A DNA stretch of 64,000 nt from contig JACPFQ010000004.1 of the NCBI GenBank assembly GCA_016182875.1, forward strand, positions 259,515 to 323,514. The letters are read 5' to 3'. The notes below the pieces were generated by a model. That model had not been told where the DNA came from and searched no databases. It saw nothing but the letters and a program-made list of their open reading frames with translations. Within the stretch, counting starts at the first letter, position 1; each line of letters starts with the position of its first letter. Both the position numbers and the translations under genes were made by a program. This stretch comes from Candidatus Doudnabacteria bacterium. Its GTDB lineage: Bacteria; Patescibacteriota; Doudnabacteria; UBA920; O2-02-FULL-48-8. Shown here one piece after another: positions 1 to 64,000 of the stretch.

Positions 1-1323
1 ATTAGTCCGCCTTTCAGCACTTTCAATAAATTTTTCAGGGATGACCGTCTTAAGCAATTCCTGCGTTTGGCTTTCAGGCAAATGGACCGTAGTCTCGGTT
101 TGCTGAGCTTGTCGGCGGACTAAATGCGCTTCTAAATCTTGAGTATCAAATATGGGGTCAGGCTTTAAGTTCGGCTGAGTCTCTTGAGCGTCATCAACGG
201 GTTTAAGCTCAACTTTAAATGTTGTCAGATAGGGACTCGTTTCTTGGTCGGCTCGGTGAACTGACTGCATGACCCGAATTGCCTGCCCGCTTTCTACCGG
301 CTCGGTTTTTGGGGTCTCGTCTACTGCGGCGTGAGGTTGTTCTGGCTCAGTTCGAGCTTGCTTAGTTGCTTCAGTGGGCGGTTCGGAAAAATGTTTTTCT
401 GCGCCCAAGGTCATAACCGAGACAGGCTCGGATTTCGCCATATCGGTTAAAGGCCGTGTGACCTGGTGCTGTTGCACTTTTGATTCGGTACGTATAGTTC
501 CCTGCGGCTGAGTAGCCAGGGTCTCTGTAAAATTTAAAACCATGGGTTCAGGCCTGTCGATTTCGATTACCGCGCTTTTTTCCACCACTTGCGGAATTTT
601 GTTTATTTCCTCGTCTACGAAAGGAAGTTCTGTATTGATTTGTTGCCCCTGACTGCTGGTTTTTTCACCTAACCAAGTGTCGTCGTCCATATCGTCGACA
701 GCCAACATCTCAACTTCTTGACTTACTTCTGCTTGAATGGCCTCCGTTAAGTTGAGTGTTATTGGCTGGGGTTCGGTTACGGTAACAGCCGGAATCAAGC
801 GGGATTGCTGAATTTTGCTATCAGTTTCTTCTTCCATGGAAATATCATCGTCCATATCATCGACCGGAGCAGGCTCAGTTTCTTCTATCCTGACGAAAGA
901 TTCATTTAGAATATTGTCGCCCTCCAAGTAATAGACAGTGAAGAATTCTTTGCCGAAAAGCGTTCCTTCCTGTATGGCATAGTTTCTTGTTTTTAGCTCT
1001 GCCAAAAGCCGATCATGTTCAGCCAAAGCCTCTTGATCGGTGCTATTTTTGATTGCTTCGGTTATCGAACGTTCTGTGTTGTTGGAATCAACAACGACCC
1101 AACCCCTTTCGGCATCCAGCCGATATTGGTTAAGGTCCCTGATTTCTTCCCTGGCATAGCCCTGGGCTTCTATAGTCGCCGCCAGCTGCTCCGCCACTGG
1201 TCTTCCGGAAACTGACGCCTGAATATTTATTTCGGCAGAAGCAGAGATTTCAACATGACTCTCCTGGGCCTCGAAGTCGTCGTCCTCAAATGTTTCTATA
1301 TTTATATCTGTTTCATCGTCCAT
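1..1323 (-). CDS. hypothetical acidic protein (start ATG at 1321-1323 on minus strand; C-terminus runs off window edge)
   Basis: Manual translation of the minus strand is open from 1323 to position 1 (over 440 aa, begins MDDETDINIETFEDDDFEAQ...); absent from the ORF track because it is truncated at the edge. Confidence 0.5.
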   Translation of the reverse strand, partial: MDDETDINIETFEDDDFEAQESHVEISASAEINIQASVSGRPVAEQLAATIEAQGYAREEIRDLNQYRLDAERGWVVVDSNNTERSITEAIKNSTDQEALAEHDRLLAELKTRNYAIQEGTLFGKEFFTVYYLEGDNILNESFVRIEETEPAPVDDMDDDISMEEETDSKIQQSRLIPAVTVTEPQPITLNLTEAIQAEVSQEVEMLAVDDMDDDTWLGEKTSSQGQQINTELPFVDEEINKIPQVVEKSAVIEIDRPEPMVLNFTETLATQPQGTIRTESKVQQHQVTRPLTDMAKSEPVSVMTLGAEKHFSEPPTEATKQARTEPEQPHAAVDETPKTEPVESGQAIRVMQSVHRADQETSPYLTTFKVELKPVDDAQETQPNLKPDPIFDTQDLEAHLVRRQAQQTETTVHLPESQTQELLKTVIPEKFIESAERRTN

Positions 1324-1563
1324 AAAAATGAAAAAATCACCTCTCTCAAGGTGAAATGTAAGTTTCCTGCTCGGGAGAGAATGGTTACTTGGCAATCTGA
1401 CTTTGACAGTTGCGGCACAGTGCCGGAATTTCACCGGACTTCCCCTACGACGTCCCGCCTGCGGCGGGAGTCGGAGTCCCGACCTTGCGTCGGGACAAAT
1501 AACCGTTATTCTTTTGTTAACTTTTGCTGAAACGATTCTAGCGCCGGCAAAAAATCTTGTCAA

Positions 1564-1704
1564 CCAGGTACTAGAAATTTGACTTAATCTTTCGGCCATT
1601 TGAGCAATTTCTTAGGACTGGCCGAAAGATTACAGCGCGATATGTTTTTGATTGAGGACTCTTATCTGAAAAACATAATCGCGGGTCAAAATTTCAGTAC
1701 CTGG
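1564..1704. mobile_element. MITE-like element copy 1 (about 141 bp, terminal inverted repeats ccaggtactagaaatttgac / gtcaaaatttcagtacctgg)
   Basis: Near-identical copy at 30139-30280; internal palindromes (ctttcggcca/tggccgaaag; cgcgatatgttttt/aaaaacataatcgcg) fold into a long hairpin. Confidence 0.7.
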
Positions 1705-1709
1705 TCAAA

Positions 1710-2888
1710 CTAAGCGCCGGGCGGCTGCATCATATCCCAGACGTACTTGGCGGCGTTTACGGTTTCTCCGTACAGGGGATTGTAGTGCAGATTTATAAAT
1801 GGGGCGCCATTGCATTCTATAATGCCCGCTTTTTGAATTTTCCATGATTTGGTGATGTCTGAGAGCATGAAATCGAATCCGAGAATCGGATCGCCCACGG
1901 CTTTTGCTGCATCAAGAATCATTTGTTTTGTTTCCGGATGGGTGTCTGGCGTGCAGTCATAGCTCGTTCCGCCGTATGCCACGCCAATTTTTTCGGAAAG
2001 CGTGACGGTTTGGTTTCGGGCTAAAACGGAATTGAGATTGTAGCCCTGCCTCACTAAATAATTCGCAGTTGCTGGATTAACTTTTATGGGCTGCATGCCC
2101 AAGGCAAGATTCGCATTATGTTTTTCTATCAATTGCGCGATAGTCCTTTTGCCGTCGCCCGTAACCTTTGGCGAGGAGCCGCCCAAAATTCCCACCAGCT
2201 GTTTGTTGATAACAGTCCCGCGAAAGACGTCTCCAAATAACTGCTCTTCAACCATGACCCAGAGGCAGAGTTTTTTGGCGATTTTGAAAGCCTCGGCAAA
2301 CTGCGCGTCATTGTAGATGAAAGTCGAAGTATGCCGGCCGCGCGAGCCCTTCCTGGGCTTGACCACGACGGGCTTGAGTAGGGTTTGAAAATACTCAGAG
2401 GCTTCCCGAAAATTTCTAAAGGACTTGCCATTTGCTACCGGAAGTCCTATAACAGCGAGCTTTTGTTTAAGAATCGATTTGTCGTCTATCCAATCAAGCA
2501 CAGCTTCATCAATCGATTCGGGCCTGGGAAGCCCGAAGAAAATTTTTTTCTTTCCCGCGATTTGAGCTTGGTATAAATCTATGGAAAGGTTGAACGGCTT
2601 GATTTCGCAAACCTCAATCCCGCGCCTTTGCGCTTCCTCGAGCAGGACCTTGGCCCGTTTATACGGAATTTTTTCTATGTTGGAATTGAAGCGAACCAGT
2701 CCCAACAGCCGCAAGCCGTAAAAAGTTGTCCACGCCAAAAGTTCGGCCAAATTGTTGATAACCTTTCTTCCGAACCAGCCGAAAAAAAGCTTTTGCCGCA
2801 GAGGGGAGAACGCTATGTCCATGGAGCCATAGAACCAGATGGAGGCGTGGTTTACCGGATTTTCGCCGCAATAGAGGCATTTAGCCAT
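1710..2888 (-). CDS. ATP-grasp domain protein (RimK/cyanophycin-synthetase-like ligase)
   Basis: 392-aa ORF; ATP-grasp-like segments (VVVKPRKGSRGRHTS, EEQLFGDVFRGTVIN) recognised by eye. Confidence 0.6.
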   Translation of the reverse strand: MAKCLYCGENPVNHASIWFYGSMDIAFSPLRQKLFFGWFGRKVINNLAELLAWTTFYGLRLLGLVRFNSNIEKIPYKRAKVLLEEAQRRGIEVCEIKPFNLSIDLYQAQIAGKKKIFFGLPRPESIDEAVLDWIDDKSILKQKLAVIGLPVANGKSFRNFREASEYFQTLLKPVVVKPRKGSRGRHTSTFIYNDAQFAEAFKIAKKLCLWVMVEEQLFGDVFRGTVINKQLVGILGGSSPKVTGDGKRTIAQLIEKHNANLALGMQPIKVNPATANYLVRQGYNLNSVLARNQTVTLSEKIGVAYGGTSYDCTPDTHPETKQMILDAAKAVGDPILGFDFMLSDITKSWKIQKAGIIECNGAPFINLHYNPLYGETVNAAKYVWDMMQPPGA

Positions 2889-2925
2889 GAATTTCTAATT
2901 ATTCTAATTTCTAATTGACCTAAAT
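2888..2925. repeat. AT-rich flank repeat (aatttctaatt / ctaattgacctaa motifs) on the 3' side of the four-helix-bundle gene
   Basis: Inverted relative to 3341-3380; the same aatttctaatt motif recurs at 24220-24245. Confidence 0.5.
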
Positions 2926-2956
2926 AATGTCTAAACCCCAAGCACGAATTTCTAAA

Positions 2957-3340
2957 TTATTTAACCTTTTTGTAAATAGCATTTTTGTAAATAGCATTAA
3001 AGATCAGGTTTAATTCTTTGGCTTCAGTCCAGAGTTTATCAGCCCTTTCTGCCATTTCAGGAACCGCGACCTTGATCATCCGCAGGAAATGCTTGCATTC
3101 TCGGGACTCTTTCTTGCAAATGCCGATTTTGTGCTTAAAGTCTGCTTTGCTTTCAGCATCATCAGCTTCGCAGTAATTAGCTCCGGTTGCGGTACCGCAT
3201 CTAACTAGCTGGTTTATTAAGGGCCTGGTTATATCATTCTTAGCCATTGCGCTGCAAAAGCGTATGACTTCTTCCCCGAACTTTGCAGTTCTTTCTTCAA
3301 GGTCATACTTTCGGCTATTAGGATTTTCGTTATTAGTCAT
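2957..3340 (-). CDS. four helix bundle protein (23S rRNA intervening-sequence protein family, TIGR02436-like)
   Basis: 127 aa; motifs EEVIRF, NQLVRCGTATGANYCEA, DF.HKIGICKKE match the family consensus. Confidence 0.8.
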   Translation of the reverse strand: MTNNENPNSRKYDLEERTAKFGEEVIRFCSAMAKNDITRPLINQLVRCGTATGANYCEADDAESKADFKHKIGICKKESRECKHFLRMIKVAVPEMAERADKLWTEAKELNLIFNAIYKNAIYKKVK

Positions 3341-3380
3341 TGTTTAGAAATTAGGTTAATTAGGTCAATTAGGTTAATTT
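3341..3380. repeat. AT-rich flank repeat (aattaggttaattaggtcaattaggttaatt), inverted partner of 2888-2925
   Basis: Contains the reverse complement of ctaattgacctaatt / aatttctaa seen on the other side of the gene. Confidence 0.5.
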
Positions 3381-3571
3381 TAAAGCCCCTGCCAATTAGC
3401 AGAGGCTCGTTTTTAGTGTCCCATCATAATCTGCTAGCTAGATTAATGATTAACTAAATTATAGGAAGCGAAAACCCATCAGTCAAACCCCCTTGCCCGC
3501 AAGGCAAGCTTCGGGTATAATTGCGGGATGTAGGGCGGCCTTTTACCGGGCCATTTTGAGGAGGAGCAAGC

Positions 3572-3877
3572 ATGTCAATGAAGATTACCGACGCCCACAA
3601 TCACGTGGGTCAGCAAGTCACGGTACTCGGTGCCATCGCGGCACCCCCCAGGCCGACGAGTCCGGAGGTTCAGGAAGCTTTGGTAAGCATGAGGGACCGC
3701 ACTGGGATCATCCGAGTCGTCGCATCGAGGAAGCGCCTGGGAGATGTGGGATTCGCCGGCCTCACGAGCCTCAGGCAGGGTACGCCGCTCGTCGTCATCG
3801 GTTCGCTGAGCTTGGACGCTGAGGGGTACTACGCGCTCCAAGCGGACCGGTTCCAGGTCACCGGACCGGGCAACTGA
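3572..3877 (+). CDS. hypothetical protein in a GC-rich islet
   Basis: 101-aa ORF preceded by a strong RBS (gaggagg); local GC about 62% versus about 47% in the flanks. Confidence 0.5.
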   Translation: MSMKITDAHNHVGQQVTVLGAIAAPPRPTSPEVQEALVSMRDRTGIIRVVASRKRLGDVGFAGLTSLRQGTPLVVIGSLSLDAEGYYALQADRFQVTGPGN

Positions 3878-3932
3878 TCGAAATTTCCGGTCGATTCAAA
3901 GCCGCGAGCGCGGCGACTCTGCAAGTTCCGGC

Positions 3933-3965
3933 GGGACCGCCTGTGGGTCCCGCTTCTTTTTTTTG
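3933..3965 (+). terminator. rho-independent terminator (gcgggaccgcc tgt gggtcccgc followed by a T-run)
   Basis: GC hairpin followed by ttcttttttttg. Confidence 0.6.
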
Positions 3966-4058
3966 CACATGTTGACAGAGGGAACTCTTATTCCCTGCTA
4001 TGTTGATAAGTTTTTCTATATTTAGTAAAAGTTCTCGAAATTTAGTAAAAACGCCTCT

Positions 4059-4088
4059 TTGACAGGTATCTACATATGGGGCTATAGT
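4059..4088 (+). promoter_or_regulatory. sigma70-like promoter candidate for nrdR (TTGACA-18-TATAGT)
   Basis: ttgaca at 4059-4064 and tatagt at 4083-4088. Confidence 0.35.
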
Positions 4089-4231
4089 GCTTATGTTAAT
4101 ACTAGATATTGTGTTTGAAGCCCAAAATAGGCTACCCTTCGACACAAAATCACAACTGGCTCATTCTGCAAACTAAATCGAGAGGCCCAAAGATGTCGGA
4201 ATCACGCCTATTTTTTATGTGCTAAAAAAGC

Positions 4232-4675
4232 ATGAAATGCCCTAATTGTGCCCATGACGACAGCAAGGTTTTGGACTCGCGTCCGATTAATGACGGGCTG
4301 GCCATAAGAAGAAGGCGCGAGTGTATTAAATGCGCCTTTCGGTTTTCGACCCATGAGGAAATGGAAATTCTGGATTTAACGGTAGTCAAGCGCGACGGGC
4401 GCAAGGAGCCTTACATGCGGGAAAAGATTGAGTCCGGCATCAGGAAAGCTTTCGAAAAAAGGCCGCTTAACCGCGACGACTTCCACGCCTTAATGTCGGC
4501 GATTGAGCAAGACATTCAAAAATTGGGCCGAGACGAGATTAGTTCCCGCGAAATCGGAAGCATTGTCATGCGGCGCATCAAATCCCGCGACCAGGTTGCT
4601 TACATCAGGTTTGCCTCGGTTTATCGCCAGTTCGCCGATGTGGACGAGTTTGTGAGAGAAGCAAAAAAGTTATAA
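4232..4675 (+). CDS. nrdR: transcriptional repressor NrdR
   Basis: 147 aa; N-terminal zinc ribbon (MKCPNCAHDDSKVLDSR ... RRRRECIKC) and ATP-cone; directly upstream of an RNR gene. Confidence 0.9.
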   Translation: MKCPNCAHDDSKVLDSRPINDGLAIRRRRECIKCAFRFSTHEEMEILDLTVVKRDGRKEPYMREKIESGIRKAFEKRPLNRDDFHALMSAIEQDIQKLGRDEISSREIGSIVMRRIKSRDQVAYIRFASVYRQFADVDEFVREAKKL

Positions 4676-4765
4676 TAATTCGAAACTACGAACCGGGATC
4701 CGAATAATACGAACCCGTTCGTAGATTCGCATAAACGTTCGTAATTTCGCATTATATTTAAAAAA
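4676..4765. repeat. 88-bp imperfect palindrome in the nrdR-nrdJ spacer (copy 1)
   Basis: taataattcgaaactacgaacc...cgaataatacgaacccgttcgtagattcgcata...gttcgtaatttcgcattatatt; about 85% identical to 21077-21165. Confidence 0.7.
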
Positions 4766-4787
4766 AGAATTAACTAAAGAAACCAAT

Positions 4788-7391
4788 ATGCAGTACTACG
4801 AAGTCATCCAAAAGCATCAGTTATTAACCGCGGAAGAAGAACAACGGGTCAACGACAGCTTTTCCCAGAATGCGCTTAAGATGATGAAGAAGCGGTACCT
4901 GCTCCGCGACGAGAAGGGCACGATTTTGGAAGATCCCGCGCAAATGCTGCATCGCATCGCGCATTCTTTGGCTGACGTCGAGCGGCAGTACGGCAAAAAC
5001 CAGTTTGAAATCGAGCAAATCGAACGCGACTTTTTCTATATTATCGCCAACAAGGAATTTACCCCAGCCGGCCGGACCATCACCAACGCCGGCGCTCCTT
5101 CGGCTGTGGTTGCCAACTGCATCGTGCTACCCATCAAAGATTCGATGGAAAGCATTTTCCAAACCCTCAAGGACGCCGCCCAGCTGCAGAAAGCCGGCTC
5201 AGGCCTTGGCTTTTCGTTTACCCATCTCCGCCCCGCAGGCTCAATCGTCAAAAAATCCCAAGGCATGGCTTCTGGCCCGGTTTCATTTCTGCAGGTTTAC
5301 AATCAGGCGTTCGGAGTGATTAAACAGCAGGGCCGGCATGGGGCCAACATGGCCATTCTCCGGGTGGATCATCCTGATATTTTGGACTTCATTCACAGCA
5401 AGAAAATCGAAGGCCACATCCGCAACTTCAACATTTCAGTAGGGATTACCGATGAATTTATGGAGGCGGTAATCAATAAACCCAACGAGCCCTGGGTCTG
5501 CAAATTTGACGGAGAACCCATGAAGCCGCGCCGGATTGAGCGGGATGAGCATGGCTTAATCAAGAAAATCGAAGAGCTCGACATTTCCGCCGTCCAGTTG
5601 ATGGATGAGATTGTGTATGGCGCCTGGCGGAACGGCGAGCCGGGCGTGGTCTTCCTCGATGTCGTCAACAAAACCAATGTCTTGCCGGAGCTGGGCGAAA
5701 TTGACGCCTGCAACCCCTGCGGCGAGCAGTTCCTGCATCATTATGATGTTTGCAACTTAGGCTCCATTAATTTGGCCGTCTTGGTCAAAAACGGCCAGGT
5801 CGACTTTGAGCGGCTGCGGTTTGTGACCCGGACCGCGACCAGGTTTTTGGACAATGTCGTGGATGTTTCCAACTTCCCGGTCAAAAGCGTGGATGAGATG
5901 GCCAAAAATTCCAGGCGAATCGGCTTGGGCGTCATGGGCTTTGCCGACATGCTTTATCAACTGCGCGTGCGCTACGATTCGGCCGAAGGATACAAGGCGG
6001 CGGAAGACGTCATGCGCTGCATTCAGGAAGAGGCGCACCGGACTTCACAGGCCTTGGCCGAAGAAAAAGGCGTGTTCCCGCTTTACAATCTTTCAATCTA
6101 CAAAAAACTGGGCATTCCCATGCGCAACACAATGTTGACGACAGTAGCACCCACCGGCTCGATTTCCATGTTCTTCGACACTTCCTCCGGATGCGAGCCC
6201 AACTTCGCTTTGGCCTACACTAAGCAGGACAAAGACCGCATGCAGTATCTCTATGTCAACCAATATTTGGAAAAGGAACTCAAGGAGCGAGGCTTGTACA
6301 CTAAGGAGTTGATGGACCAAATAATTCATGAAGGCTCGCTTGCCAATATTGAGCTTCCGGAGGATCTCAAAGAGACTTTCCGCGTCTCCATGGACATTTC
6401 CGCCGAGTCTCACATCCGGGTCCAGGCGGCATTCCAGAAATGGGTGGACAATTCCATTTCCAAGACGATTAATTTTCCTTACAGCGCCACGGAAACAGAT
6501 GTCCGCCAAGGCTACATTCTAGCCTGGCAGCTTGGGTGCAAAGGTTGCACGGTTTACCGCGACGGCTCCAGAGAATTGCAGGTTTTGAATATCAACAAAA
6601 ATTTGACTGCGGACGGCAAAACCAAAATCGCAGAGAGTGCCTCCCGACGCGACTTTCAGTCGGTCGGGACCCCGACTTCCGAAGGAACGTCGGGGCAAAC
6701 TGTTCCCCAGCCAAATCCAAATCCAACCCCTATGCCCCAGCCCCAACCCCAACCCATGCCGCCGCCGGCAACTCCCAAGATGTCTGCCTCGCCGGCAGGC
6801 GGGACAATCTCGCCGCGCAAGCGGCCGGATGTCATGCACGGCGCCACGTATAAAGTCTCCACCGCCTATGGCAATCTCTATGTCACAGTCAACGAAGACG
6901 AGTTTGGCCCGTTTGAAGTGTTTTCCCAGCTCGGCAAGGCCGGCGGATTTTTCGGGGCCCAAACCGAAGCGCTATGCCGGCTGATTTCCCTAAGCCTGCG
7001 AAGCGGCATTTCGATTCAGGAAGTCGTAGACCAGCTGAAAGGGATTAGAGGGCCGGATCCCGTTTTCCATAACGGCGAGCGGATTCTTTCTTTGCCGGAC
7101 GCCATTGCCTCGGTGCTGGAAGGCCACACTAAGCGAGGCCAGCAGGAGCTGACGTTCGAACTGCCTAAAGCGGCGCCAAAAGTTGAACAGAAAGCAGAGC
7201 AGGAACTGGTTTACGAAACCGTCACGAAAGAAGTGCAACCCAGCGGTATCCTTGGAACAACAGTAGTCACGCAAAAATTTTCCATCGCTAACTTAGGCCA
7301 CGCGCCAGCTTGTCCTGATTGTTCCAACATGCTGGTCATGAAAGAAGGTTGCATGTCCTGCGAAGCGTGCGGGTTTTCGAAATGTGGTTAG
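4788..7391 (+). CDS. nrdJ: ribonucleoside-diphosphate reductase, class II (adenosylcobalamin-dependent), with C-terminal Cys-rich zinc ribbon
   Basis: 867 aa; VCNLGSINL, TVYRDGSR, NSISKTINFPY motifs; no small subunit gene nearby; B12 adenosyltransferase gene adjacent; Pro-rich low-complexity insert near the C-terminus. Confidence 0.85.
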   Translation: MQYYEVIQKHQLLTAEEEQRVNDSFSQNALKMMKKRYLLRDEKGTILEDPAQMLHRIAHSLADVERQYGKNQFEIEQIERDFFYIIANKEFTPAGRTITNAGAPSAVVANCIVLPIKDSMESIFQTLKDAAQLQKAGSGLGFSFTHLRPAGSIVKKSQGMASGPVSFLQVYNQAFGVIKQQGRHGANMAILRVDHPDILDFIHSKKIEGHIRNFNISVGITDEFMEAVINKPNEPWVCKFDGEPMKPRRIERDEHGLIKKIEELDISAVQLMDEIVYGAWRNGEPGVVFLDVVNKTNVLPELGEIDACNPCGEQFLHHYDVCNLGSINLAVLVKNGQVDFERLRFVTRTATRFLDNVVDVSNFPVKSVDEMAKNSRRIGLGVMGFADMLYQLRVRYDSAEGYKAAEDVMRCIQEEAHRTSQALAEEKGVFPLYNLSIYKKLGIPMRNTMLTTVAPTGSISMFFDTSSGCEPNFALAYTKQDKDRMQYLYVNQYLEKELKERGLYTKELMDQIIHEGSLANIELPEDLKETFRVSMDISAESHIRVQAAFQKWVDNSISKTINFPYSATETDVRQGYILAWQLGCKGCTVYRDGSRELQVLNINKNLTADGKTKIAESASRRDFQSVGTPTSEGTSGQTVPQPNPNPTPMPQPQPQPMPPPATPKMSASPAGGTISPRKRPDVMHGATYKVSTAYGNLYVTVNEDEFGPFEVFSQLGKAGGFFGAQTEALCRLISLSLRSGISIQEVVDQLKGIRGPDPVFHNGERILSLPDAIASVLEGHTKRGQQELTFELPKAAPKVEQKAEQELVYETVTKEVQPSGILGTTVVTQKFSIANLGHAPACPDCSNMLVMKEGCMSCEACGFSKCG

Positions 7392-7542
7392 ACGCTCGGC
7401 ACCGATTGCAAAACTACCGGCCGTAAAATTCTGCTGAATTTTCGGCCTACGTGCTCGGGCCGTCGCCCTGCGCAAGTTAGTTTTGCAACAGTGCCTCGCA
7501 TCCACATTTCGAAATTGGAATAAAAAATAATGGAAGGCGGTG

Positions 7543-7573
7543 GAGTATCCGCCGCCTTTTAAAAAATGTTAAG
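7543..7573 (+). terminator. rho-independent terminator after nrdJ
   Basis: aaggcggtgg agtat ccgccgcctttt followed by aaaaaa. Confidence 0.6.
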
Positions 7574-7596
7574 CACGGATATAGCATAAATATAGC

Positions 7597-8124
7597 ATGC
7601 AAAAGGGTCTGGTAATCATTTATATAGGCAACGGCAAAGGCAAGACCTCAGCCGCCGCTGGCTTGGCGATTCGGGCGGCGGGAACCGGCATGAAAGTTTT
7701 GTACGCGCAATTTGTGAAGGGCGATTGGCCGAGCGGCGAGCGGAAAATTTTGGAGACCTTGCCCAATGTGACGGTTAAGCTCATGGGCCGGGGATTCGTG
7801 GGCATTTTGGGCGACCGCAAGCCTATTGAGGAACATATCCGTGCCGCAAAGCTTGGACTGAAGCTTGTGTTGAAGGCTTTGAAAAGCAAAAAATATGATC
7901 TGGTCATCGCCGACGAGGCGATTTCCGCGATTGAGTCCAAGCTTTTGACAGTAGAAGATGTTTACAAATTAATTAAACAAAAGCCGCAGAACGTCCATTT
8001 ATGCCTCACCGGCCACAAGCGAATCAAAAAATTGATAGATGCGGCGGATCTGGTGACGGAAATGAAAATGATCAAGCATCCCTATTATCTGGGCATTCTT
8101 GCGCAGAGAGGGATTGATTATTAA
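7597..8124 (+). CDS. cobO: cob(I)yrinic acid a,c-diamide / cob(I)alamin adenosyltransferase (CobO/CobA/BtuR family)
   Basis: 175 aa; P-loop GNGKGKTSAAAGLAIRAAGTG and YAQFVKG motif typical of the family. Confidence 0.8.
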   Translation: MQKGLVIIYIGNGKGKTSAAAGLAIRAAGTGMKVLYAQFVKGDWPSGERKILETLPNVTVKLMGRGFVGILGDRKPIEEHIRAAKLGLKLVLKALKSKKYDLVIADEAISAIESKLLTVEDVYKLIKQKPQNVHLCLTGHKRIKKLIDAADLVTEMKMIKHPYYLGILAQRGIDY

Positions 8125-8179
8125 TTTTTCCAAAGGGCACCTTTGCCCATCGTGAAAACCAATCAGGCAAAGGTGCCCT

Positions 8180-9139
8180 TTGCTCGGTCGACGAGGCAAT
8201 CTAATTATACTAAGAATTATTTCTATGGCCAATAAAAGCAGAGAAGTATTAACTCATACCGGAGAACCTGAAGCGCCTGATAAGATTCAAGCAATTGAAA
8301 ATGAAGTTTTAACGGATGCTGAAAAAAGAAGCCCGGAATTTTTAGCTTATTTGGGGAAGGTTGATTTTGATTTGCTGCGTAAATTATTTTTTGAAATTTT
8401 CAAAAGAATCGGTATGGATGAAACAAGTTTTAATTTTTTAGGACCAGAGAGAATTGTTGAATCTAATCATGGTACCACATACAGCGGAATTGATAATGCC
8501 ATCATTATTGCCTTAAAAAATTTAGAAGCAACAGGAAGACCAACTGAACAGGATTTTGCTCATGTATTGATCCATGAAGAAGTTCATGCAACGGCAAAAA
8601 CTATTTGCAGGGGAGAAATTGATCCAACCTGGTTAGCAGATTATTTCCCAAATAAAGTTAACTCGATTCCTGAAAATCAATTCCGAGAACTTAGGTATGG
8701 CCTTTCCCGTCTTACGCTTCCTAAAAAAAGTATTCATGGAAGGACGAGAGTATTTTATCTCTTGAATGAAGGGGTAACTGAGAAGCTGGCACGAGAAATA
8801 TTTGAAAAATACGCCAATGTTAAAGACATGGATGTAAAGGAGCATGGCAAAAAAGTGAATGATGAGAAAAACCCAGAAAATTATTATTATCCGATCCCGG
8901 TTAGATTTGTTGAAGCATTAGTTGATAGAATTGCCAAAGAAACAGGTTTAGAATCTAAAATGGTTTGGGAAAGCTTTGTGCGAGCTGCTTATACGGGAGA
9001 AGATATGGAGAATCCTGAATTGCGGCAAGCTTTCGCGGAAACCATATCAGACGATTTTCTTTCCAGGCTGTCTCGTCTTGAAATTGGTGATGAAGAACAA
9101 ATGTTGGAGCTTATAGAGGAGTTGAAAAAGAATAATTAA
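8180..9139 (+). CDS. hypothetical protein with HExxH motif (putative zincin-like); likely starts at MANKSREV, about 8225
   Basis: 319-aa ORF; HEEVH motif; no other recognisable domain. Confidence 0.45.
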   Translation: MLGRRGNLIILRIISMANKSREVLTHTGEPEAPDKIQAIENEVLTDAEKRSPEFLAYLGKVDFDLLRKLFFEIFKRIGMDETSFNFLGPERIVESNHGTTYSGIDNAIIIALKNLEATGRPTEQDFAHVLIHEEVHATAKTICRGEIDPTWLADYFPNKVNSIPENQFRELRYGLSRLTLPKKSIHGRTRVFYLLNEGVTEKLAREIFEKYANVKDMDVKEHGKKVNDEKNPENYYYPIPVRFVEALVDRIAKETGLESKMVWESFVRAAYTGEDMENPELRQAFAETISDDFLSRLSRLEIGDEEQMLELIEELKKNN

Positions 9140-9146
9140 CCTGTTA

Positions 9147-9683
9147 TTGATGCATATAATGGACGCTTTATTTGGAGATGCGGATTTTGAAACTAGCAAG
9201 GAAGCCACAGCACTAATTGGCAAAATTATTGCAGCTCATAATTTGCAAAACAGCCTGCTTTACGATTTGGGCAGCTGCTGGGGCGGATTTGTGTTCGGCA
9301 TTCAAACTGCCTGCCCGGGCCTGCAAATAGTCGGTGTAGATAAAAGCAGGATAAAGACCTGGCTCGCCAGGCTGCGCAGCCTTTACCACAGAAATCAAAA
9401 TTTTCCGAGGTTTTTAAAGGCGGATATTTTTGACGTCGATGTTTCAAAAATCGATTTGGCATTCGTTTATTTGCCTCGACCATTGTTGCCGGCCTTGGAA
9501 GCAAAATTACAGAAAGACTTAAAACCTGGGTCGCTCGCAATAACTTATCGCGTTAATTTTCCCACCTGGCGGCCGACCCAAATTTTCGTGACTGATCTTA
9601 AGAGACGAGAGAGGAACAATATTTTTATTTATAAAAAAATTAATAAAATTTTGACCTTTGACAAACTGGAATTTCGCAAATAA
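9147..9683 (+). CDS. small class I SAM-dependent methyltransferase-like protein
   Basis: 178 aa; LYDLGSCWGGFVFGI resembles SAM-binding motif I. Confidence 0.45.
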   Translation: MMHIMDALFGDADFETSKEATALIGKIIAAHNLQNSLLYDLGSCWGGFVFGIQTACPGLQIVGVDKSRIKTWLARLRSLYHRNQNFPRFLKADIFDVDVSKIDLAFVYLPRPLLPALEAKLQKDLKPGSLAITYRVNFPTWRPTQIFVTDLKRRERNNIFIYKKINKILTFDKLEFRK

Positions 9684-9709
9684 GATATTGAGGTCCTTAA
9701 ATTTAATTT

Positions 9710-10111
9710 ATGTTTAAAAATTCAGCCAAAAAGCTAGAAATATTCGTCATTATCTCAATTATTGCCATAATCGGGATTATTTATGCTTTAGCCAAACAGC
9801 CGGTGGTGGCCCCGAGAGTAAGCCAGGACCGCAACCAAACGGAGAGCATCCAGCAAGTTCCCCAAACTGCGATTCAATATCAGGGCGTAGACGGCCAAAA
9901 CGCCTTATCACTGCTTAAGGCTTATCATAATGTCGAGACAAAAGATTACGCGGGAATTGGGGAGTACGTGATCTCTATCGACGGGATTGCTCCGGACAGC
10001 AAACATTTTTGGGCGTTTTATGTGAATGAGAAACAAGCCGAGGTTGGAGCCGGGGCTTACGTCACCAAAAGCTCGGACGTAATTGAATGGAAACTGGAAG
10101 AAATTAAATAG
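9710..10111 (+). CDS. DUF4430-domain protein with N-terminal TM anchor (putative cobalamin-binding module)
   Basis: 133 aa; ALSLLKAYH...GEYVISIDGI...KHFWAFYVNEKQAEVGAGAYVTKSSDVIEWKL matches the DUF4430 pattern. Confidence 0.6.
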   Translation: MFKNSAKKLEIFVIISIIAIIGIIYALAKQPVVAPRVSQDRNQTESIQQVPQTAIQYQGVDGQNALSLLKAYHNVETKDYAGIGEYVISIDGIAPDSKHFWAFYVNEKQAEVGAGAYVTKSSDVIEWKLEEIK

Positions 10112-10131
10112 TTTGTAGTTGGTAGTTTGTA

Positions 10132-10692
10132 GTGAGTAGAAACTACAAACTACTCACTACGCACTACTCACTATCGATGCTCGCGTATTTTCTAATTTTT
10201 CTCGGAGCGTTTTTGCGAATCTTACCGCATCCGGCTAACTTCGCCCCGATTGCGGCCATTGCCTTGTTTGGCAGCGCTTATCTTAATAAAAAATTGGCGC
10301 TGATTCTGCCGCTTGTGGCCATGATTATCTCCGACTACTTCATCGGATTCGATTCGCTCAGCTCGCGTTTGACTGTTTACGGCACTTTTATTTTGGTCGG
10401 GCTTTTGGGATTCTGGCTGAGGGTCAAAAGAAGCCCGGGCCGGATTGTGGCCGCTTCCCTGGCCGGCTCCCTGATTTTTTATTTAATTACCAACTTCGCT
10501 TTTTTGTACCCTGCCGGTATGTACAGCCATGATTTGAACGGCGTGATGTCATCTTACATTAACGCTCTGCCGTTCTTTAGGAATACTTTGTTAGGCGACT
10601 TGTTTTACGTCAGCTTGTTTTTTGGAATTTATGAATTAGCATCGTACTATGTCAAGAATCATTCGAGTTCACGTTCAAACCCACGCGCATGA
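10132..10692 (+). CDS. small polytopic membrane protein (ECF S-component-like size and topology; possible vitamin transporter)
   Basis: 186 aa, about 5 hydrophobic helices; ends with TGA overlapping the next gene. Confidence 0.4.
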   Translation: MSRNYKLLTTHYSLSMLAYFLIFLGAFLRILPHPANFAPIAAIALFGSAYLNKKLALILPLVAMIISDYFIGFDSLSSRLTVYGTFILVGLLGFWLRVKRSPGRIVAASLAGSLIFYLITNFAFLYPAGMYSHDLNGVMSSYINALPFFRNTLLGDLFYVSLFFGIYELASYYVKNHSSSRSNPRA

Positions 10693-10873
10693 AGATCGGA
10701 TGGAAGAAACCGGCCTGGATGAGTACAAAATTTGGACCACAGCGATTTCGGAAAAGGGTGGGGCCAACCAAGCGGTAATCGAAATCATCGCGGATTTTTT
10801 TGACATCGTGCCCAGCAGCATCCGCATTATTTCCGGCAACAAAAGCCGGCATAAGCTCATCGAAATCCTATAA
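10649..10873 (+). CDS. DUF167 (YggU) family protein
   Basis: 74 aa; GGANQAVIEIIADFFDIVPSSIRIISGNKSRHKLIEI matches the GkANkaLikfLak...SGetSR.K family signature. Confidence 0.6.
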   Translation: MSRIIRVHVQTHAHEDRMEETGLDEYKIWTTAISEKGGANQAVIEIIADFFDIVPSSIRIISGNKSRHKLIEIL

Positions 10874-11030
10874 CCGTTCTCCCGTTCGCTCCCGTTTTTT
10901 ATCTAAAACTGAAATGCTGGTACATGAATTGCACGGCCGCGTAATTCATGTACTGGCATCGATGGAACATAAATATTGCGATCGCAAGAATTATGTTCCT
11001 CTAGTTGCGGCAAAAAATTTGGCTATTGTA

Positions 11031-11064
11031 GGTACCTAAAAAAGCCATGGCTAATTTAGGTGCC
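11031..11064. repeat. 34-bp palindrome ggtacctaaaaaagccatggctaatttaggtgcc (copy 1)
   Basis: Near-identical perfect palindrome at 33437-33470 (GGTACC...GCCATGGC...GGTACC). Confidence 0.6.
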
Positions 11065-11155
11065 TCAATGGATAAAAAATCCTGTCAGCGGTGACGTTTA
11101 GACAGTGCAAATGCAACGCTACCAATCGTCAAGCGCTTTGTGTTAAAATTACTTT

Positions 11156-12391
11156 ATGTCCGAAACTCAATTGCTAAAAGGCTTTCGCGATTATCTGCCG
11201 CAGGAGCAGATGGCGCGGAAGAAAATAATTTCCAAAATCTCGGAAGTGTTCGAGCGTTTTGGGTTTGCCCCGGTCGACACTCCGGCCTTGGAATACTACA
11301 AACTTTTGGGCGGCAAATACGGCACTGAGGGTGAAAAGCTCATGTATAAATTCAAAGACCAGGGGGGACGCATGGTGGCGCTTCGTTATGACCTCACCGT
11401 GCCTTTGAGCCGAGTGCTGCTCAATTATCCCAATCTTCCCAAGCCGTTCAAGCGCTACCAAATCGCCCCGGTTTGGCGCGCGGAGAATCCTCAGAAAGGG
11501 CGCTTCCGCGAATTTGTGCAATGCGACGCAGACATCGTCGGCTCTGATTCCTTGATTGCCGACGCGGAAGTGGTCGCGACTTTTGCCGCCGCGTTCAAGA
11601 ATTTGGAAATTGGGGAAGTTGTGGTCAAGTTCAATGACCGCAGACTGATTGATCAAGTTTTGGACAAGCTTAAGGTTTCAACGGCAAAGCGGGTGAATTT
11701 TTTGAGAATCCTCGATAAGCTTGAGAAAATCGGCAAAAAGGAAACTTTGCAGAGCTTGAAGAAGGCAGGCTTTAAGCCAGACCTTTTGACTGAATATGAA
11801 AGCCAGATGAAATCAGCCGGCCTGGACTTTGTGGAACAGTTCGAAAATTTACTGGGAAGCTTTGGAGTGGGCAATATAAAATTTGACCCTTATTTGGCGC
11901 GCGGCTTGGATTATTATACCGGTACGATTTTTGAATTCATTTTGAAAAATAAACCCGAGTTTGGTTCAATCGCGGGAGGAGGGCGCTACGATAATTTGAT
12001 TAAAGACAATAAAGGCCAAGCCCTGCCCGCAGTCGGCTGTTCCATCGGCTTAGATAGGATGCTTTCGGCCTTGGAAGAAATGGGAGTGATTGCTCCGCAG
12101 ACCGCGGCGGAAGTGATTGTGTTTAATCTGGACGCAAGCCTTACTGCCGACTATTTGAATATTGCGACCAATCTGCGCTCAGCCGGCTTGGATTGCGAAT
12201 TTTATTATAAACCGGACAAGCTTGATAAACAATTCAAATATGCGGAAGCAAAAAATATCCAGGTTGCGGTGATTTACGGCCCCAATGAAGCAAAAGCGCG
12301 GAAGGTCAACGTGAAAAATTTAACGGAAAAAAAACAAGTTTCTGTTGACCTAGATGACTTAGTCACGGAAATCAAAAGCATGCTTTGGTAG
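11156..12391 (+). CDS. hisS: histidine--tRNA ligase
   Basis: 411 aa; class II aaRS HisRS motifs (RDYLPQE, ALRYDLTVP, GGGRYDNL). Confidence 0.9.
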   Translation: MSETQLLKGFRDYLPQEQMARKKIISKISEVFERFGFAPVDTPALEYYKLLGGKYGTEGEKLMYKFKDQGGRMVALRYDLTVPLSRVLLNYPNLPKPFKRYQIAPVWRAENPQKGRFREFVQCDADIVGSDSLIADAEVVATFAAAFKNLEIGEVVVKFNDRRLIDQVLDKLKVSTAKRVNFLRILDKLEKIGKKETLQSLKKAGFKPDLLTEYESQMKSAGLDFVEQFENLLGSFGVGNIKFDPYLARGLDYYTGTIFEFILKNKPEFGSIAGGGRYDNLIKDNKGQALPAVGCSIGLDRMLSALEEMGVIAPQTAAEVIVFNLDASLTADYLNIATNLRSAGLDCEFYYKPDKLDKQFKYAEAKNIQVAVIYGPNEAKARKVNVKNLTEKKQVSVDLDDLVTEIKSMLW

Positions 12392-12394
12392 CTT

Positions 12395-13942
12395 ATGCTA
12401 TCTAAATCGAAAATTTTTTTGATTCTTTGCTTGGGCTTCATCGCCGGGGTTTGGCTGGGAAAGTATGCGAATTTGGAAATCATGGCTTTGCTGGCCATGT
12501 TTTTTGTTGTCATCGCCACGTTGGGATGGCAGAGCAAACTTGCCAAGCTAGCCGGCTTCGCGGGAATCGTTTTGGTTTTGGGCATGGGTCGGATTTATTT
12601 TTCTCTGGACGAAAATAAACTTGTACCCTTCTACGGCCAGACGCTAAACGTGCAGGGTCTAATCACCGAAGAGCCGGACGTGAGAAGCGATAAGACCTAT
12701 TTGACTTTGGGCAGATTGAAAATTGAGTCAGAAGAAGTTGATTCGAAAATCCTGCTGACTGTGCCGAAGTTCCCTGAATACAAATACGGTAACGTATTAA
12801 AGCTTACCGCCAAAATCCAGGAGCCGCGAGATGCGGAAACCAAAGGCGAATTTTCATATAAAAACTATCTTTCCAAATCCGGCATTGAAGCAGTAGTTTA
12901 TTACCCGAAAATTGAAGTTTTGGCAGAAAACCAGGGCAATGTAGTCAAGGCAAGCCTGCTTGCTTTGAAGCAGAGATTCATCCGGGCCATTTCTGAAATT
13001 CTGCCCGAACCTCATAATTCCTTCTTAGCCGGGCTTTTGGTGGGGTTAAGGCGTGGCATTCCCCAAGATTTGCTGGAAAATTTCAACATCACCGGCACGA
13101 CTCACATCATCGCGCTTTCCGGCTTCAACATCACCATCATCGCCCGGGCGGTGGACGGGGTGCTTCTCAATTGGTTTCGCCGCCGAATCTCCTTCGCGCT
13201 TTCTTTGATTTGCATAGCAAGCTTTGTGATTATGACCGGCGCTTCGGCCTCGGTAGTGCGGGCGGCGATTATGGGTATTTTGGCCATGCTGGCTTTGAAC
13301 ATCGGGCGGGTCAAGGCGATTAATAATGCCATGGCTTTTACCGGGGCGGTGATGGTTGGCCTGAATCCGAAAATCTTGCATTTCGACCTTGGTTTCCAGC
13401 TTTCGTTTCTGGCTTTAATGGGTTTGGTTTATTTAGCACCCAAATTGGAGCCGTATTTTTTGCGGCTTTGGAAATGGCTCCGCGAAATTTTGGTTGCCAC
13501 TTTATCGGCGCAGATTTTCGTCATCCCGGTTTTGCTTCTTAACTTCGACCGGCTGTCGCTCGTCGCTCCGCTTACGAACGTCTTGATTCTGCTTGTGATT
13601 CCATTTGCCATGCTGTTCGGATTTTTGGGAGGCTTGGCTGGCTTGGTTTGGAAAGCTTTGGCCTTGCCGTTTGTCTGGGTTGCCTGGGCCATGCTGGAAT
13701 ACATCATCTGGATAGTTGAGTGGACCGCAAAAATTCCATTTGCGTCCATAAATTATGAAAGCTTCGCCGTCTGGATGCTGATTTTGTACTATGCTGTTTT
13801 GATTGCGTTCTTGAACAGAAGATTTTTGCAGGAGCTTTGGATTAGATTGCTTCGTCGGCCTTTCGGCCTCCTCGCAAATGCGCCTACCGTTCCCGTATCT
13901 GCGAGGAGTGAAACGACGAAGCAATCTATCCCCGAGGATTAA
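12395..13942 (+). CDS. comEC: ComEC/Rec2 competence protein, membrane channel part (DUF4131 plus competence domain)
   Basis: 515 aa polytopic; GLRRGIPQDL...TGTTHIIALSGFNITII motif. Confidence 0.8.
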   Translation: MLSKSKIFLILCLGFIAGVWLGKYANLEIMALLAMFFVVIATLGWQSKLAKLAGFAGIVLVLGMGRIYFSLDENKLVPFYGQTLNVQGLITEEPDVRSDKTYLTLGRLKIESEEVDSKILLTVPKFPEYKYGNVLKLTAKIQEPRDAETKGEFSYKNYLSKSGIEAVVYYPKIEVLAENQGNVVKASLLALKQRFIRAISEILPEPHNSFLAGLLVGLRRGIPQDLLENFNITGTTHIIALSGFNITIIARAVDGVLLNWFRRRISFALSLICIASFVIMTGASASVVRAAIMGILAMLALNIGRVKAINNAMAFTGAVMVGLNPKILHFDLGFQLSFLALMGLVYLAPKLEPYFLRLWKWLREILVATLSAQIFVIPVLLLNFDRLSLVAPLTNVLILLVIPFAMLFGFLGGLAGLVWKALALPFVWVAWAMLEYIIWIVEWTAKIPFASINYESFAVWMLILYYAVLIAFLNRRFLQELWIRLLRRPFGLLANAPTVPVSARSETTKQSIPED

Positions 13943-13945
13943 GTC

Positions 13946-14842
13946 ATGGAGGCTCAAACTAAAACCCTCATAAAAAGATTTCTTGTTCCTCTTCTCTTCG
14001 CCAATCTGGCCGTCTTTGCCGGGTACATTCAGTTCCAGCCGGATTTTTTGATGCACATCAACTTCTATGATGTCGGACAAGGCGACTCGATTTTGATTCA
14101 AACTTATTTGGGCAACCAAATTCTGATCGACGGCGGGCCGTCAGATGCCGTGCTTGGGCATCTGGGCCAAGACCTGCCGTTCTTTGACCGGACGATCGAT
14201 ATGATAATTTTGACCCATGCCCATAATGACCATGTTGCCGGCTTGATCGATGTGCTAAAGCGTTATCGGGTCAAAAAAGTTATCTTGCCGGAAGTGGCCT
14301 TTGAGTCCGGACCGTACAAAGAGTTTTTGAATTTGATTGAAGAAAAGAATGTCGAAAGAATTTTTGCCCATGCAGGCCAAAGAATTTATCTAGACAGCGG
14401 TACAGTTTTCGATGTTTACTATCCCTATGGCAAAGTTGCCGGGGTAACTTCCAGCGGCAAGTATCAGCTGGAAAGCGACGACCTGAATGACACCTCGATT
14501 GTCGGCAAATTGAGTTTTGGCAAAAATAAAATTTTGCTGACCGGTGATGCCGGCATAAACGTTGAGCAGCAGCTTCTGCTGCAGTACGACTTGGATTCTG
14601 ATTTGCTTAAGGTCGGCCACCATGGCAGCAGGCATTCCACTTCCAAAGAATTTTTGAAGGAAGTGACACCTGAATATTCGGTAATCCAAGTGGGCAAAAA
14701 TAATTATGGTCATCCGACTCAGGAAACCTTGGACAACCTGGCTGCGGCTTCTGTCCAAGTTTTCCGTAATGACCAAAATAAAACCGTCCGATTTGTTTCT
14801 GACGGCGTCAATCTTTACCCCGTTAGAAATCCGATGCGTTAA
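13946..14842 (+). CDS. MBL-fold metallo-hydrolase (ComEC C-terminal beta-lactamase-like domain encoded as a separate gene)
   Basis: 298 aa; ILTHAHNDHVAGL and GHHGS motifs; immediately follows comEC. Confidence 0.75.
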   Translation: MEAQTKTLIKRFLVPLLFANLAVFAGYIQFQPDFLMHINFYDVGQGDSILIQTYLGNQILIDGGPSDAVLGHLGQDLPFFDRTIDMIILTHAHNDHVAGLIDVLKRYRVKKVILPEVAFESGPYKEFLNLIEEKNVERIFAHAGQRIYLDSGTVFDVYYPYGKVAGVTSSGKYQLESDDLNDTSIVGKLSFGKNKILLTGDAGINVEQQLLLQYDLDSDLLKVGHHGSRHSTSKEFLKEVTPEYSVIQVGKNNYGHPTQETLDNLAAASVQVFRNDQNKTVRFVSDGVNLYPVRNPMR

Positions 14843-14923
14843 CGCATCGGCAGATGTCTAAGACATCTTATTTCTAACGGAGTTTACAAAAAGTGAAATT
14901 TTTGCTAAAATGACAAAGCAATC

Positions 14924-15574
14924 ATGAATAGTAAATTTTTAGCAGTTATTGCAGTAATAGTTTTGGGAGTCGTCGCTGGTGTTTTTTATTTTAAGAATCG
15001 AAGTCAAGAGTCAGGAAACAGTAATCAGGAACCAGTCGAACAGGAACAATCAACTCAAGCTGTTACACCTCAGCCGCCACCGCAGCAGTCAAGCGTTCCC
15101 GAACAAGCCACGGCAGTGATTGAAGTCGAGGGCTACGGAACCATTAACTTGAGCCTTGATGGCAAGGCCGCACCCAAGACCGTGGCGAATTTCATCAAAC
15201 TTTCCAAAGACGGCTTTTATAACGGCCTCAAATTCCACCGTGTGGTTCCAAACTTCGTGATTCAAGGCGGCGACCCGGAAGGCACGGGGCTGGGCGGCCC
15301 TGGCTATACGGTTCCTGCCGAAATCAGCCTTAAGCACAAGAAGGGCGCGATTGCCATGGCCCGCACGGACGATTCGGTCAATCCCAGCCGCGCTTCTTCC
15401 GGCAGCCAGTTTTATATCGCTGTGCAGGATTTGACGAGTTTGGACGGGCAATACACGGTCTTCGGATACGTCACGTCCGGCATGGATGTCGTGATTCAGA
15501 TTAGCGAAGTTCCGACCGAACCCGGCGATTACCCGATTAAGGATATTGTTATTAAGAGAATTATGATAGAGTAA
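14924..15574 (+). CDS. peptidyl-prolyl cis-trans isomerase, cyclophilin type, with N-terminal TM and low-complexity linker
   Basis: 216 aa; FHRVVPNFVIQGGDPEGTGLGGPGY...FYI cyclophilin core. Confidence 0.85.
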   Translation: MNSKFLAVIAVIVLGVVAGVFYFKNRSQESGNSNQEPVEQEQSTQAVTPQPPPQQSSVPEQATAVIEVEGYGTINLSLDGKAAPKTVANFIKLSKDGFYNGLKFHRVVPNFVIQGGDPEGTGLGGPGYTVPAEISLKHKKGAIAMARTDDSVNPSRASSGSQFYIAVQDLTSLDGQYTVFGYVTSGMDVVIQISEVPTEPGDYPIKDIVIKRIMIE

Positions 15575-15579
15575 TACAA

Positions 15580-15700
15580 ATTAGAATTTCCCTCCCCTTG
15601 CAGGGGAGGGACCAAGGGTGGGGTGGATAGAGGCAACCTCATCCCACCTCTCCCCCGACCCCTCTCCTGGAAGGAGAGGGGAGATCTAATCTGAAGTAAA
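15580..15700. mobile_element. solo (ORF-less) member of the hairpin/G-rich/C-rich element family
   Basis: ccctcccct tgc aggggaggg ... gggtggggtggat ... atcccacctc ... cccctctcc tgga aggagagggg; about 85% identical to 20664-20770. Confidence 0.6.
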
Positions 15701-15707
15701 CAAAGCT

Positions 15708-16301
15708 ATGACTAAGCACCCAAGAGAAGAGCGAACTTATGTCATGATCAAGCCGGACGGGGTTAAGCGCGGGTTGATTGGAGAAATTATTAAGCGCATT
15801 GAGCAGAGAGGATTGAAAGTTGTCGCGCTGGAAATGGAACATCCGACTCATAAGCAGATGGACGATCACTATCCCAAAGATCCCAAATGGATTACTAGGC
15901 TCGGCGAAAAAACACTCTCGACCTATGCCAAATTCGGTTATGACGCCATGAAAGAGCTAGGAACTGACAAAGCCGAAAAAATTGGGCCAATGGTGCGCGA
16001 ATGGTTGATTAATTATATGAGTTCAGCGCCGTTGGTAAAGATTGTCGTCGAAGGGATCCACGCCATAGACATGGTCAAAAAATTAGCAGGCAAGACTATG
16101 CCGATTGATGCTGAAATGGGCACGATCCGCGGGGATTTTTCTGCCGATTCTGCTGCCGCAGCTAATCGAGACAGACGCGCGGTGCATAATTTGGTTCATA
16201 TTTCCGAAACGCCGGAAGAAGCAGAACACGAAATCGCTCACTGGTTTACGCAGGATCAAATCCATGATTACAAGCGGGTGGAAGAAGACCTGATGATTTA
16301 G
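15708..16301 (+). CDS. ndk: nucleoside diphosphate kinase (with internal insertion)
   Basis: 197 aa; ERTYVMIKPDGVKRGLIGEII and NLVHISE active-site region. Confidence 0.75.
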   Translation: MTKHPREERTYVMIKPDGVKRGLIGEIIKRIEQRGLKVVALEMEHPTHKQMDDHYPKDPKWITRLGEKTLSTYAKFGYDAMKELGTDKAEKIGPMVREWLINYMSSAPLVKIVVEGIHAIDMVKKLAGKTMPIDAEMGTIRGDFSADSAAAANRDRRAVHNLVHISETPEEAEHEIAHWFTQDQIHDYKRVEEDLMI

Positions 16302-16335
16302 GTCACGTAACACGTATCATGTAACACGTAACAGA
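16302..16335. repeat. tandem ACGTAWCA octamer repeats (gtcacgtaacacgtatcatgtaacacgtaacag)
   Basis: The same octamer in tandem also at 58925-58955; related motifs at 42205-42270 and 45983-45992. Confidence 0.5.
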
Positions 16336-16336
16336 G

Positions 16337-16362
16337 ACAGCCTGAGGGCTGTTTTTGTTTTT
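16337..16362 (+). terminator. rho-independent terminator after ndk
   Basis: cagcc tgag ggctg followed by tttttgtttttc. Confidence 0.6.
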
Positions 16363-16385
16363 CTATTTTTGTTAGAATCAGAAGC

Positions 16386-16544
16386 ATGGGAGGCCTCATG
16401 GCTGAAAAAAGCAAGAAAACTGAGGTCTCCAAAAGGCCTCAGAATTACCGAATGCCATCGCCAGAAGAATTCCGGTGTTGGCTGGAAGATCTTCTTAGGG
16501 AAGCTGGCCTTAAGCCAGCTCAGCCGAAATCGGAGAAAGAATAA
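16386..16544 (+). CDS. hypothetical small protein (52 aa)
   Basis: ATG with upstream purine-rich stretch; followed by RBS and next ORF; GC-richer segment. Confidence 0.3.
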   Translation: MGGLMAEKSKKTEVSKRPQNYRMPSPEEFRCWLEDLLREAGLKPAQPKSEKE

Positions 16545-16560
16545 CTGAGAGGAGGACGAC

Positions 16561-16941
16561 ATGTCGTACGCTGTCTGCGTTTCAATGTACGTCGTGAACA
16601 ATTTGCCGTACGGGGGTAGGTCTAGGAAACTAGTCATTGTCAGGGAAACCGAGGAAGAGGCCCAAAAGCTGGCCGAAGCATTCAAGGCGGAATCAAGGGA
16701 TCATCAGCACATAATCGACGTCGAAGTTTGCCCGGTGCGTGAGCTGAAGGGAATTGTTCCTGCTTTCGTCCGCAACTGGAAGCAGACGATAATCACAGAG
16801 GACACTGAGGAACATAGCCGTCACGCGCAGCACGTAACCGCAGCAAGGAAACGGCTAGCGGCTGAGCCAGTGACTGATTCTGCGCGCCGCGACAGCTTCC
16901 AGGACGACATCGATACAGCCTTAGGCCGTCATCAGAAGTAG
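16561..16941 (+). CDS. hypothetical protein
   Basis: 126-aa ORF with strong RBS gagaggagg. Confidence 0.45.
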   Translation: MSYAVCVSMYVVNNLPYGGRSRKLVIVRETEEEAQKLAEAFKAESRDHQHIIDVEVCPVRELKGIVPAFVRNWKQTIITEDTEEHSRHAQHVTAARKRLAAEPVTDSARRDSFQDDIDTALGRHQK

Positions 16942-17156
16942 CAAGGTCTTCGGCTCCGTCGAGCTCCTGCCGTAACGCGACGATTGTGCCTGCCCGCCGA
17001 AGTTTTAACGAAGGCGGGAGGGGAATCGTCTTTTATTTTTGCCCAGAATTGCTGGTATAATGGATAGAGCATTAGCCCGCAGTTCCTCCCCTCTCCTTCC
17101 AGGAGAGGAATTCTCTCCCTCATCGGCCGCCGGGGGCTGGTCGGGGGAGAGGTGGG

Positions 17157-17523
17157 ATGAGAATCAACAGGAATCTTTTGCAAAAGTCCAAGCTACAGCG
17201 CAAATCCCAGAATCCCTGGGAAGCCAAGCTTTGGTATTACCTCAGAGCTAAAAGATTCCAGAATTTTAAATTCAGAAGGCAAGTGGTTATTGGTCCTTTT
17301 ATCGTTGATTTTTATTTGCATAAGCTAAGGCTGATCATAGAACTCGACAGTGGGCAGCATAATGAGAATATAAATATACGTAAGGACCAGGGCAGGCAAA
17401 ATATTTATAGATCAAGGCTATACAGTCCTCAGATTCTGGAACAATGAGCTAGACGATAATATAGACGGCGTACTGGATACAATTTACAAAGCTTTAACCA
17501 CCTCTCTCGACCGGAATAATTAA
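17157..17523 (+). pseudogene. DUF559 endonuclease-domain protein, frameshifted (frame change near 17390-17405)
   Basis: N-terminal part KLWYYLRAKRFQNFKFRRQVVIGPFIVDFY..ELDSGQH in frame 0; C-terminal part GYTVLRFWNNELDDNIDGVLDTIY continues in frame +1. Confidence 0.7.
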
Positions 17524-17593
17524 CCTCAGAAGCGGTCGGTCTCTCCTGGAAGGAGAGACAACTGCTGCCTGACGCTTCAGCCAAACCAAATCC

Positions 17594-18511
17594 ATGCCAG
17601 AATTGCCAGAAGTCGAAACCATTGTTCGAGAGCTTAGACCTAAGCTTCGAAACAAAAAAATCAAAGACATCCGCGTCTTGCTGCCAAAAATGGTGGCGCT
17701 GGGGCCGGCGACTTTACCGAATCTTCGAAACACTTCTGGATTAGTGGCAGTTAAATTTGCCAAGACGTTAAAAGGTTTGAAGGTTACAAATGTTAAAAGG
17801 CGCGCGAAGCTTATCATTATCGACTTGGCGGGTAAATATTCTATTTTGGTTCATCTGAAAATGACTGGTCAACTAATTTTTTTAGATAAAAAGCATCTTA
17901 ACAAGCAGATAAGGCTTTTAAACATTCCAACTTTAAAACCTTCTAACCTCCCGGCCAAATCTACGCACGTCATTTTTGATTTCACGGACGGCTCTAGGCT
18001 TTTTTACAATGACTTTCGGCGGTTTGGGTACTTGAAGCTAGTTACTGATCAAGAACTGCCGCACGTCAGGGAATTGCAGGAATACGGTCCTGAGCCGCTT
18101 GACATAAATTTCACGACCGGTAAATTTATGTCAATTGTGAATAAACGACCGAAAGCAAAAATCAAACAATTTTTAATGGATCCAAAAAATATTGCCGGAA
18201 TCGGAAATATTTATTCCGACGAGATTTTGTATTATGCCAAGCTCAGGCCAAATCGGAGAGTGAACAGCCTGACGACGCAGGAGAAAAAAAAGTTATACTT
18301 AGGTATAGCAAAAATCTTGGGCGATGCCGTAGTGCATTACGGTTCATCGGTCGGAGACTTCGTCCGGCCTAGCGGCGATTGGGGGACCTACGGCTTTTTG
18401 CATAAAGTCTATGGCCGGGCAGGAGAAAAATGCAAAGTTTGTGGTAGTATAATAAAGAGCATTAAGTTCAACGGCAGGACGGGAAGTTTCTGTCCTGTTT
18501 GCCAGAAATAG
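17594..18511 (+). CDS. mutM: formamidopyrimidine-DNA glycosylase (Fpg/Nei family)
   Basis: 305 aa; MPELPEVE N-terminus, H2TH region and C-terminal zinc finger CKVCGS...CPVCQ. Confidence 0.85.
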   Translation: MPELPEVETIVRELRPKLRNKKIKDIRVLLPKMVALGPATLPNLRNTSGLVAVKFAKTLKGLKVTNVKRRAKLIIIDLAGKYSILVHLKMTGQLIFLDKKHLNKQIRLLNIPTLKPSNLPAKSTHVIFDFTDGSRLFYNDFRRFGYLKLVTDQELPHVRELQEYGPEPLDINFTTGKFMSIVNKRPKAKIKQFLMDPKNIAGIGNIYSDEILYYAKLRPNRRVNSLTTQEKKKLYLGIAKILGDAVVHYGSSVGDFVRPSGDWGTYGFLHKVYGRAGEKCKVCGSIIKSIKFNGRTGSFCPVCQK

Positions 18512-18514
18512 ATC

Positions 18515-18600
18515 GCCGCGTCGGCCTACGGCCTCCTCGCGAATGCGCATTTGCGAGGACCCCGGACTCCGATCCGGGGGACAAAGCAATCCAACCTAAA
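18515..18600. repeat. structured repeat (cggcctacggcctcctcgcgaatgcgcatttgcgagg...aaagcaatcc)
   Basis: Related copy at 13850-13940 overlapping the comEC 3' end. Confidence 0.45.
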
Positions 18601-18952
18601 CCCTATGGAAAACGACAAGTGGGAGGGCTTGAAAGAAGAAATCAAGAGGAAGTTTAAGATTCTTGAGGAAAAAACCGAAGACGTCCTTGGCGAGACTTCG
18701 GATGGCTTGGTCAAGCAAGGAGTGGCGGAGGTTTTGATTATAAAAACCCCCATGGGCAAAATCAAGCTCGTCCGCGAAAACCGGCCCGCGGTTTTGGACA
18801 AGAAATTCATTTACTCTCACCGCGCCGGCCAAGCCGGGCGCACGGAATACACTTTTTCGGACACGGAATTCTCGCACAAGCTCCGTGCGTTTAAGTGGGA
18901 TGAAGACGAAGATGACTGGAAGGAAATAGATGCCAAAAATTTCGGAAATTAA
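18551..18952 (+). CDS. hypothetical protein (probable start at MENDKWEG, about 18605)
   Basis: ORF with acidic C-terminus; overlaps the next gene start. Confidence 0.4.
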   Translation: MRGPRTPIRGTKQSNLNPMENDKWEGLKEEIKRKFKILEEKTEDVLGETSDGLVKQGVAEVLIIKTPMGKIKLVRENRPAVLDKKFIYSHRAGQAGRTEYTFSDTEFSHKLRAFKWDEDEDDWKEIDAKNFGN

Positions 18953-19865
18953 GGAGCGGGTTGGGACAGACTTAGCCAACGGTGTTCTGTCCACTTTGGC
19001 TTTTTTCGGCATGTATGGTTTGCCGCTATCTTCAAAAAGGGTTTTTGAACTGCTTTATCAAACCAGAGCCAGTAAGCAGCAGGTTAATGAGGCTTTGGAA
19101 GATTTGGTGTTAAGAAGCAAAGTTGTCAAACACGATAATCTTTACGCTCTGAAATCCTGGGATGACTTGCAGTCGCTGATGCGTGACGACGAAACAAAAA
19201 AACGCTGGAAGCAGGTCGACAAGTATTTCAAACTTTTGTCCAGCATTCCATTTATCGAGCATATTTCCATAATCCATAGTTTGGCCATCGGCAATGTCAA
19301 TTCCGAATCAGATATTGATTTTTTCGTAATCACGAAGCCAAATCGGCTTTATTTCGTGCGAAGCTTGGTTATCGTTTTATTCCGAATGTTCGGGGTTTAT
19401 AGAACCAGAACTCAAATCGCCGGCAGGCTAAGTTTTGGTTACTATGTCAGCAGCAAGGCTTTGGATTTATCCGAGGTTGAGGGCAAAGACCCATTCATGG
19501 CTTTTTGGTTCGCTTCGTTCCTGCCGATTTTCGGCAAGCAAACGTATTTAAAGCTTGCGGAAAGCAACCAATGGATTTATGAGTTCCTGCCGAATTATTC
19601 GCCGCAGGCCAGGATAGAAAACATCCGAAGAGCAGAATCAACTTTGCTCAAAAAGTTTCTGGAAACCCTGCTCCAGTTGCCCGCAGTTTTGATTGAACCG
19701 TTGCTTCGTTCTATTCATATCACTCACACTTTCAACCTTCCGGAGAATCACTGGGCGACCTCGACTACCATTGCCAACCGCGACGTCTTGAAACTGCAGG
19801 CGGTCAGCCAAAGGCGGCTGATAGTTGAAAAATATGAAAATCATCGCCGTAATATTGCTTTGTAA
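18930..19865 (+). CDS. putative nucleotidyltransferase-domain protein
   Basis: 311 aa; G..NSESDIDFFVI resembles the Pol-beta-type NTase signature. Confidence 0.45.
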   Translation: MPKISEIKERVGTDLANGVLSTLAFFGMYGLPLSSKRVFELLYQTRASKQQVNEALEDLVLRSKVVKHDNLYALKSWDDLQSLMRDDETKKRWKQVDKYFKLLSSIPFIEHISIIHSLAIGNVNSESDIDFFVITKPNRLYFVRSLVIVLFRMFGVYRTRTQIAGRLSFGYYVSSKALDLSEVEGKDPFMAFWFASFLPIFGKQTYLKLAESNQWIYEFLPNYSPQARIENIRRAESTLLKKFLETLLQLPAVLIEPLLRSIHITHTFNLPENHWATSTTIANRDVLKLQAVSQRRLIVEKYENHRRNIAL

Positions 19866-20583
19866 AAATTGGTGGCGTATCTTTTTGAGCAAGTTGTTTG
19901 TTCGCCAAAAGCTCAATCAAATAGAATTAAGAAACAAAACACGCTTCAAGGTCAATCAAAAATTGGAAACAGCTGAATTGTCCATGCTCGCCGACATCTG
20001 GCTTCGGCATGTTTATGAACGCGATTTTTTGAAAATTGAACCGACTGACGTGGTTTTGGACATAGGCGCTAACAAAGGATATTTTACAATTTACGCTGCC
20101 AGGCAAGCACAACATGTTTACAGCATCGAGCCTGTGCCGCGGTTGGTTGAATTTATCAAGTACAATACTTCCCTCAACAATCTTTTAAATGTTTCTGTTT
20201 TTGAGCAGGCCTTGTGGGACAGAACGGGAAGAGAAAATTTTTATATCTCGTCGAACAGCGGCGGACACGGCATGCGGCCGAAACCCTCAACGATCGGCGA
20301 AATAACCGTCGAGACAACTACTTTGGAACAGTTCTGCAGGGATAATAAAATTGAGAGAATTGATTTTCTGAAGCTCGACTGTGAGGGCTCGGAATACAAC
20401 ATTATTCTTACCTTAAGCGAAGCGATGCTTGGAAGAATAGGCAAAATCGCCATGGAGTGCCATGACTTTTTGAGTTTTCATCATTCGCAGATCCGGGATT
20501 TCCTGCAGGCCAAGGGCTTCGAAGTATTGGCGAAAAAAGGCTATTTGTATGCTTATCGGAAGGACTTGCAAAGCTTGCAATGA
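19825..20583 (+). CDS. FkbM family methyltransferase
   Basis: 252 aa; VLDIGANKGYFT, IEPVP, FLKLDCEGSEYNIL motifs. Confidence 0.75.
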   Translation: MKNMKIIAVILLCKNWWRIFLSKLFVRQKLNQIELRNKTRFKVNQKLETAELSMLADIWLRHVYERDFLKIEPTDVVLDIGANKGYFTIYAARQAQHVYSIEPVPRLVEFIKYNTSLNNLLNVSVFEQALWDRTGRENFYISSNSGGHGMRPKPSTIGEITVETTTLEQFCRDNKIERIDFLKLDCEGSEYNIILTLSEAMLGRIGKIAMECHDFLSFHHSQIRDFLQAKGFEVLAKKGYLYAYRKDLQSLQ

Positions 20584-20663
20584 CCGATTATAATTACTAG
20601 TACGAAAAAACAAAATGCCTTGTGGCATTTTTTTAACCAAAGCAATTGATATTAAACGGCAGC

Positions 20664-20770
20664 TTAGGATTTCCCTCCCCTCCCAGGGGAGGGACTAAGG
20701 GTGGGGTGGGTAAAGCAACCTTAAAGCCACCTCTCCCCCGACCCCTCTCCTGCGAGGAGAGGGGAGTTCT
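20664..20770. mobile_element. solo hairpin/G-rich/C-rich element, copy 2 (upstream of groES)
   Basis: ccctcccctcccaggggaggg...gggtggggtgggta...gccacctc...cccctctcctgcgaggagagggg; paralog of 15580-15700. Confidence 0.6.
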
Positions 20771-20788
20771 AAGCAGAAGGAGAACCAA

Positions 20789-21076
20789 ATGAATATCAAA
20801 CCATTGGGCGACAGGGTGCTTGTAAAGCCTCTGACCCAAGAAGAAGTTACCAAGTCAGGGATCGTGCTGCCTGACACTGCCGAGAAGGAAAAAAAAGAGC
20901 AGGGTGAGGTCGTGGCCATCGGCGAAGGCGAGAAAATCAAGAAGCTCAATCTCAAAATCGGCGATAAAGTTTTGTTCGGCAAATACTCAGGTGATGACGT
21001 CGAGATGGGAGAAGGTACGAATAAGGTCGAATATAAATTCCTCAAAGATGAGGATATTTTGGGCATTGTTGAGTAA
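20789..21076 (+). CDS. groES: co-chaperonin GroES
   Basis: 95 aa; IKPLGDRVLVK...GIVLPDTAKEK...GEVVAVG. Confidence 0.9.
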   Translation: MNIKPLGDRVLVKPLTQEEVTKSGIVLPDTAEKEKKEQGEVVAIGEGEKIKKLNLKIGDKVLFGKYSGDDVEMGEGTNKVEYKFLKDEDILGIVE

Positions 21077-22822
<1,746 letters not shown>

Positions 22823-22860
22823 TCCACTAATAGACACGAATATAAAACCAATAAACACTA

Positions 22861-23277
22861 ATGGCAGAACTCTTACATAAAGAGTTATCATATATAGTGC
22901 ATGGTGCGGCTATTGAAGTTCGAAAAGATTTTGGGCCAGGACACAAAGAAAAACTATATCAAACAGCATTTGCGCAGGAACTCGACCGCCGAAGTATAAA
23001 TTTCAAACAAGAGCCAGCAGTAAATATCTATTCACCTAAGGATGGACAAAAAGTCGGGTTATATTGACCCGACTTTGTTGTTGACGGTAAAATACTTGTC
23101 GAAATGAAGGCTGAAAAATTCGTTAATCGTGATGAGATCAAAAGAATCTATGATTATTTGCGAAACAGTAAATATGAATTAGCCTATTTTATAAACTTCG
23201 CTTCACCTAAGCTCTACGTCAGACGCATCATCTTTACTAATGATAGAAAGCTTTCAATGCCCAGTAAGTTCGTGTAA
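22861..23277 (+). pseudogene. GxxExxY protein (PD-(D/E)xK-like, TIGR04256-like) with in-frame TGA at 23065-23067
   Basis: ELSYIVHGAAIEVRKDFGPGHKEKLYQTAFAQEL...VGLY[TGA]PDFVVDGKILVEMKA...AYFINFASPKLYVRRII reads through in a single frame. Confidence 0.7.
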
Positions 23278-23345
23278 ATTCGTCTATTATTAGTGTTAAT
23301 TAGTGGTTTATTTGGCTAAGTTAAGCCTTTTTTGAGGCCAAAGTC

Positions 23346-23481
23346 TTGACAGCGCCGGCAAAAAGGTATATACTTTTGAGTTCTTTTTAAAATCGCATAT
23401 TATGCCAATTTCGTAACAGGACCGAAGTTTGGCGTTAAAAATTATACAAAAACAGCTCCTGTATTACGAGCTGTTTTTGTT
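23346..23481 (+). ncRNA. candidate small RNA unit (promoter TTGACA-17-TATACT to intrinsic terminator, about 100 nt transcript)
   Basis: ttgaca at 23346, tatact at 23369; hairpin acagctc ctgtattac gagctgt plus T-run at 23452-23481; no ORF longer than 5 codons. Confidence 0.25.
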
Positions 23482-23614
23482 TCCACTATTCTGGGTACTA
23501 ACTTGATTTAGCCCGCCCGAACGTACCGTTCGGTACGGGCGGGCAGGGAAATCATTTTATTGCCCTCTTAAGCAATCAAGCCTAAGTACCCAGAATTGTG
23601 GAAGTAACAGCAAG
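23479..23614 (+). repeat. array leader repeat copy A (gtttccactattctgggtac ... gtacccagaattgtggaagtaacagcaag) with nested GC hairpin insert
   Basis: Inverted arms flank a conserved core; ends 43 bp before the ORF 23657 start. Confidence 0.7.
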
Positions 23615-23656
23615 TTCTTTTGTTTTAGCGCTTTAAATGCGCAGCGGGAGTGTGAG

Positions 23657-24013
23657 ATGAAGAATATGCGATGTATTGCGTTGTACTTCGCCTTGGTCGC
23701 CTCGCTTGGTTTCAATGTCTACTACATGTTCAAAATGTCGGCGGGCCGCGTCGGCCAGGTCATGACAAGGGTCGGCAACATCCCGAACAACGAAGTGCAG
23801 TTCGAGCTCTTCGAAGTCAGCGCTGTCGGTCAGTCGAAGATGCTCTATGGCTGTTTGGAACTCCGCGCGGTGGAGAAGACCATGGCCTACCTCGGGACCA
23901 CGTATAGCGCGGACTATACGTACTTCACCGAACAGGGGTGGGTCACCATGCTGGTCGATCCGGTTCCGGTGACGTTCGCCGGCCTTCGATACATCAACCA
24001 GCGTATCGAGTAG
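23657..24013 (+). CDS. array ORF1: small secreted/membrane protein (118 aa)
   Basis: Signal-peptide-like N-terminus; GC about 60%. Confidence 0.5.
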   Translation: MKNMRCIALYFALVASLGFNVYYMFKMSAGRVGQVMTRVGNIPNNEVQFELFEVSAVGQSKMLYGCLELRAVEKTMAYLGTTYSADYTYFTEQGWVTMLVDPVPVTFAGLRYINQRIE

Positions 24014-24248
24014 TGCCAACAACCGGCGGCGCCGGAAACTGAGGGTAAGTAGGAGGAAGTTCCCAACCGCTTGGCGGCGGTCACAAATCATTTCGGATTA
24101 CTTCATTCTAAGTAATCCACCCAGAAGTGCGCCAACACTTCTCCTGTCCTGTGAGCTAGTACTCTAATACTGCGCCGTATTAGAGTGAAGCTTAGAGGAT
24201 AGGACATTAACAAACTTCTAATTTCTAATTACTAATTTCTAAAATTTT

Positions 24249-24340
24249 GTTTCCACGATTCTGGGCGTTAGTTAGAACTAAGGATGAATTCAGTAATACT
24301 GCCTTGAAAGTTAAATTGATACCCAGAATCGTGGAAGTGA
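24249..24340 (+). repeat. array leader repeat copy D (gtttccacgattctggg ... cccagaatcgtggaagtg)
   Basis: 13-bp perfect inverted arms; ends 40 bp before ORF 24380. Confidence 0.7.
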
Positions 24341-24379
24341 AAGATTGTCAGCACCTGACAAGGTGCAAAGTGAGGCAAC

Positions 24380-24613
24380 ATGAAGGGATTAAGCGCTCTC
24401 CTCGGAATCGCGATGATACTTCTGGCTCTCCGGGTTAGCTCTGTTGTTGAAGCCAACCCTGATCCATATAGGGAGATTCTCCCCGGGGTGATTGCGGTCG
24501 CCTCGATCGTCTGTCTCGTAATGGCCGCCGCCGGCCTGCTGCTGTACGCGATCTCGCCGCCGAGTAATCGGGACAACCTGCCGCGGCAGACGTCCTGTCG
24601 GTGGCACAAGTAA
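24380..24613 (+). CDS. array ORF2: small membrane protein (77 aa, two predicted TM helices)
   Basis: Hydrophobic; GC-rich. Confidence 0.45.
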   Translation: MKGLSALLGIAMILLALRVSSVVEANPDPYREILPGVIAVASIVCLVMAAAGLLLYAISPPSNRDNLPRQTSCRWHK

Positions 24614-24738
24614 GGCCAACGACGGCACTATGAATGGAGGACACAGAATGCATTAAGTAACTCGCGAACCATCGCGAATTGAATAGTGGGGCCAGAGCAA
24701 GCCAAACCTCTGTCCCCACATCCCGTTTCCAATATTTT

Positions 24739-24833
24739 GTTTCCACTATTCTGGGTACTAACTTGATTTAGCAGGGAAATCATTTTATTGCCCTCTTAAG
24801 CAATCAAGCCTAAGCACCCAGAATTGTGGAATT
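24739..24833 (+). repeat. array leader repeat copy B
   Basis: gtttccactattctgggtactaacttgatttagcagggaaatcattttattgccctcttaagcaatcaagcctaagcacccagaattgtgga; about 95% identical to copy A without its insert. Confidence 0.75.
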
Positions 24834-25101
24834 GAAAGGGAGGATGGACATGACGCGTGCGCAGCGCAAGAGATACGAAAGGAAGATGCAGAAGAAGGCC
24901 GAACGGGGCCTGATTGCGCCGACTCTCGTGATCGTCGGCGGGCTGGCCTTGGCGCAGGTCGGTTACTCGTTGATCTCTGAGCCGTTCAGGATCATCGAGT
25001 TCATCGGCCTCGGCATCGTCGCTCTCGCCGGAGCCGATTGGTTGAGAGTATTCGTGTACATGTATCGCAACCGGCCGACCTACGAGGATCGGCTGCTCTA
25101 G
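24826..25101 (+). CDS. array ORF3: small membrane protein (probable start MDMTRAQ at 24847)
   Basis: RBS gggagg; basic N-terminus followed by two TM helices. Confidence 0.45.
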   Translation: MELKGRMDMTRAQRKRYERKMQKKAERGLIAPTLVIVGGLALAQVGYSLISEPFRIIEFIGLGIVALAGADWLRVFVYMYRNRPTYEDRLL

Positions 25102-25109
25102 GAGGGCAG

Positions 25110-25460
25110 ATGAAGCTCAGAACCATCGGTTGGGTGCTCGCGTTTGTCGCCGCGGCCATTGTCGGCGCGATCGGCGACAACATGTACATGCAGGCGCGGC
25201 TTGAAGCCCAGCTCGGCTCATGCCCCGCCACGGTCCAGGTCCTGCAAGACGCCCTCGACAACTCGGCTGTGCTGAAAGAACAGCTGACCGAGTGGTTCGT
25301 GGCCACCGACGAACAAACCAAGCCGCTTCGGCTGACCTCCTTCACTGTCAGCCAAAAGGGCGAGGAGAAGCGCTGGGTCGGAGCCGCGGTCGAGAAGGAC
25401 CTGCTGCTCTCGCCGATCGGCAGAATCGTCGGCCGTGTCGTCGGCGAAGCCGGTCCCTAG
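25110..25460 (+). CDS. array ORF4: membrane-anchored small protein (116 aa)
   Basis: RBS ggaggg 6 nt upstream of ATG 25110; N-terminal TM helix. Confidence 0.45.
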   Translation: MKLRTIGWVLAFVAAAIVGAIGDNMYMQARLEAQLGSCPATVQVLQDALDNSAVLKEQLTEWFVATDEQTKPLRLTSFTVSQKGEEKRWVGAAVEKDLLLSPIGRIVGRVVGEAGP

Positions 25461-25610
25461 CGTTCCGTGAGGCGCGATGAGTGAGAGGTCTATTCGACTC
25501 TCCTCATCCGCTCTCTTCCTAAATTTTCGAGATTCGAAGATTTTGGAAGGGAGCAATCCCGAAACGGATTTAAATACTTTAATACATTATCGTATTAAAG
25601 TGAATAGGTT

Positions 25611-25739
25611 AATAGTTAACAGCCACGAGCCAAGCTCGTGTCCGCCATTCTGGGTACTAACTTGATTTAGCAGGGAAATCAAATTATGCCCTCAAAGCAA
25701 TCAAGCCATTGCACCCAGAGTCGTGGAAGTAACAGCAAG
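25611..25739 (+). repeat. array leader repeat copy C (with upstream conserved module aatagttaacagccacgagccaagctcgtg)
   Basis: Same core as A/B; the upstream module is shared with copy G (26905-26945). Confidence 0.7.
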
Positions 25740-25776
25740 ATCTTTGATAAAAAAAGTCGCCTTGGTTAGGCGACGG

Positions 25777-26158
25777 CTAGTATAGAATATAGTTAGTAAG
25801 GCAGAACAATTCCGAGTTTGTCGGCCACTTTTTTGGCCCAAGCTTCCAGGACTTCCAGGCGTTTGCGCATGATGATATGCTCTTCCTGGAAAGTTTTGAC
25901 GATTTTAGTAAGCCCGTCAGGTTTGTTAAGAGAATGTCAATCTTTGAATCAGTATGCGCTAAATCCTCTTTAGTGACAAAGACTTCTTTCTCAGCTTCGA
26001 TTAAATTTTTGATGTCCTGGGGAGTAAGCATTTATGCTGTTAATTAATATTAAAATTTGATCTATATGTTTTTGAACCTTAGTAATATCCGCTTCCAGCT
26101 TGTCGAACTTCTCGTCCAAGTATCCCAATAATGGTTTAAAATTAATCTCAGCCATAAT
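25777..26158 (-). pseudogene. AT-rich coiled-coil protein remnant broken into at least three frames
   Basis: MAEINFKPLLGYLDEKFDKLEADITKVQ... / MLTPQDIKNLIEAEKEVFVTKEDL... / KIVKTFQEEHIIMRKRLEVLEAWAKKVADKLGIVLPY lie in different frames on the minus strand. Confidence 0.25.
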
Positions 26159-26204
26159 AGTGCATTTATTCTAGTCCTTTGAAAATTTCCAGTCAATATA
26201 TTTT

Positions 26205-26252
26205 GTTTCTACGGTTCTGGGCGTTAGAATTAGCACCCAGAATTGTGGAGGC
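26205..26252 (+). repeat. array leader repeat copy F (short form: gtttctacggttctgggcgttagaattagcacccagaattgtggaggc)
   Basis: Minimal inverted-arm version; ends 19 bp before ORF 26271. Confidence 0.65.
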
Positions 26253-26270
26253 AAACAAGCTTCTACTAAT

Positions 26271-26669
26271 ATGCAGGAGGACTGCATGACGATAAACCAT
26301 GAGTTTAAGGTCGGCGATCGTGTCAGGTTTTCTCGAGCCGGAATTGGCGACTCGATTGACCTTTCTGAGGAAAGAGTCGCTCAACTGAGACAGAAAATCG
26401 CTCAGTTGAAAGATCAGGCAGTCGAGAAAGAACTGGCTGTAGACCAGCAGATTGAACTGGAAGCGAGCATGGATGAATTGGATTACATCCTCTTGCTCAG
26501 TTCAAACTCAATCTACTGCGTAGTCGAAAAGAGAACGCAGTGTACGATTTTCGAGAACACCAGCGGTGTCTCGAAAGAAGTTTTGGCCCAGGACATCAAG
26601 CTTGAAGATGTTTTTGTGCCAAATCTCTACGACGAGCTTTTCCCGGTTGACTGGTTCGAACTCGCTTAA
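26271..26669 (+). CDS. array ORF6: hypothetical soluble protein (132 aa)
   Basis: RBS gcaggagg; no TM segment. Confidence 0.45.
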   Translation: MQEDCMTINHEFKVGDRVRFSRAGIGDSIDLSEERVAQLRQKIAQLKDQAVEKELAVDQQIELEASMDELDYILLLSSNSIYCVVEKRTQCTIFENTSGVSKEVLAQDIKLEDVFVPNLYDELFPVDWFELA

Positions 26670-26797
26670 GTAGTCCTGTTCGGAAATCTCTCAAGGTTGG
26701 TTGGGTTAGAAGCAAGCCCCGTGTGGTGTAGCCGTCGTGCAATTACCAAGAAGTGCAGTTAGGTCCAAGGTGTAAGTTGATTAATTTCTCTTCCACC

Positions 26798-26853
26798 TTT
26801 CTATTTCCCTTCAATGGGACTGATGAGTCCGTGAAATCCGGACGAAATAGAAA
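26798..26853 (+). ncRNA. candidate minimal type III hammerhead ribozyme
   Basis: Stem III tttctat/atagaaa; U17; stem I tccc-ttcaat-ggga; CUGAUGA at 26820-26826; stem II GUCCG-ugaaauc-CGGAC with G10.1:C11.1; GAAA at 26844-26847. Confidence 0.55.
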
Positions 26854-26855
26854 TT

Positions 26856-27085
26856 GTTTCCACGATTCTGAATACTTAATGTTGTAATACAGGAACTAAA
26901 TAGTTAACAGTCACGAGCTAAGCTCGTGTCCACCATTCTGGGCACTTATCTTGGTTTAGTCCCGACGCTACGGTTCCGACGCAAGGTCGGAACAGGTCGG
27001 GACAGGCAGGGAATCATATATAAATGCCCTCGAGCCTTAAGCAATCAATGCTCTAAGTACCCAGAATTGTGGAAGTAACAGCAAG
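26856..27085 (+). repeat. array leader repeat copy G (composite, 230 bp, extra nested hairpins gtcccgac...gtcgggac)
   Basis: gtttccacgattctg ... aatagttaacagtcacgagctaagctcgtgtccaccattctgggcac ... gtacccagaattgtggaagtaacagcaag; ends 18 bp before ORF 27104. Confidence 0.7.
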
Positions 27086-27103
27086 TTCTTTTGAGCGCGA
27101 AAT

Positions 27104-27439
27104 GTGCGCGTGAGGTGTGACATGCAGATTCAGGATTTTATCTTGATCGCCCTCGGGATTGCGGCGTTCCTCTCCATCACGTTGAGGGTCGCGCGAGCTC
27201 TCTGGACTCTCGGGTCCAGCGCGCGCGGTCTGCTCGGACTACTCGGGCTGGTCGTCGGTGGGTTCGTTCTTATCTGGCTCGTGACTCTCATGCCGGAATC
27301 GGTAATTCCGGTTCAGGGCAAGCGTCTCTTACAGATCGCCGGTATCCTCATGATGCTTGGCGGACTGTATCAAACAATGCAGATGAGGTTCCGGGAAGCG
27401 CATCTGCCGCCAGGTTCCAAGGAGGATGCGGCGCGGTAA
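27104..27439 (+). CDS. array ORF7: small membrane protein (111 aa, 3 TM helices)
   Basis: Hydrophobic; GC-rich. Confidence 0.45.
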   Translation: MRVRCDMQIQDFILIALGIAAFLSITLRVARALWTLGSSARGLLGLLGLVVGGFVLIWLVTLMPESVIPVQGKRLLQIAGILMMLGGLYQTMQMRFREAHLPPGSKEDAAR

Positions 27440-27658
27440 CGCGTCGTAAAAGTGCAAAGGTGGCGAGATGGTTCATACCCACGATGGGTCACTGACCGTT
27501 TTGCCTTCCTTCCCTTGGACTGCACTTATAATACTTTAACGTATTGAAGTGGAGTCCAGAGGATCGGAAGTTAAATCAGTAATAAGAAACTAGTAATAAG
27601 TAATTAGGACAAAAGATTCTAATTACTATATACTTTTTACTAATTACTAATCACTTTT

Positions 27659-27752
27659 GTTTCTAGAATGCGAGTGTAGTTGGCTTAAGTTAAGAGAGAA
27701 CATCATTTTTCAGTCTCAGAACTAACAAGCTAAATACATTCCATTGTGGACG
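27659..27752 (+). repeat. array leader repeat copy I (degenerate)
   Basis: gtttctagaatg...ccattgtggacgcg, preceded by the AT-rich taattactaat motif as in copy D. Confidence 0.4.
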
Positions 27753-27769
27753 CGAATTGAGGTGATGAG

Positions 27770-27976
27770 GTGACTATGAAGAACCCATTGTTCAAACCCG
27801 GAGATCGGTGCACGTTCACCAACCGCAGCGGGAATAGCGCACGCAGCGGTGAAAAATGCACGGTGGTCACTGTGGTTCCGCCGGATGAGCATGATGGCGG
27901 TGTCGCCTACATCGTCGAGTTCGAAAACGGCCACAGGATATCAGTTCATGAAGAAGAGCTCATGCAGACGCATTGA
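27770..27976 (+). CDS. array ORF8: small soluble protein (68 aa)
   Basis: ORF immediately 3' of the degenerate repeat. Confidence 0.4.
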   Translation: MTMKNPLFKPGDRCTFTNRSGNSARSGEKCTVVTVVPPDEHDGGVAYIVEFENGHRISVHEEELMQTH

Positions 27977-28299
27977 GGACTAACATGCATATCGAGATTG
28001 ATTCGTCCTGGAAGTTCCGGTTGCTCCTCGGTGGTTTGCTCCTGGCGATTTACTTCCTCTGGGAGTACGTCGCAAGCCAGCCGCACCACCTCGTCATCAA
28101 GTAGGAGGATTCCTTCCAGCCAGGAAAGCAAGATTTTCCAATCAGCTCACCTTCACCTGGCTTATCCAGCAGGATTGACTCAAGATTAATCCTGCTCCTG
28201 CCCTTGCGCTTAAAACTATATTGAGCTTGAGGGCGGGTCAGTGGTATAATATAGTGTTAAAGCACTTTTATATAATAAAGTCTTTGAGACTTTGGATAC

Positions 28300-28332
28300 T
28301 TAGTTGGTTAAGCGGCCAGAATCGTGGAGGCT
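28300..28332 (+). repeat. array leader repeat copy H (3' arm only: gccagaatcgtggaggc)
   Basis: Partial match to the conserved 3' arm; 18 bp before ORF 28351. Confidence 0.35.
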
Positions 28333-28350
28333 TAACCAAAGGAGGTTGCG

Positions 28351-28614
28351 ATGCCTGAGATCATCGGCTCAGCCGAAGCTGCCAGTTTGACCACCATAGG
28401 CGCGCTGCTTTTCATCCGCTTTGTGTTCGTTGGCCTCTGCCATGTCGAAGACAAAGCCCGCTCCTTCAGCCGACGGGTCTACGGACAGGAAGAAGCGTCC
28501 GAAATCCCGGCAAGCGTCACTGCTCCCGCCGGAAAGATCGTTTCTTTCCCTGCCATCGCCGCGCCCGCACCAATCTCGCGAGAGCGAGAAAAGCAGCCCC
28601 CAATTGCTGCGTAG
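28351..28614 (+). CDS. array ORF9: small membrane protein (87 aa)
   Basis: RBS aaaggagg; N-terminal TM helix. Confidence 0.4.
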   Translation: MPEIIGSAEAASLTTIGALLFIRFVFVGLCHVEDKARSFSRRVYGQEEASEIPASVTAPAGKIVSFPAIAAPAPISREREKQPPIAA

Positions 28615-28743
28615 GCGCTACCAAGAAGGTGGTTCGCTTCTCTAGAGCCACCTTCCCCTCCTTATGTGTTTGACCAAAAGGTCGAATGCATAAGGAGGGA
28701 TATATTTCCGCCCTCGTGTCGTTAACCTCTTAGAGAGGAGAGT

Positions 28744-28938
28744 ATGCAGAAGAAGGCTACCGTCGGCGTGGAATCGTCCGTCGCAAGGCCTGTCGTTCGC
28801 ATCCGTTATTGGTGGGACCCGTGGTCGTTGCTTCCCCCAATGTCTGAAAAGACACACAGGCGGGTATGCAACACCCTCATGGTAATCGCCGCGGCCATTT
28901 TGTTAACATGGGTCGTCGGCGGATTCCTCTTCGAGTAA
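28744..28938 (+). CDS. array ORF10: small membrane protein (64 aa)
   Basis: RBS gagaggagag; C-terminal TM helix. Confidence 0.4.
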   Translation: MQKKATVGVESSVARPVVRIRYWWDPWSLLPPMSEKTHRRVCNTLMVIAAAILLTWVVGGFLFE

Positions 28939-29012
28939 TCCCTTCCCCGGGCGCTTCCCAGCGCGCCCAAGTACTTATACAAAAACCAACTTTATTAGCA
29001 AGGGGGGCTCCA

Positions 29013-29204
29013 ATGGAGCACGAAGCGCCTGACCTCTTGGTCGTCTTGAGGGTCTGCGCACCGATCGGCGTCGCCTTCGGCATTTATGGCATCATCAGCA
29101 ACTTGCCAATGATGCGAGAAGTGGCGACGATCTGTTTGCTCATATCGCTTGCGGTGTGGGCAGGGCCAATCGTGCGACGCATCAAGCGGAGGGGGGTGGG
29201 CTAG
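29013..29204 (+). CDS. array ORF11: small membrane protein (63 aa; internal start of track ORF 28866..29204)
   Basis: RBS gggggg then ATG at 29013; two TM helices. Confidence 0.4.
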   Translation: MEHEAPDLLVVLRVCAPIGVAFGIYGIISNLPMMREVATICLLISLAVWAGPIVRRIKRRGVG

Positions 29205-29393
29205 TACGGCCATTCCTCCTCCGGAAGTTTTCTTTAGATATCTGCCGGCGAATCTGACAAATTTTCTTTGAAGATTTATCAGATCTCCTGTTCGCCGGCA
29301 GATACTTGAAGAAAACCAAGCGCCTTTGACGAGGCGCTCTTTTTATGCTAAAGTTTTCAGGCAACTATCAACTATTAACTATAACCTAATTCG

Positions 29394-29591
29394 ATGGCTG
29401 TACCAAAAAAGCATAAAACTAGATCGGGCCGCAATCAACGGCGGGCTCATGACTTTTTGATTAAGACCAACTTGGCAGTTTGCAGCAACTGCAAATACCC
29501 CGTGATGCCGCATGAGGTTTGCCAGAACTGCGGATACTACAAAGGACGGCAGGTTTTGAGGATCAAGGCAAAAACTAAGGCATCGAAATAA
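29394..29591 (+). CDS. rpmF: 50S ribosomal protein L32
   Basis: 65 aa; MAVPKKHKTRSGRNQRRAHD...CSNC...CQNCGYYKG. Confidence 0.85.
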   Translation: MAVPKKHKTRSGRNQRRAHDFLIKTNLAVCSNCKYPVMPHEVCQNCGYYKGRQVLRIKAKTKASK

Positions 29592-29682
29592 TTTTAAATT
29601 TCGAGTTTTGAATTTCGAGTGAATTTTAGAATTTATAATAATTCGAAATTGAATCAAAATTCAAAATTATGAATTCATAATT

Positions 29683-30138
29683 ATGGCTAATAGGCACCTT
29701 TCCAGAACAATTGCGATGCAGTCGCTGTATGAGTGGGATTTCAACGACCGAGCCAAACCGCTTTCGGACATCACGCAGTACAATGTAAAGCAGTTCGCCC
29801 CGGGCCTCGATGATCCCGCTTTTATTTTTAATTTGATTAAGGGAGTGGAAGAGCATATGGCCGACATCGACAAGATAATCCAAGAGACCGCTCCCGAATG
29901 GCCGCTCGACCAGATCACGGTCGTGGACAGAAATATTCTCCGCCTGGGCATTTATGAATTGCTGTTCGCCCATGAAGTCCCGCCCAAGGTGGCGATCAAT
30001 GAAGCGGTGGAACTCGGCAAGGCGTTTGGCGGCGAGTCATCCGGTAAGTTTATCAACGGAGTACTGGGAACTTTATATAAGAATCTTCCGCAAGCGGAGC
30101 AAGACAAAGAAAAACCGGAAGATAGCGAAAAAGTTTGA
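29683..30138 (+). CDS. nusB: transcription antitermination factor NusB
   Basis: 151 aa; [17 protein letters not shown]... typical NusB helical fold signature. Confidence 0.8.
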
Positions 30139-30280
30139 CCAGGTACTAGAAATTTGACTTAATTTTTCGACCACTTAAGATTTTGGCCTGCTCCTGGTCG
30201 AAAAATTATAGCGCGATATGTTTTTGATTGAGGATTCTTTGCATGAAAAACGTATCGCGGGTCAAAATTTCAGTACCTGG
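30139..30280. mobile_element. MITE-like element copy 2
   Basis: About 90% identical to 1564-1704 with the same terminal inverted repeats. Confidence 0.7.
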
Positions 30281-30362
30281 TTGACTGCTGTTTGCTCCCG
30301 TTATACAATAAAATAAATTAATAAGGCTTAACCGCGAGAGTTATTTCTCGCGGTTTAAATTT

Positions 30363-32525
30363 ATGAAAACAAAAATAGGTTTGATAGGTGCGATAAGTTT
30401 GGTAGGTCTGATAGGTCTGATGGGTCCAGTAAGTCGGGTTGAGGCTTCGTCCATGACTCATCTAGTCATAAATCAAATCCAAGTCGAAGGCGACGGCGGG
30501 AGCAATGACGAATTCATAGAAATTTACAACCCAACCGGTTCATCTGTTTCTCTGAACGGCTGGTCTTTGCAGTATAAATCTTCAAGCGGCAACTTTCCGC
30601 TGACTTCGGGAAAGAAAAATTTGCCGGATGCCATCGTAAACCCGGGCGGATATTTTCTTGTCGCGCACACTTCATATAATGGTTTAGTTGCGGCCGATCA
30701 TACTCACTCAAGTTTCACGTTGTCCGGCTCAAGCAGCGGCGCGACGATTTTTCTAGTCAACAGCACCAGTTTTCTTGTTTCGGGCAGTGATTCTTCGATT
30801 GTCGACAAACTTGGTTACGGCAGTTCTTCCAGCAACTCTCCGGAAGGAACCGCCGCTTCCGTACCGGCGTCAGAACAAGCGCTTATCAGGGGTACAGACA
30901 CCGACAATAACGCTTCAGATTTTACTATTGTGGCTTCCAATCCGCGAAATTCCGCCACTGATTCGCCAACTCCAAGTCCATCTCCAGCTCCAAGTCCGTC
31001 ACCGACACCAAGCCCCACCTCCACTCCCCAAGCTTATTCGGTATCAGTCAAAATTTCGGAATTTATGCCAAACCCGGAGGGCACAGATAGCGGCGAGGAG
31101 TGGGTTGAGCTTTATAACGATTCTGTTTCTTATGTTGAACTCAAAGGCTGGAAGCTGGATGATTCTTCACCGGATGGCAAGATCGGAACCTCTGCTGTTT
31201 TGCTTTCGGAATACACCATACCGCCGAAAGAATATCTAGTAATAAGTTTGGACGAAAGCGCTTTTGCTTTGAACAACAGCACTGATTCCGTGCGTCTGAT
31301 TTGGCCGGATGGGCAAGTGGCCGACGAGGTCAGCTACGAAGAAGCAAAAGAGGAAGAGTCGTACGCCAAACAGCCGGATAACATTTTTGCCTGGACCAGC
31401 AAAGTTACCAGAGGAGCGGTGAATCAATTCAGCCAGGCAACAAGTCCGTTAGGAGCGAGCAATCCCGCTGATTTTGGGATTAAAATCAATGAGATATTTC
31501 CCAATCCCGAAGGCGCTGATTCCGGCAAGGAATGGGTCGAAATAAAAAATCAGGGCGATGCCGCAGTTTCTTTGGATGGCTGGATTATCGATGATGGCAA
31601 GGTCGAGGATAAAATTGGCGCAAGCGCTTATACGATCAGTGGCGTAACGCTTAATCCTGGTCAAGTCGTGCAGATTATTCTTCCTTCTGGCTCGTTTGCC
31701 CTCAATAATAGCGGCAAAGAAACTGTAAGGATTTTCAATTCTTTTAAAACATTGATTAACAGCGTCGACTATGAGAATGCCGAGGAAGATTTGAGTTTTG
31801 GGTATAACAATGATACCTGGTCCTGGATGAAGCCAACGCCAAATCAGGCCAATATCGAAGCTTCTGAGGTTGAGCAGAAAGAAAAAGCCCAAATATTTAT
31901 TAACGAAGTTTTTCCAGAGCCCGAAAAAGGGGTTGAAGAGTTCGTGGAGCTTGTAAATTTGGGTAATGCGGCGGTGAATCTTTCCGGCTGGACTATTGCC
32001 GATAATGTTTCTGAGCATAAGCTTGCAGACCTAATAATTGAATCGGGACAACTGCTCGTCATCAGTAAAAGCCAAAGCAAGCTGTCGTTTAATAATTACG
32101 GGCAGGAAGTAGTCAGAATAAGCGACGAGCAAGGGGAAGTTATTGACGAGGTCGAATATGAAGATGCGCCAAAAAATCAGTCATATAATCTTATTGAGGG
32201 AAGTTTTGTTTGGTCGGAATTGGTGACACCAGGAAAAGCCAATCGCGTCAAGGTTCAAGAACAGCCGGAGGTGGTGCAGGCTGTTGAAGAAACCCCGGAA
32301 GAAGTTTTGGGACCGGAAATTTTGGAGTTGTCTGAAGTTGCAAACGAGGAGTTGCCGATTGCTACTATCTCTGAAGCTTCAGATTCAGGCAAAGTGGCCG
32401 GCGCTTCCGTTTCCGCTCCCAAGACCGATGTTAGCAAAAAATTCGGCGGCGGTTCTTTGTGGTTTTTGGCGGGCTTTGCCGCGGGCATATTTATTTGTTA
32501 TATTTATCTAAGGAAATTCACCTAA
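30363..32525 (+). CDS. surface protein with four lamin-tail-domain (LTD) repeats, signal peptide and C-terminal TM anchor
   Basis: 720 aa; repeated I(N/S)E(I/F)(F/M)PNPEG.DSG.EWVEL.N...V.L.GW motif; PT-rich linker. Confidence 0.65.
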   Translation: MKTKIGLIGAISLVGLIGLMGPVSRVEASSMTHLVINQIQVEGDGGSNDEFIEIYNPTGSSVSLNGWSLQYKSSSGNFPLTSGKKNLPDAIVNPGGYFLVAHTSYNGLVAADHTHSSFTLSGSSSGATIFLVNSTSFLVSGSDSSIVDKLGYGSSSSNSPEGTAASVPASEQALIRGTDTDNNASDFTIVASNPRNSATDSPTPSPSPAPSPSPTPSPTSTPQAYSVSVKISEFMPNPEGTDSGEEWVELYNDSVSYVELKGWKLDDSSPDGKIGTSAVLLSEYTIPPKEYLVISLDESAFALNNSTDSVRLIWPDGQVADEVSYEEAKEEESYAKQPDNIFAWTSKVTRGAVNQFSQATSPLGASNPADFGIKINEIFPNPEGADSGKEWVEIKNQGDAAVSLDGWIIDDGKVEDKIGASAYTISGVTLNPGQVVQIILPSGSFALNNSGKETVRIFNSFKTLINSVDYENAEEDLSFGYNNDTWSWMKPTPNQANIEASEVEQKEKAQIFINEVFPEPEKGVEEFVELVNLGNAAVNLSGWTIADNVSEHKLADLIIESGQLLVISKSQSKLSFNNYGQEVVRISDEQGEVIDEVEYEDAPKNQSYNLIEGSFVWSELVTPGKANRVKVQEQPEVVQAVEETPEEVLGPEILELSEVANEELPIATISEASDSGKVAGASVSAPKTDVSKKFGGGSLWFLAGFAAGIFICYIYLRKFT

Positions 32526-32531
32526 ACAATT

Positions 32532-32807
32532 ATGAACAAACAAGATCTTGTCGATACTTTGGCAAATAAAATCGGCGTGGCGAAATCCGACGCGGAAAAA
32601 ATGTTGGAGGGTTTAGTGGAAGTAATCACCCAAACTCTCAAAAGCGGCCAAGAAGTCAGCATTTCCGGGTTCGGCTCATTCGTGGTCAAAGAACGCTCGG
32701 CCAGAATGGGAGTCAATCCGCAGAATCCTGAGCAGAAAATTCAAATTGCGGCTACCAGGGTCCCCAAGTTCCGCGCCGGCAAAAACCTCAAGGATGCCGT
32801 GAGATAG
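32532..32807 (+). CDS. hup: DNA-binding protein HU
   Basis: 91 aa; MNKQDLVDTLA...GFGSF.V.ER.AR.GVNPQNPEQKIQI typical HU/IHF sequence. Confidence 0.85.
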   Translation: MNKQDLVDTLANKIGVAKSDAEKMLEGLVEVITQTLKSGQEVSISGFGSFVVKERSARMGVNPQNPEQKIQIAATRVPKFRAGKNLKDAVR

Positions 32808-32809
32808 CC

Positions 32810-32838
32810 CCGCGAAAGCGGGGATTTATTTTATCGCC
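32810..32838 (+). terminator. rho-independent terminator after the HU gene
   Basis: ccccgcgaaagcgggg followed by atttatttt. Confidence 0.6.
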
Positions 32839-32898
32839 TTGACCAATAGACGGGAGCTTTGCTAATATCTAGAGTTCCTTATTATTAAAGGAAAGTCT

Positions 32899-33354
32899 AT
32901 GAGCAAAGCCAAATTTGTAGTGTTTAGCCTGGCTTTCATGCTGGTGTTCGGCATGTGGGGGCATGCCTCTGCGGCCGTCGTGATTATGCCGGGGGACCTT
33001 GTCAAAACACAAAACAGTTCAGTGGTCTTCTACATGGACGATGCCAAACAAAATCTACCGCTGGATGCTTCTGGGTTTGCCATCAGATATGGAAGCGACT
33101 TCAGTAAAATAAAAATTGTGGCTGAGTCTGACATTAAACCTTACACCGGGCACAATTTTTTGAACCGGATGCTGTCGGTGCCGGAAGGAAGCCTGATAAT
33201 GTATTATCCGGACCCAACTGTGTATCTGGTCAAGAATGGCATGAAGCAGCCGTTCACCTCCTGGCAGGCGTTTACCAGCAGGGGATATAAGTCGTCTGAC
33301 ATCAAGCTTGTCGGCACGTATCACGTTTACGCCACCGGCCCAAATTTGAACTAA
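32899..33354 (+). CDS. secreted protein carrying two copies of the roughly 45-aa module shared with the giant surface proteins
   Basis: Signal peptide; TVYLVKNGMKQPFTSWQAFTSRGYKSSDIKLV matches the repeat found in ORFs 35045, 44307 and 46882. Confidence 0.5.
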   Translation: MSKAKFVVFSLAFMLVFGMWGHASAAVVIMPGDLVKTQNSSVVFYMDDAKQNLPLDASGFAIRYGSDFSKIKIVAESDIKPYTGHNFLNRMLSVPEGSLIMYYPDPTVYLVKNGMKQPFTSWQAFTSRGYKSSDIKLVGTYHVYATGPNLN

Positions 33355-33359
33355 GTAAA

Positions 33360-33390
33360 AAACCGCCGGCAACCCGGCGGTTTAAGTTTG
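33360..33390 (+). terminator. rho-independent terminator
   Basis: accgccgg caac ccggcggt followed by a T-rich tract. Confidence 0.5.
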
Positions 33391-33436
33391 TCTAATTTTT
33401 GGTGTAATTACGCTATTTGTTAGACACAAGGCATTC

Positions 33437-33470
33437 GGTACCTAAAATAGCCATGGCTAATATAGGTACC
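33437..33470. repeat. 34-bp perfect palindrome ggtacctaaaatagccatggctaatataggtacc (copy 2)
   Basis: Paralog of 11031-11064. Confidence 0.6.
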
Positions 33471-33523
33471 AGTCGTGTTGTTTTGCCTTCTAATCATATT
33501 ATTAATTCTCTAGCAAATTTTAC

Positions 33524-33659
33524 TGGTCGGGGTGCTGGGAATTGCCGCCTCACTTCGTGAGGCGAGCCACGCCCATCTTCGATGGGCGGGAACCCGTCTA
33601 TCCCGCACCAAAAGCTTCGCTTTGGTATGGGGCATGCCTGCTCTTCAGCCTGAAATTTT
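33524..33659. other. partial duplicate of the tRNA-Pro 3' end (22 bp) followed by three UUCG-capped hairpins
   Basis: tggtcggggtgctgggaattg versus tRNA 3' end tggtcggggagccgggaatcg; hairpins gcctcac-ttcg-tgaggc, cgcccatc-ttcg-atgggcg, ccaaaagc-ttcg-ctttgg. Confidence 0.4.
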
Positions 33660-33733
33660 TGGTCGGGGAGCCGGGAATCGAACCCGGTCTATCTGCTCCC
33701 AAAGCAGACGTACTACCGGTATACTACTCCCCG
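33660..33733 (-). tRNA. tRNA-Pro (anticodon TGG)
   Basis: 74 nt with encoded CCA; acceptor CGGGGAG/CTCCCCG; anticodon loop TTTGGGA; T-arm CCGGG-TTCGATT-CCCGG; flanked by inverted repeat agcctgaaattttt / aaaaatttcaggct. Confidence 0.85.
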
Positions 33734-33897
33734 GAAAAATTTCAGGCTGCCTACCAGGCGTATTTACCCCGTAGTGAACCGAAGGTTCTACTACGGGGCT
33801 ACCGGTATACGACACCCCGCCTTCGCTAAAGCTTCGGCGGGCAAGCCCGTTAGATGTCACAAAAGCCTACGCAATATTATATGTTATACTGGCACTT

Positions 33898-34500
33898 ATG
33901 AAAAGAGTTTGGGAATTTTATAGAGACCTGCTTTGGCAGAATAGGGGAGTGCTGCGGAAGGTGATAATTTTATTTCTCGTATCAATTGCCGCGGGAGCGG
34001 TGCTTTTTTTCTATGACCAAACACTGCTTGATAAAATTGTTGCTATGTTCGAAGAAAAATTCGGAGCGGATAGAGCGCTTGACCTAAGTTTGGCCATAGA
34101 TATTTTCAGGCAAAATCTTATAGCCTCGCTTATAGCGCTAATCGGCGGAGTCATTTTGGGTATTACTCCGGTACTGCTGGTGGGCCTCAACGGACTCCTT
34201 TTGGGCTATGTAGTGACTTCGATATTTGTTTTGATGCCGGGAAGTATAATGGATAGCCTTACTTTTGCATCTAAAGGACTTCTGCCCCATGCGATATTTG
34301 AGGTTCCAGAATTTCTGATTGTTTCCGCGTTCGGTTTAGTACTCGGTACGCGCTGGCTTAAGAGAGAATCAGCTGGGAAGCGAAAACAGGTTTTGAAAGA
34401 AGATTTTATAAAGGCGTTAAAAATTGTGCCGTTAGCTATTATTTTGCTTATAGCGGCAGCCTTGGCAGAAGTTTTTGTTTCGGGAAATTTAATAAAATAA
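33898..34500 (+). CDS. SpoIIM / DUF95 family membrane protein
   Basis: 200 aa polytopic; LPHAIFEVPEFLIVSAFG motif. Confidence 0.6.
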   Translation: MKRVWEFYRDLLWQNRGVLRKVIILFLVSIAAGAVLFFYDQTLLDKIVAMFEEKFGADRALDLSLAIDIFRQNLIASLIALIGGVILGITPVLLVGLNGLLLGYVVTSIFVLMPGSIMDSLTFASKGLLPHAIFEVPEFLIVSAFGLVLGTRWLKRESAGKRKQVLKEDFIKALKIVPLAIILLIAAALAEVFVSGNLIK

Positions 34501-34562
34501 AGGTTTTGTTGATAAAATGTGAATAAGTTAATTTTATCTATCTTTGCCTATCAATAACCTTG

Positions 34563-34679
34563 TGGAGCGGGATGCGGGAATCGCCCGGTCATTCGATCCG
34601 GTCATGCGACCGGACTGCTTGACCCCGTCGAATGACGGGGCCGGGCGTCAGGTCGGATGACCTGACGAACAGCACTTCT
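34563..34679. other. partial duplicate of the tRNA-Gly 3' end followed by a hairpin-rich insert
   Basis: tggagcgggatgcgggaatcg versus tggagcgagcagggggaatcg; small palindromes ccggtcattcga... Confidence 0.4.
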
Positions 34680-34753
34680 TGGAGCGAGCAGGGGGAATCG
34701 AACCCCCGGCATCAGGTTGGAAACCTGAGGTATTGCCACTATACGATACTCGC
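34680..34753 (-). tRNA. tRNA-Gly (anticodon TCC)
   Basis: 74 nt; acceptor GCGAGTA/TGCTCGC; anticodon stem TCAGG/CCTGA with loop TTTCCAA; T-arm CGGGGG-TTCGATT-CCCCC; CCA encoded. Confidence 0.85.
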
Positions 34754-34834
34754 ATTAAAAGCCTAAAGCACAAGATATACTAGCAAAATACCTAGCCTTT
34801 TTCAATCCCGCACCAGATACTGGTGCGGGATTGC

Positions 34835-34864
34835 TTGACATTTTGGGGTTGTTTTCTTTATAAT
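34835..34864 (+). promoter_or_regulatory. sigma70-like promoter (TTGACA-18-TATAAT) upstream of giant gene 35045
   Basis: ttgaca at 34835-34840, tataat at 34859-34864; preceded by hairpin atcccgcaccag...ggtgcgggat. Confidence 0.45.
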
Positions 34865-35044
34865 GTAGAAACGTTTGTTTGTAACTATTACAGGCAAACG
34901 TGCGTCTTAGCTTATGGAATATGGAATCTTAAAGCGGACACTGTGTCCGGTCATTCGACCGGATTGGTCGGTCTTTGTCTTAACAACTGATTTCAATTCC
35001 ATACAAATTAAAGAATGTTTATAGGTCGTCTTTCCAATATTTGA

Positions 35045-38000
35045 TTGATTGTCTCATATGAACAATTAATCCTAATTCAGGAAAGCACTTATAAACAGGA
35101 GATAATAATGCACACTAGCGAATTAACTCTCACTGCGCGAAAAGGCATTGCACTGGGTTTGGCTGTTTCCACTTTGCTGTGGGCCGCCACTCTTTGGGCA
35201 CTGCCTGCTTTTGTTTCCGCAGCACCCCACTCTGATGGTTGCTTGATCAACTCATCCGGCACCATTTATCTGGTCACTGGCGGTCAAAAGAGAGGTTTCC
35301 CGACCGCTGAAGTTTTTGCCTCACACGGCTACAGCTTCAGCCAAGTCGTGGCTGCCTCATCCGAAGACACTCAAGCCATGGGTCCGGTAATGGTTTACGC
35401 CGATGGGACATTGGTCAAGGGCCCGTCTGACCCTCTGGTCTACTTGGTAGCCAACGGTCAAAAGAGAGGCTTTGTGTCTGGCTCGGTCTTTACCGGTCTT
35501 GGCTTTAGCTTTGCCAGTATCGTGACTGCCGCCACCAACACTTTTGCCGATCTGCCAATGGGCGCCAACCTCGAGTCCGCTACCGAGCGCCACACAGCTG
35601 GCGTCTTGGCCAAGGATTCAACCGGCACTGTTTGGCAAATGACTGCCACCGGCCGAAAAGGCGTTCCTTCCATGGAAGTCTTTAACTCCTATGGCTGGTC
35701 ATGGTCCAATGTGGTTGCTGCCAACGCTGCTGACACTGCCGCTGCGAATGAAGGCGTAGTTGCCGCCCGAGCATCCTGCTCAACCGGCGCCACACCTCCT
35801 CCTCCGCCAGCAGGCACTATGTCAGTCAGCCTTGCTTCCAACAACCCTGTTGCCGGCACAGTAATTGCCGGCCAAGGTGTGGCAGATCTTGCTCACTTTA
35901 GCTTCTCAGGCTCTGGTAAAGTAACCAGCGTTGTCTTGAAGCGATTGGGTGTATCATCCGACACCACCTTGTCTGCAGTTTATCTGTATGACGGTTATGT
36001 CCGATTGACTGATTCTGCCACCGTTTCTTCTGGCACCATCACTTTCAACAACACCGCGGGACTCTTCACCGTGGCAGGTTCCAGAACAGTCACAGTGCGC
36101 TCCAACATCGCGGCCAGTACATCCGGCCAGACTGTGGGCGTGCAATTGTTCTCAGCCGCGGCTGACGTCGGCACCGTGTCAGGCTCTCCGCTTTCCGGAA
36201 ACATGCACACTGTGGCTGCCGCTCCAAGCAACTTCGCGACTGTTGACTTTAATGCCACTACCACTCCGTCCAATGCCACAATCTCACCGCAAGATGATTA
36301 CACCATGTGGCAGAACGTGGTCACGGTGGGCAATACCAAAGTCAGATTGTATGCGTTCAAACTGCGACAAGTTGGTTCAGTCGTAGCTTCAGATCTTCAG
36401 AACTTTGATCTGTTTGTTGACGGCACCAAGGTCGCCTCAGTTGCGGCTTTGGATTCCGAAGGCTATGCCAACTTCGATCTTTCAGCCGCTCCGGTCACAC
36501 TAGAAACCGGCTCTAGAACGATCAAGATGTTGGGCGACATAATTGGCGGTTCCAACCGCAACTTCGCCTTCAGCTTGCGCCAAGCGGTTGATGGCTTCTT
36601 CGTGGATAACGACTTCAACCAGGGAGTCCTTCCGACCGCTGCCAGCGCCACTTTCTCGGCGCGCGGCAACACCGATGATAACTTGCAGACGATTAGCACT
36701 GGCACCATCACCTTCACCAAGCGGGCTGATTCCCCGTCCGGCAACGTCGTGAATGCCGCCTCCAATGTTTTGCTGGCGAAATTCGACGTCAAGGCTGCGG
36801 GTGAATCCATGAAGGTGGAAACCCTTCGCGTGCGAATTGATGATGACGACGGCGACGAGATGACCCTGCGCAACGGCGCTTTGTATCTCGACGGCGCTCA
36901 GATCGGCTCCACAGCCGCCATTTCCGGCGACACCGGCACCGACCCTGACTACACCGAATACACCTTCGGCTCATCGTTCATCGTGGTCCCCGGCACCCCG
37001 CGCGTGCTCGAAGTCAAAGCAGATATCTTTGACAATGACGGCACCAACAGCGTGGCTGCCAGCGACACTTACCAGGTGGAAATCATTGGTTCGGCCAACG
37101 TCCAAAGATTGACTTCATTGGGCTACGTTTCCGCTCCTTCGACCGCAGCCGAGGCCAACACCTTGACTGTGGCCACGGGTTCGCTGACCGCTGCTCTTGA
37201 TACTTCACTCGCTAATCACACGATTGTGGCTCCTAAGTATGGCTACATGATTGGCAAGTACACGATCCAGCAAACGACCACCGAAGGCGCCAACATCACC
37301 AGCGTTGTCGTTGACTTCGACGAAAAAGCTGATGCCTTTGATGGCTCAGACGACTTAACCAACCTCTACATTAAGATGGGCTCTTACACCTCGCCCATCA
37401 AGGCGACAGTCACGGATACGGGCAATACGTTCTCAACCAATGTCGCGATTGCTGCCGGCCAGGTCATGGCTCTGGAGGTTTACGCCGATGTTGCTGCTTC
37501 CGCCACCAATGGTGACGGCACAGCCGACACGATTGAAAGCTCGGTAACCGTGGCTTCCACCACTACACAATCCAGCACCTCTGCCACTGCCGACGAAGTT
37601 GATGGCCAGACCATCACAGCCGGCGCCGGCACGTTTGCCACTGCCGTGGCTCCTGACACACCAGTCAATAGGATCACTTATGGCAACCAGGAAGTGGAAG
37701 CGGCCCGATTCAAGATCACTGCCACCAATGAGACCTACACTCTGCGCCAGTGGAACATGAAGGTTGGCGCATCGCCAATCTCATCCGCTATCGTGGAAGC
37801 CAGGCTCTACTATGGCTCGACCTTGCTCGGCTCCGCTCCATTCTCTGTCACCAGCAACACAATTGCTCAAATTACTGGGCTTGAGTCTAAGGCTGAAGCC
37901 GTGGTTGCGGCCAATACCAGCAGGACCTTCTCGGTCAAGCTGCTGCTCAACCAAATCGGCGGAAACTATGGCACTTCCCAGCAAAACGTGGCTGTCACTT

Positions 38001-38773
38001 CGGATGCTTTGATCATCCAGGACAGCCAGGGAGTCCAAGATTCCACCTCATCCGCAGTCACCACTGACCGCGTGGGCAATGAATTGTACGTCTATAAGGG
38101 CACGCCAAAAGTTGAGGTTGTCGATCTGACAAATTCGACCTTGGTCAACGGTTCGGCCCAGGACGTCTACAAATTCAAAGTCACTGGCCAGGGCGGCACG
38201 GTAGCTGTCAAACAGGTTAAGCTTTCTGTGGCTTGGTCTGATGGCGGCACTGCCGACACCCTGGAAGTGGAATCATTGAAGTTCTACAAGAACGACGTTG
38301 ATATCACGGCGAGCGTGACTATGGTTGACGAAGACGGCAATGATGTGGAAACCACCTCCGGATTGACTGAAGATGACGACACACTGGTTGTCACCTTCAC
38401 CACCGAAGATGCCGTGGCTGCCGGCGAATCCGTGACCTACCGGGTCCGCGGCACGCCGCAAGCCTTCCGCGCCACCGGCACTGACACCGTCGGCGACAGT
38501 GTGTCCTTCAATGTCCCGTCTGATGCCAGCCACAACGGCACCTCAGTCTTCTTAAATGACCAGACTGATATTAACGCCGGCCAGTCCGAAATCATGGAGT
38601 TGTTCACTTCCGCCGCCGCTTCATCTAGCGATGGCACTGCTGCCAACTTCATCTGGTCCGACAACTCGGCAACCGCACACGTTTCAACCGCCAATGCCAC
38701 CAGCACTGGCGACTGGGCGAACGGCTACAATGTCCTCAACTTGCCGCTCGACGGCGAGACTTGGACAAAATAA
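35045..38773 (+). CDS. giant secreted surface protein (about 1220 aa; probable start MHTSELTL at 35108) with four N-terminal 45-aa modules and Ig-like beta-rich repeats
   Basis: Signal peptide; repeated G(T)xYLVxxGxKRGF...VFxSxGYSFS module four times; T/S/A/V/G-rich beta-strand repeats. Confidence 0.75.
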   Translation: MIVSYEQLILIQESTYKQEIIMHTSELTLTARKGIALGLAVSTLLWAATLWALPAFVSAAPHSDGCLINSSGTIYLVTGGQKRGFPTAEVFASHGYSFSQVVAASSEDTQAMGPVMVYADGTLVKGPSDPLVYLVANGQKRGFVSGSVFTGLGFSFASIVTAATNTFADLPMGANLESATERHTAGVLAKDSTGTVWQMTATGRKGVPSMEVFNSYGWSWSNVVAANAADTAAANEGVVAARASCSTGATPPPPPAGTMSVSLASNNPVAGTVIAGQGVADLAHFSFSGSGKVTSVVLKRLGVSSDTTLSAVYLYDGYVRLTDSATVSSGTITFNNTAGLFTVAGSRTVTVRSNIAASTSGQTVGVQLFSAAADVGTVSGSPLSGNMHTVAAAPSNFATVDFNATTTPSNATISPQDDYTMWQNVVTVGNTKVRLYAFKLRQVGSVVASDLQNFDLFVDGTKVASVAALDSEGYANFDLSAAPVTLETGSRTIKMLGDIIGGSNRNFAFSLRQAVDGFFVDNDFNQGVLPTAASATFSARGNTDDNLQTISTGTITFTKRADSPSGNVVNAASNVLLAKFDVKAAGESMKVETLRVRIDDDDGDEMTLRNGALYLDGAQIGSTAAISGDTGTDPDYTEYTFGSSFIVVPGTPRVLEVKADIFDNDGTNSVAASDTYQVEIIGSANVQRLTSLGYVSAPSTAAEANTLTVATGSLTAALDTSLANHTIVAPKYGYMIGKYTIQQTTTEGANITSVVVDFDEKADAFDGSDDLTNLYIKMGSYTSPIKATVTDTGNTFSTNVAIAAGQVMALEVYADVAASATNGDGTADTIESSVTVASTTTQSSTSATADEVDGQTITAGAGTFATAVAPDTPVNRITYGNQEVEAARFKITATNETYTLRQWNMKVGASPISSAIVEARLYYGSTLLGSAPFSVTSNTIAQITGLESKAEAVVAANTSRTFSVKLLLNQIGGNYGTSQQNVAVTSDALIIQDSQGVQDSTSSAVTTDRVGNELYVYKGTPKVEVVDLTNSTLVNGSAQDVYKFKVTGQGGTVAVKQVKLSVAWSDGGTADTLEVESLKFYKNDVDITASVTMVDEDGNDVETTSGLTEDDDTLVVTFTTEDAVAAGESVTYRVRGTPQAFRATGTDTVGDSVSFNVPSDASHNGTSVFLNDQTDINAGQSEIMELFTSAAASSSDGTAANFIWSDNSATAHVSTANATSTGDWANGYNVLNLPLDGETWTK

Positions 38774-38841
38774 TCTGAATCTAGCTTGAAGAGCTAATCG
38801 GGTTATTATCCGCCTTCGCTGAAAAGCTTCGGCGGACAGGC

Positions 38842-38875
38842 AAAGCCCCCGCAATTTGCGGGGGCTTTGGTTTGG
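38842..38875 (+). terminator. rho-independent terminator
   Basis: aaagcccccgc aattt gcgggggcttt followed by ggtttgg. Confidence 0.6.
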
Positions 38876-39100
38876 TATAATTTTAGGGCAGTTGGGAGTT
38901 AAAACCCCCTCTTAGAATAAGAGTGGGTAGGGTGAGTTAGACGTAAAGAACCCCTGCCTCTAACCCCTCTGCTCAGCCTAATTCTTAGCATCTCCCCTTG
39001 TTCCAAGGGGAGATGGAACTGCGGCCTTACGCTTTGCCTTAAAGAATTAACTTGCAGTTAAACCCCTCTTAGAATAAGAGGGGGTAGGGGGAGTTAGAAC

Positions 39101-39419
39101 ATGAGCTATTTGTATAATAATTTAAAGCTTAAAAACTTCAGGCGTAAACTAAGAAGCAACCAGACAGACTGTGAAGCCTTGCTCTGGTCTGTGTTGCGAA
39201 ACAAGCAATATAGGCAATTATATCTTAGATTTCTTTTGTCCTAAATTAAGATTGGGAATTGAGCTTGACGGTGGTCAGCACGCCAAGCAAAAACTCTACG
39301 ACAACCAGAGAACCAAATATCTTGAATCACAGAATATTAAAGTCCTTAGATTCTGGGATAACGAGGTGCTTGAGAATCTTGAGGGAGTTTATCAAAAGAT
39401 CTTAGATCATTGCCTCTAA
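39101..39419 (+). pseudogene. DUF559 endonuclease-domain protein disrupted by an internal deletion or frameshift (two frames)
   Basis: MSYLYNNLKLKNFRRKLRSNQTDCEALLWSVLRNKQ (frame 2) then IGNYILDFFCPKLRLGIELDGGQH...KVLRFWDNEVLENLEGVY (frame 0). Confidence 0.7.
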
Positions 39420-39717
39420 CCCCCTCTAACTCCCCCTTGTTCCAAGGGGGAGGATCCCAATTCTTTTCGGGCATTAGTAAATCCCCTCCAATTGCTTGAT
39501 TTCGCTGGAAGTTTTACTATATCCTTACTTAACTTATACTTAGCATTGATATAGCATTTATTTTAGTGTCATCCTGAAACAAGTTTTTGGGATCTCGCTT
39601 AGTTACTGAAAAACCCCCGCCGAAAGGCGGGGGTTTTGTTTGTTGACAGGCTGAATCATTTAATTTATCATAAGTACGAAAGTTATACTTTCTAACTAAA
39701 TTGATTTAGGGAAACTC

Positions 39718-39981
39718 ATGTCCATAGTTAAAGTCAAAAATAAATACCAGGTGACTTTGCCCGCTTATGTCCGCAAGCAAGCCGGAATCGAAATTGGGGA
39801 TATTTTGGAAGCAAAAATTGAAAACGGTAAAATTATGCTTTCACCTCAAAGCACGATTGATAAGAGATTAGCCAAGGCGCTCGAAGAGATAGAGAAGGGC
39901 CAGACTTATGGACCCTTTGATACTGCAGAAGAAATGATCACAGCTCTTCATCGCGAGGTAAAAAAACTTAAGCGAAAGTAG
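39718..39981 (+). CDS. AbrB/MazE/SpoVT-type antitoxin
   Basis: 87 aa; KYQVTLPAYVRKQAGIEIGDIL swapped-hairpin motif. Confidence 0.65.
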   Translation: MSIVKVKNKYQVTLPAYVRKQAGIEIGDILEAKIENGKIMLSPQSTIDKRLAKALEEIEKGQTYGPFDTAEEMITALHREVKKLKRK

Positions 39982-39988
39982 AGTTATA

Positions 39989-40234
39989 ATGAGGCTTGAC
40001 TTTTCGCCTAGTTTTGTGAAAGCCTACAATAAGGCTCCCACAAAAATCCAGCGAGCATTTGACAAACAATCAAAATTGCTTCTTCAAAATTTAAACTACC
40101 CTTCATTGCGCGCCAAGAAATACAGCGAGACAGAAAATATCTGGCAAGCGAGAGTTGATAAATCTTGGCGGTTTTATTTTCGCATCAAAGGCGATGTATA
40201 TTATCTACTTGATATTATTTCTCATCCTAAATAA
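39989..40234 (+). CDS. RelE/ParE-family toxin
   Basis: 81 aa; WQARVDKSWRFYFRIKGDVYYLLDIISHPK C-terminal RelE-like motif; 8-bp gap from the antitoxin gene. Confidence 0.6.
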   Translation: MRLDFSPSFVKAYNKAPTKIQRAFDKQSKLLLQNLNYPSLRAKKYSETENIWQARVDKSWRFYFRIKGDVYYLLDIISHPK

Positions 40235-40239
40235 CTTCC

Positions 40240-40929
40240 ATGAACAAAAAAGCATTATTTATAGGAATCGGAGCCGCCTTGGTTATTTTTTTTGGGTACT
40301 TAGCCTACCAGCAATGGGGGGATAAGCCGCAGTTGGTTACTTACAAGGAGCCAAGCTTAACGGCGGAAGCCAGAGCGATTTATGAGCAGCGTTTGAGCGA
40401 AGCCCAAAAAGCCGTTGCTGAGATCAATGACCAAACTCCGGCCGAAGAAAAATTCAACCGCTATATGGCTTTGGGCAGCGCCAAGTTCAGTTTAGGCTTC
40501 TATCTCGACGCCAAAAACGCTTATCAGCAGGCTTTGGAAGTCATGCCCAACAACGCCTTTGCCTGGCAGGCCCAATCCACCACCCTAACCGCCATGGGCG
40601 ACTACAAAGGAGCTTTGAACGCCATCAAGAAAGCAATTTCCTTGGACCCCAAACAAGCCGATTTCTGGAAGTGGCAAATTGATTTGGAAAAAGACCACTT
40701 CCAGGCAAACAGCGACAGGGTTGACGAGCTTTATGGAGAGGCTTTGAGCAAAACCGATAACAACATCAATATAATCACGGCTTACGCGACCTTTTTGGAG
40801 CAGACAGGCGATTTGGAAGGCGCTTTGGAGCAGTGGCAGAAAGCCTATGAAGTCAATACTGCCCAGCGAGAAGTTTATCAGGCGGAGATAGACAGGCTTC
40901 AGAGGAGGCTGGAGAAACTGCTCAAATAA
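40240..40929 (+). CDS. tetratricopeptide-repeat protein with N-terminal TM anchor
   Basis: 229 aa; several 34-aa A..Y..AL...P.N repeats. Confidence 0.65.
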   Translation: MNKKALFIGIGAALVIFFGYLAYQQWGDKPQLVTYKEPSLTAEARAIYEQRLSEAQKAVAEINDQTPAEEKFNRYMALGSAKFSLGFYLDAKNAYQQALEVMPNNAFAWQAQSTTLTAMGDYKGALNAIKKAISLDPKQADFWKWQIDLEKDHFQANSDRVDELYGEALSKTDNNINIITAYATFLEQTGDLEGALEQWQKAYEVNTAQREVYQAEIDRLQRRLEKLLK

Positions 40930-40989
40930 TTTAAGGATCAGGCAGCAGTTTACCCCTCCTCTTTAGAGGAGGGGTAGGGGAGGAGTTCT

Positions 40990-41388
40990 ATGGTTTTGCC
41001 CAAAACAAAGCTACGCAGAGAATTAAGGCATAATTCAACTCCAGCGGAAAAAGTTTTCTGGGCTATGATTTGCGACAGAAAAGTATTAGATCTAAAATTC
41101 CGCCGTCAGCACAGCATCGGGCCTTACATAGTTGATTTCTACTGCGCGGCACTTAGGTTAATTATAGAGATTGACGGCGATACTCATGGAACTGTTGAGG
41201 GAATTAAAGCTGATAAAAAGCGAACCGCTTATTTAGAATCACTGGGCTATACTGTCCTAAGATACGCAAATTCAGATATACTAAATAACCTTGAAGGAGT
41301 ATTCCAGGATTTAACCAGCAAGCTTCAGAAACTACTGCCTAATTCCACCTCCTCACCCATCCTCTCCTCCTTGCAGGAGGAGAGGTGA
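40990..41388 (+). CDS. DUF559 endonuclease-domain protein (intact)
   Basis: 132 aa; EKVFWAMICDRKVLDLKFRRQHSIGPYIVDFYC..LRLIIEIDGDTH...GYTVLRYANSDI family pattern. Confidence 0.8.
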   Translation: MVLPKTKLRRELRHNSTPAEKVFWAMICDRKVLDLKFRRQHSIGPYIVDFYCAALRLIIEIDGDTHGTVEGIKADKKRTAYLESLGYTVLRYANSDILNNLEGVFQDLTSKLQKLLPNSTSSPILSSLQEER

Positions 41389-41438
41389 AACTGCGAGAAA
41401 CTAGGTCAATTAGAAATTGATTCTATATAACAATAACA

Positions 41439-42173
41439 ATGTATCCAAGAAACAAAAATTTAATCCTTTGGGCGGGAGTTATTTTATTGGCGGGAGTTGC
41501 TGTGGGATTAAATATCCTTAGAAATCCAGCCTTAGTCAGCAAGGAAAGCGAAACAGACCTAAGAAGCGAGACGGAAGCGGTTGGGGGCGAAGCGGTCGAG
41601 CCTGCCAAAGATAACGGTTTAGCATCGCCAGCTCCGCAGCAGCCGCAAACTCCGCTGCCTGCTCAAAATTCATCTTCCCCAGCGGACGTTAAGAGCTACA
41701 AAAACACCGAGTACGAATTCGAGTTCACTTATCCGGCCAGCTTCGGCGAAGTGGCTGAAAAAATTTATCAATGCCCGCGGGGTTTCATGACGATCGGGAC
41801 ATTTATCGGCAACCCCAACATTGATTTTGGGTTTGTCTCGTCTGATTATGAGAAATGCGCGGCAGCCGACGCACCCCTGTTTGAAATTCTGAAGTATGAC
41901 TTGTTGGACAAGAAGTTAAAGCTTTACAGCTCAAACCCGGTTTCACCGACTGTTGAGGTGACGATCGAACAAGTTATACCTACCCGAACCGCCAACATTC
42001 TGGCTTATATTATTAAAAATACTATTGAAGCAGATGGCAACGGTAGCCCCGCGGCTGTTCTCAAAAGCCCAAACCCGGCCATTGGCCCGCTTATTTTTCG
42101 AACCCATGGAATGTCCCATGGAATGTCCTATGAGGATGGAATAAAATTGCTGGAGGCGATTATACAGAATTGA
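41439..42173 (+). CDS. hypothetical membrane-anchored / secreted protein
   Basis: 244 aa; N-terminal TM then PQ-rich linker. Confidence 0.45.
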   Translation: MYPRNKNLILWAGVILLAGVAVGLNILRNPALVSKESETDLRSETEAVGGEAVEPAKDNGLASPAPQQPQTPLPAQNSSSPADVKSYKNTEYEFEFTYPASFGEVAEKIYQCPRGFMTIGTFIGNPNIDFGFVSSDYEKCAAADAPLFEILKYDLLDKKLKLYSSNPVSPTVEVTIEQVIPTRTANILAYIIKNTIEADGNGSPAAVLKSPNPAIGPLIFRTHGMSHGMSYEDGIKLLEAIIQN

Positions 42174-42204
42174 CCCAATTAGTAATACGGTTTACGTTGT
42201 CGAA

Positions 42205-42270
42205 GCCCGTGACGTAAAACGTAGGACGTAATACGATACTGGCATCGATACCGTCAAACGTAATCCCGCA
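42205..42270. repeat. cluster of ACGTAA-containing motifs (gacgtaaaacgtaggacgtaatacg ... aaacgtaatccc)
   Basis: Hexamer shared with the octamer arrays at 16302 and 58925. Confidence 0.35.
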
Positions 42271-42438
42271 AGGTTGTGGATAATTAGGGTATTGTAAAAG
42301 TTGACAATTACCTAACGTTCCCGCTATTATTCACCTGTAAAAACTCACAATTAAATCCCGGATTTGAGACAAAACCTTTGGCTAAAGACGAGTAAATAGG
42401 CGCAAACCCCAAGATTTAGGGTCGATTTTTAATCTTGA

Positions 42439-44151
42439 GTGTTTGTTGATAAGTCTCAAAACCACAAATTATTAAGGACAATCAATCAAAATATGAAATA
42501 TTTCAAAAATTTTAGCCGGCAAAAAGCCTTGATGGTCTCAGTGCTTGCGCTGGCTTTCTTGGTGGTTGCCGGCGGAGCCTTTGCCGCTCTGACGTTTACC
42601 GCCACTACCACCTCCAGCGACGGCGCTTTAACGATTAGTTCCGCCACCACCAATGCCATAAGTTTGGATTCCGGCACCACTGGCGCTGTCAATCTTGGCA
42701 CTGGCAATAATGCCAAGACCATCAGCATCGGAACCGGCACTGCAGGCAACACCATTAACGTTGGCACGGACAACACTACTCTTGATGCTATTAACGTAGG
42801 TTCAGCCCTGGATACTGTGATCATAACCGGCACAAGCGCAGGATTATCTAAAATTGAGTTGGCGGCAACTCGCCCAACCGGCGCTACGAGCTCTTATCAA
42901 ACACTTGCTGGCGATCTTAACTACGTAGGAGCCGCGGGCGGTACTGGCACATATCACGCTGGCGTCATGGGCAACTTTTTGGGCGATACTCTGACCAACG
43001 CTAATGCCACTATCCACGCCGGCACAATCGGCAAGTACTCTGTGACCACGAGCGACGCTTTGGTTGGACCAAAAGCAGGCTTGGTTGGTGAAGCGGAAAC
43101 TAGCGTTGCCAATGCCGCAGTGATGGCAGTGCTTGGCGGTGATACTGCGACAGTTGCTCCTGGAGCGGCTTATGCTGTCCGTTATCTCAACTCTACGGCA
43201 GCTTCTAAGTTCACTTACGGTCTTGATCTCTTCTCCGCGGCTGTCGGCGGTTACAAGGCCGTTGATTACGGCACAGCCGATATCCGACTTCAAAACGGCG
43301 AGACGATTAGCAACGCCACTGACGGCGCAATCACCATCAGCGGCGCGCTTACTGGCACACCGGCAGTGCTTTCTACTACCACAGCCGGCGGAGGGAGCAA
43401 CCTTAAACTGCAATACAAGCAGATAACCAATGCCTTAACTGGCGACTATGAAGGTTTGCATGTCAGAGTTTCCACTGATGTCGGCTCAGCCGATAATGCC
43501 GTTAACGGCGCCCAAATCAAAGCCGTGGCTAATGACGTGGCTTCCCAGATTGACGTTGAAATTCTCCGCGGCGTTTACACCAGCGTGGATGCCAAAGACA
43601 ATTTGGTCACCACTGCTCGCGCGTTTGAAGCATCACTCGATGGTTTGCCCGGATCAACAATCACCGAAGCCGTAGGCATTGAATTGATGAACAACTCTTC
43701 TGGTGCCCAAACGAACTCCTATGGGCTATCCATCAACGGTGGTACAGCTTCCGGTCATAAAGCATACACAAGAGATATTCGATTGCAAAATGGCGAACTC
43801 ATTGACAACGCCACGGATGGCACGATAGCTTTCTCTGGAATAATTGCGGCAAACGGCGGTTTGGTTCAAAGGTACACGACTAATGCTAATGTTCCAAATG
43901 CGTCTGGCCAAAATGTGATTAGGCTTAACGCATTAGCAGCTGACTTTGCCACGATCGCTGGCGGTACCGCAGGCCAAATTATTACCATCATTTTCAGCGA
44001 TGCAGTGGTGGTGACTGACGACAACGCCAACGGCGCCAATGCGATAAATCTGGTAGGTAGCGCTAACCTTACATCTGCTGCTGATGATGTACTTGAGTTA
44101 GTATTTGACGGAACCAGCTGGTTTGAAGTTTCGCGCTCAGTGAACAACTAA
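42439..44151 (+). CDS. secreted Thr/Gly/Ala/Asn-rich repeat protein (probable start MKYFKNF at 42493)
   Basis: Signal peptide; low-complexity TGTGAVNLGTGNNAKTISIGTG-type repeats. Confidence 0.6.
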   Translation: MFVDKSQNHKLLRTINQNMKYFKNFSRQKALMVSVLALAFLVVAGGAFAALTFTATTTSSDGALTISSATTNAISLDSGTTGAVNLGTGNNAKTISIGTGTAGNTINVGTDNTTLDAINVGSALDTVIITGTSAGLSKIELAATRPTGATSSYQTLAGDLNYVGAAGGTGTYHAGVMGNFLGDTLTNANATIHAGTIGKYSVTTSDALVGPKAGLVGEAETSVANAAVMAVLGGDTATVAPGAAYAVRYLNSTAASKFTYGLDLFSAAVGGYKAVDYGTADIRLQNGETISNATDGAITISGALTGTPAVLSTTTAGGGSNLKLQYKQITNALTGDYEGLHVRVSTDVGSADNAVNGAQIKAVANDVASQIDVEILRGVYTSVDAKDNLVTTARAFEASLDGLPGSTITEAVGIELMNNSSGAQTNSYGLSINGGTASGHKAYTRDIRLQNGELIDNATDGTIAFSGIIAANGGLVQRYTTNANVPNASGQNVIRLNALAADFATIAGGTAGQIITIIFSDAVVVTDDNANGANAINLVGSANLTSAADDVLELVFDGTSWFEVSRSVNN

Positions 44152-44306
44152 GCTTAACCCCGCCTCGCCTTGGCTCGCTAAAGGGGTAGAGCACAAGCGT
44201 AAAGCTTTGGCTCTACCTCCCCTAACCCCTCCTATTCTAGGAGGGGAAAAAACCAAGAGGCGAGTCTAGGCAGGCAATCCTAATCATTAATCATTATGCC
44301 TAAAAT

Positions 44307-45980
44307 ATGAAACACTTATATAAGGCACTCGTGAAAGCATCGGCTTTGGGATTGGGCATAAGCTTAGCTCTGTCTAGCGTGGCGTTTGGTGCGGCTGATT
44401 TGAACTGGTCCGTAGATACGACCGTGACCATCAATTCGGTAAACTTCATCATCAGCGGCAATTCCGAAGCGACTTCCATGATTGTGGGGGCAACGACGCT
44501 TACCGTGACAGTCCCTTCCGGAAGTGAGTTTAGGCTCAGGTCCGTTGACCGCCGTCCCTTGAACAACAACCAAAGTCTGGCTCAGCAATGTTCTGTTTCG
44601 GACAACGTCCTGCCAGTGGTCGGCCCCAAAACCAGCGTAGTTATAACACCTGACACCTCAACCACCTGTACCACCAACTATCCGCCGTCAGGCGGAGGCG
44701 GTGGCGGCGGCGGTGGATCACCCAGCCCAAGCCCAACTCCTACACCGACACCGACCCCCACGCCTACCCCGACTCCTACACCAACCCCTACTCCTACTAG
44801 CACCACTGGCACTGTGAATGCCACGCCAGAAGCCGGCGGGTCCACCAGCTTCACGCCAACCGATACTGCCACTCCACAAGCCAGCGTTTCACTGCCGGCC
44901 AATTCTGTCTCTTCCACCACTACAGTGACGGTGACTAACACCACTTTGGCCAGCGAAGGCATTACCCCAGCGCCTTCAAGCGGCGGGGCCACTGCCACAG
45001 TCGGCGCTCCTTACGAAGTCACGGCCACTGCCGCTAGCGGTAGTGCGGCCAGCTTTAGCCAGCCGGTCACGCTGACTTTTACCTATACTGACGCGCAACT
45101 GCCGTCGGGTGTTTCTGAATCCGATTTGGTGGTCATGTATTTTGACTCTACTTCCAATTCTTGGGTGACCCTGCCAACCTCGGTCAATGCCAGCACCAAT
45201 ACGCTGACGACCACAGTCACGCACTTTACCGTGTTTGTGATCGCGGCCAAGCCGGGCGGCTCGGGCACAGTTGGCGCGCATGCCAATGGCACCCTGATTT
45301 TGGACGGGCAAACCGTGTACCTCATCAAGAACGGTCAAAGAATTGGCTTCCGCAATGAACAAGAATACCTCTCCCACGGCTACAAATTCAGCCAAACCGT
45401 GACAGCCTCTGCTGCAGACAAAGCTCTGCCCGCAGGCGTGATCCAAAAAGCCATGGAAGGCACACTGGTGCTGGATTCTTCTGACAACCGTACGGTATAT
45501 ATGGTTGGCACAGGTGCGACCAAGCGCGGGTTTACCACAGCTGCGGTGTTTACCGGCCTGGGCTATAATTTTGCTAATCTGCCCAAGATCAATCTTTCGG
45601 ATTATCCAGCCGGCAGTCCGATCGGGACTACCACCGAAGTCCATCCGGACGGCGCCCTGGTTTTGGAAGGCAAGACAGTCTGGTGGATTCGCGGCAATGC
45701 CCGGCAGGGATTTGAGAGCGAAGCCGTGTTCAACACCTACGGCTTCTCATTCGGCAAAGTGGTCGCGTCCAATTCCTCGGATCTGGCGCTGGCCCAAGGC
45801 GCGCTGGTCAAATTCCGCGACGGGACATTGGTCAAGGACGGAGCAGACTACTACCTGGTCTCGGACGGCAAGAAGCTGAAATTTGCTTCTTCAGCTGATC
45901 TAACTGCCAAGGGATATAAGACTTCCAACGCAATCAGCGCGTCTCTGTCCGCCTACGAATCCGGCGGCAATGTGCAATAA
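44307..45980 (+). CDS. secreted surface protein: N-terminal beta domain, PT linker, four C-terminal 45-aa modules
   Basis: 557 aa; [22 protein letters not shown] linker; C-terminal 250 aa about 75% identical to the C-terminus of ORF 46882. Confidence 0.7.
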   Translation: MKHLYKALVKASALGLGISLALSSVAFGAADLNWSVDTTVTINSVNFIISGNSEATSMIVGATTLTVTVPSGSEFRLRSVDRRPLNNNQSLAQQCSVSDNVLPVVGPKTSVVITPDTSTTCTTNYPPSGGGGGGGGGSPSPSPTPTPTPTPTPTPTPTPTPTPTSTTGTVNATPEAGGSTSFTPTDTATPQASVSLPANSVSSTTTVTVTNTTLASEGITPAPSSGGATATVGAPYEVTATAASGSAASFSQPVTLTFTYTDAQLPSGVSESDLVVMYFDSTSNSWVTLPTSVNASTNTLTTTVTHFTVFVIAAKPGGSGTVGAHANGTLILDGQTVYLIKNGQRIGFRNEQEYLSHGYKFSQTVTASAADKALPAGVIQKAMEGTLVLDSSDNRTVYMVGTGATKRGFTTAAVFTGLGYNFANLPKINLSDYPAGSPIGTTTEVHPDGALVLEGKTVWWIRGNARQGFESEAVFNTYGFSFGKVVASNSSDLALAQGALVKFRDGTLVKDGADYYLVSDGKKLKFASSADLTAKGYKTSNAISASLSAYESGGNVQ

Positions 45981-46002
45981 GCCAGATAACACGTAACAAA
46001 AT

Positions 46003-46036
46003 AAAGCGGCTCTATTTGGGAGCCGCTTTATTTTGA
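46003..46036 (+). terminator. rho-independent terminator
   Basis: aaagcggctc tatttgg gagccgcttt followed by attttg. Confidence 0.6.
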
Positions 46037-46102
46037 GGTCTTGTGGATTGACATATAACTTTAAGTTATATATTATATATACTATCAATTAACCATTGAA
46101 GT

Positions 46103-46378
46103 ATGACTACGCAAGTTATCTTTAAAGTCGATAAAAACCTTAAAGCCAAAGCCATGAAAAAAGCTCAAAACGAAGGCATTGCTTTTTCCTCTATTCTTAA
46201 GCTGGCCACGCAGGCTTACGTCAAGGGGAATTTGAATGTCGAGTTGGTAACGCACCCCAGGCTTAATGCTAAAACTCGCCAAGAGCTTATCAAAGCTTCT
46301 AAAGATATCAAGGAAGGGAAGAATTTAGTTGGACCTTTTAAAACAGTTGAAGAAATGAAAAAGTATCTGATGAAGTAA
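46103..46378 (+). CDS. RelB/DinJ-like antitoxin
   Basis: 91 aa; immediately upstream of a RelE-family toxin with a 2-bp gap. Confidence 0.55.
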   Translation: MTTQVIFKVDKNLKAKAMKKAQNEGIAFSSILKLATQAYVKGNLNVELVTHPRLNAKTRQELIKASKDIKEGKNLVGPFKTVEEMKKYLMK

Positions 46379-46380
46379 GT

Positions 46381-46641
46381 ATGGAGCCATTTTTACACAA
46401 GAGCTTCAGAAAACAGTTTGACAAACTTCCTCCGAAAGTTCAGCAACAATTTTTCAAAAGACTTGATTTGTTTTTGAAAGATCCATTCCACCCGATATTA
46501 AATAACCATTCAGTGGACGCAGTTTATCCTAATTGGCGCAGCATAAATATTACCGGAGATTACCGTGCGCTTTATGAACTAAAAAGTGAAGATATTTTTG
46601 TGTTTATGAAGATTGGCACCCATTCAGAGCTGTATGAGTGA
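46381..46641 (+). CDS. RelE/StbE (YafQ-like) family toxin
   Basis: 86 aa; ...ITGDYRALYELKSEDIFVFMKIGTHSELY C-terminal signature. Confidence 0.7.
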   Translation: MEPFLHKSFRKQFDKLPPKVQQQFFKRLDLFLKDPFHPILNNHSVDAVYPNWRSINITGDYRALYELKSEDIFVFMKIGTHSELYE

Positions 46642-46881
46642 TCCACAGTTTTGACATAAATTTTATAATATACTACAGTTTAGGCACAAAAGCCTTGGGC
46701 TTTTAAGAAAGCAAAAACAATTAAATCAAAGGTGAAAAACAAAACTTTGCAGGGATTGTTAGGGTTTTTCCAAACTGGAAGTCCAACTGCCAATGTTTTA
46801 TTTGTCACCAAAAAACTGCAAGCAATGACGCGTTTGATTGGGTCGAACACAGACGCGTCTTTGTTTTAGAAAGGAACAAAC

Positions 46882-49800
46882 ATGAATACAAATATGCTTT
46901 ACGTGCGGTTTGAAAAAGTCGTTTACTGGTTTTTAATAGTGGCCATCGCCATCTGGGCATTTGGCCCGGCGGCACTCCTGCCGTTCGCGCAAGCGATCGT
47001 CACCACCACCATCACGGATCTGACCCCGCAATTCGGCGGGCAGCGGCTAAAAGCTTCCAGCAACCCGACCGCGGTGCTCAAAGTCCAGTTCGGCTCGGAC
47101 TCCAACGGCGAAACTTTGACTTCTATCAAGGTCACATTTGCCTCGGTTACCGGTTGTACCGGTTGCTGGACTTCCGGCGCGGCCACTTCTTCCGAACTTG
47201 CCGATCTGGCAGCCGCGGCTGATGGCGCAGGCGGCATCCAGCTTTGGAAAGACGCGGGTGCCGCGGGATTCCAGGGAACAGGCGTTGATACGCAAGTCGC
47301 TTTGACCGCCACCCCGCAGTACGCTTCGGCCACGACTTTTATCCTCAATCCGGCTGTTGATCCGACATTGACGACTGATGATATTTATTTCGTTGTTTTG
47401 AAAACCAAGTCTGCACCCACTAACAATAATGCTTTTACTATTGGCGTGGCCGCTGACGGCGACATTGTCACCTCGGCCAACAACCCAATCATCACGCCGG
47501 TGACCAGCCGGACGATCACAGTTGATACTGCGGCTCCGACTTTGACTGCGGCCATGAGTAATCCTTTGACTGCCGCGACCGGAGTGCCGATCAGCACCAC
47601 CCCGCACATGACTTTCTCGGAAGGCGTGGACCAAACGACTCTAATCCCTGCCAACATCACCCTAACTGCTGGCAGTGCCGTAAATGGTGCCATCCGCGCA
47701 TTTCCTGATGGATTTGATTTTATCGTTTCCAGCGCCCCTACTTATACGGCCAGCACCAGTTTTACCAAACTTAGCATTGTCTCTACCGCTTTCTTCCAAA
47801 TCGCAGGAACTAACCCCATAAGTCCGCAGGGAACTTATACCGCACCGGTGGTTGGCGACATTGTCATGACCCAGAGAGAAACTTTTCCAGCAGAGCTGGG
47901 ACTGGTCACGGATGCCACTTTGACTTCCGGCACTTTTGCCGTCAATGGGTTTGCAGGGTTTGCGCCGATGCAGATCACCAAAATAGCCACTCCTGCTGCC
48001 ACCGGCGCGGTGAGCGCTTCGACAACAGTTAATGTGGGTGACATCATAGTGGTTAATACTACTGCCAATCCTACTGATAGCCGCTACAATTGGCACATGG
48101 TCACCACAGGCGTGTCCGCAGCGGCCTTAAACGGCGGCGCATTAAGACTGGACGGCAATGGATCCGCCCCAACTTTTGCTGCCAGTTCCAGCTTCTCAAC
48201 CATCGCCCCGGCCGGCACAGCAACTGACAATGGCGCCACCAATGGCGGAAAGCTGGCAGTCGTGGTTGGCGACTTGGTATTTGTAAAAATCGGGGCAGGT
48301 TCTTATAGCTGGCATCAAGTGACTACTGCTGGCGATCTTTCCTCTGACGCCACGGAAAACACGGCGTTTATAGACGATGGCGCGGCTGATCCCGGAATTG
48401 CCGCTAGCAGTCAAATGAGCAAGATTGCAACTGCTGCCAACGGGGCGGTAACTGACACTGCAACTGTCTTTGCTTATGGAGACTTGGTGTTTGCCCAGAC
48501 CACAGCCAATGCCGCCAATAACAATGCTTATAACTTTCACATTGTGACTAATGGCGCTACCGGAGCAAACTCTACCAGCCTGCGATTCGACAACGCTCCA
48601 GGCAGCTTGGCGACTTCCACTGCCCACACCTTGACTATGACCACTGGGATTAAAGATTTAGCCGGAAACGCTTTGGCTACAAACCAAGTCATTACCTTTA
48701 CTACGGGCGGCACCGGCGGGACCAACACCACGCCGCCATTTGTCCAATCCTCCCAGCCGCAGTCCGGCAGCCAAACCCATGCCATTGGCGCGCCCATCAG
48801 GCTGACGTTTAGCGTGGACATGGCTGCAAGCGGCGGCGGGTCAATTCTTGCTGATGCCAACATAGGTTTGTTTACCGATGTCAACGGCGCTCCTGGAGTC
48901 GCTGTGACTACTACCAAAGCTTATGACTCGGCTTCCAGAACAGTCACCCTGACTCCTGCAACGCTGACTGCTGCAACCGGGTATGTGGCCAGGGTCAATA
49001 CCACTGCCACTTCCACTACGGGAACTGCTTTAAACAGTCCGAGTACGCAGCCTTATTTCTTATTCTTCAAGACCGCTTCCGGGGCCGCTGATACCGCGGC
49101 ACCAACCGTGCAAGGGGTCTCTCCGGCCACTGGCTCAACCGGGGTTAGCATGAGCACGGTCATTAGCGCGGGATTCAGCGAAGACATTGATCCTTCGACT
49201 GTCTCCACAACTACCGTGACGCTTGCCAAAACTACGCCCCTGACTGCGATTACCGGCAATGTCAGCTACAATTCGGCCAGCAGATCCGTTAACTTTACCC
49301 CTTCAACAGTGCTTGAAGCCACCACCGGCTATACCTTTACCATTGTCGGCGGAGCAAGCGGGATTAATGATTTGTCGGGCAATGATTTGGCCGCAAACTT
49401 TACTTCAACTTTCACGACCACTGGCACAGCCGACAATGTCCTGCCGAAAGTCTCATTTGCCGCGGCTGACGACTTTGGCGTAGCCATAACCTTTAACGAA
49501 ACCATGAAAACCGGCGGCGGGCCTAATGCTGCGGACAACATTGTCAACTACAGCTTGCAAAGCCCGACTGGCTCTTCCATTTCTTTAGGCGGCAAAACCG
49601 TGACTTATGATTCCGCCACCAAAACCGCGCGCATCTCAGGACTTAGTTTGCAAAACGGCAATACCTTTAAAGTTACGGTCAATGCTCCCACCCAGGATTT
49701 GGCTGGCAATGGCATGGATACTACTGGCACGCCGGCTAACAACACGGCTTTTGGCACGGTCCAAAATTCCACCACCACGGGAGGAAACTTGGGCCCTGGC

Positions 49801-52800
49801 TCAGGCACGATTAACTTTAGCCAGCAGGGCATGAACCCAACCAGGGTGACTCCCATGAACCGGGCGGCGGGAGCGACCAGCAATTACAAAGCGGAGTTTT
49901 TGGCCGCGACCTCTGTGCCTTCGGGCGGCAAGATTGTCCTGACTTTCCCAGCCGGCTTTACCGTAACCAATGCCGCGGCAGTGGCCGCAGCGAGTAGCTT
50001 CTGCAACGCTGATTTAAACGGGCCAGGCATTGGCGCTGTCACCATCGCCGGTTCTCTTGCCAACGATAACGCGGCCGGAACCATCACCATCACCACCGGC
50101 GGAGATGCCACAGGCGCCAATGCTTTCTTGTGCCTGGAGCTTTCCGGGATTGTCAACTCCACGGTTCCCAACACTGCCGGCTACACCGTTGACATCAAAA
50201 CCCGCGATACCGCGGCCAACAACCTCGCAATCTTGGAAACCAAAACTGCCTCGCCGTTCTTTTTGGGACAAACCGGTTCCCGCACACTCACTGTTAACGT
50301 CTTCAACGACAACGGCGCGGGAGTCGGCGGGGTAGCCAATGACAACATCAAAAATGGATCAGAAGCCGCGATTGCCAATGCCAAAGTCTTCTTGTTCTCG
50401 CCGTCCGTGGGAGGACAAGCAGGCACCACTGACGTCAATGGCCAAACGACATTCACCAGTTTGGCAGACGGCGAATATATGATCGGCCTTGAGCCGGCCT
50501 CGGTGGGCGGCGGCGGGTTTGCGCTTAATTCCGCGCCCCAGCCGTTTACTCTCTCAGCTTCCAGCTTAACCAAAAACTTCGGCTTGCGCGCAGCCCCCTA
50601 TACAATTTCCGGCACTGTGGCGGGACCTAACGGCACAATTGTAGATGTGTTTGCTTCCTCACCTAATGGTTTTACCAAGACCACCATAACTCTCTTGGGC
50701 TTAGGCACGCCTGTTGCCTATTCTTTGCCGGCGCAGGACTTGACCACTTACAACGTGGGCGTAGGCCCAACCATGCCGGAAGCGTCTCTGCGGCCCGGAG
50801 CCCCGCCGCCGCCGCCGCCGACAGCCACTGATAAGACCATTGCCGGCACCGTGGTTGATTCATCCGGCGGCGGAATTTCCAATGCCGGCGTGTTCTGCCG
50901 GCCTTCGGAAAGCTCTACCGGCACTTCTTCCGGCTTTGGCACGGGTGGCATGACCAACACTTCCGGCGCCTTTACGCTTAATGTTACTACCGGAGTTTAC
51001 CTTTGCGGAGTGTTCAAACCCGGCATGCCGCCGGCTCCGGAAAAGCAAATCACGGTGGGCGCTGCCGCTAATACCCCAACTAGCCTGGCCTTTATCATTG
51101 ACGTGGCGACCACGCTGACAATTTCCGGAACTATCAAAGATGACAGCGGCAACGCCATCCCGTATGCCGGAGTCAGCGGCCGCAAAGTTGTTTCCACCAC
51201 CAATACCACGCCAGTCGGCGGCGATTCCAGCAACTTTGCCGGCGGCCCGACAGACGCCAATGGCGCTTACACCCTCTATGTGACAACCGGCACCTGGGTG
51301 GTGGAAGCCTTCGCTCCCGGCTTTGGCAGATTGGGAACCAAGACAATCACGGTCGCTGCGTCAAGCTTAAGCGGCCAGGACTTTTCTGCTCAAACCTTAA
51401 GTATCGGCACGATTACCGGTTCTGCTACCAGGGATAGCAGTCCGGTGCAGGGAGTCATGGTGCGGGCAGAAAGTAGTAGCGGCGGCAATATGGGAGTGAC
51501 AGATGCTGCTGGGGCTTATACAGTTAAAGTTCCGGCCGGCACTTACACCATCACTTGTTTCTTCCCGGGAGTCGGCGAAAGCACTCCCATCACGGGAGTT
51601 GTCGTGACATCAGGAAATACCACCGCCGCGGGAGCTTGCGCGCTGGCTGCCCCGATTACTATTACCGTCAACGTCACTGACGGCACCAATCCGATTACCA
51701 ATGCCGGCGTCGAGGTGCGCGATCCTGTCACAGGACGCGGCAACTTTAGTTCGACTTCTACCACTTCAGGCGTGAACGCTGTTTATACCGTGGTCGTGCC
51801 TCCTGGCACCTACAATGTGCGCGCCGGGCATCCAGCCTACGGCAGCGTGGGCCAAACCGCCAATGTCAGCACAACGCAAACTATTACTTACAATGTCGGC
51901 AGCTCCAAACAATTATACGCGGTGACCGGCACAGTCACGGGAGACGCAGTGGCCCTAAGCGGCGCCTGGGTGTCATTAAACGGCACTCCCACCGGGGCCA
52001 CGAACACTGTTTTCTTGGGCGCCCAGACCATTGCCAATGGCACATTCACCATCAATGTCCCGCCAGGAGCTTACAGGATTAGGGCGGACAAGCCGGGTTA
52101 TAAATCGCCGGCAGAAACCGCAGTCACCGTCACTGGTGCCGCAGTGACTGCCGGAACCATTGCCTTAACCACAGCCGCTCGGACCATTGCCGGAACAGTG
52201 ACTTTGGACAGCGCTGGCATTTCCAACGCATTTGTGGATGCTACAGATGGCAATGGCGGTTATGCGGTGGCTCAAACCAATGCCTCAGGCGCTTATACCT
52301 TGAACGTTGACAACGGTACTTGGACGATTAGAGCGCACAGCCAAGGCTATGAAGGTGGTCCCTTGCCAGTGACGGTCAGCGGGGCCAATGTCACTGGCCA
52401 AACTATTACGCTTTCAGCTATTTCAGGCTTTACCATTACAGCTGAACGGCCCGAGACCGTGACCCCGACTGCCGGAGGATTTATCGGCAACACCGACATT
52501 GGCACGCACTTCCAATTGGAAATTCCGGCAAACGCGCTAGGCACTGGTTCCAATGCAGCAACCGTGACGACCAAAGTCAACACAGCCATGCCCAACCCGC
52601 CAACCGGAACGATCCTAAACAAGAATGCAGTGACGATTGATGCCGTGGATGCTTCGGGCCAGCCCATCTCAAGCTTGAATGATGAGATCACGATTACGAT
52701 TCCTTATACGCAAGCTGATTTGCCAGCCGGCACTTCCGAAGAATCATTGGTTATCGGTGTTTGGAATGACGCCACGCAAACTTATGATACGCTTTCAACG

Positions 52801-54015
52801 ACGGTTGACACGACCCTAGATACTCTAACCGCCACAGTTTCTCACTTGTCAGACTTCGCGCCGTTAGTTTCATCCGGCGGCTCTCCGCCAGCTACTCCGA
52901 CCAATCTGGCGGCCAGCAATACCGGCGATGGCGCCTCGGTCAGGCTGACTTGGACTGAAGTCTCGGGAGCTACCAGCTACAACATCTACCGCTCCACTGA
53001 CAATTCGACTTTCCCACTGCTGGCCAATACCGCCCAGACCACCGGAGCTTATAATGCCACCAGCTTAACCAACGGGACGACCTACTACTTCAAGATTAGC
53101 GCGCAGAACTCAACGGGAGATGAATCAGCCGCCACTTCTGCGGTAACAATCACTGTCGCTGCAAGCGGCGGAGGCGGTGGTGGAGGCGGCGGCGGAAGTG
53201 CTGCTCCGGTAAGCCCAACCCCGACTCCCACGCCAACACCTACTCCGATCCCAACGCCCACTCCAACACCGAGTCCGAGTCCGACTCCGACTCCCGCTCC
53301 CAGCGGAGCGCACTCAAATGGAACATTAGTCAACGACAATGGAACAATCTATCTGATTAAGAGCGGCAAACGAATCGGGTTTAGGAACGAAGCTGAGTAT
53401 AAATCTCACGGATATAATTTCGGCCAGGCAGTAGCCGCGAATGCTCAGGATAAAACCCTTCCACAAGCGGAATTTGTCCAAAAAGCTTTGGAAGGAACCT
53501 TGGTGCTTGATGCTGCTGACAACAAGACCATCTACATGATTGGCTCAAATGGCACCAAGCGCGGGTTTACGTCTGAATCGGTGTTCAAAGGCTTGGGATA
53601 TAACTTCAAAGACATTCCCAAGATCAATCTGTCGGATTATCCGCCAGGGCCCCCTGTTGCTGATTCAGCGCTTACTCACCCTGATGGCGCCTTGGTCCTG
53701 GACGGCAAAACTGTCTGGTGGATTCGAGGCAATACCCGCCAGGGCTTCGAGTCCGAAGCGGTGTTCAACACTTATGGCTTCAAGTTTTCCAACGTCACTA
53801 AAGTCAACCCAGCCGACAAGGCTTTAGTCGAAGGCCCGCTCGTCAAGTTCCGTGACGGGACCCTGGTCAAAGACGGAGCCGATTACTACCTGATTTCCGA
53901 CGGCAAGAAGCTCAAGTTTGCTTCCACTGCCGACTTGACTGCCAAGGGCTATAAATCATCTAACGCGATTAGCGGCTCATTGGGCAGTTACGAGTCAGGC
54001 GGCGGTGTGCAGTAA
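46882..54015 (+). CDS. giant S-layer-like surface protein (2377 aa): signal peptide, Big_5/SbsA-Ig-like, CarboxypepD_reg-like and fibronectin type III domains, PT linker, four C-terminal 45-aa modules
   Basis: DTAAPT... Ig-like repeats; repeated GTY.I.A..PG(Y/F) modules; [34 protein letters not shown] Fn3 motif; C-terminus paralogous to ORF 44307. Confidence 0.75.
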
Positions 54016-54035
54016 ATAAAACAAAAAGTTCCCCC

Positions 54036-54067
54036 AAAAAACCCGTTTTTCAAAAAGCGGGTTTTTT
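54036..54067 (+). terminator. rho-independent terminator
   Basis: aaaaaacccg tttttcaaaaa gcgggtttttt. Confidence 0.55.
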
Positions 54068-54087
54068 GATAATCTGTTCCATATACA

Positions 54088-54120
54088 TTGACATAAAAAC
54101 ATCGGTCGCTATAATTATGT
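54088..54120 (+). promoter_or_regulatory. promoter/operator module copy 1 (TTGACA-16-TATAAT inside acataaaaacatcggtcgctataattatgt)
   Basis: Identical 30-bp module repeated at 54672-54701; ends in the inverted repeat ACATAA...TTATGT. Confidence 0.55.
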
Positions 54121-54121
54121 C

Positions 54122-54667
54122 ATGAGAATTAAAGGCTCTGAGATTTTAAAATATGTTTTGCTGGGCATTGGATTAACCGGATTGGTGCTCGTTGCCATTA
54201 CTGCGCCTAATCTTTTTTCGGCATTAGGGCAATTTACCGGCCGCAAAGGTTACAGAAAACAGCAGATCCGGCGCGCGTTTGACTACGCCAGAAAAAGCCA
54301 GATGATAGAAATCAAAAAAACTCCAAGCGGCTACGCGGTCATGCTTACGGAAAAGGGCAAGGAAAGAATGGCTAAATTTCGTTTGGGCGAGCTTGAGCTT
54401 GCTAAACCCAAAAAGTGGGACGGCAAATGGCGCGTTGTTATTTTCGACATTCCGGAAAGGTATAAATTGAGTCGCCTGGTTTTCGCCAAGAAACTTAAAG
54501 AGCTTGGATTGGCCCAAATGCAGAAAAGCGTCTGGGTTTGGCCTTATGATCTGCAAGACGAAATAGATCTGATGAAGGAAGCTTATGAAATCAGGCCATT
54601 TGTCCGCCTGATTTTGGCTCAAAACATCGACCGGCAGACAGACTTGCTTAAATTTTTTAATTTATAG
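54122..54667 (+). CDS. membrane-anchored PaaX-like transcriptional regulator (wHTH plus PaaX_C-like domain)
   Basis: 181 aa; N-terminal TM; KWDGKWRVVIFDIPERYKLSRLVFAKKLKELGLAQMQKSVWVWP matches the PaaX C-terminal signature. Confidence 0.5.
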   Translation: MRIKGSEILKYVLLGIGLTGLVLVAITAPNLFSALGQFTGRKGYRKQQIRRAFDYARKSQMIEIKKTPSGYAVMLTEKGKERMAKFRLGELELAKPKKWDGKWRVVIFDIPERYKLSRLVFAKKLKELGLAQMQKSVWVWPYDLQDEIDLMKEAYEIRPFVRLILAQNIDRQTDLLKFFNL

Positions 54668-54668
54668 C

Positions 54669-54701
54669 TTAACATAAAAACATCGGTCGCTATAATTATG
54701 T
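54669..54701 (+). promoter_or_regulatory. promoter/operator module copy 2 (TTAACA-16-TATAAT) upstream of pilB
   Basis: aacataaaaacatcggtcgctataattatgtt, 30/30 identical to the copy-1 core. Confidence 0.55.
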
Positions 54702-54818
54702 TAAATTGTCAGAGGAGCCTGCTTCTCTTATAAAGTAGGCTTTATGGTATAATAAGGACGACCTTTTGATTATTTCAGAAACAAACCTAGTGCAATTTAT
54801 TAAATTTCTACTACCCTG

Positions 54819-56567
54819 ATGGCTTTAAACGAGCAGGATTTAAAACGTGCTTTGGTTTCAAAAAAAATCCTCAGTGCAAAAAGCTGGGACGAGCAGTTAG
54901 CTGAGGCTAAAACCAAAAGACAGGATATCGGCCAGCTTCTGATCGACAAGAAGCTGGTGGAAGAAGAACAACTGGCGCAAATCACCGCTCAGTTTTTTGA
55001 TGTTGAATACGTCGACCTCAAACAGCTTGAACAGATTCCTAAAGAAGTCCTGCTTTTGGTTCCGGAGCCGATTGCCCGGCGGCATCAGGTGGTAGCGTTT
55101 GGAAAGGAAAAGGACAAGCTAAACCTGGCCATGATTGACCCCAATGACCTGGAGACCAGGGATGCCATTAAGAAAAAGACGGACTTGGTAGTTTTGCCTT
55201 TTTTGATTTCCAAAAGCTCTTTGGACTGGGGGCTCAAGCAGTACCACACCTCGCTTGAAGCTGAATTTGCCAAAATAGTTTCGCAGCCTTCGAAGGAAGG
55301 CGAACATGAACCGGAGGCGGTCACGGCCAAACTCAAGGAAATGGCTCAAGAGATCCCGGTGGTCCGCGTCGTCGATACGCTCTTGGAGTATGCGATTTTG
55401 GAGAAAGCCTCGGACATCCATATCGAGCCTCATGAGAAAGACTTAATCGTGCGATACAGAATCGACGGCGTGCTCCATGAAGTCATGACCTTGCCCAAGG
55501 TCATCCAGCCGGCGCTTGTGGCGCGGATTAAAGTTATCGCCGACTTGAAAATCGACGAACATCGACTGCCGCAGGACGGCCGCTTCAAAGTGGAAAAGGA
55601 AGATTATAAAATTTCGATTCGGGTCTCGACCATTCCCGTGTTCGACGGCGAAAAGGTCGTCATGCGCCTGCTTGATGAATCAGCCCGCGCCATGACCCTT
55701 GAAGAGCTCGGGTTTATCCATCGCAATTACGATACGATACTGCGAAACGTCAAAAAACCGCACGGCGCCCTGTTTGTCACCGGCCCTACCGGAAGCGGCA
55801 AATCGACCACGCTTTATACCATTATTTCCATGCTCAACACCAAAGGCGTCAATATTTCCACGATTGAAGAGCCGATCGAGTATCACATCCCGGGTGTCAA
55901 TCAAATGCAGGTTAATCCCAAGATCGGGTTGACTTTCGCCACTGGTTTAAGGGCGCTTTTGAGGCAGGACCCGAACATCATTATGATTGGCGAGGTCAGA
56001 GACCGAGAAACCGCGGAGGAAGCCGTGCACGCGGCTTTGACCGGACACATAGTTTTGGCCACGCTTCACACCAATAATGCTTCCGGAGCATTGCCCAGGC
56101 TTCTCGACATCGGCGTAGAACCATACTTGATTGCCTCCACCATCAACGCCGTGGTCGGGCAAAGGCTGACCAGGCAAATATGCCAGGATTGCAAAGTCGA
56201 GGTCCATATCGATGAAAAATTCGAGGAAAGTTTGCGAAAGGAATACAATCTCGAGCATTTATTGGGGGTCATGAAGCGCGAGGGTTTTATCGAAAAAAAT
56301 ATAAAAAATCTGAGGGAGGTTACTTTTTACAAAGGCCAGGGGTGCGACAAGTGCGGCCATACGGGCTACAGGACCCGCAAGGGTATTTATGAAGTTTTGG
56401 AAGTAACCGCGGAAATCCAGGACTTGATTTTGAAACACGCTCCGACTTCCCAGATCCAGGAAAAAGCCGTGGAACAGGGGATGATTTTGATGTGGGAGGA
56501 CGGATTTATCAAATGCGCGCAGGGCCAAACCACCATTGAGGAGATTTTGAGGGTGAGTAAAGAATAA
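54819..56567 (+). CDS. pilB: type IV pilus assembly ATPase PilB (GspE family)
   Basis: 582 aa; N-terminal GSPII_E domain; Walker A GPTGSGKST; Asp box; His box; C-terminal CDKCGHTGY zinc motif. Confidence 0.9.
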   Translation: MALNEQDLKRALVSKKILSAKSWDEQLAEAKTKRQDIGQLLIDKKLVEEEQLAQITAQFFDVEYVDLKQLEQIPKEVLLLVPEPIARRHQVVAFGKEKDKLNLAMIDPNDLETRDAIKKKTDLVVLPFLISKSSLDWGLKQYHTSLEAEFAKIVSQPSKEGEHEPEAVTAKLKEMAQEIPVVRVVDTLLEYAILEKASDIHIEPHEKDLIVRYRIDGVLHEVMTLPKVIQPALVARIKVIADLKIDEHRLPQDGRFKVEKEDYKISIRVSTIPVFDGEKVVMRLLDESARAMTLEELGFIHRNYDTILRNVKKPHGALFVTGPTGSGKSTTLYTIISMLNTKGVNISTIEEPIEYHIPGVNQMQVNPKIGLTFATGLRALLRQDPNIIMIGEVRDRETAEEAVHAALTGHIVLATLHTNNASGALPRLLDIGVEPYLIASTINAVVGQRLTRQICQDCKVEVHIDEKFEESLRKEYNLEHLLGVMKREGFIEKNIKNLREVTFYKGQGCDKCGHTGYRTRKGIYEVLEVTAEIQDLILKHAPTSQIQEKAVEQGMILMWEDGFIKCAQGQTTIEEILRVSKE

Positions 56568-56657
56568 TGCAAAAATCAAAGCTCAAAAATCAAAATGTAA
56601 TTAAAAATGCAAAGAGAATAATTTTTAATTTTGCTTTGTCATTTTGCATTTTGACTT

Positions 56658-57893
56658 TTGCATTTTGAATTTTTAAATATGCCTGAATTTTCATATATCG
56701 CAAGATCCAAAACCGGGAGCCTGGAACAGGATGTCATGACGGCCGTTTCCGAACGGGCTGTGGCCGACGCCTTGAGAGCCAAAGGATTGATGCCGACGTC
56801 CATCAAAGCTCTAAGAAAAAGCTTTGATTTGGAAATTTTAAAAGGATTTCTGACCCCGATCAGGCTGATCGAAAAAATAACCTTCATCAAAAATTTGTCC
56901 GTGATGCTTAAAGCCGGCTTGCCCGCGGCCAAAAGCCTCAAGATTTTATCAACGCAGACTACCAACCAAAAATTTGTCAAAGTCATTTCCGATTTGGCCA
57001 AAGCCGTGGAAGCCGGCACATCTTTGGCGGACGCCATGGGCAAGCACCCCGGAGTGTTTTCTCCAATTTTTGTCAGCATGGTCCGCGCTGGTGAAATCTC
57101 GGGCAATCTGGAAAAGAATCTCCTTTATTTGTCCGAACAAATGCAGCGGGACTACGACTTAATTTCCAAGGCCCGCGGCGCCTTGACTTACCCAATCGTG
57201 GTTTTAATCGCTTTGGGCATCGTCGGCTTCCTTATGTTCACCTTTGTCCTGCCCAAGCTGACCGATACTTTTAAAGACTTGAACGTTCCACTGCCGCTCA
57301 TGACCAGAGTCGTGATGGCGGTTGTGGACTTATTCGCGAAATATGGAATCTTCATCATTTTCCTCCTGATTTTATGCTTTTTTGGATTTATGTATTGGCG
57401 CAAGAGCGAAGGCGGGAAGAAAGTCATTCACATGGCGGTGTTTTATGTTCCCATTGGCAGCGGGATAGTCAAAAAAATCAACCTGGCCAGGTTTGTGCGC
57501 ACTTTTTCTTCGCTTATGAAAAGCGGCATGCCGATTGTGGAAGCGCTGGAAGTATCCTCCCATGTCGTCGGCAATATTTATTACCAAAAAGTGATTGCCG
57601 AGGCCGCGGCCAAAGTAAAAGTCGGCTCGCCGCTGGCCGCAAGCTTCAAAAAGCAGCCTAAATTGTTTCCGAATCTGGTGGTGGAAATGATGGAGGTCGG
57701 CGAGGAATCGGGCACGACGGATGAAGTCCTTTCTGAGGTTGCCGCGTTTTATGAATCCGAAGTCGACCAGACCATGAAAAATTTATCCTCGATTTTGGAA
57801 CCGGTTATTATGATGGTCATTGGAGCCGTGGTCGGGTTGCTGGCGGTGGCTCTGGTAACGCCGATTTATAACATTACGCAAAGCATAGGATGA
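56658..57893 (+). CDS. pilC: type IV pilus inner-membrane platform protein PilC (GspF family); probable start MPEFSY at 56679
   Basis: 411 aa; two GspF repeats (AGLPAAKSLKIL..., SGMPIVEALEV...). Confidence 0.85.
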   Translation: MHFEFLNMPEFSYIARSKTGSLEQDVMTAVSERAVADALRAKGLMPTSIKALRKSFDLEILKGFLTPIRLIEKITFIKNLSVMLKAGLPAAKSLKILSTQTTNQKFVKVISDLAKAVEAGTSLADAMGKHPGVFSPIFVSMVRAGEISGNLEKNLLYLSEQMQRDYDLISKARGALTYPIVVLIALGIVGFLMFTFVLPKLTDTFKDLNVPLPLMTRVVMAVVDLFAKYGIFIIFLLILCFFGFMYWRKSEGGKKVIHMAVFYVPIGSGIVKKINLARFVRTFSSLMKSGMPIVEALEVSSHVVGNIYYQKVIAEAAAKVKVGSPLAASFKKQPKLFPNLVVEMMEVGEESGTTDEVLSEVAAFYESEVDQTMKNLSSILEPVIMMVIGAVVGLLAVALVTPIYNITQSIG

Positions 57894-58276
57894 AAAATAA
57901 CAGGCAAGCCGGTTTATCTTTGATGGAAGTGGTTATAAGCATGGCCATGATACTGGTTCTTTTTATTTTGTATATCGCGGCGCAAAACACGACGATTCAC
58001 ACAAGGAAACTACGCTATGAAAATTTGGCTTACCATGCGGCCAACAAAAAAATGGAAGAACTTCGGGCGACGGCTTTTAATTCACTTCCCGTCTCGGGCG
58101 CCATTTCCGACTCAATGCTTGGCCAAATTCCATCCGGGGCCGGCAGTTTTACGGTCAATGACTACGCCGGCTTCAGCGGTTTGAAGGAAGTTATCGTGAC
58201 TGTAACTTGGAATGACGGCATTAGCAAGCAGGTCGTTTTGAAAACTTTAGCTGGGAGCGGAGGAATTAATCCATGA
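57890..58276 (+). CDS. prepilin-type N-terminal cleavage/methylation domain protein (pseudopilin)
   Basis: 128 aa; QAGLSLMEVVISMAMILVLFI class III signal; overlaps the pilC stop. Confidence 0.7.
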   Translation: MKNNRQAGLSLMEVVISMAMILVLFILYIAAQNTTIHTRKLRYENLAYHAANKKMEELRATAFNSLPVSGAISDSMLGQIPSGAGSFTVNDYAGFSGLKEVIVTVTWNDGISKQVVLKTLAGSGGINP

Positions 58277-58917
58277 CGAGAATGCGGTATATGTTTAACG
58301 GCAGCGCAACGCGTATCGGTAAGCGTTTGACGTTTAGCGATCAGATTTCCCCCCTTGGAACAAGGGGGGATCAAGGGGGGTTAGACGCTGGCTTCACCCT
58401 CATCGAGGTCATAATCGTGGTCTTCATGCTCGGGATGGCCATGCTCGTGCTGACCAGCCTTTTCCTCAACCAAAACCAAGTTTACCAAAGCCAGACCGCG
58501 GAGCTTAACGTCACGGCCGATGCCCGGTTCGCCTTGGACGATATTGATTCCTCGGTTCGAGCCGCGGACGTGGTGGCGGCAAGCTATAGTTCATATACTA
58601 CAGGAACGCAAGTTTTGGTTCTGCAGATTCCTTCCATCAATGCTTCCAACCAAATCATCGCGGCGGCTTATGATTATTTCGTTTACTATCTAACCGGCAG
58701 TGATTTCTTTCGGCAAATCTTCCCCAATGCATCAAGCAGCCGGCAGGCCACAACGAAAAAAATAGCTTCCAATGTCACAGGCTTGCTTTTCAGTTACGAC
58801 AATGGCGACTCGGCTTTGGTTAAGCAAGTGACCACGGACTTAACCATCCAGCAGTCAGGCGGAAGGTACAATCGGTCAATCACAATTTCTTCCAAGTCGA
58901 GATTAAGAAATAACTAA
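58273..58917 (+). CDS. prepilin-type protein with unusually long leader (pilin motif GFTLIEVIIVVFML at residue about 40)
   Basis: 214 aa; the leader region contains a poly-C/poly-G hairpin (ccccccttggaacaagggggg) at 58350-58385. Confidence 0.55.
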   Translation: MTRMRYMFNGSATRIGKRLTFSDQISPLGTRGDQGGLDAGFTLIEVIIVVFMLGMAMLVLTSLFLNQNQVYQSQTAELNVTADARFALDDIDSSVRAADVVAASYSSYTTGTQVLVLQIPSINASNQIIAAAYDYFVYYLTGSDFFRQIFPNASSSRQATTKKIASNVTGLLFSYDNGDSALVKQVTTDLTIQQSGGRYNRSITISSKSRLRNN

Positions 58918-58921
58918 GGTC

Positions 58922-60316
58922 ATGAATCACGTATCACGTAACACGTATCAAACAGGTCAAATCATAATCATTGCCGGCGTGTTCATGCTGATTTTGATTA
59001 TCCTCATAACCGGTTTAGTTTCTTATGCCGGCGTGCAAATCAAAGGACATAGGCAAGCGCTTTCGCGCGTGCAGGGTCTAAATATCGCCGAAGCCGCAAT
59101 TGAATTGGCTGTCTGGAAGCTTAATAATCAGCAAGGTTATACCGGCGAGACAGGCACGGCCTATGGGAATGGCACGTTTAACGTCACGATTACAAATTTA
59201 AGCGGCAATCAGAAATTGGTTAAGGTCGATTCATTCGTGCCCAACGCCGCCAACCCTCAGGCAAAACGAACAGTGCAGGTTACGGTAACGCTAGGGGCAA
59301 CCAACATTTCGTTCAACTATGGAGTACAGGTCGACTCGGGTGGAATAGAAATGGAAAACAATTCGCAGGTCACGGGCAACGTTTATTCCAACGGCAATAT
59401 TATCGGCGACAATTCCGGCGTCAGGATCGCCGGCACGGCAATCGCCGCAGGCGCCACTGGCAAAATCGATGAAATCAACGACATTGACGGCGATGCTGCC
59501 GCCCATTTTTTGGAAGATGTCTCGGTTGACGGGAGCACAAATTCAGCAAGCCTGCTTCAAGCCACGGTTGGGGGGAACGCCGTTTCCGACAGCATTTCCG
59601 ACTGCACCATTGGAGGGAATGCCACCTACGATACAAAAACAAGCTGTACCATCGGCGGCACGCAGACGACGCCCAACCCCGCCAATTTCGACGACCCGGA
59701 TGTATTGTCTCTGCCTATTTCTGATGAGCAAATCCAAGATTGGAAGGATGAGGCGGAAGCCGGCGGTGTGGTAACCAGCCAGACCATCGACGGCACGGCT
59801 TCCCTCGGGCCCAAGAAAATTAACGGCAATTTGACAATCACTAACGGGGCGACGCTGACCATGACCGGAACGATTTGGGTTACCGGCAATATCAGCATCG
59901 ATAATAACGCGACAGTCGTGCTTGATCCGAGCTACGGCAGTCTAAGCGGTGTAATTGTCAATGATGGCTGGATACACTTTGACAACAACGGCCTTATCGG
60001 CGGTTCGGGAACGGCCGGGAGCTATCTCATGTTTCTCAATACCTTGGCCTGCACCGGTTCATCGGGCTCAGGGTGTACGCACCACAGCGCGGCCGTGGAC
60101 CTGCATAACAATGTTGGAGCGGCAATTGTTTATGTCAAAAGCGGTCTCGTTCATCTTCACAACGGGGTCAACGTCAAGGAACTGACGGCGTATAAGATTC
60201 ACTTGAGCAATACCGCCAGTGTAACTTATGAGTCTGGTTTGGCCAACGCCCAATTTTCTTCGGGCCCGGGCGGGGGCTGGGAAGTCTTAGATGGAACGTG
60301 GCAGCTACTTCAATAA
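58922..60316 (+). CDS. PilX-like minor pilin / pilus-associated protein with beta-helix-like repeats
   Basis: 464 aa; N-terminal hydrophobic TGQIIIIAGVFMLILIILITGLVSYA; G/N/T-rich repeats; first 12 codons overlap the ACGTAWCA octamer array. Confidence 0.5.
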   Translation: MNHVSRNTYQTGQIIIIAGVFMLILIILITGLVSYAGVQIKGHRQALSRVQGLNIAEAAIELAVWKLNNQQGYTGETGTAYGNGTFNVTITNLSGNQKLVKVDSFVPNAANPQAKRTVQVTVTLGATNISFNYGVQVDSGGIEMENNSQVTGNVYSNGNIIGDNSGVRIAGTAIAAGATGKIDEINDIDGDAAAHFLEDVSVDGSTNSASLLQATVGGNAVSDSISDCTIGGNATYDTKTSCTIGGTQTTPNPANFDDPDVLSLPISDEQIQDWKDEAEAGGVVTSQTIDGTASLGPKKINGNLTITNGATLTMTGTIWVTGNISIDNNATVVLDPSYGSLSGVIVNDGWIHFDNNGLIGGSGTAGSYLMFLNTLACTGSSGSGCTHHSAAVDLHNNVGAAIVYVKSGLVHLHNGVNVKELTAYKIHLSNTASVTYESGLANAQFSSGPGGGWEVLDGTWQLLQ

Positions 60317-60321
60317 TCCAC

Positions 60322-60397
60322 GAAAGCACACGAATATTAAACTAATAGCCACTAACTGTTCGTGTAAATTCGTCTGATATTAGTGTTAATTAGTGGT
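60322..60397. repeat. palindromic element (cacgaatattaaactaatagccactaa...ttcgtgtaaattcgtctgatattagtgttaattagtgg) = empty version of the inverted repeats flanking the GxxExxY gene
   Basis: 60343-60392 is about 90% identical to 23262-23310; left part resembles 22823-22868. Confidence 0.55.
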
Positions 60398-60410
60398 ATA
60401 ATTAAAGCGT

Positions 60411-61070
60411 ATGTTATCGCTATTTGGAAACAAAAAAATCAAAGCATTCGGGCTGGATATTTCTGACGCTTCGATTAAGCTCATGAGCCTAAAGCCCCAT
60501 GAGCAAAGCCTCATTCCTGAGGCTTTTACCAATGTTCCCCTGCCGCCGAAAATCATCAATAATCACCTGATTGCCAGTGAACAGAGGCTGGCCGAGAGCA
60601 TCAACTACGCTTTGAGCAAAGCCGGCAAGCTCGATACCAAATACGTGGTGGCTTCTTTGCCGGAGGCAAGATCATTTGTCCGCTTGTTGAACATGGCCAA
60701 AATGTCTGACTCTGAAATTGAAGGCGCCATTCCCTGGGAGTTGGAGCAGGATATTCCAATGCCGGTCGATCAGGTTTACTTGGATTGGGAAGTGGTTTCG
60801 AAGTCGGATGACAAGCTCGCGGTTTTGGTCGCGGCCACCCAGAAAGATTACGTCGATTCATTGATTGATACTTTGAAGCTCGCCCGCCTCAAACCCGTGG
60901 CGCTTGAATTGGAATCTCAGGCAGTGGCGCGCTGTCTGATAAGAAGGCAAGATGCCGCTGAGACGGTCTTGATCCTCGACATAGCCAGCGTGCAGACGAG
61001 CTTCATTAAAGCATTGCGCGAAACCTCTCAATATCGGCCGCGGAAGCGGAAAAGCTCAAAAAAGACATAG
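60411..61070 (+). CDS. pilM: type IV pilus assembly protein PilM, N-terminal fragment
   Basis: FGLDISDASIKLMSL actin-like ATPase N-terminus; the reading frame breaks after ...ILDIASVQTSFIKA (about 61010). Confidence 0.65.
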   Translation: MLSLFGNKKIKAFGLDISDASIKLMSLKPHEQSLIPEAFTNVPLPPKIINNHLIASEQRLAESINYALSKAGKLDTKYVVASLPEARSFVRLLNMAKMSDSEIEGAIPWELEQDIPMPVDQVYLDWEVVSKSDDKLAVLVAATQKDYVDSLIDTLKLARLKPVALELESQAVARCLIRRQDAAETVLILDIASVQTSFIKALRETSQYRPRKRKSSKKT

Positions 61071-61111
61071 GCCTGATTTCGGAAAACAAGCGCAACGTCA
61101 GAGAGGCGATT

Positions 61112-61429
61112 TTGCCGATTTTAGACAGTATAGTCGACGAAATCAAAAATGTTGTCCGGTTTCACGAAGATCACAATGTCAATCACAAGCCGATCAATAA
61201 GATTATGCTTTGCGGCGGCTCGGCGAGGCTGTTGGGCATCGCTGATTATATTTCCGCCCGCATCAACTTGGGCAGCAGCAAGCCTTTAGGAAAGGTTCAA
61301 TTGGGGGACCCGTGGACTAATTTATCAATAACGAAAATGGATAAATCCGTTCCCTTAACGCCCGAATCCGCTTTAGGCTTTGCCACGGCAATCGGGTTGG
61401 CGCTGCGAGGACTGTCAGATGCCGGTTAA
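61112..61429 (+). CDS. pilM: PilM C-terminal fragment (in a different frame)
   Basis: ENKRNVREAILPILDSIVDEI...IMLCGGSARLLGIADYI matches the PilM C-terminal half; an intermediate piece IARNLSISAAEAEKLKKDIGLIS lies in a third frame (61012-61080). Confidence 0.65.
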   Translation: MPILDSIVDEIKNVVRFHEDHNVNHKPINKIMLCGGSARLLGIADYISARINLGSSKPLGKVQLGDPWTNLSITKMDKSVPLTPESALGFATAIGLALRGLSDAG

Positions 61430-61970
61430 CCTTTTACCAAAATCGGAACAAAAAGAAATCCGCTTTGAGCTGATAAGCCGCCAGCTTGTAAATTTTTGGC
61501 TGTGGCTGGTTTTAAGCCTCGTGGTCCTGCTGATATTAAGCCTGCTGGCAGTTTTTCAGCTTAAACTTATGGCGAGGCAGGTCGATGGGGAAATCGACAA
61601 GAACCGGCAGGCCTTAAGCAGTGCGAGCAATCAGGAGCTGCAAAAACAGGTCTTGCTTTTGAACAATGAAATCGGGAAAATCAATCAACTGCGTGAGAGT
61701 CATTATCAATGGTCAGAGGCGCTAATTGAACTCGGCAGCATTATTCCGGGCGACTTAGTCGTGGACATTCTGACCCTTGACCGAATCAGCGGCAAAGTCG
61801 AGATCACGGGATTTGCCGGCGACCGGGAAAGCATCATCAAGTTTTGGTCAGCCATGCATAAGTCCCAATATTTCAAAAATATCAACTTCCCGCTGTCAAA
61901 TTTGGAGCAGGCGCGCAATGCGCATTATCAATTCACGTTTTACATTAACGAAGACAAAATTACGCCATGA
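61419..61970 (+). CDS. pilN: PilN-like pilus assembly protein
   Basis: Starts MPVNLLPK (PilN INLLP motif); single TM; overlaps the pilM stop (ATGccggTTAA). Confidence 0.6.
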   Translation: MPVNLLPKSEQKEIRFELISRQLVNFWLWLVLSLVVLLILSLLAVFQLKLMARQVDGEIDKNRQALSSASNQELQKQVLLLNNEIGKINQLRESHYQWSEALIELGSIIPGDLVVDILTLDRISGKVEITGFAGDRESIIKFWSAMHKSQYFKNINFPLSNLEQARNAHYQFTFYINEDKITP

Positions 61971-62560
61971 CCGCATCGTCAGTCAAACTTTCATTGATTT
62001 TGGCCTCCGGACTCCTGGGCTGTCTGCTCATCTTTATTTTCCTTTTGAACCCAAGCTTAAACCAGCTTACGGCATTAAGCGGGAATCTTACGCAGAAAAA
62101 ATTGGAATTGGCAACTGTGGAGCATCAGGTTGTCGCGTATCAAAATGCCCAAGCCGATCTTTCGAAAGCGGCGCAAAAAGAGCGAATCTTCAACGCTTTC
62201 CTGGTCCGTGAGGACTTGGTTGCCGCGGTAAAGCATTTAGAAGCAGCAGCCGCAGCTACTAAAACCCAGGAATCATTGAAGATTGATGAACCGGACCAGG
62301 ACCCTAAAAATAAGCCCCAGCCTGTGGTTGACGTTAAGGGTTTGGAAGAAATCCCTTATCGGGTTTTGACCTTAAACGATTATATCGGAACCATCCAGTT
62401 TTTAAGATACCTTGAGCATCTGCCCGAGTTTACCGAGGTTTCCAAAATTACTCTTTCGGCCGAGACTGTGGATTCGGAAGTTTCCAAAACCAAGATCTAT
62501 ACCGGCAAAGTTTTTGGCTCCATAGACGGCGTATTTTTTGTTAAACAGCCAAGTCCATGA
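61967..62560 (+). CDS. pilO: PilO-like pilus assembly protein
   Basis: 197 aa; N-terminal TM followed by coiled-coil; position after pilN. Confidence 0.45.
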   Translation: MTASSVKLSLILASGLLGCLLIFIFLLNPSLNQLTALSGNLTQKKLELATVEHQVVAYQNAQADLSKAAQKERIFNAFLVREDLVAAVKHLEAAAAATKTQESLKIDEPDQDPKNKPQPVVDVKGLEEIPYRVLTLNDYIGTIQFLRYLEHLPEFTEVSKITLSAETVDSEVSKTKIYTGKVFGSIDGVFFVKQPSP

Positions 62561-62817
62561 ATAACATCAGAATCCCCAAAGTTAAAATTAATTTCATCTT
62601 GACTCTGGTCCTCGCCCTGGTTTTGCTTTGGGAGCTGTATTTGGCTTACATTCATATTTTTAAGAATTTCAATCAAGAACTTCCCGAAGTGGCGTCAAGC
62701 AATATTGTCCGCGTCAATTTGGAGAATTACCGCAAGACCATCGACTTGCTGGAAGAGCAGGAAAATTTCGCCCCGGCCCCTGTTAATTTTCTTAGGTCAA
62801 ACCCCTTCCGCCCATGA
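62557..62817 (+). CDS. small membrane protein of the pilus cluster (PilP-position)
   Basis: 86 aa with a single TM; translationally coupled on both sides. Confidence 0.35.
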   Translation: MNNIRIPKVKINFILTLVLALVLLWELYLAYIHIFKNFNQELPEVASSNIVRVNLENYRKTIDLLEEQENFAPAPVNFLRSNPFRP

Positions 62818-64000
62818 ATGATTCCAAAAGGCTCGCTTCCTTGCTGCAGGCTTATCAGAATTGGGCGATTGTCGGCGGTCAGTGGGGGGATGAAGCCAAA
62901 GGCAAAATCACCGACCTTCTGGCTCCTTTTTTTGACTATGTCGACCGCTATTCCGGCGGCTCGAACGCCGGCCACACGACTTATGTTCCGGCCGGCAAAA
63001 TCGTGGGCCACCTTATCCCAAGCGGGTTGGCTCAGGGCAAGACCTGTATAATCTCGCGCGGGGTATTTTTTGATTTATCGGCTTTTCTCACTGAGCTTTC
63101 GGAGGCAGGGAAAGTTTTAGGCAAGCTGCCGCCGATCTTTATTGATGAGGGCTGTACAGTAAGAACCCCCTGGCATAATTATCTGGAGCTTTGGTCTGAG
63201 AGGGCCAGAGGAAGCAAGTGGGCCAACACCACCAATCGGGGGATAGGCCCCATGGCCAGCATCAGAGCCGCACGCCTGGACATCAAGCTGGCCGACTTGT
63301 ATGGCGGCAAGGAAGCGCTTCTGGAAAAACTTGAACTTCTGCGCCGCATCTACTTGCCCATTTTTGAGAACATGAAGACTGCCGGCATCATTTCACGCAT
63401 AGAAACTGCTGAGGAGGTGGGCTTAGGTCTTGCTTCCGAAGCGGCACAGATAAAAGATTACGTCCTGGATACGCGCCGACTGTTGCTTGATGGCATGCGC
63501 AAGGGCCAGCGAATTCTTTTTGAAGGAGCGCAGGCCGCCCTGCTTGACGCCACTTGGGGGACTTGGCCATACACTTCCTCCGGGGATGCCATTGCCGGAG
63601 GAGTATTTACCGAAACCGGCCTGCCGCCTTCTCCGTTAGGGGTCGCGATGGTTGTGAAGATCTTGCCCACGCGCGTGGGCGAAGGGCCCATGCCTTCGGA
63701 AATTTGGAATCGCGCCGAGGCTGAGCAGTATGCCAAAGATCACGAAGAGCTGTTCAAAGCGGGCTGGGAACGTTCGGAGTTTTTATCAGCCCTGCTTTCC
63801 AAAATTAATTCAAAGCAAACCAGCCCGGCGGAAATCTCCCAATACTTTCAAGTCTTAGGCGATGAGCGGGGTTCGACCACGGGGCGCGGCAGAAGTGTGG
63901 GCTTCATCGATGTTCCAATCATTCAGTATGCGGCTGAAATAAACGGCCCGCAATTTCTAGCTCTTACCAAGCTTGATACCCTCTCCGGCCTTCGCTCGAT
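62814..64000 (+). CDS. purA: adenylosuccinate synthetase (N-terminal 395 aa; continues beyond the window)
   Basis: VGGQWGDEAKGKITDLL, GGSNAGHT and GSTTGRGRSVGFID motifs; the frame is open to the window end. Confidence 0.85.
   Translation, partial: MNDSKRLASLLQAYQNWAIVGGQWGDEAKGKITDLLAPFFDYVDRYSGGSNAGHTTYVPAGKIVGHLIPSGLAQGKTCIISRGVFFDLSAFLTELSEAGKVLGKLPPIFIDEGCTVRTPWHNYLELWSERARGSKWANTTNRGIGPMASIRAARLDIKLADLYGGKEALLEKLELLRRIYLPIFENMKTAGIISRIETAEEVGLGLASEAAQIKDYVLDTRRLLLDGMRKGQRILFEGAQAALLDATWGTWPYTSSGDAIAGGVFTETGLPPSPLGVAMVVKILPTRVGEGPMPSEIWNRAEAEQYAKDHEELFKAGWERSEFLSALLSKINSKQTSPAEISQYFQVLGDERGSTTGRGRSVGFIDVPIIQYAAEINGPQFLALTKLDTLSGLRS

Follow-up and report, generated by a model that had tools for sequence, protein, structure and literature searches.

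In a Candidatus Doudnabacteria (CPR) genome, the stretch that separates groEL from rpmF-nusB is best read as a single operon in which conserved RNA hairpins of a previously undescribed family lie between small, GC-rich orphan genes that change fast; the structured RNAs would punctuate this hypervariable operon through mRNA processing or stability, and their repeats would double as homology anchors. We put the probability of this explanation as a whole at about 55%. The window, the 64-kb stretch of DNA that was analyzed, carries a groEL whose product shares 100% identity with a protein from a Candidatus Doudnabacteria MAG; its array (Table 1) was compared with related loci, numbered L241-L264.

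Table 1. Features of the array, by position in the window
Feature	Position	Strand	Evidence or remarks
Operator-like palindrome GGCTAAGTTAAGCC	23314-23327		Read from sequence; ~20 nt upstream of −35 hexamer
Array promoter TTGACA-17-TATACT	23346-23374	+	11/12 consensus matches
Conserved leader, attenuator-like	23375-23478	+	Comparison of 10 species' leaders
Module copy 1, type 1 with optional GC-rich extra stem	23479-23604	+	R1 59.7 bits (+) vs 40.5 (−); −61.9 kcal/mol, z = −7.8
O1, 118 aa, orphan, one TM-like segment	23657-24013	+	GC3 0.80
Conserved 3'-UTR element Y (GUAAGUAGGAGGAAGUUCCCAACCGCUUGGCGGCGGU)	24047-24085	+	94% identical to L252 13883-13916; 76% to L246 13647-13753
3' hairpin X, copy 1	24138-24206	+	−37.7 kcal/mol, z = −7.5
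Module copy 2, type 2, apex AAGGAUGAAUUCAGUAAU	24249-24337	+	R1 44.4 bits; z = −8.3
O2, 77 aa, two TM-like segments	24380-24613	+	ORF list; no family match
Module copy 3, canonical type 1	24739-24832	+	R1 92.8 bits (+) vs 57.6 (−); z = −5.1
O3, 85 aa, two TM	24844-25101	+	GC3 0.83
O4, 116 aa, one TM	25110-25460	+	GC3 0.82
Junction repeat (25611-25637) and module copy 4 (25638-25729)	25611-25729	+	R1 82 bits; D7 repeat
Frameshifted copy of conserved 79-aa antisense gene	25777-26158	−	tblastn and blastn match to L244 13638-13877, 83% nt identity
Module copy 5, minimal 47-nt form, outer stem only	26205-26251	+	R1 32.9 bits; z = −7.4
O5, 127 aa, soluble	26286-26669	+	GC 0.47, GC3 0.55
Type III hammerhead ribozyme	26798-26853	+	Rfam RF00008, 38 bits, E = 1.2e-5
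Composite module 6	26856-27075	+	R1 44.6 bits; z = −6.9
O6, 105 aa, at least two TM-like segments	27122-27439	+	ORF and TM scans
3' hairpin X, copy 2	27503-27572	+	z = −7.2; 75-80% identical to L244 12607-12666 and 13523-13584
AT-rich hairpin (AGUAAUAAGUAAUUAG...CUAAUUACU)	27575-27651	+	Inverted repeat I3
Module copy 7, diverged	27659-27751	+	Rod-like fold, −30.6 kcal/mol, z = −5.3
O7, 66 aa, soluble	27776-27976	+	ORF and TM scans
O8, 39 aa, one TM	27985-28104	+	ORF and TM scans
Module 3' arm remnant (GCCAGAATCGTGGAGG)	28300-28330 (arm 28315-28329)	+	In new small hairpin directly before O9 RBS
O9 (28351-28614), O10 (28744-28938), O11 (29013-29204)	28351-29204	+	Small TM proteins without own module; no family match
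Intrinsic terminator closing array, before rpmF	29319-29345	+	Terminator scan

One chromosomal site, changing gene content

At least 11 other lineages with a Doudnabacteria-like groEL carry an array at this position, and the gene order Fpg-x-x-groES-groEL-(small ORFs without Pfam match)-rpmF-nusB is repeated in L244-L259, L261, L263, and L264. The related arrays have in common a strong promoter and an attenuator-like leader as well as modules and small GC3-rich ORFs. The promoter is near-identical in 10 related loci, and the operator-like palindrome recurs, as uuuuGGCUAAnnUUAGCC, upstream of it in L241, L242, L248, L252, L255, L258, and L259. In the leader, a hairpin (23408-23428; loop ..CAGGAC..) is followed by a terminator-like hairpin and U-run (23453-23478) whose 5' strand is complementary to the hairpin loop; the motifs CCUAUUCG-UUCAGGACC-CGAAUAGG and then GGUCCUGnnGGGACC-U6 are common to 10 species, and the leader looks like an attenuator. 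A promoter and terminator scan gave the array a single strong promoter and, at its end, a single terminator; weak internal promoter-like sites at 27606 and 28221 count against the preferred explanation.

The genes themselves are small and, as the sequence-only reading had it, mostly candidate membrane or secreted peptides of no mutual similarity: a TM-like hydrophobic segment occurs in nine of the 11 ORFs in the window, and none of the 11 resembles another. O1 has no family in Pfam, PHROGs, or PADLOC, its sole convincing match among 1.84 billion representatives being itself, and for O4 a comparison with 5.8 billion clusters gave no match besides itself; O3 and O4 are translationally adjacent. 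The ORFs had also been described as GC-rich relative to their flanks. With O5 excepted, they have a GC content of 0.54-0.64 and GC3 of 0.64-0.83, against 0.52 (groEL), 0.46 (rpmF), and a GC3 of ~0.56-0.61 in these neighbors; the contrast thus lies mainly at third codon positions and does not extend to O5, the only ORF with host-like GC (its AF2 model, at pLDDT 38, is unusable). ORF GC3 is far above GC2, a coding signal. Such high GC3 is a feature for which our preferred explanation does not account.

The other arrays contain no relative of any of the 11 ORFs in the window; ORF content is fully replaced between species, with number, length, and order all different, while groES, rpmF, and nusB remain 74-92% identical. 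The few ORFs common to several arrays are distributed patchily, at different array positions. The cassette-like behavior proposed from the window alone is thereby borne out, as is the presence of a degraded native gene: the antisense gene is intact in L244 (13638-13877) and has its own predicted promoter (26196-26168) and terminator (25774-25756). Within populations that have identical groEL, arrays are 99.9-100% identical, the sole difference found being an intragenic 172-bp deletion.

Where do the cassettes break? A cassette common to L255 and L258 runs from a point 13 nt inside the module 3' arm to the hammerhead, while the upstream modules are of different types; the window has chimeric modules, and in L252 one module is nested within another. 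These junctions support the repeats as marks of rearrangement breakpoints, a state close to the conserved recombinogenic 5' leader that had been offered as an alternative, and the repeats probably serve as recombination anchors as well.

Structured elements in the spacers

Repeat scans and a covariance model, R1, locate six full modules, one diverged, and two half copies, in a single orientation between 23479 and 28330 and nowhere else in the window; 15 exact or one-mismatch matches to the arm motif all fall within 23.4-28.4 kb, a total reached in 0/100 shuffles. At least seven same-orientation copies with perfect 13-bp arms had been proposed: the orientation and the array stand with the tally just given, but the arms are not perfect 13-mers; they measure ~15-19 bp and have at their center one 1x1 position that is mismatched or paired. 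The starts placed at 25611 and 26856 both include a duplicated junction segment, D7 (the two are 92% identical, the second at 26899-26946), and 26856 also takes in half of a second module type, since in composite module 6 the junction repeat links a type 3 5' half (26856-26910) and a complete type 1 module that has the extra stem (26926-27075). A position 10-45 bp before a small ORF was claimed for each copy; the distance from module end to start codon is 11-52 nt in the window, except that copy 4 (from 25638) has no sense ORF after it and the antisense gene comes next. Across arrays it varies from 1 to 53 nt.

Modules are 47-150 nt long, and every window copy is predicted to form a rod-like hairpin (z from −4 to −8). 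Copy 2 has a near-identical type at L248 12603-12692, the stem of copy 5 employs G·U pairs, and copy 7 was missed by R1 at E ≤ 1. R1, a model of the kind that the sequence-only reading had suggested, finds 35 distinct sense-strand copies, every one within these arrays, with sense scores far above antisense. The outer stem is 93.6% paired and 10 of its 15 pairs show double (compensatory) changes, such as GGG/CCC to AAU/AUU; no shuffle of 500 reaches this, and slid controls pair at 33-57%. Inner stems covary too (CUUGAUU/AAUCAAG to CUUAGUU/AACUAAG; GC/GC to AC/GU). On the coding strand, the outer stem has 56 G·U against 8 A·C, which shows that it is the sense strand that folds, in the simplest case as RNA. 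The modules are therefore best read as a structured-RNA family formed by the sense transcript; that both arms are conserved beyond pairing needs would also fit sequence-specific recognition by a protein, including at the DNA level.

The modules do not stand alone. The type III hammerhead has orthologs in L258 and L259, with the core CUGAUGA...GAAA intact in all three and three compensatory pairs in stem III; its scores of 38 and 34 bits are below the RF00008 gathering score of 48.5, and in the window cleavage is predicted after U26805, at AUU rather than GUC. In all three species, only 2-3 nt separate its end from the type 3 module that follows. Hairpin X, with a CU-rich/AGAGGAUAGGA base and a variable apex, has 11 or more copies in other arrays, where stem and apex covary and many ORFs are followed by it. 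The AT-rich hairpin belongs to a sequence family whose other members follow groEL in L244 and L246 and precede modules in L242; AT-rich tracts also precede several modules. The O6 5' UTR, in which GUAACAGCAAGUUCUUUUG is followed by a GCGC hairpin and GAGGUG, recurs at O1 and at unrelated ORFs in L244, L255, and L258.

Competing accounts of the modules

If each module marks the start of a gene, why do some stand without one? Tandem modules without ORFs occur in L252 (four, 12010-12418), L242 (two, at 705 and 866), and L246 (two, at 11930 and 12107), and together with the variable module-to-start distance they agree with a role for the RNA in its own right no less well than with punctuation of mRNA. 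The module might be a processed sRNA, a protein-binding site or sponge, or a new self-cleaving or ligand-responsive RNA, its position before ORFs being secondary. Invariant nucleotides beyond simple pairing (GC.GG.AAA ... U.CC ... AGC.A..A), an A·G conserved beside the apical stem, an optional extra stem whose insertion site never varies, a trait of many riboswitches and ribozymes, and the directly adjoining hammerhead are all in keeping with this; self-cleaving ribozyme classes reportedly cluster. However, Rfam searches relaxed to E ≤ 10 matched the modules to no ribozyme, riboswitch, or sRNA family, the minimal copy 5 is kept before an ORF although it lacks the apical domain, no expression platform (terminator or RBS sequestration) is evident, and a plain long helix makes up most of the molecule. 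We regard this alternative as credible but unlikely.

The layout recalls a CALIN or a sedentary chromosomal integron in that the array runs in one direction, its imperfect palindromes vary in length but have conserved ends, and its small orphan ORFs deviate in composition. The modules could then be DNA recombination sites, analogs of attC, in an integron-like or undescribed cassette-capture system whose recombinase is encoded elsewhere in the genome; the replacement of content between species, the L255/L258 cassette that begins within a 3' arm, and the nested and chimeric modules would all follow. Membership was suggested from the window, together with the correct observations that integrase and canonical attC cores are missing: scans of 30 window ORFs, every ORF of at least 250 aa included, gave no Phage_integrase or other recombinase, the core GTTRRRY/RYYYAAC was not found, and in 11 related loci the genes that Pfam annotates out to 8-10 kb likewise include no recombinase. 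Furthermore, attC folds on the bottom DNA strand, unlike the modules with their G·U/A·C asymmetry; the arrays occupy the same site in all lineages examined and are nearly invariant within populations; and the spacers are filled by X, Y, the hammerhead, and a shared 5' UTR up to the ATG, none of which an attC model needs. Site-specific capture is thus improbable, and the evidence points to punctuation at the RNA level in an array that resembles integron cassettes.

Selfish palindromic repeats (MITE, REP, or Correia-like) accumulating in a tolerant intergenic region would likewise have terminal inverted repeats, variable internal length, and nested and half copies. Yet the modules are confined to one locus, with none in ~200 kb of related-genome flanks or in viral contigs; they have a single orientation, no target-site duplications, and no transposase was found; and their sequence and structure are kept, with compensatory changes, across lineages with only 75-89% groEL identity, which makes this origin quite improbable. 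Ordinary regulation, in which each repeat is the promoter, operator, or terminator of an independent gene and ORF differences reflect fast ortholog divergence, can draw on the two internal promoter-like sites and the AT-rich tracts but is highly improbable, given that modules have neither U-tracts nor −35/−10 hexamers, that ORFs lack residual similarity where the antisense gene keeps 83%, and that hammerhead and compensatory pairing indicate RNA structure.

A proposed punctuated operon

The data show the repeats with their sense-strand structure, the hammerheads, the conserved locus, the turnover of ORFs, and module-associated breakpoints; joint transcription of the array, cleavage and stabilization of its RNA, and the mechanism of recombination are inferred. 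In the explanation we prefer, a single near-consensus promoter with its operator-like palindrome and attenuator-like leader would give a long transcript encoding many small proteins, mostly membrane or secreted and without homologs. Between its cistrons, this polycistronic RNA would be punctuated by the rod-shaped modules and the 3'-UTR hairpin X, to which some spacers add a type III hammerhead. The punctuating elements would define or protect individual mRNA ends, whether by self-cleavage or, possibly, by cleavage of the RNase III type, with the 5' and 3' terminal hairpins as stabilizers, and would also provide a shared translation-initiation region. Because they are conserved and repeated, we propose that the same spacer elements act as homology anchors, at which ORF cassettes would be replaced, shuffled, duplicated, and deleted over evolutionary time. 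The array would then be a lineage-specific operon of Candidatus Doudnabacteria, vertically inherited at one chromosomal site.

A hairpin module found at one housekeeping locus

The predicted operon of 11 small sense ORFs (O1-O11) lies between groEL and rpmF-nusB. The window groEL product and a protein encoded on a 327-kb contig of a Candidatus Doudnabacteria MAG are 100% identical, and O4 is annotated there as a hypothetical protein. The groEL neighborhoods of relatives (69-89% groEL identity) all share one gene order: HisRS, ComEC, ..., Fpg, two unknown genes, groES, groEL, the array, rpmF, nusB and, usually, an LTD-domain protein. In these relatives, the groEL-rpmF interval spans 3-6.5 kb and holds small ORFs without Pfam domains. 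A scan of metagenome contigs with a two-arm DNA pattern added three more examples (L241-L243); L243 is the same groEL locus, as seen on the extended contig L261, and was also recovered by a large protein search with one of its ORFs, which matched only itself. Upstream, in the gap between groEL and the array promoter, short window ORFs at 22861-23067 and 23104-23277 match the N- and C-terminal halves of PDDEXK_3, a PD-(D/E)XK nuclease family, and are probably one split, pseudogenised gene; other species have different genes in this gap (SLT in L261, DUF5715 in L259 and L263).

The repeat modules of the array are real: motif scans, shuffles, folding and a covariance model built on the modules (R1), which detects six full copies in the window, all agree. 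The arm pair TTCCACNATTCTGG / CCAGAATNGTGGA is confined to 23.4-28.4 kb of the 64-kb window, according to a reading of 23000-29800, a repeat finder and mismatch-tolerant motif scans, and its motif count was matched in none of 100 shuffles. Modules start with GTTTCCAC and finish with GTGGAAG, and every window copy is predicted to fold as a rod-like hairpin (z between -4 and -8). The sequence-only reading needs minor correction only: (i) the arms are not perfect 13-bp repeats but 15-19 bp long around a central 1x1 position; (ii) modules do not always precede a small ORF, as copy 4 has no downstream sense ORF; and (iii) the copies proposed to start at 25611 and 26856 take in a junction stretch that is duplicated and one half of another type of module.

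Positions of the array elements in the window and, where prefixed with an L-number, in related loci
Element	Position	Remarks
Leader	23375-23478; L244 11885-11994; L258 9823-9922; L259 10743-10854; L241(-); L252	
Module, full copy	23479-23604	R1
Module, full copy	24249-24337	R1
Module, full copy	24739-24832	R1
Module, full copy	25638-25729	R1
Module, full copy	26205-26251	R1
Module, full copy	26926-27075	R1
Module, additional 5' half	26856	
Module hairpin, diverged	27659-27751	strong fold, z = -5.3
Module, 3' arm remnant	28315-28329	
X hairpin	24138-24206; 27503-27572	z about -7
Type III hammerhead (RF00008)	26798-26853	38.0 bits (Rfam gathering score 48.5), E = 1.2e-5, 6-kb search
GUAACAGCAAGUUCUUUUG + GCGC-loop-GCGC hairpin + RBS, after modules	23605-23656; 25730-25775; 27076-27121	
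Same arrangement, related loci	L244 14075-14113; L258 11574-11620; L255 11262-11305	
Terminator closing the array	29319-29345	

Does the module work as DNA or as RNA? With R1, 35 distinct copies are detected on the sense strand across 12 lineages, every one within these arrays and none in ~200 kb of flanking sequence, with sense-strand scores far above antisense ones; L263 (groEL identity 75%) has a strong copy and L264 (69%) a weak one. In a MAFFT alignment of 23 copies, which is independent of R1, the 15-bp outer stem is 93.6% paired, with two-sided changes in 10 of the 15 pairs; the observed values were reached by none of 500 shuffles, and sliding the partner by 1-3 columns leaves only 33-57% pairing. 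Blocks of this stem switch jointly, from AUUCUGGG/CCCAGAAU to AUUCUGAAUA/UAUUCAGA or ACAUUGGG/CCCAAUGU. Read on the coding strand, the outer stem counts 56 G·U combinations to 8 A·C, and the bottom strand would bear A·C mismatches; such an excess is not expected if the element functioned on the other strand or as a symmetric DNA duplex. It is close to certain that the module folds on the sense strand, most simply as RNA. The inner helices covary too, in an alignment fitted to R1; MAFFT alone misaligned the inner stems, and the inner structure and its statistics come from the hand-derived R1 and its own alignment, and are biased towards that model. Some copies carry an additional, GC-rich stem, always at a single fixed site, and three subtypes recur between species: type 1 has the apex GCAGGGAAAUCA...UUGCCCUC, type 2 the apex AAGGAUGAAUUCAGUAAU, and type 3 CUGAAUA arms with the apex CAGAGAAA...UUGCUCUAG.

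No Rfam 15 family matches the module at gathering score; at E <= 10, the only match is a spurious long-hairpin one, to the plant MIR781, on both strands. Twister, pistol, hairpin, hatchet, Y RNA, 6S RNA, CRISPR repeats and TA-system RNAs were dropped on zero Rfam signal. CRISPR arrays have regularly spaced short direct repeats, uniform-length spacers and cas genes; here, the repeats are spaced 490-1218 bp apart, are internally palindromic and 47-150 nt long, and have no cas genes, so this candidate was rejected. In genome and viral contigs, a 14-base single-arm pattern gave chance single matches only (L001-L200); in viral contigs, two-arm and apex patterns gave 0 matches and one chance match (L260), which R1 rejected. 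Since these viral-contig scans found no real module, a phage origin is unsupported. Rfam 15 has no entry for the module, for X or for the leader, and no account of the locus turned up in the literature searched; with at least 35 copies and strong covariation, the module is a well-supported new structured RNA family.

Promoter, spacer elements and ribozyme

At the head of each array stands a near-consensus promoter, TTGACA-17-TATACT, which in the window agrees at 11 of 12 positions; a palindrome, GGCUAAnnUUAGCC, lies upstream. The window palindrome uuuuGGCUAAnnUUAGCCaaaa (23314-23327) lies ~20 nt 5' of the -35 hexamer, has equivalents in the related loci L241, L242, L248, L252, L255, L258 and L259, and is likely an operator for a regulator. 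Several relatives encode PaaX_M-type regulators close to the array. The promoter is followed by a conserved leader of ~100 nt, which ends in a terminator-like hairpin and U-run directly before the first module. The loop of a leader hairpin (CCUAUUCG-UUCAGGACC-CGAAUAGG) is complementary to the 5' strand of the subsequent terminator-like hairpin (GGUCCUGnnGGGACC-U6); in the window, CAGGA at 23417-23421 can pair with UCCUG at 23457-23461. The leader looks like an undescribed attenuator or antiterminator that would govern entry into the array. At L243 330-1017 (L261 from ~8540-8670 onward), the promoter precedes an unusually long GC-rich leader, with ~650 nt before the first small ORF, and this leader may also be a structured RNA.

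An X hairpin, with the base CUUCCCUUG...CAGAGGAUCGGAA and a variable, covarying apex, comes after many of the ORFs; some spacers also hold a conserved Y segment and an AT-rich hairpin. A shared 5' UTR, composed of GUAACAGCAAGUUCUUUUG, a GCGC-loop-GCGC hairpin and GGAGGUGUGAG-AUG, leads into O1, O6 and unrelated ORFs in L244, L255 and L258; the arrangement of GUAACAGCAAGUUCUUUUG and hairpin is superficially boxA/boxB-like (nut-like). Conservation is thus higher in the spacers than in the genes.

The hammerhead is present in the window, L258 and L259, each time stopping 2-3 nt upstream of a type 3 module. These elements share with RF00008 a CUGANGA...GAAA catalytic core, a NUH cleavage site and three stems, and belong to this known family; their scores lie under the Rfam gathering threshold (48.5 bits; in L258, 34.1 bits, E = 1.5e-4 in a 6-kb search). 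The Rfam alignment spans model positions 1-54, with three helices and an open stem III, and the hammerheads have C3U4G5A6N7G8A9 ... G12A13A14, the A15.1-U16.1 pair and an H17 site. Every core nucleotide is present in the window copy (CUGAUGA...GAAA, site AUU); the L258 and L259 copies have CUGAAGA and CUGAUGA, respectively, both with the canonical GUC triplet. Stem III changes from UCUA/UAGA to UUCG/CGAA through three compensatory pairs. We accept all three as genuine hammerheads, predicted to be self-cleaving. As in the ribozyme-associated clusters reportedly described by Weinberg et al. in 2015, the hammerhead sits between small hypothetical genes; unlike in those clusters, it is consistently paired with a single subtype of a new hairpin, and both are restricted to one CPR locus.

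Orphan genes and their turnover

What do these spacers separate? All 11 window ORFs have good Shine-Dalgarno sequences, none resembles another, and nine have a hydrophobic TM-like segment, as expected from the sequence-only reading, which described mutually dissimilar, mostly membrane or secreted peptides. With the exception of O5, their GC content is 0.54-0.64 and their GC3 0.64-0.83, against a GC3 of 0.55-0.61 in housekeeping genes, and the periodicity, with GC3 far above GC2, argues that they are real coding sequences. Array ORFs are GC-richer than flanking genes in every species: GC is mostly 0.53-0.67 in the former (GC3 mostly 0.6-0.9) and 0.43-0.51 in the latter (GC3 0.40-0.61). This could stem from a separate pool of donors, from GC-biased gene conversion if the array is a recombination hotspot, or from selection.

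Other GC-rich blocks of the window are due to very large ORFs (35045-38773, 44307-45980 and 46882-54015) with unusually high second-position GC, 0.50-0.57; the Big_5, CarboxypepD_reg and fn3 repeats of the 2377-aa ORF are suggestive of a surface protein, and Pfam gave no match for the ORFs of 1242 and 557 aa. Also outside the array, an AdoCbl-II (cobalamin) riboswitch aptamer at 1391-1445(-) scores 42.8 bits, above the Rfam gathering score, near genes for a B12-type ribonucleotide reductase (4788-7391) and a BtuR/CobO adenosyltransferase (7597-8124).

Searches found no family for the array ORFs: O4 matched only itself among 5.8 billion clusters, O1 only itself among 1.84 billion representatives, and scans against Pfam, PHROGs and PADLOC gave nothing significant. 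AlphaFold single-sequence models were unusable (pLDDT 38 for O5 and 34 for O1). O5 and O7, otherwise unrelated, have a common N-terminal motif, FK(V/P)GDR(V/C)xF (within 26286-26330 and 27776-27820, respectively), which may be a small beta-barrel domain.

Have the ORFs diverged, or have they been exchanged? None of the 11 has a tblastn match (E < 0.01) in any other array, whereas groES, rpmF and nusB of the same loci are 74-92% identical and a 79-aa antisense gene inside the array, though frameshifted in the window, is still 83% identical to L244 at the nucleotide level; replacement, and not mere divergence, therefore accounts for the sense ORFs. In other species, a few ORFs are patchily shared, at different array ranks. 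For one ORF common to L255 and L258 (68% amino acid identity), nucleotide homology begins ~13 nt within the 3' arm of the upstream module, the type of which differs between the two genomes, and stops exactly at the start of the L258 hammerhead. Chimeric modules in the window and a complete module (12072-12167) nested in the optional GC-rich stem of another in L252 (12010-12253) point to rearrangement at modules. Replaced between species, array content is static among genomes with identical groEL: in different samples, their arrays are 99.9-100% identical, and the sole difference is a 172-bp intragenic deletion (L248 14580 vs L250 12117-12288) in which an ORF start is lost, suggesting that some array ORFs are decaying and not under selection. 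Array turnover is slow on population time scales.

A proposed punctuated operon and competing readings

The locus is best seen as a combination of proposed intercistronic RNA punctuation with a hypervariable gene island, and contains a new RNA family. Our main reading, to which we give a probability of roughly 55%, is an RNA-punctuated operon whose spacers would also provide homology for exchange; the role in processing and stability is putative. One regulated promoter would give rise to a polycistronic RNA punctuated by modules, X hairpins and hammerheads; cleavage by the ribozyme, and plausibly also by a double-strand-specific RNase acting on helices of at least 25 bp, would yield individual mRNAs with a hammerhead-plus-module or a module hairpin at the 5' end and an X hairpin at the 3' end. 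The shared 5' UTR would serve any incoming ORF as a ready translation-initiation region, and the repeated conserved spacers would supply homology for ORF exchange, duplication and loss. The punctuation model gives no account of the nested L252 module, which is insertion-like behavior.

Hairpins at mRNA ends stabilize transcripts and uncouple neighboring cistrons; those of T7 early-region RNase III sites, REP/BIME and the puf operon persist at the ends after cleavage and set differential stability. The modules are, likewise, long irregular hairpins between cistrons of one (here predicted) polycistronic mRNA. Unlike these hairpins, they have unrelated sequences and a putative cleavage, are coupled to hypervariable gene content, and have an apical domain conserved far beyond the need of an RNase III site. 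Conserved 5' leaders before variable coding regions are also found in Mycoplasma vsp/vsa loci and in orphan toxin-immunity and rAID-type immunity arrays. The Doudnabacteria array is similar in that a conserved non-coding leader extends to the start codon of unrelated or variable small genes, with repeats as recombination substrates; it differs in having no detected recombinase, no inverted gene orientation and no detected within-population switching, and in that its ORFs are not a paralogous family.

Could the module be a functional RNA in its own right, for instance an sRNA, a ribozyme of a new class or an RNA that binds a protein? Tandem copies without an ORF and invariant unpaired nucleotides speak for this possible, if unlikely, role; the minimal 47-nt copy and the lack of a family match speak against it. 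It is doubtful that the locus is an integrase-independent cassette system, in which module, X hairpin and hammerhead would bound swappable orphan cassettes, or that it holds a new catalytic or protein-recognized RNA.

That the modules are integron-like DNA sites, an option raised when the sequence-only reading likened the layout to an integron or CALIN array, is improbable, even if the resemblance to a cassette array is genuine: the ORFs are one-directional, short, mostly promoterless and mostly orphan, many are membrane or secreted, and their composition is unlike the host's; imperfect palindromes with conserved ends and middles of variable length separate them; and content varies between related genomes. 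Integron membership requires IntI and attI, CALIN membership does not, and the recombinogenic attC fold is that of the bottom DNA strand relative to the cassette ORFs. In the Doudnabacteria array, IntI, attI and the R/L core sites are all missing. Of 30 window ORFs scanned with Pfam, a set that took in all of at least 250 aa, none was a recombinase (PF00589 included), and precomputed Pfam annotation of the 8-10 kb to either side of 11 related arrays had none; neither module end fits the attC core consensus (R'' RYYYAAC, R' GTTRRRY), and the absence of an integrase and of evident attC cores from the window, already noted on first inspection, stands. The strand asymmetry runs in the wrong direction, as the coding strand folds (G·U far commoner than A·C), most simply as RNA; lineage-wide, the array keeps to a single housekeeping locus, it is static within populations, and its spacers bear further conserved RNA elements and a ribozyme. 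The array is integron-like in layout, yet the recombinase, the core sites and the bottom-strand fold expected of a member were all missing.

Selfish MITE or REP repeats, which have many dispersed copies in both orientations and often target-site duplications, are a very improbable source of modules that are conserved lineage-wide at a single locus, in one orientation (all R1 matches, in the window and in ~200 kb of flanks from related loci, are sense and within the groEL-rpmF array), with no target-site duplications seen in the flanks. Plain promoters or terminators beside fast-diverging orthologues are the least credible reading, contradicted by the anatomy of the elements and by the conserved (83%) antisense neighbor.

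Detection of integrons and CALINs should be wary of look-alikes such as this locus. Integrase-independent capture, if true, would be a second, possibly RNA-linked route to a chromosomal “cassette library,” mechanistically distinct from integrons. The array is a tractable natural system for the origin, expression and turnover of orphan small-protein genes and for the purpose of bacterial self-cleaving ribozymes. It also reveals a conserved pairing of hammerhead and hairpin in CPR bacteria, a group in which RNA biology has seen little study. Should the small membrane proteins act in the contacts of these episymbionts with hosts or competitors, the array would, speculatively, be their main variable interface.

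Follow-up and report, generated by a model that had tools for sequence, protein, structure and literature searches.

Hammerheads are among the best-known ribozymes, and with hundreds already catalogued in bacteria and phages the addition of one more changes little. Classical type III hammerheads are those of viroid, satellite, and plant RNAs, and viroid-like RNAs and retrozymes are the typical bearers of this permutation. A cleavage triplet AUU with U at position 17 is uncommon among hammerheads and less efficient than GUC in minimal constructs. Hammerheads of bacteria and prophages flank single genes or short gene blocks, type II representatives have been described among them, and those of prophages cleave polycistronic transcripts of ~2 kb in vitro (Perreault et al. 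2011, PMC3088659). These elements are intergenic and co-oriented with small uncharacterised genes, and they have been proposed to cut transcripts into single-gene or operon-length mRNAs. In the literature searched, hammerheads have been reported neither from Patescibacteria (Candidate Phyla Radiation, CPR) nor in connection with integron-like arrays.

The motif described here, at 26798-26853 on the + strand of the window (the whole 64-kb stretch of DNA that was analysed), shares with the bacterial hammerheads its intergenic position and its orientation with the flanking genes. It is carried on a chromosome of the CPR/Patescibacteria, whose genomes are tiny and whose RNA biology has scarcely been studied by experiment, and it lies in a hypervariable array of small genes rather than in a prophage. 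The preferred reading is a functional, self-cleaving type III hammerhead on the + strand, to which a probability of roughly 0.8 is assigned from the sequence evidence. This reading, first put forward in a first-pass annotation of the same DNA, is supported by a covariance-model match, by shuffled controls, by a second copy that is the best-conserved segment of its surroundings, and by a non-coding, + strand substitution pattern.

Written 5′ to 3′, the 56 nt are UUUCUAU-U-UCCC-UUCAAU-GGGA-CUGAUGA-GUCCG-UGAAAUC-CGGAC-GAA-AUAGAAA, in the order stem III 5′ strand, H17, stem I, core, stem II, GAA, stem III 3′ strand (Table 1). Stem III is open and stems I and II are closed by loops, which is the type III permutation. 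The required core bases C3 U4 G5 A6 N7 G8 A9 and G12 A13 A14 are all present, and the three stems of 7, 4, and 5 bp consist of standard pairs throughout. The A15.1-U16.1 pair (A26847 with U26804) and a base other than G at position 17 (U26805) conform to the NUH rule; the resulting AUU triplet is permitted, although GUC is the commoner one. Every hammerhead element named in the first-pass annotation was recovered at its coordinates by direct reading of the sequence, its assignment to type III agrees with both the stem layout and the full-length model match, and its distance of 51 nt from the cleavage site to the next repeat arm (26856) was correct.

Table 1. Features of the hammerhead motif and its surroundings, in window coordinates (L004, related genome CAYOPE010000001.1).
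Feature	Coordinates	Strand	Remarks
groEL	21176-22822		By homology
Strong promoter-like site TTGACA-17-TATACT, upstream of array	23346-23374	+	11/12 consensus match only; kept in L004
Upstream gene, 127-132 aa, soluble, acidic, no Pfam family	26286-26669	+	39% protein identity to L004 15254-15637
3′ untranslated spacer, 128 nt, from gene stop to hammerhead, without terminator-like site	26670-26797	+	39% identity to L004
Complete type III hammerhead motif	26798-26853	+	Sequence; RF00008 match; descriptor search and shuffles; L004 copy 15775-15830
Stem III 5′ strand UUUCUAU, last base U16.1	26798-26804	+	7 bp with 26847-26853
U17, predicted cleavage 3′ of this base (26805/26806), triplet AUU	26805	+	Register relative to core; same base in L004
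Stem I hairpin UCCC/GGGA, 4 bp, 6-nt loop 1 UUCAAU	26806-26819	+	26806-26809 with 26816-26819
Core strand C3-A9, CUGAUGA	26820-26826	+	Sequence; RF00008 alignment
Stem II hairpin GUCCG/CGGAC, 5 bp, G10.1-C11.1, 7-nt loop 2 UGAAAUC	26827-26843	+	26827-31 with 26839-43
Core strand G12 A13 A14 (GAA)	26844-26846	+	Sequence; RF00008 alignment
Stem III 3′ strand AUAGAAA, first base A15.1	26847-26853	+	Pairs with 26798-26804
Truncated left arm of structured repeat, 3 nt past hammerhead, end of unit shared with L004	26851-26892	+	
Full structured repeat (leader) before next gene	26918-27084	+	Covariance model R2, 51.4 bits; repeat families D2, D4
Downstream small membrane-protein gene, 105 aa; would be on 3′ cleavage product	27122-27439	+	
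Terminator-like site after array	29319-29338		
rpmF/nusB	29394-30138		nusB by Pfam scan; rpmF by reading of sequence

The Infernal search proposed in the first-pass annotation returned a significant match to the Rfam family RF00008 (Hammerhead_3), aligned over the full model (1-54), at a score of 38.0 bits. The corresponding E-value was 4.8e-7 for a search of 251 nt and 1.2e-4 when both strands of the 64 kb were searched against all 4227 families. The score is, however, 10.5 bits short of the curated gathering score of 48.5 bits, and because of this a default Rfam scan of the window leaves the hammerhead unlisted and reports only two tRNAs and an AdoCbl-II riboswitch; with E-value reporting, 26798-26853 is the sole match to the hammerhead clan in the window. 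One half of the refuting outcome set in the first-pass annotation, the lack of an Infernal hit above threshold, formally applies, while the E-value remains significant for a 64-kb search. The shortfall plausibly derives from the unusual AUU triplet together with the short stem I. An independent descriptor search, specifying the core CUGANGA, GAA, any base but G as residue 17, and uninterrupted pairing outward from each junction, likewise found a single type III hammerhead in the window, at the same place. The same descriptor found no match in 300 dinucleotide-preserving shuffles of the window (38 Mb in all), even with the limits relaxed to at least 3 pairs in stems I and II, at least 4 in stem III, and loops of up to 12 nt. 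A chance match, for which the score under the Rfam gathering threshold could be cited, can be practically dismissed in view of this E-value for the window, the empty shuffles, and an independent conserved copy in a second genome; the first-pass judgement that a chance occurrence was very unlikely is borne out on the same three counts.

That second copy was obtained by a core-pattern search of 80 groEL loci, which gave one further site, in the related Doudnabacteria genome L004, whose GroEL is 82% identical to that of the window. It lies ~4 kb downstream of groEL and 3′ of a homologue of the gene that precedes the hammerhead in the window, and it scores 33.4 bits against RF00008 (E 3.9e-4), again under the 48.5-bit threshold. 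The two hammerheads are identical at 51 of 56 positions (91%), and no other 56-nt segment of the 972-column alignment between the two genomes is as well conserved; DNA identity is 49% in the upstream ORF and 31% in the sequence after the hammerhead, and the protein and 3′ spacer values are given in Table 1. Homology extends from the left repeat arm before the ORF to the last base of the hammerhead, so that the ribozyme appears to close a gene unit at its 3′ end, and the boundaries of conservation match the ends of the hammerhead.

The distribution of the changes within the motif is what purifying selection acting on the hammerhead fold would predict. CUGAUGA, GAA, stem I, stem II, and U17 are invariant, and the lengths of loop 1 (6 nt) and loop 2 (7 nt) are kept while their sequences differ by one change (C>A) and two changes (A>G and U>C), respectively. 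In stem III one U-A pair is replaced by a U.G wobble and the outermost pair is lost. Since the - strand would have an A-C mismatch in place of this wobble, the + strand is identified as the functional one. Between the two sequences, 96.9% of cells are paired in the hammerhead register versus 28-63% in slid registers. Among these only two distinct sequences there is one U-A to U.G change and no compensatory double change, an absence explained by the recovery of only two independent copies. Coding constraint does not explain the conservation, because the 44-codon ORF that overlaps the hammerhead (26753-26887) lacks conservation: its start codon is missing from L004, and all four substitutions in the hammerhead body are non-synonymous in its frame.

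Folding calculations were less favorable to the motif in isolation. By nearest-neighbour energies, the 56-mer is most stable (-17.2 kcal/mol) in a fold other than the hammerhead, which at -14.4 kcal/mol is 2.8 kcal/mol less stable; in the competing fold, a GGACU/AGUCC helix replaces stems I and II. Within a 141-nt context, stems I and II are present in the centroid structure. The first-pass annotation had described the element as a slow minimal form, of which the 4-bp stem I stands; slowness is possible but not established, given capping loops that are conserved in length. Loop 2 (UGAAAUC) is similar to the loop 2 consensus of the type III model in Rfam and to that of numerous phage hammerheads, which makes a loop-loop contact possible. 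One specific form of such a contact, a simple Watson-Crick pairing of UUCA in loop 1 with UGAA in loop 2, could form in the window but is not maintained in L004, where the C>A change disrupts it.

The stability of the competing fold bears on whether the element is still active. A decayed or catalytically dead relic, derived for example from a phage or mobile element, would be consistent with a score under the Rfam threshold, an unusual U17 and AUU triplet, a short stem I, a more stable competing fold, and a single copy in the window. Such a relic would be expected to drift, yet the motif retains 91% identity beside adjacent gene DNA at 49% and flanks that cannot be aligned, and its core, stem I, and stem II are free of changes; decay is accordingly considered improbable. 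A still less probable explanation is that the conserved block serves another function, as a protein-binding RNA, an alternative-fold switch, or a DNA-level site, with an incidental likeness to a hammerhead. The alternative fold at -17.2 kcal/mol draws on conserved bases, the block adjoins a repeat arm that might be a recombination or regulatory element, and the hammerhead helices have no covariation of their own to distinguish them. An incidental likeness would nevertheless have to provide 11 required core bases and three helices in register, a combination expected in fewer than 1 in 300 windows at loose settings, and to share its ends with the boundaries of conservation, both of which speak against this reading.

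Compared with the RF00008 model (clan CL00010), the motif has the same core, the A15.1-U16.1 and G10.1-C11.1 pairs, three helices, and an open stem III, and its GUCCG-UGAAAUC-CGGAC hairpin is near the model consensus GuCc-cUGAaAu-gGaC. It differs in its triplet (GUC in the model consensus, AUU here), in the length of stem I (5 bp in the model, 4 bp here), and in its occurrence at an intergenic chromosomal site of a Patescibacteria (CPR) genome. From its sequence it is probably a member of this family, the score being the one formal criterion on which it falls short. Since this hammerhead is conserved and still scores under the threshold, existing counts of compact type III hammerheads with AUU sites are probably too low.

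The hammerheads retrieved from phage contigs are nearly all of type I, whereas 26798-26853 is of type III. They share with it the module of GUCCG, a 7-nt loop, and CGGAC, the loops including UGAAAUU, UGAGAUU, and UGAAACU. In these contigs, groups of 2-8 hammerheads, ~0.3-2 kb apart, are often interspersed with small genes (e.g., contig L089). The array examined here, by contrast, contains one ribozyme rather than one per junction, and its other junctions are filled by a different structured repeat. Similar in architecture are compact type III hammerheads on viral contigs L105 (6001-6050 and 6569-6612), L121, and L122, with a stem I of 4-6 bp, a small loop, and a stem II of 5-6 bp, which score 28-33 bits with a model derived from the present ribozyme. 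Their stem and loop sequences are different, however, with no homology beyond the core, and the viral-contig type III cleavage sites are GUC or GUA, with CUC in L121 and L122, as opposed to AUU here.

Further relatives were sought by several routes. In viral contigs, a scan with stem II fixed returned 38 loci, nearly all of them type I phage hammerheads and none a relative, while a scan with stem I fixed returned two type III hammerheads, both unrelated. A purine/pyrimidine-degenerate pattern gave two unrelated matches in viral contigs and four in JGI metagenomes, and the combination of a degenerate stem I with a free stem II gave a single match in viral contigs, judged to be due to chance. 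Comparison of the motif with GenBank phages by blastn produced no significant match. R1, a covariance model trained on the two copies, detected no more copies in 1.0 Mb of Patescibacteria groEL loci; its 26.9-bit match in locus L124 was discarded, as proper stems I and III were lacking on inspection. Homology searches with the upstream protein, both as a single sequence and as a two-sequence profile, recovered only the window and L004 proteins among 5.8 billion clusters. Exact look-up of the 132-aa protein led to two short Logan contigs identical to the window DNA, which, without any difference, are uninformative on covariation; exact look-up of the groEL protein gave no record.

By its GroEL, the host belongs to Candidatus Doudnabacteria (Patescibacteria/CPR), an uncultivated groundwater bacterium whose best GroEL relatives are 82-89% identical, and the upstream protein corresponds to the NCBI metagenome-assembled-genome entry HYV13_03150 [Candidatus Doudnabacteria bacterium]. 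The array occupies ~6 kb between groEL and rpmF/nusB. Its ORFs are small, lie on the + strand, have no Pfam families, and in many cases contain hydrophobic stretches. The upstream gene is the only array gene common to the window and the related genome; the nine other array ORFs tested had no homologue in any related locus. Phage genes and integrases were absent from the ten flanking ORFs scanned with Pfam, six of which matched housekeeping-type, PD-(D/E)XK fragment, or lamin-tail-domain families, with four unmatched. A neighbour of the L004 array encodes an SLT-domain protein.

This setting also bears on an origin in an integrated viroid-like or retrozyme-like circular-RNA or retroelement replicon, in which the ribozyme would process multimers rather than mRNA. 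Type III is the permutation typical of such elements, but only a single hammerhead is present, neither the window nor the arrays of its relatives yielded a further ribozyme from any Rfam class, no direct repeats surround a ribozyme-bearing unit, and the unit occupies the same chromosomal place, downstream of groEL, in two genomes. With Rfam gathering thresholds, eight related loci yielded tRNAs only, and at an E-value threshold the L004 locus yielded its own hammerhead and tRNAs, with no other ribozyme class. A replicon of this kind is thus very improbable, and a self-cleaving hammerhead within a chromosomal gene unit is preferred.

For such a hammerhead we infer the following course. The array would be transcribed on the + strand through the motif, and the RNA would fold co-transcriptionally into three helices around the CUGAUGA/GAA core. 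The 2′-OH of U26805 would then attack the adjacent phosphate, and transesterification would cut the chain at 26805/26806. Of the predicted products, the upstream one would be the mRNA of the preceding gene with its 3′ UTR, ending in a 2′,3′-cyclic phosphate, and the downstream one would start with a 5′-OH and contain, in order, the two hairpins of the hammerhead, the structured leader, and the small membrane-protein gene. Because only stem III, of 7 pairs with six of the seven A-U, would hold them together, the products are expected to come apart and cleavage to be effectively irreversible. The predicted exact RNA end at 26805/26806 offers a handle for testing whether the array is transcribed polycistronically.

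The position of the motif, intergenic where a multi-gene transcript could be cut, fits the earlier suggestion that it could process a polycistronic cassette transcript. Transcription through the site would also agree with the lack of a terminator-like site between the upstream stop codon and the motif and with the promoter-like site ahead of the array in both genomes. As the ribozyme is found at one junction of the array only, the array as a whole cannot rely on it for processing. A role as an insulator or processing element, by which the fate of the upstream message would be uncoupled from the downstream array, is an evenly balanced proposal; since the content of the array is hypervariable, insulation from a changing downstream neighbour would be a reasonable task. 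RiboJ, an engineered ribozyme insulator made from the sTRSV hammerhead, offers a parallel in function only, in that a downstream message receives a defined 5′ end whatever the sequence upstream of it. The hammerhead here is natural, and it stands at the 3′ end of a gene unit instead of directly behind a promoter.

A broader and rather doubtful interpretation is that the hammerhead would be the 3′ insulator of a mobile or exchangeable unit in an undescribed kind of array, located downstream of groEL throughout Candidatus Doudnabacteria, in which a conserved multi-stem RNA absent from Rfam 15 would precede each hypervariable small, mostly membrane-protein gene. If this were true, the ribozyme would be direct evidence of long array transcripts that need processing and, according to the literature searched, the first self-cleaving ribozyme to be reported from the Candidate Phyla Radiation.

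The array itself, with its structured repeats and its small, hypervariable genes, is a more unusual feature than the hammerhead. Across the first two-thirds of the array, most ORFs have in front of them a palindromic repeat with the arms GUUUCCACNAUUCUGGG and CCCAGAAUYGUGGAAG. Alignment of 11 copies from eight loci with RNAalifold gave 28 pairs, of which eight show compensatory changes, with many G.U pairs on the + strand. A covariance model detected 1-5 copies at each locus, invariably on the strand that carries groEL and no more than ~5 kb downstream of that gene, in loci reaching down to ~65% GroEL identity, and + strand scores were 2-3 times those of the - strand. The element had no Rfam match in the window or the eight related loci, and no match in viral contigs. 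Homologues of the truncated arm that follows the hammerhead were located in L007 (6474-6515), L008 (13170-13210), and L004 (16704-16741).

An assignment of this repeat to canonical integron attC sites was rejected. The attC sites carry RYYYAAC ... GTTRRRY, lie 3′ of their cassette, and fold on the bottom strand, whereas the arms here read GTTTCCAC ... GTGGAAG, the repeats lie 5′ of each ORF, and the sense (+) strand, which bears the G.U/G.T pairs, is the one that folds. A canonical integron was also rejected, there being no IntI tyrosine recombinase in the ten scanned flanking ORFs. In its arrangement, the repeat array recalls the DUF1874 motif, which has been discussed as a possible unusual attC (PMC5737381).

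In most of the array, the run of small ORFs between groEL and rpmF/nusB, a conserved multi-stem repeat of ~60-165 nt is placed 5′ of the ORFs (see the table below), and it is also found downstream of groEL in the related loci L003-L013, L017, L020, L022, and L026. The repeat is composed of an outer stem (GUUUCCACNAUUCUGGG / CCCAGAAUYGUGGAAG), an inner stem (CUUGAUU / AAUCAAG), and a further CAGGG...CCCU hairpin, with compensatory changes in 8 of its 28 pairs. G.U pairing occurs on the sense strand, and plus-strand scores are 2-3 times those on the minus strand. The repeat is absent from Rfam 15, and could represent a structured RNA leader of a new kind or, alternatively, an unusual type of recombination site.

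Repeat copies in the array and signals flanking its opposite-strand unit (window positions)
Feature	Position	Strand
Repeat copy	23471-23613	+
Repeat copy	24241-24346	+
Repeat copy	24731-24841	+
Repeat copy	25630-25738	+
Repeat copy	26197-26260	+
Repeat copy	26918-27084	+
Repeat copy, weak	27651-27761	
Promoter-like site of the opposite-strand unit	26196-26168	-
Terminator-like hairpin of the opposite-strand unit	25774-25756	-

In the CAGGG hairpin, the AAAUCA loop repeats the sequence AAUCAAG present on the 3′ side of the inner stem (e.g., window 24775-24815). In the related groEL locus L006 (11987-12097), the hairpin loop and both the 3′ and the 5′ strands of the inner stem are all altered jointly (UUAGUU / AACUAA / AACUAAG). 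Because the loop copies the inner-stem 3′ strand and changes together with it in this locus, the sequences suggest that the repeat may adopt two mutually exclusive pairings and thus act as a switch.

While these repeat elements are conserved, the array is hypervariable in the genes it carries when window 23600-29300 is compared with the arrays in L003-L029. Of ten array ORFs compared, the sole one with a homologue in any of the related loci is the ORF that precedes the hammerhead, and the G+C content of the array ORFs ranges from 37.5% to 64%, versus 49% for the window. The array also contains an A+T-rich unit on the opposite strand (25777-26155), carrying two overlapping small ORFs of 84 and 54 aa, for which no family was found in Pfam; the unit is conserved in part at L006 13638-13913.

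Directly 3′ of the hammerhead, window 26851-26892 holds a variant form of the repeat's left arm (GTTTCCACGATTCTGAATACTTAATGTTGTAATACAG) without its partner. Since the same left arm is paired with a matching right arm (GTGTTCAG..TTGTGGAAG) in L007, L008, and L004, the last being the Doudnabacteria locus with the second hammerhead copy, the orphan arm looks, from this comparison, like a scar left by recombination or by a deletion.

At the head of the array, window 23346-23478 includes a strong promoter-like site (TTGACA-17-TATACT), followed ~70-90 nt 3′ by a hairpin and T-run just ahead of the first repeat. This order is kept in L004 13369-13503, and L006 and L007 match the region in part. The region could correspond to a gene for a small RNA, or to an attenuator, heading the array. 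Between groEL and the array lies a PD-(D/E)XK gene (PDDEXK_3, GxxExxY-type; 22861-23277, plus strand) that is split across two ORFs, one of 68 aa and one of 57 aa, and is probably a pseudogene, with ~600 nt of its region recognizable in L007 at 70% identity.

Pattern scans of IMG/VR viral contigs also met hammerhead-like sites. On the phage contigs L089 (1336-6896) and L107 (7443-10615), 6-8 type I hammerheads are spaced ~0.3-2 kb apart and have the GUCCG / 7-nt loop / CGGAC stem II module in common with the window's ribozyme. The 2.7-kb contig L124 carries CUGAUGA-GCUCG-UGAAAUC-CGAGC-GAAA (1253-1308, minus strand), a questionable hammerhead candidate whose loop 2 is identical to that of the window's ribozyme and whose stem II differs at both bases of two pairs; inspection of this site gave no proper stem I or stem III.

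Elsewhere in the window, an AdoCbl-II (cobalamin) riboswitch aptamer is located at 1391-1445 on the minus strand, with an Rfam score of 42.8 bits, above the gathering score of 36.5.

Follow-up and report, generated by a model that had tools for sequence, protein, structure and literature searches.

The closest described counterparts of the module reported here are the periplasmic R1-R4 repeats of EccB, a component of the mycobacterial ESX (type VII) secretion systems (PF05108; PDB 4KK7, 3X3M, 5CYU, 6SGY, 7NPS). These repeats are units of 50-60 aa with a four-stranded sheet and two helices, they occur four to a protein, and they are found on the outer side of the cytoplasmic membrane, in cells of the monoderm type or with mycolates. 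Their fold differs from that of SLH, which belongs with CW_binding_1/2, LysM, SH3b, PG_binding_1 and SPOR to the classical wall-binding modules: short tandem units at the terminus of secreted proteins, common to surface-layer or adhesin proteins and to peptidoglycan hydrolases, and often divided from their cargo by low-complexity linkers. In EccB1 the repeats have been described as 50-57-aa units with a four-stranded sheet and two helices that pack pairwise via the helices, forming a continuous hydrophobic core, and repeat 1 weakly resembles PlyCB, the wall-binding subunit of the streptococcal phage C1 endolysin PlyC (PMC4769845). According to this 2016 structure paper, peptidoglycan binding by EccB repeats was without experimental support (PMC4769845). 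A further relevant family, phrog_9616 in PHROGs v4, comprises two-module actinophage proteins such as Streptomyces phage BillNye gp190 and Rhodococcus phage Weasels2 A0A1I9SA71.

Much of bacterial diversity falls within the Patescibacteria (CPR), most of which are uncultured, and how they build and decorate their envelope and attach to hosts is poorly understood. In a 64,000-nucleotide stretch of DNA from Candidatus Doudnabacteria (the window), we found 13 copies of a repeated module in four ORFs, two in ORF 32899, three in ORF 35045 and four each in ORFs 44307 and 46882 (Table 1). An HMM built from non-window sequences only recovered 12 of these copies at i-Evalue <= 1.8e-11 and the 13th, the first copy of ORF 32899, at 0.01, and HMMs trained on the copies of one ORF picked up copies in other ORFs. 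No further copies were detected among 782 six-frame ORF fragments of the window, where all else scored at E about 1 or worse. An earlier, sequence-only reading had proposed a module common to all four ORFs, and reading the translations confirmed this at the protein ends it had named; HMM matches likewise bore out its counts of four at the C-termini of ORFs 44307 and 46882 and two in ORF 32899. The length of ~45 aa that it gave does not stand, as the unit measures 55-63 aa and the proposed consensus spans the conserved core only. Adjoining modules are separated by spacers of 0-5 aa, and all four proteins begin with what, judged by eye, resembles a signal peptide.

Table 1. Coordinates of the module-bearing ORFs, their modules and linkers in the window
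Feature	Coordinates	Strand	Remarks
ORF 32899, predicted secreted protein, 151 aa	32899..33354	+	signal peptide aa 1-25 (...HASA/A) and two modules
Module S1, divergent, ORF 32899 aa 30-88	32986..33162	+	i-Evalue 0.01, non-window HMM
Module S2, ORF 32899 aa 94-151	33178..33351	+	i-Evalue 6.6e-15, non-window HMM
ORF 35045, 1221 aa from likely ATG 35108	35108..38773	+	N-terminus, three modules, P5 linker, remainder
Block A1-A3, ORF 35045	35228..35767 (35228-35398, 35399-35575, 35591-35767)	+	i-Evalues 1e-20, 1e-18, 4e-16
P5 run, linker after A1-A3, ORF 35045	35795-35809	+	
ORF 44307, predicted secreted protein, 557 aa	44307..45980	+	signal peptide, N-terminal domain, linker, middle domain, four-module block
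G9 + PT linker, ORF 44307	44691-44807	+	
Block B1-B4, ORF 44307 C-terminus	45279..45977	+	i-Evalues 5e-19 to 1e-13
B1-B4 single modules	45279-45452, 45453-45629, 45642-45815, 45816-45977	+	
ORF 46882, predicted giant secreted protein, 2377 aa	46882..54015	+	Big_5 x4, CarboxypepD_reg x6, fn3, linker, block
G10 + PT linker, ORF 46882	53167-53304	+	directly before four-module block
Block C1-C4, ORF 46882 C-terminus	53311..54012	+	non-window HMM; 72% identical to ORF 44307 block
C1-C4 single modules	53311-53487, 53488-53664, 53677-53850, 53851-54012	+	

The small ORF 32899 carries no domain besides its two modules, and its product is 100% identical to 'hypothetical protein HYV13_03190 [Candidatus Doudnabacteria bacterium]'. 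Its second module was also found at 4e-9 by an HMM built from ORFs 44307/46882, and the first, which shares 11-20% identity with the other copies, was not picked up by HMMs built from the copies of other ORFs; the S1 motif is kept in both homologs of the protein. ORF 35045 likely starts at the ATG at 35108, giving a signal-peptide-like N-terminus (...AFVSA/AP). Four copies had been claimed in this protein, and an HMM search for a fourth returned no match even at E 10; the three that are present match modules 1-3 of the four-module blocks position by position, at 40-43% identity. The last about 980 aa of ORF 35045 gave no Pfam match. The suggestion that PT or poly-G linkers always separate the modules from their cargo holds for ORF 46882 and, loosely, for the P5 run of ORF 35045. 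It fails for ORF 44307, where the block begins about 157 aa after the G9 + PT run and is directly preceded only by KPGGSGTVGA; ORF 32899 has no cargo to be set apart.

As had been noted, ORFs 44307 and 46882 end in similar blocks; the measured identity is 72% over 236 aa in place of about 75% over about 250 aa. At the DNA level the blocks are 68% identical and share no exact word longer than 17 nt; of the 161 codons that differ, 92 do so synonymously. On this sequence comparison the two blocks are old paralogs under purifying selection. Because of the low DNA identity and the short exact word they make a poor substrate for recombination, and we consider the exchange between these genes that had been envisaged unlikely.

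We asked whether the module corresponds to a described domain. Pfam and NCBIfam searches of the four full window proteins returned nothing on the module, sequence searches of the PDB with three module profiles and with P0097, a 16-copy relative, gave nothing significant, and PDB matches to designed 'Pizza' and Kelch-type propellers were dismissed as sums of insignificant repeats. Pfam models for SLH (PF00395), CW_binding_1/2, LysM, SH3_3, PG_binding_1 and SPOR had no match on the module regions, even at E <= 10. The four-module block of ORF 44307 was then modelled by AF2 (pLDDT 96.9, pTM 0.89), and in a Foldseek search of the PDB its top 10 matches were all EccB1, EccB5 or EccB3, the best with E 4.6e-5 and probability 0.99. 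A single-module model (pLDDT 78) again had EccB as its top 5 matches, with TM 0.57-0.63 and rmsd 2.4-3.8 A. Superposition of the whole block on EccB reached a TM of only about 0.2, as the global arrangement differs. Likenesses to beta-propellers, hemopexin, BamB and TcdA CROP in the Foldseek output (TM 0.09-0.16, probability <= 0.28) were regarded as noise. In the AF2 models each module consists of a three-stranded beta-meander, a helix, a fourth strand and a second helix, an order that agrees with the description of the EccB repeats (PMC4769845). We conclude from these models that the module has the fold of the EccB R1-R4 repeat domains and that the fold is not new. The link to PlyCB is second-hand, via EccB1 repeat 1; PlyCB (PDB 4F87) was absent from the top 50 Foldseek matches of both the block and the single-module model, and a literature search found no report of a likeness between EccB1 repeats and PlyPSA.

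Sequence links between the module and EccB are weak, and all fall in a consistent register. The Pfam profile PF05108 was passed by 2 of 50 family members, multi-copy relatives only; in P0097 its 39.3 bits (cut-off 27, E 4.2e-10) were summed from weak repeats with no single significant stretch. None of the four window proteins reached the gathering score, and the full proteins had no match at E <= 0.1; the block of ORF 46882 matched below threshold (E 0.03, 13.4 bits, cut-off 27), covering the R4 region of the profile. Alignment of the module profile with five EccB sequences by hhalign gave a P of 0.0011 at a probability of only 20%, in the same register over R4, and a profile search of the PDB listed EccB1 at E 0.24-0.33. 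We suggest that the module is probably a distant homolog of the EccB repeats. The proteins themselves are built differently. Where the window proteins have cleavable-looking signal peptides, EccB starts with a cytoplasmic segment and has a transmembrane helix; its central beta-sheet core is inserted between the repeats whereas the window modules are contiguous and without a core domain, and the window proteins carry unrelated cargo domains. EccB is also encoded in ecc loci, with plasmid eccB between eccA and eccC, and no ecc or ESX locus features were seen among the annotated neighbours of the window module genes.

The profile of phrog_9616 matched the blocks of ORF 44307 (E 1.8e-8), ORF 46882 (6e-10) and ORF 35045 (5.4e-7); ORF 32899 did not reach threshold. 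The phrog_9616 proteins have the two-module, stand-alone format of ORF 32899 and differ from the window proteins in being phage-encoded and annotated without function. Superposition of Weasels2 A0A1I9SA71 on a pair of modules gave TM 0.77 and rmsd 2.4 A. A tblastn search of 50,697 phage records with the window block had no match, whereas tblastn with an actinobacterial module pair does find phage proteins. The proposal that the module is novel is thus correct in that neither Pfam nor NCBIfam has a name or a stand-alone model for it, and incorrect in that its fold was known from EccB and its sequence was already held in phrog_9616, the sole such family and one annotated as unknown. Our search of the literature on EccB-like modules and on cell-wall-binding domains of Patescibacteria found no description of the module.

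A module profile search retrieved 5,198 clusters at 50% identity, with 2-16 copies per protein, and those clusters that carry a taxon name belong to Patescibacteria and Actinomycetota; a search for homologous proteins with a short module profile returned 13 short proteins. Module sets sit at a protein terminus, joined to very different cargo. Among 50 diverse members SpoIID occurred in 14 and Amidase_2 in 8, counts that are not frequencies since the set was hand-picked for more than four copies or N-terminal copies, and source names include 'SpoIID/LytB domain-containing protein [Actinomycetota]' and 'N-acetylmuramoyl-L-alanine amidase [Patescibacteria group]'. The cargo of 50 other members with a C-terminal four-module block included fn3, Ig-like and CarboxypepD_reg domains, Polysacc_deac_1 (4), Peptidase_S8 (2) and others. 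The earlier idea of a cell-envelope anchoring module accords with this context of signal peptides, terminal position, varied cargo and peptidoglycan-enzyme fusions. Its S-layer component does not: ORFs 35045, 44307 and 46882 had no match to a Pfam S-layer family, nothing in the data is specific to an S-layer, and the block also carries enzymes and many unrelated adhesin-like arrays. The comparison with SLH and other cell-wall-binding repeats is useful as a functional analogy only, as these modules resemble the present one in format and lack any sequence match to it, and its fold is assigned to the EccB repeats.

We propose, with moderate confidence, that tandem sets of the module are a non-covalent cell-wall-binding anchor that would act like SLH and is unrelated to it. 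Such proteins would be exported by Sec, and the block would then bind peptidoglycan or a wall-linked glycopolymer, with a flexible Pro/Thr/Gly linker extending the arrays of Ig-like, fn3 or CarboxypepD_reg domains outward. Where relatives have enzymatic cargo, the block may position wall enzymes on their substrate. The window would hold three formats of the anchor, namely three modules after the signal peptide in ORF 35045, a putatively rigid four-module C-terminal block in ORFs 44307 and 46882, and two modules in ORF 32899.

In the commonest arrangement, seen in 60 of the 142 top matches, the block forms the very C-terminus of secreted proteins that are otherwise unrelated. This would also be expected of a sorting or secretion signal that is recognised by a dedicated machine and then removed or covalently linked, as with the T9SS C-terminal domain or PEP-CTERM/LPXTG. 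We regard this as highly improbable, since at about 235 aa and four folded domains the block is far larger than known sorting signals and the modules also follow the signal peptide (in 20 of the 142 top matches, as in ORF 35045), lie internally or make up whole small proteins; in addition, the annotated parts of the window yielded no dedicated sortase- or exosortase-like gene.

By analogy with EccB, whose repeats pack on each other and on the core, the module could possibly have a purely structural or oligomerisation role. In one form of this idea it would serve protein-protein assembly, as a rigid oligomerising scaffold or a dock onto an envelope protein such as an S-layer lattice or the pilus machinery, much like EccB repeats in the ESX periplasmic assembly, with no glycan ligand. 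Consistent with this, the AF2 model packs the four modules into a single compact body, the EccB1 repeats pair through helices around their hydrophobic core (PMC4769845), and the best-matching EccB5 chains belong to the ESX-5 periplasmic assembly. Even so, the repeated fusions to peptidoglycan enzymes in two phyla are more simply explained by substrate targeting, copy numbers of 2-16 are typical of avidity-based glycan binders, and related loci revealed no conserved partner next to the block-bearing genes other than further genes of this kind, so that we judge glycan-free assembly to be quite improbable.

The module might instead face another cell. As a host- or prey-directed adhesin it would bind the wall glycans of a second cell, such as one on which a patescibacterium lives as an epibiont. 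On this view the giant proteins would serve in attachment, and the amidase and SpoIID fusions would attack the host wall. An episymbiotic life is widely inferred for Patescibacteria (PMC13059738), and in Streptomyces phages the genes for two-module proteins directly follow a minor tail protein gene, near the holin, a position that fits recognition of a foreign wall. We nevertheless consider an adhesin role unlikely: the module either lies close to the signal peptide or, beyond long linkers, ends the protein, which is the usual place of an anchor and not of a distal tip, the wide variety of its cargo, subtilases and deacetylases among it, is more in keeping with a general anchor than with one particular host ligand, and free-living Actinomycetota carry it on SpoIID/LytB proteins.

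We offer a wider proposal tentatively and with some doubt: that the module is the main non-covalent wall anchor of Patescibacteria, used also by Actinomycetota and their phages, as an as yet unnamed functional counterpart of SLH, and that the EccB repeats derive from the same wall-binding domain. The module supplies a functional hypothesis for the EccB repeats of mycobacterial ESX systems, and were the common origin true, peptidoglycan binding by EccB would become a concrete, testable prediction. As a portable module on thousands of secreted proteins, among them giant adhesin-like proteins and peptidoglycan hydrolases, it would give a practical handle for predicting the Patescibacteria surface proteome and is a candidate affinity tag to capture or label Patescibacteria cells.

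Lastly, we considered the genomic setting. A search with a trimmed 9-sequence block alignment located the module block at 37 genome loci in relatives, and the same gene order recurs in another Doudnabacteria MAG, so the repeats are conserved in orthologs. Immediately downstream of the window module genes is a type IV pilus cluster (PilB, PilC, pilins, PilM, PilN), and this order is kept in the related MAG, a placement that would also suit the adhesin role. Other neighbours in the window are an LTD protein, SpoIIM, tRNAs, a TPR protein, DUF559, toxin-antitoxin pairs and a PaaX-like protein.

The repeated module reported from the sequence is real. Repeats were picked by eye from the four translated ORFs (32899, 35045, 44307 and 46882, named by start position), aligned and built into a hidden Markov model (HMM), which recovered 13 copies from the six-frame translation of the window (782 stop-to-stop fragments, each 40 aa or longer); beyond these, no window fragment scored better than an E-value of about 1. 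Because this HMM came from the window copies themselves, two independent HMM checks were run. Copies of one ORF were detectable with HMMs made from those of other ORFs, such that the HMM of ORFs 44307 and 46882 found three copies in ORF 35045 (1e-17 to 4e-9) and the second copy in ORF 32899 (4e-9). An HMM made only from modules of foreign proteins found 12 window copies at an i-Evalue of ≤ 1.8e-11. The remaining copy, the first in ORF 32899, came out weakly at 0.01; the motif G-D-L-v-k-T...V-Y-y-i-D...R-Y-x-x-D-F-x-K-I-K of this copy is kept in the protein's two homologs.

The sequence-only reading had the right copy number for the C-termini of ORFs 44307 and 46882 (four each) and for ORF 32899 (two), but ORF 35045, with a probable start at the ATG at 35108, carries three copies instead of four, and the unit measures 55-63 aa rather than about 45. 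A PT or poly-G linker, said always to set the module apart, is present as described in ORF 46882 and loosely in ORF 35045, but not in ORF 44307, where about 157 aa separate a G9 and PT run from the block downstream of it. Each of the four proteins starts with basic residues, followed by a hydrophobic stretch and A-x-A, a pattern that judged by eye resembles Sec signal peptides.

Module copies and neighboring features, with positions in nt of the window unless aa is stated
Feature	Position	Strand	Basis or remark
ORF 32899 modules (2)	aa 30-88, 94-151	+	HMM
ORF 35045 modules (3)	35228-35398, 35399-35575, 35591-35767	+	HMM
ORF 44307 modules (4), C-terminus	45279-45977	+	HMM
ORF 46882 modules (4), C-terminus	53311-54012	+	HMM
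Shared 80-aa domain	~45020-45260 (ORF 44307 aa 238-319); ~52630-52880 (ORF 46882 aa 1919-2001)	+	alignment
Type IV pilus cluster	54819-61967	+	directly downstream of giant surface-protein gene
PilB/T2SSE	54819-56564	+	
PilC/T2SSF	56658-57890	+	
Pilin-like ORFs (2)	57890-58273, 58273-58914	+	pilin N-methylation motif
PilM	60411-61067	+	
PilN	61380-61967	+	
Toxin-antitoxin-like pair	39718-40231	+	MazE-type antitoxin, ParE-like toxin
Toxin-antitoxin-like pair	46103-46638	+	91-aa ORF, ParE/YafQ-type toxin
DUF559 ORFs (2)	39171-39416, 40990-41385	+	endonuclease-like, MTES_1575-related
Lamin-tail-domain (LTD) protein, 720 aa	30363-32522	+	four domains, E 4.7e-67
Gly/Ala/Thr-rich secreted protein, 570 aa	42439-44148	+	N-terminal hydrophobic segment, no module
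AdoCbl-II (B12) riboswitch aptamer	1391-1445	-	42.8 bits, above gathering score
Ribonucleotide reductase gene	4788-7388	+	TSCPD domain

The four-module blocks that end ORFs 44307 and 46882 share 72% amino acid identity over 236 aa, slightly below the roughly 75% over some 250 aa given in the sequence-only reading, and 92 of their 161 differing codons are synonymous. The blocks are old paralogs under purifying selection. They were also proposed to drive recombination between the two genes, a role for which they are poor substrates, with 68% DNA identity and a longest exact shared word of 17 nt. Modules within one block share only 20-33% identity, whereas same-position modules across the two blocks are 64-87% identical, and therefore the block was duplicated and moved whole with its positions distinct; the ORF 35045 modules correspond to block positions 1-3 (40-43% identity). 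His is the usual first residue of modules 1 and 3, and F/L-R-D-G the usual opening of module 4; the H-x-H-R pattern is present in 87 proteins. ORFs 44307 and 46882 have a second element in common, a domain of 80 aa located just before the linker or block (37% identity, E 1e-6), which has no Pfam match.

A full HMMER search with the module profile through 1.84 billion cluster representatives detected the module in 5,198 proteins (E ≤ 1e-3), of which 2,530 remain at ≤ 1e-10 and 502 at ≤ 1e-30, with up to 16 copies per protein. In the 142 top matches the commonest layouts are the two present in the window, with either four copies at the very C-terminal end (60 matches) or three N-terminal copies, the first before residue 130 (20 matches). 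Named members come from Doudnabacteria, Portnoybacteria, Wirthbacteria, 'Saccharibacteria'-labelled and Parcubacteria MAGs, and Actinomycetota. Among 50 diverse members, hand-picked rather than random so that the counts are no frequencies, partners were SpoIID (14) and Amidase_2 (8), found together in one Portnoybacteria protein, along with PKD, PA14, CAP and cohesin. Fifty further members with the C-terminal four-block carried fn3 (9), Big_7 (6), CarboxypepD_reg (5), Polysacc_deac_1 (4), Peptidase_S8 (2), PD40, FG-GAP and DUF285. Qualitatively, it is clear that a single terminal module occurs with a wide range of unrelated extracellular cargoes, among them three wall-acting enzyme classes, in two phyla and their phages. 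One distant match is odd for an extracellular module: P0082, a 226-aa protein that JGI calls 'ribonuclease HI', joins a single module to RNase H/RVT_3 and may be a gene-call fusion or chance.

The best-supported reading is that the module set is a non-covalent wall anchor. The analysis directly shows the repeats with their fold, conservation and fusion partners; we infer that the proteins would be exported by Sec, that the set would bind peptidoglycan or a wall glycopolymer with linker and cargo pointing outward, and that in enzymes it would direct the catalytic domain to its substrate. The sequence-only reading also proposed an anchor, specifically for an S-layer-like coat, and nothing in this analysis points to an S-layer. 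A terminal module could instead be a sorting signal, which is unlikely because of the size of the set and its N-terminal and stand-alone formats.

Pfam and NCBIfam returned nothing for the module in the four proteins, while detecting Big_5, CarboxypepD_reg and fn3 in ORF 46882, and profile searches of PDB sequences gave no significant match. The blocks match phrog_9616 (E 6e-10 to 5e-7), a PHROG family of unknown function whose 118 profile positions equal two modules; the module had therefore been clustered before, though without name or function. An AlphaFold2 model of the ORF 44307 block (43-sequence alignment) reached a pLDDT of 96.9 and a pTM of 0.89, so that the four modules are predicted to form one compact body, each ordered strand-strand-strand-helix-(3-10 turn)-strand-helix. 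In a Foldseek search of the PDB with this model, the first ten places went to EccB1, EccB5 and EccB3, components of type VII/ESX secretion (best E 4.6e-5, probability 0.99). The global TM was only about 0.2, and thus the repeats match EccB but their arrangement differs. For a single module (83-sequence alignment, pLDDT 78), the five best matches were EccB5 or EccB1 (TM 0.57-0.63, rmsd 2.4-3.8 Å, 19-23% identity), with E-values non-significant alone, as expected at 57 residues. EccB1 has four repeat domains (R1-R4) of 50-57 aa, each a four-stranded sheet with two helices, arranged pairwise around a core (PMC4769845).

At the sequence level, the link to EccB is weak but consistent. The Pfam EccB model (PF05108) was passed by two of 50 family members; the 16-copy protein P0097 reached 39.3 bits (cut-off 27, E 4.2e-10), summed from weak repeat matches. 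PF05108 was also the best, sub-threshold Pfam match of the ORF 46882 block (E 0.03, profile positions 400-461, equal to R4), the PDB profile search gave EccB1 at E 0.24-0.33 in R1 and R4, and hhalign of the module profile with five plasmid-borne eccB genes aligned it to EccB positions 421-477 (P 0.0011, probability 20%). The module and the EccB repeat are probably distant homologs. The window proteins themselves are not EccB because they lack its transmembrane N-terminus, core domain and ecc neighbors. A rival to wall anchoring is that the module is a protein-protein scaffold, as in EccB assembly. EccB1 repeat 1 weakly resembles the wall-binding PlyCB, and peptidoglycan binding was suggested for EccB1 by authors who state that they have no data for it (PMC4769845).

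Since EccB already displays this fold and phrog_9616 already contains the sequences, the module is not categorically new. The stand-alone tandem module, as a proposed terminal anchor widespread in surface proteins of Patescibacteria and in wall enzymes of both Patescibacteria and Actinomycetota, seems not to have been described before: neither Pfam nor NCBIfam holds a model for it, and our literature searches turned up no account of it.

The window looks like ordinary chromosome, with genes for RNR, HisRS, ComEC, Fpg, GroEL and NusB. The ORF 32899 product matches a MAG protein labelled 'Candidatus Doudnabacteria bacterium' at 100% identity, and Doudnabacteria and other Patescibacteria supply the nearest block homologs. 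The repeats are kept in orthologs, and another Doudnabacteria MAG conserves the order of a small block protein, a giant block protein (>2218 aa), a 187-aa ORF and 606-aa and 409-aa ORFs, the last two in the PilB and PilC positions. The adjoining pilus cluster would also suit a module that binds the wall of a host instead of the producer's own, as would the phage tail context of module proteins. Two-module proteins are encoded in 31 Streptomyces phage records; in phage BillNye, it comes two genes after the one for a 2,027-aa minor tail protein, and the holin is nearby. The best match among predicted viral structures was a 115-aa Rhodococcus phage Weasels2 protein, on a module pair (TM 0.77, rmsd 2.4 Å).

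Interspersed with or flanking the module genes are an LTD protein, SpoIIM, tRNA-Pro, tRNA-Gly, a TPR protein, a PaaX-like protein, two DUF559 copies and two toxin-antitoxin pairs. The LTD protein, just upstream of ORF 32899 and without module, is probably another surface protein. The second toxin-antitoxin-like pair sits exactly between ORFs 44307 and 46882, the paralogous block-bearing genes, and the first DUF559 ORF is a truncated copy whose match is confined to the C-terminal two thirds of the profile. For the 570-aa secreted protein, also located among the module genes, the only match was weak and below threshold, to the C-terminal beta-sandwich of a phage depolymerase (E 0.0014). Within the large surface-protein genes (36000-38000 and 44000-54000), G+C is 0.54-0.58 with negative GC skew, against about 0.46-0.48 in the flanks; the raised G+C probably reflects Ala/Gly/Thr/Pro-rich composition rather than foreign origin. 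The AdoCbl-II riboswitch lies a few kb from the ribonucleotide reductase gene.
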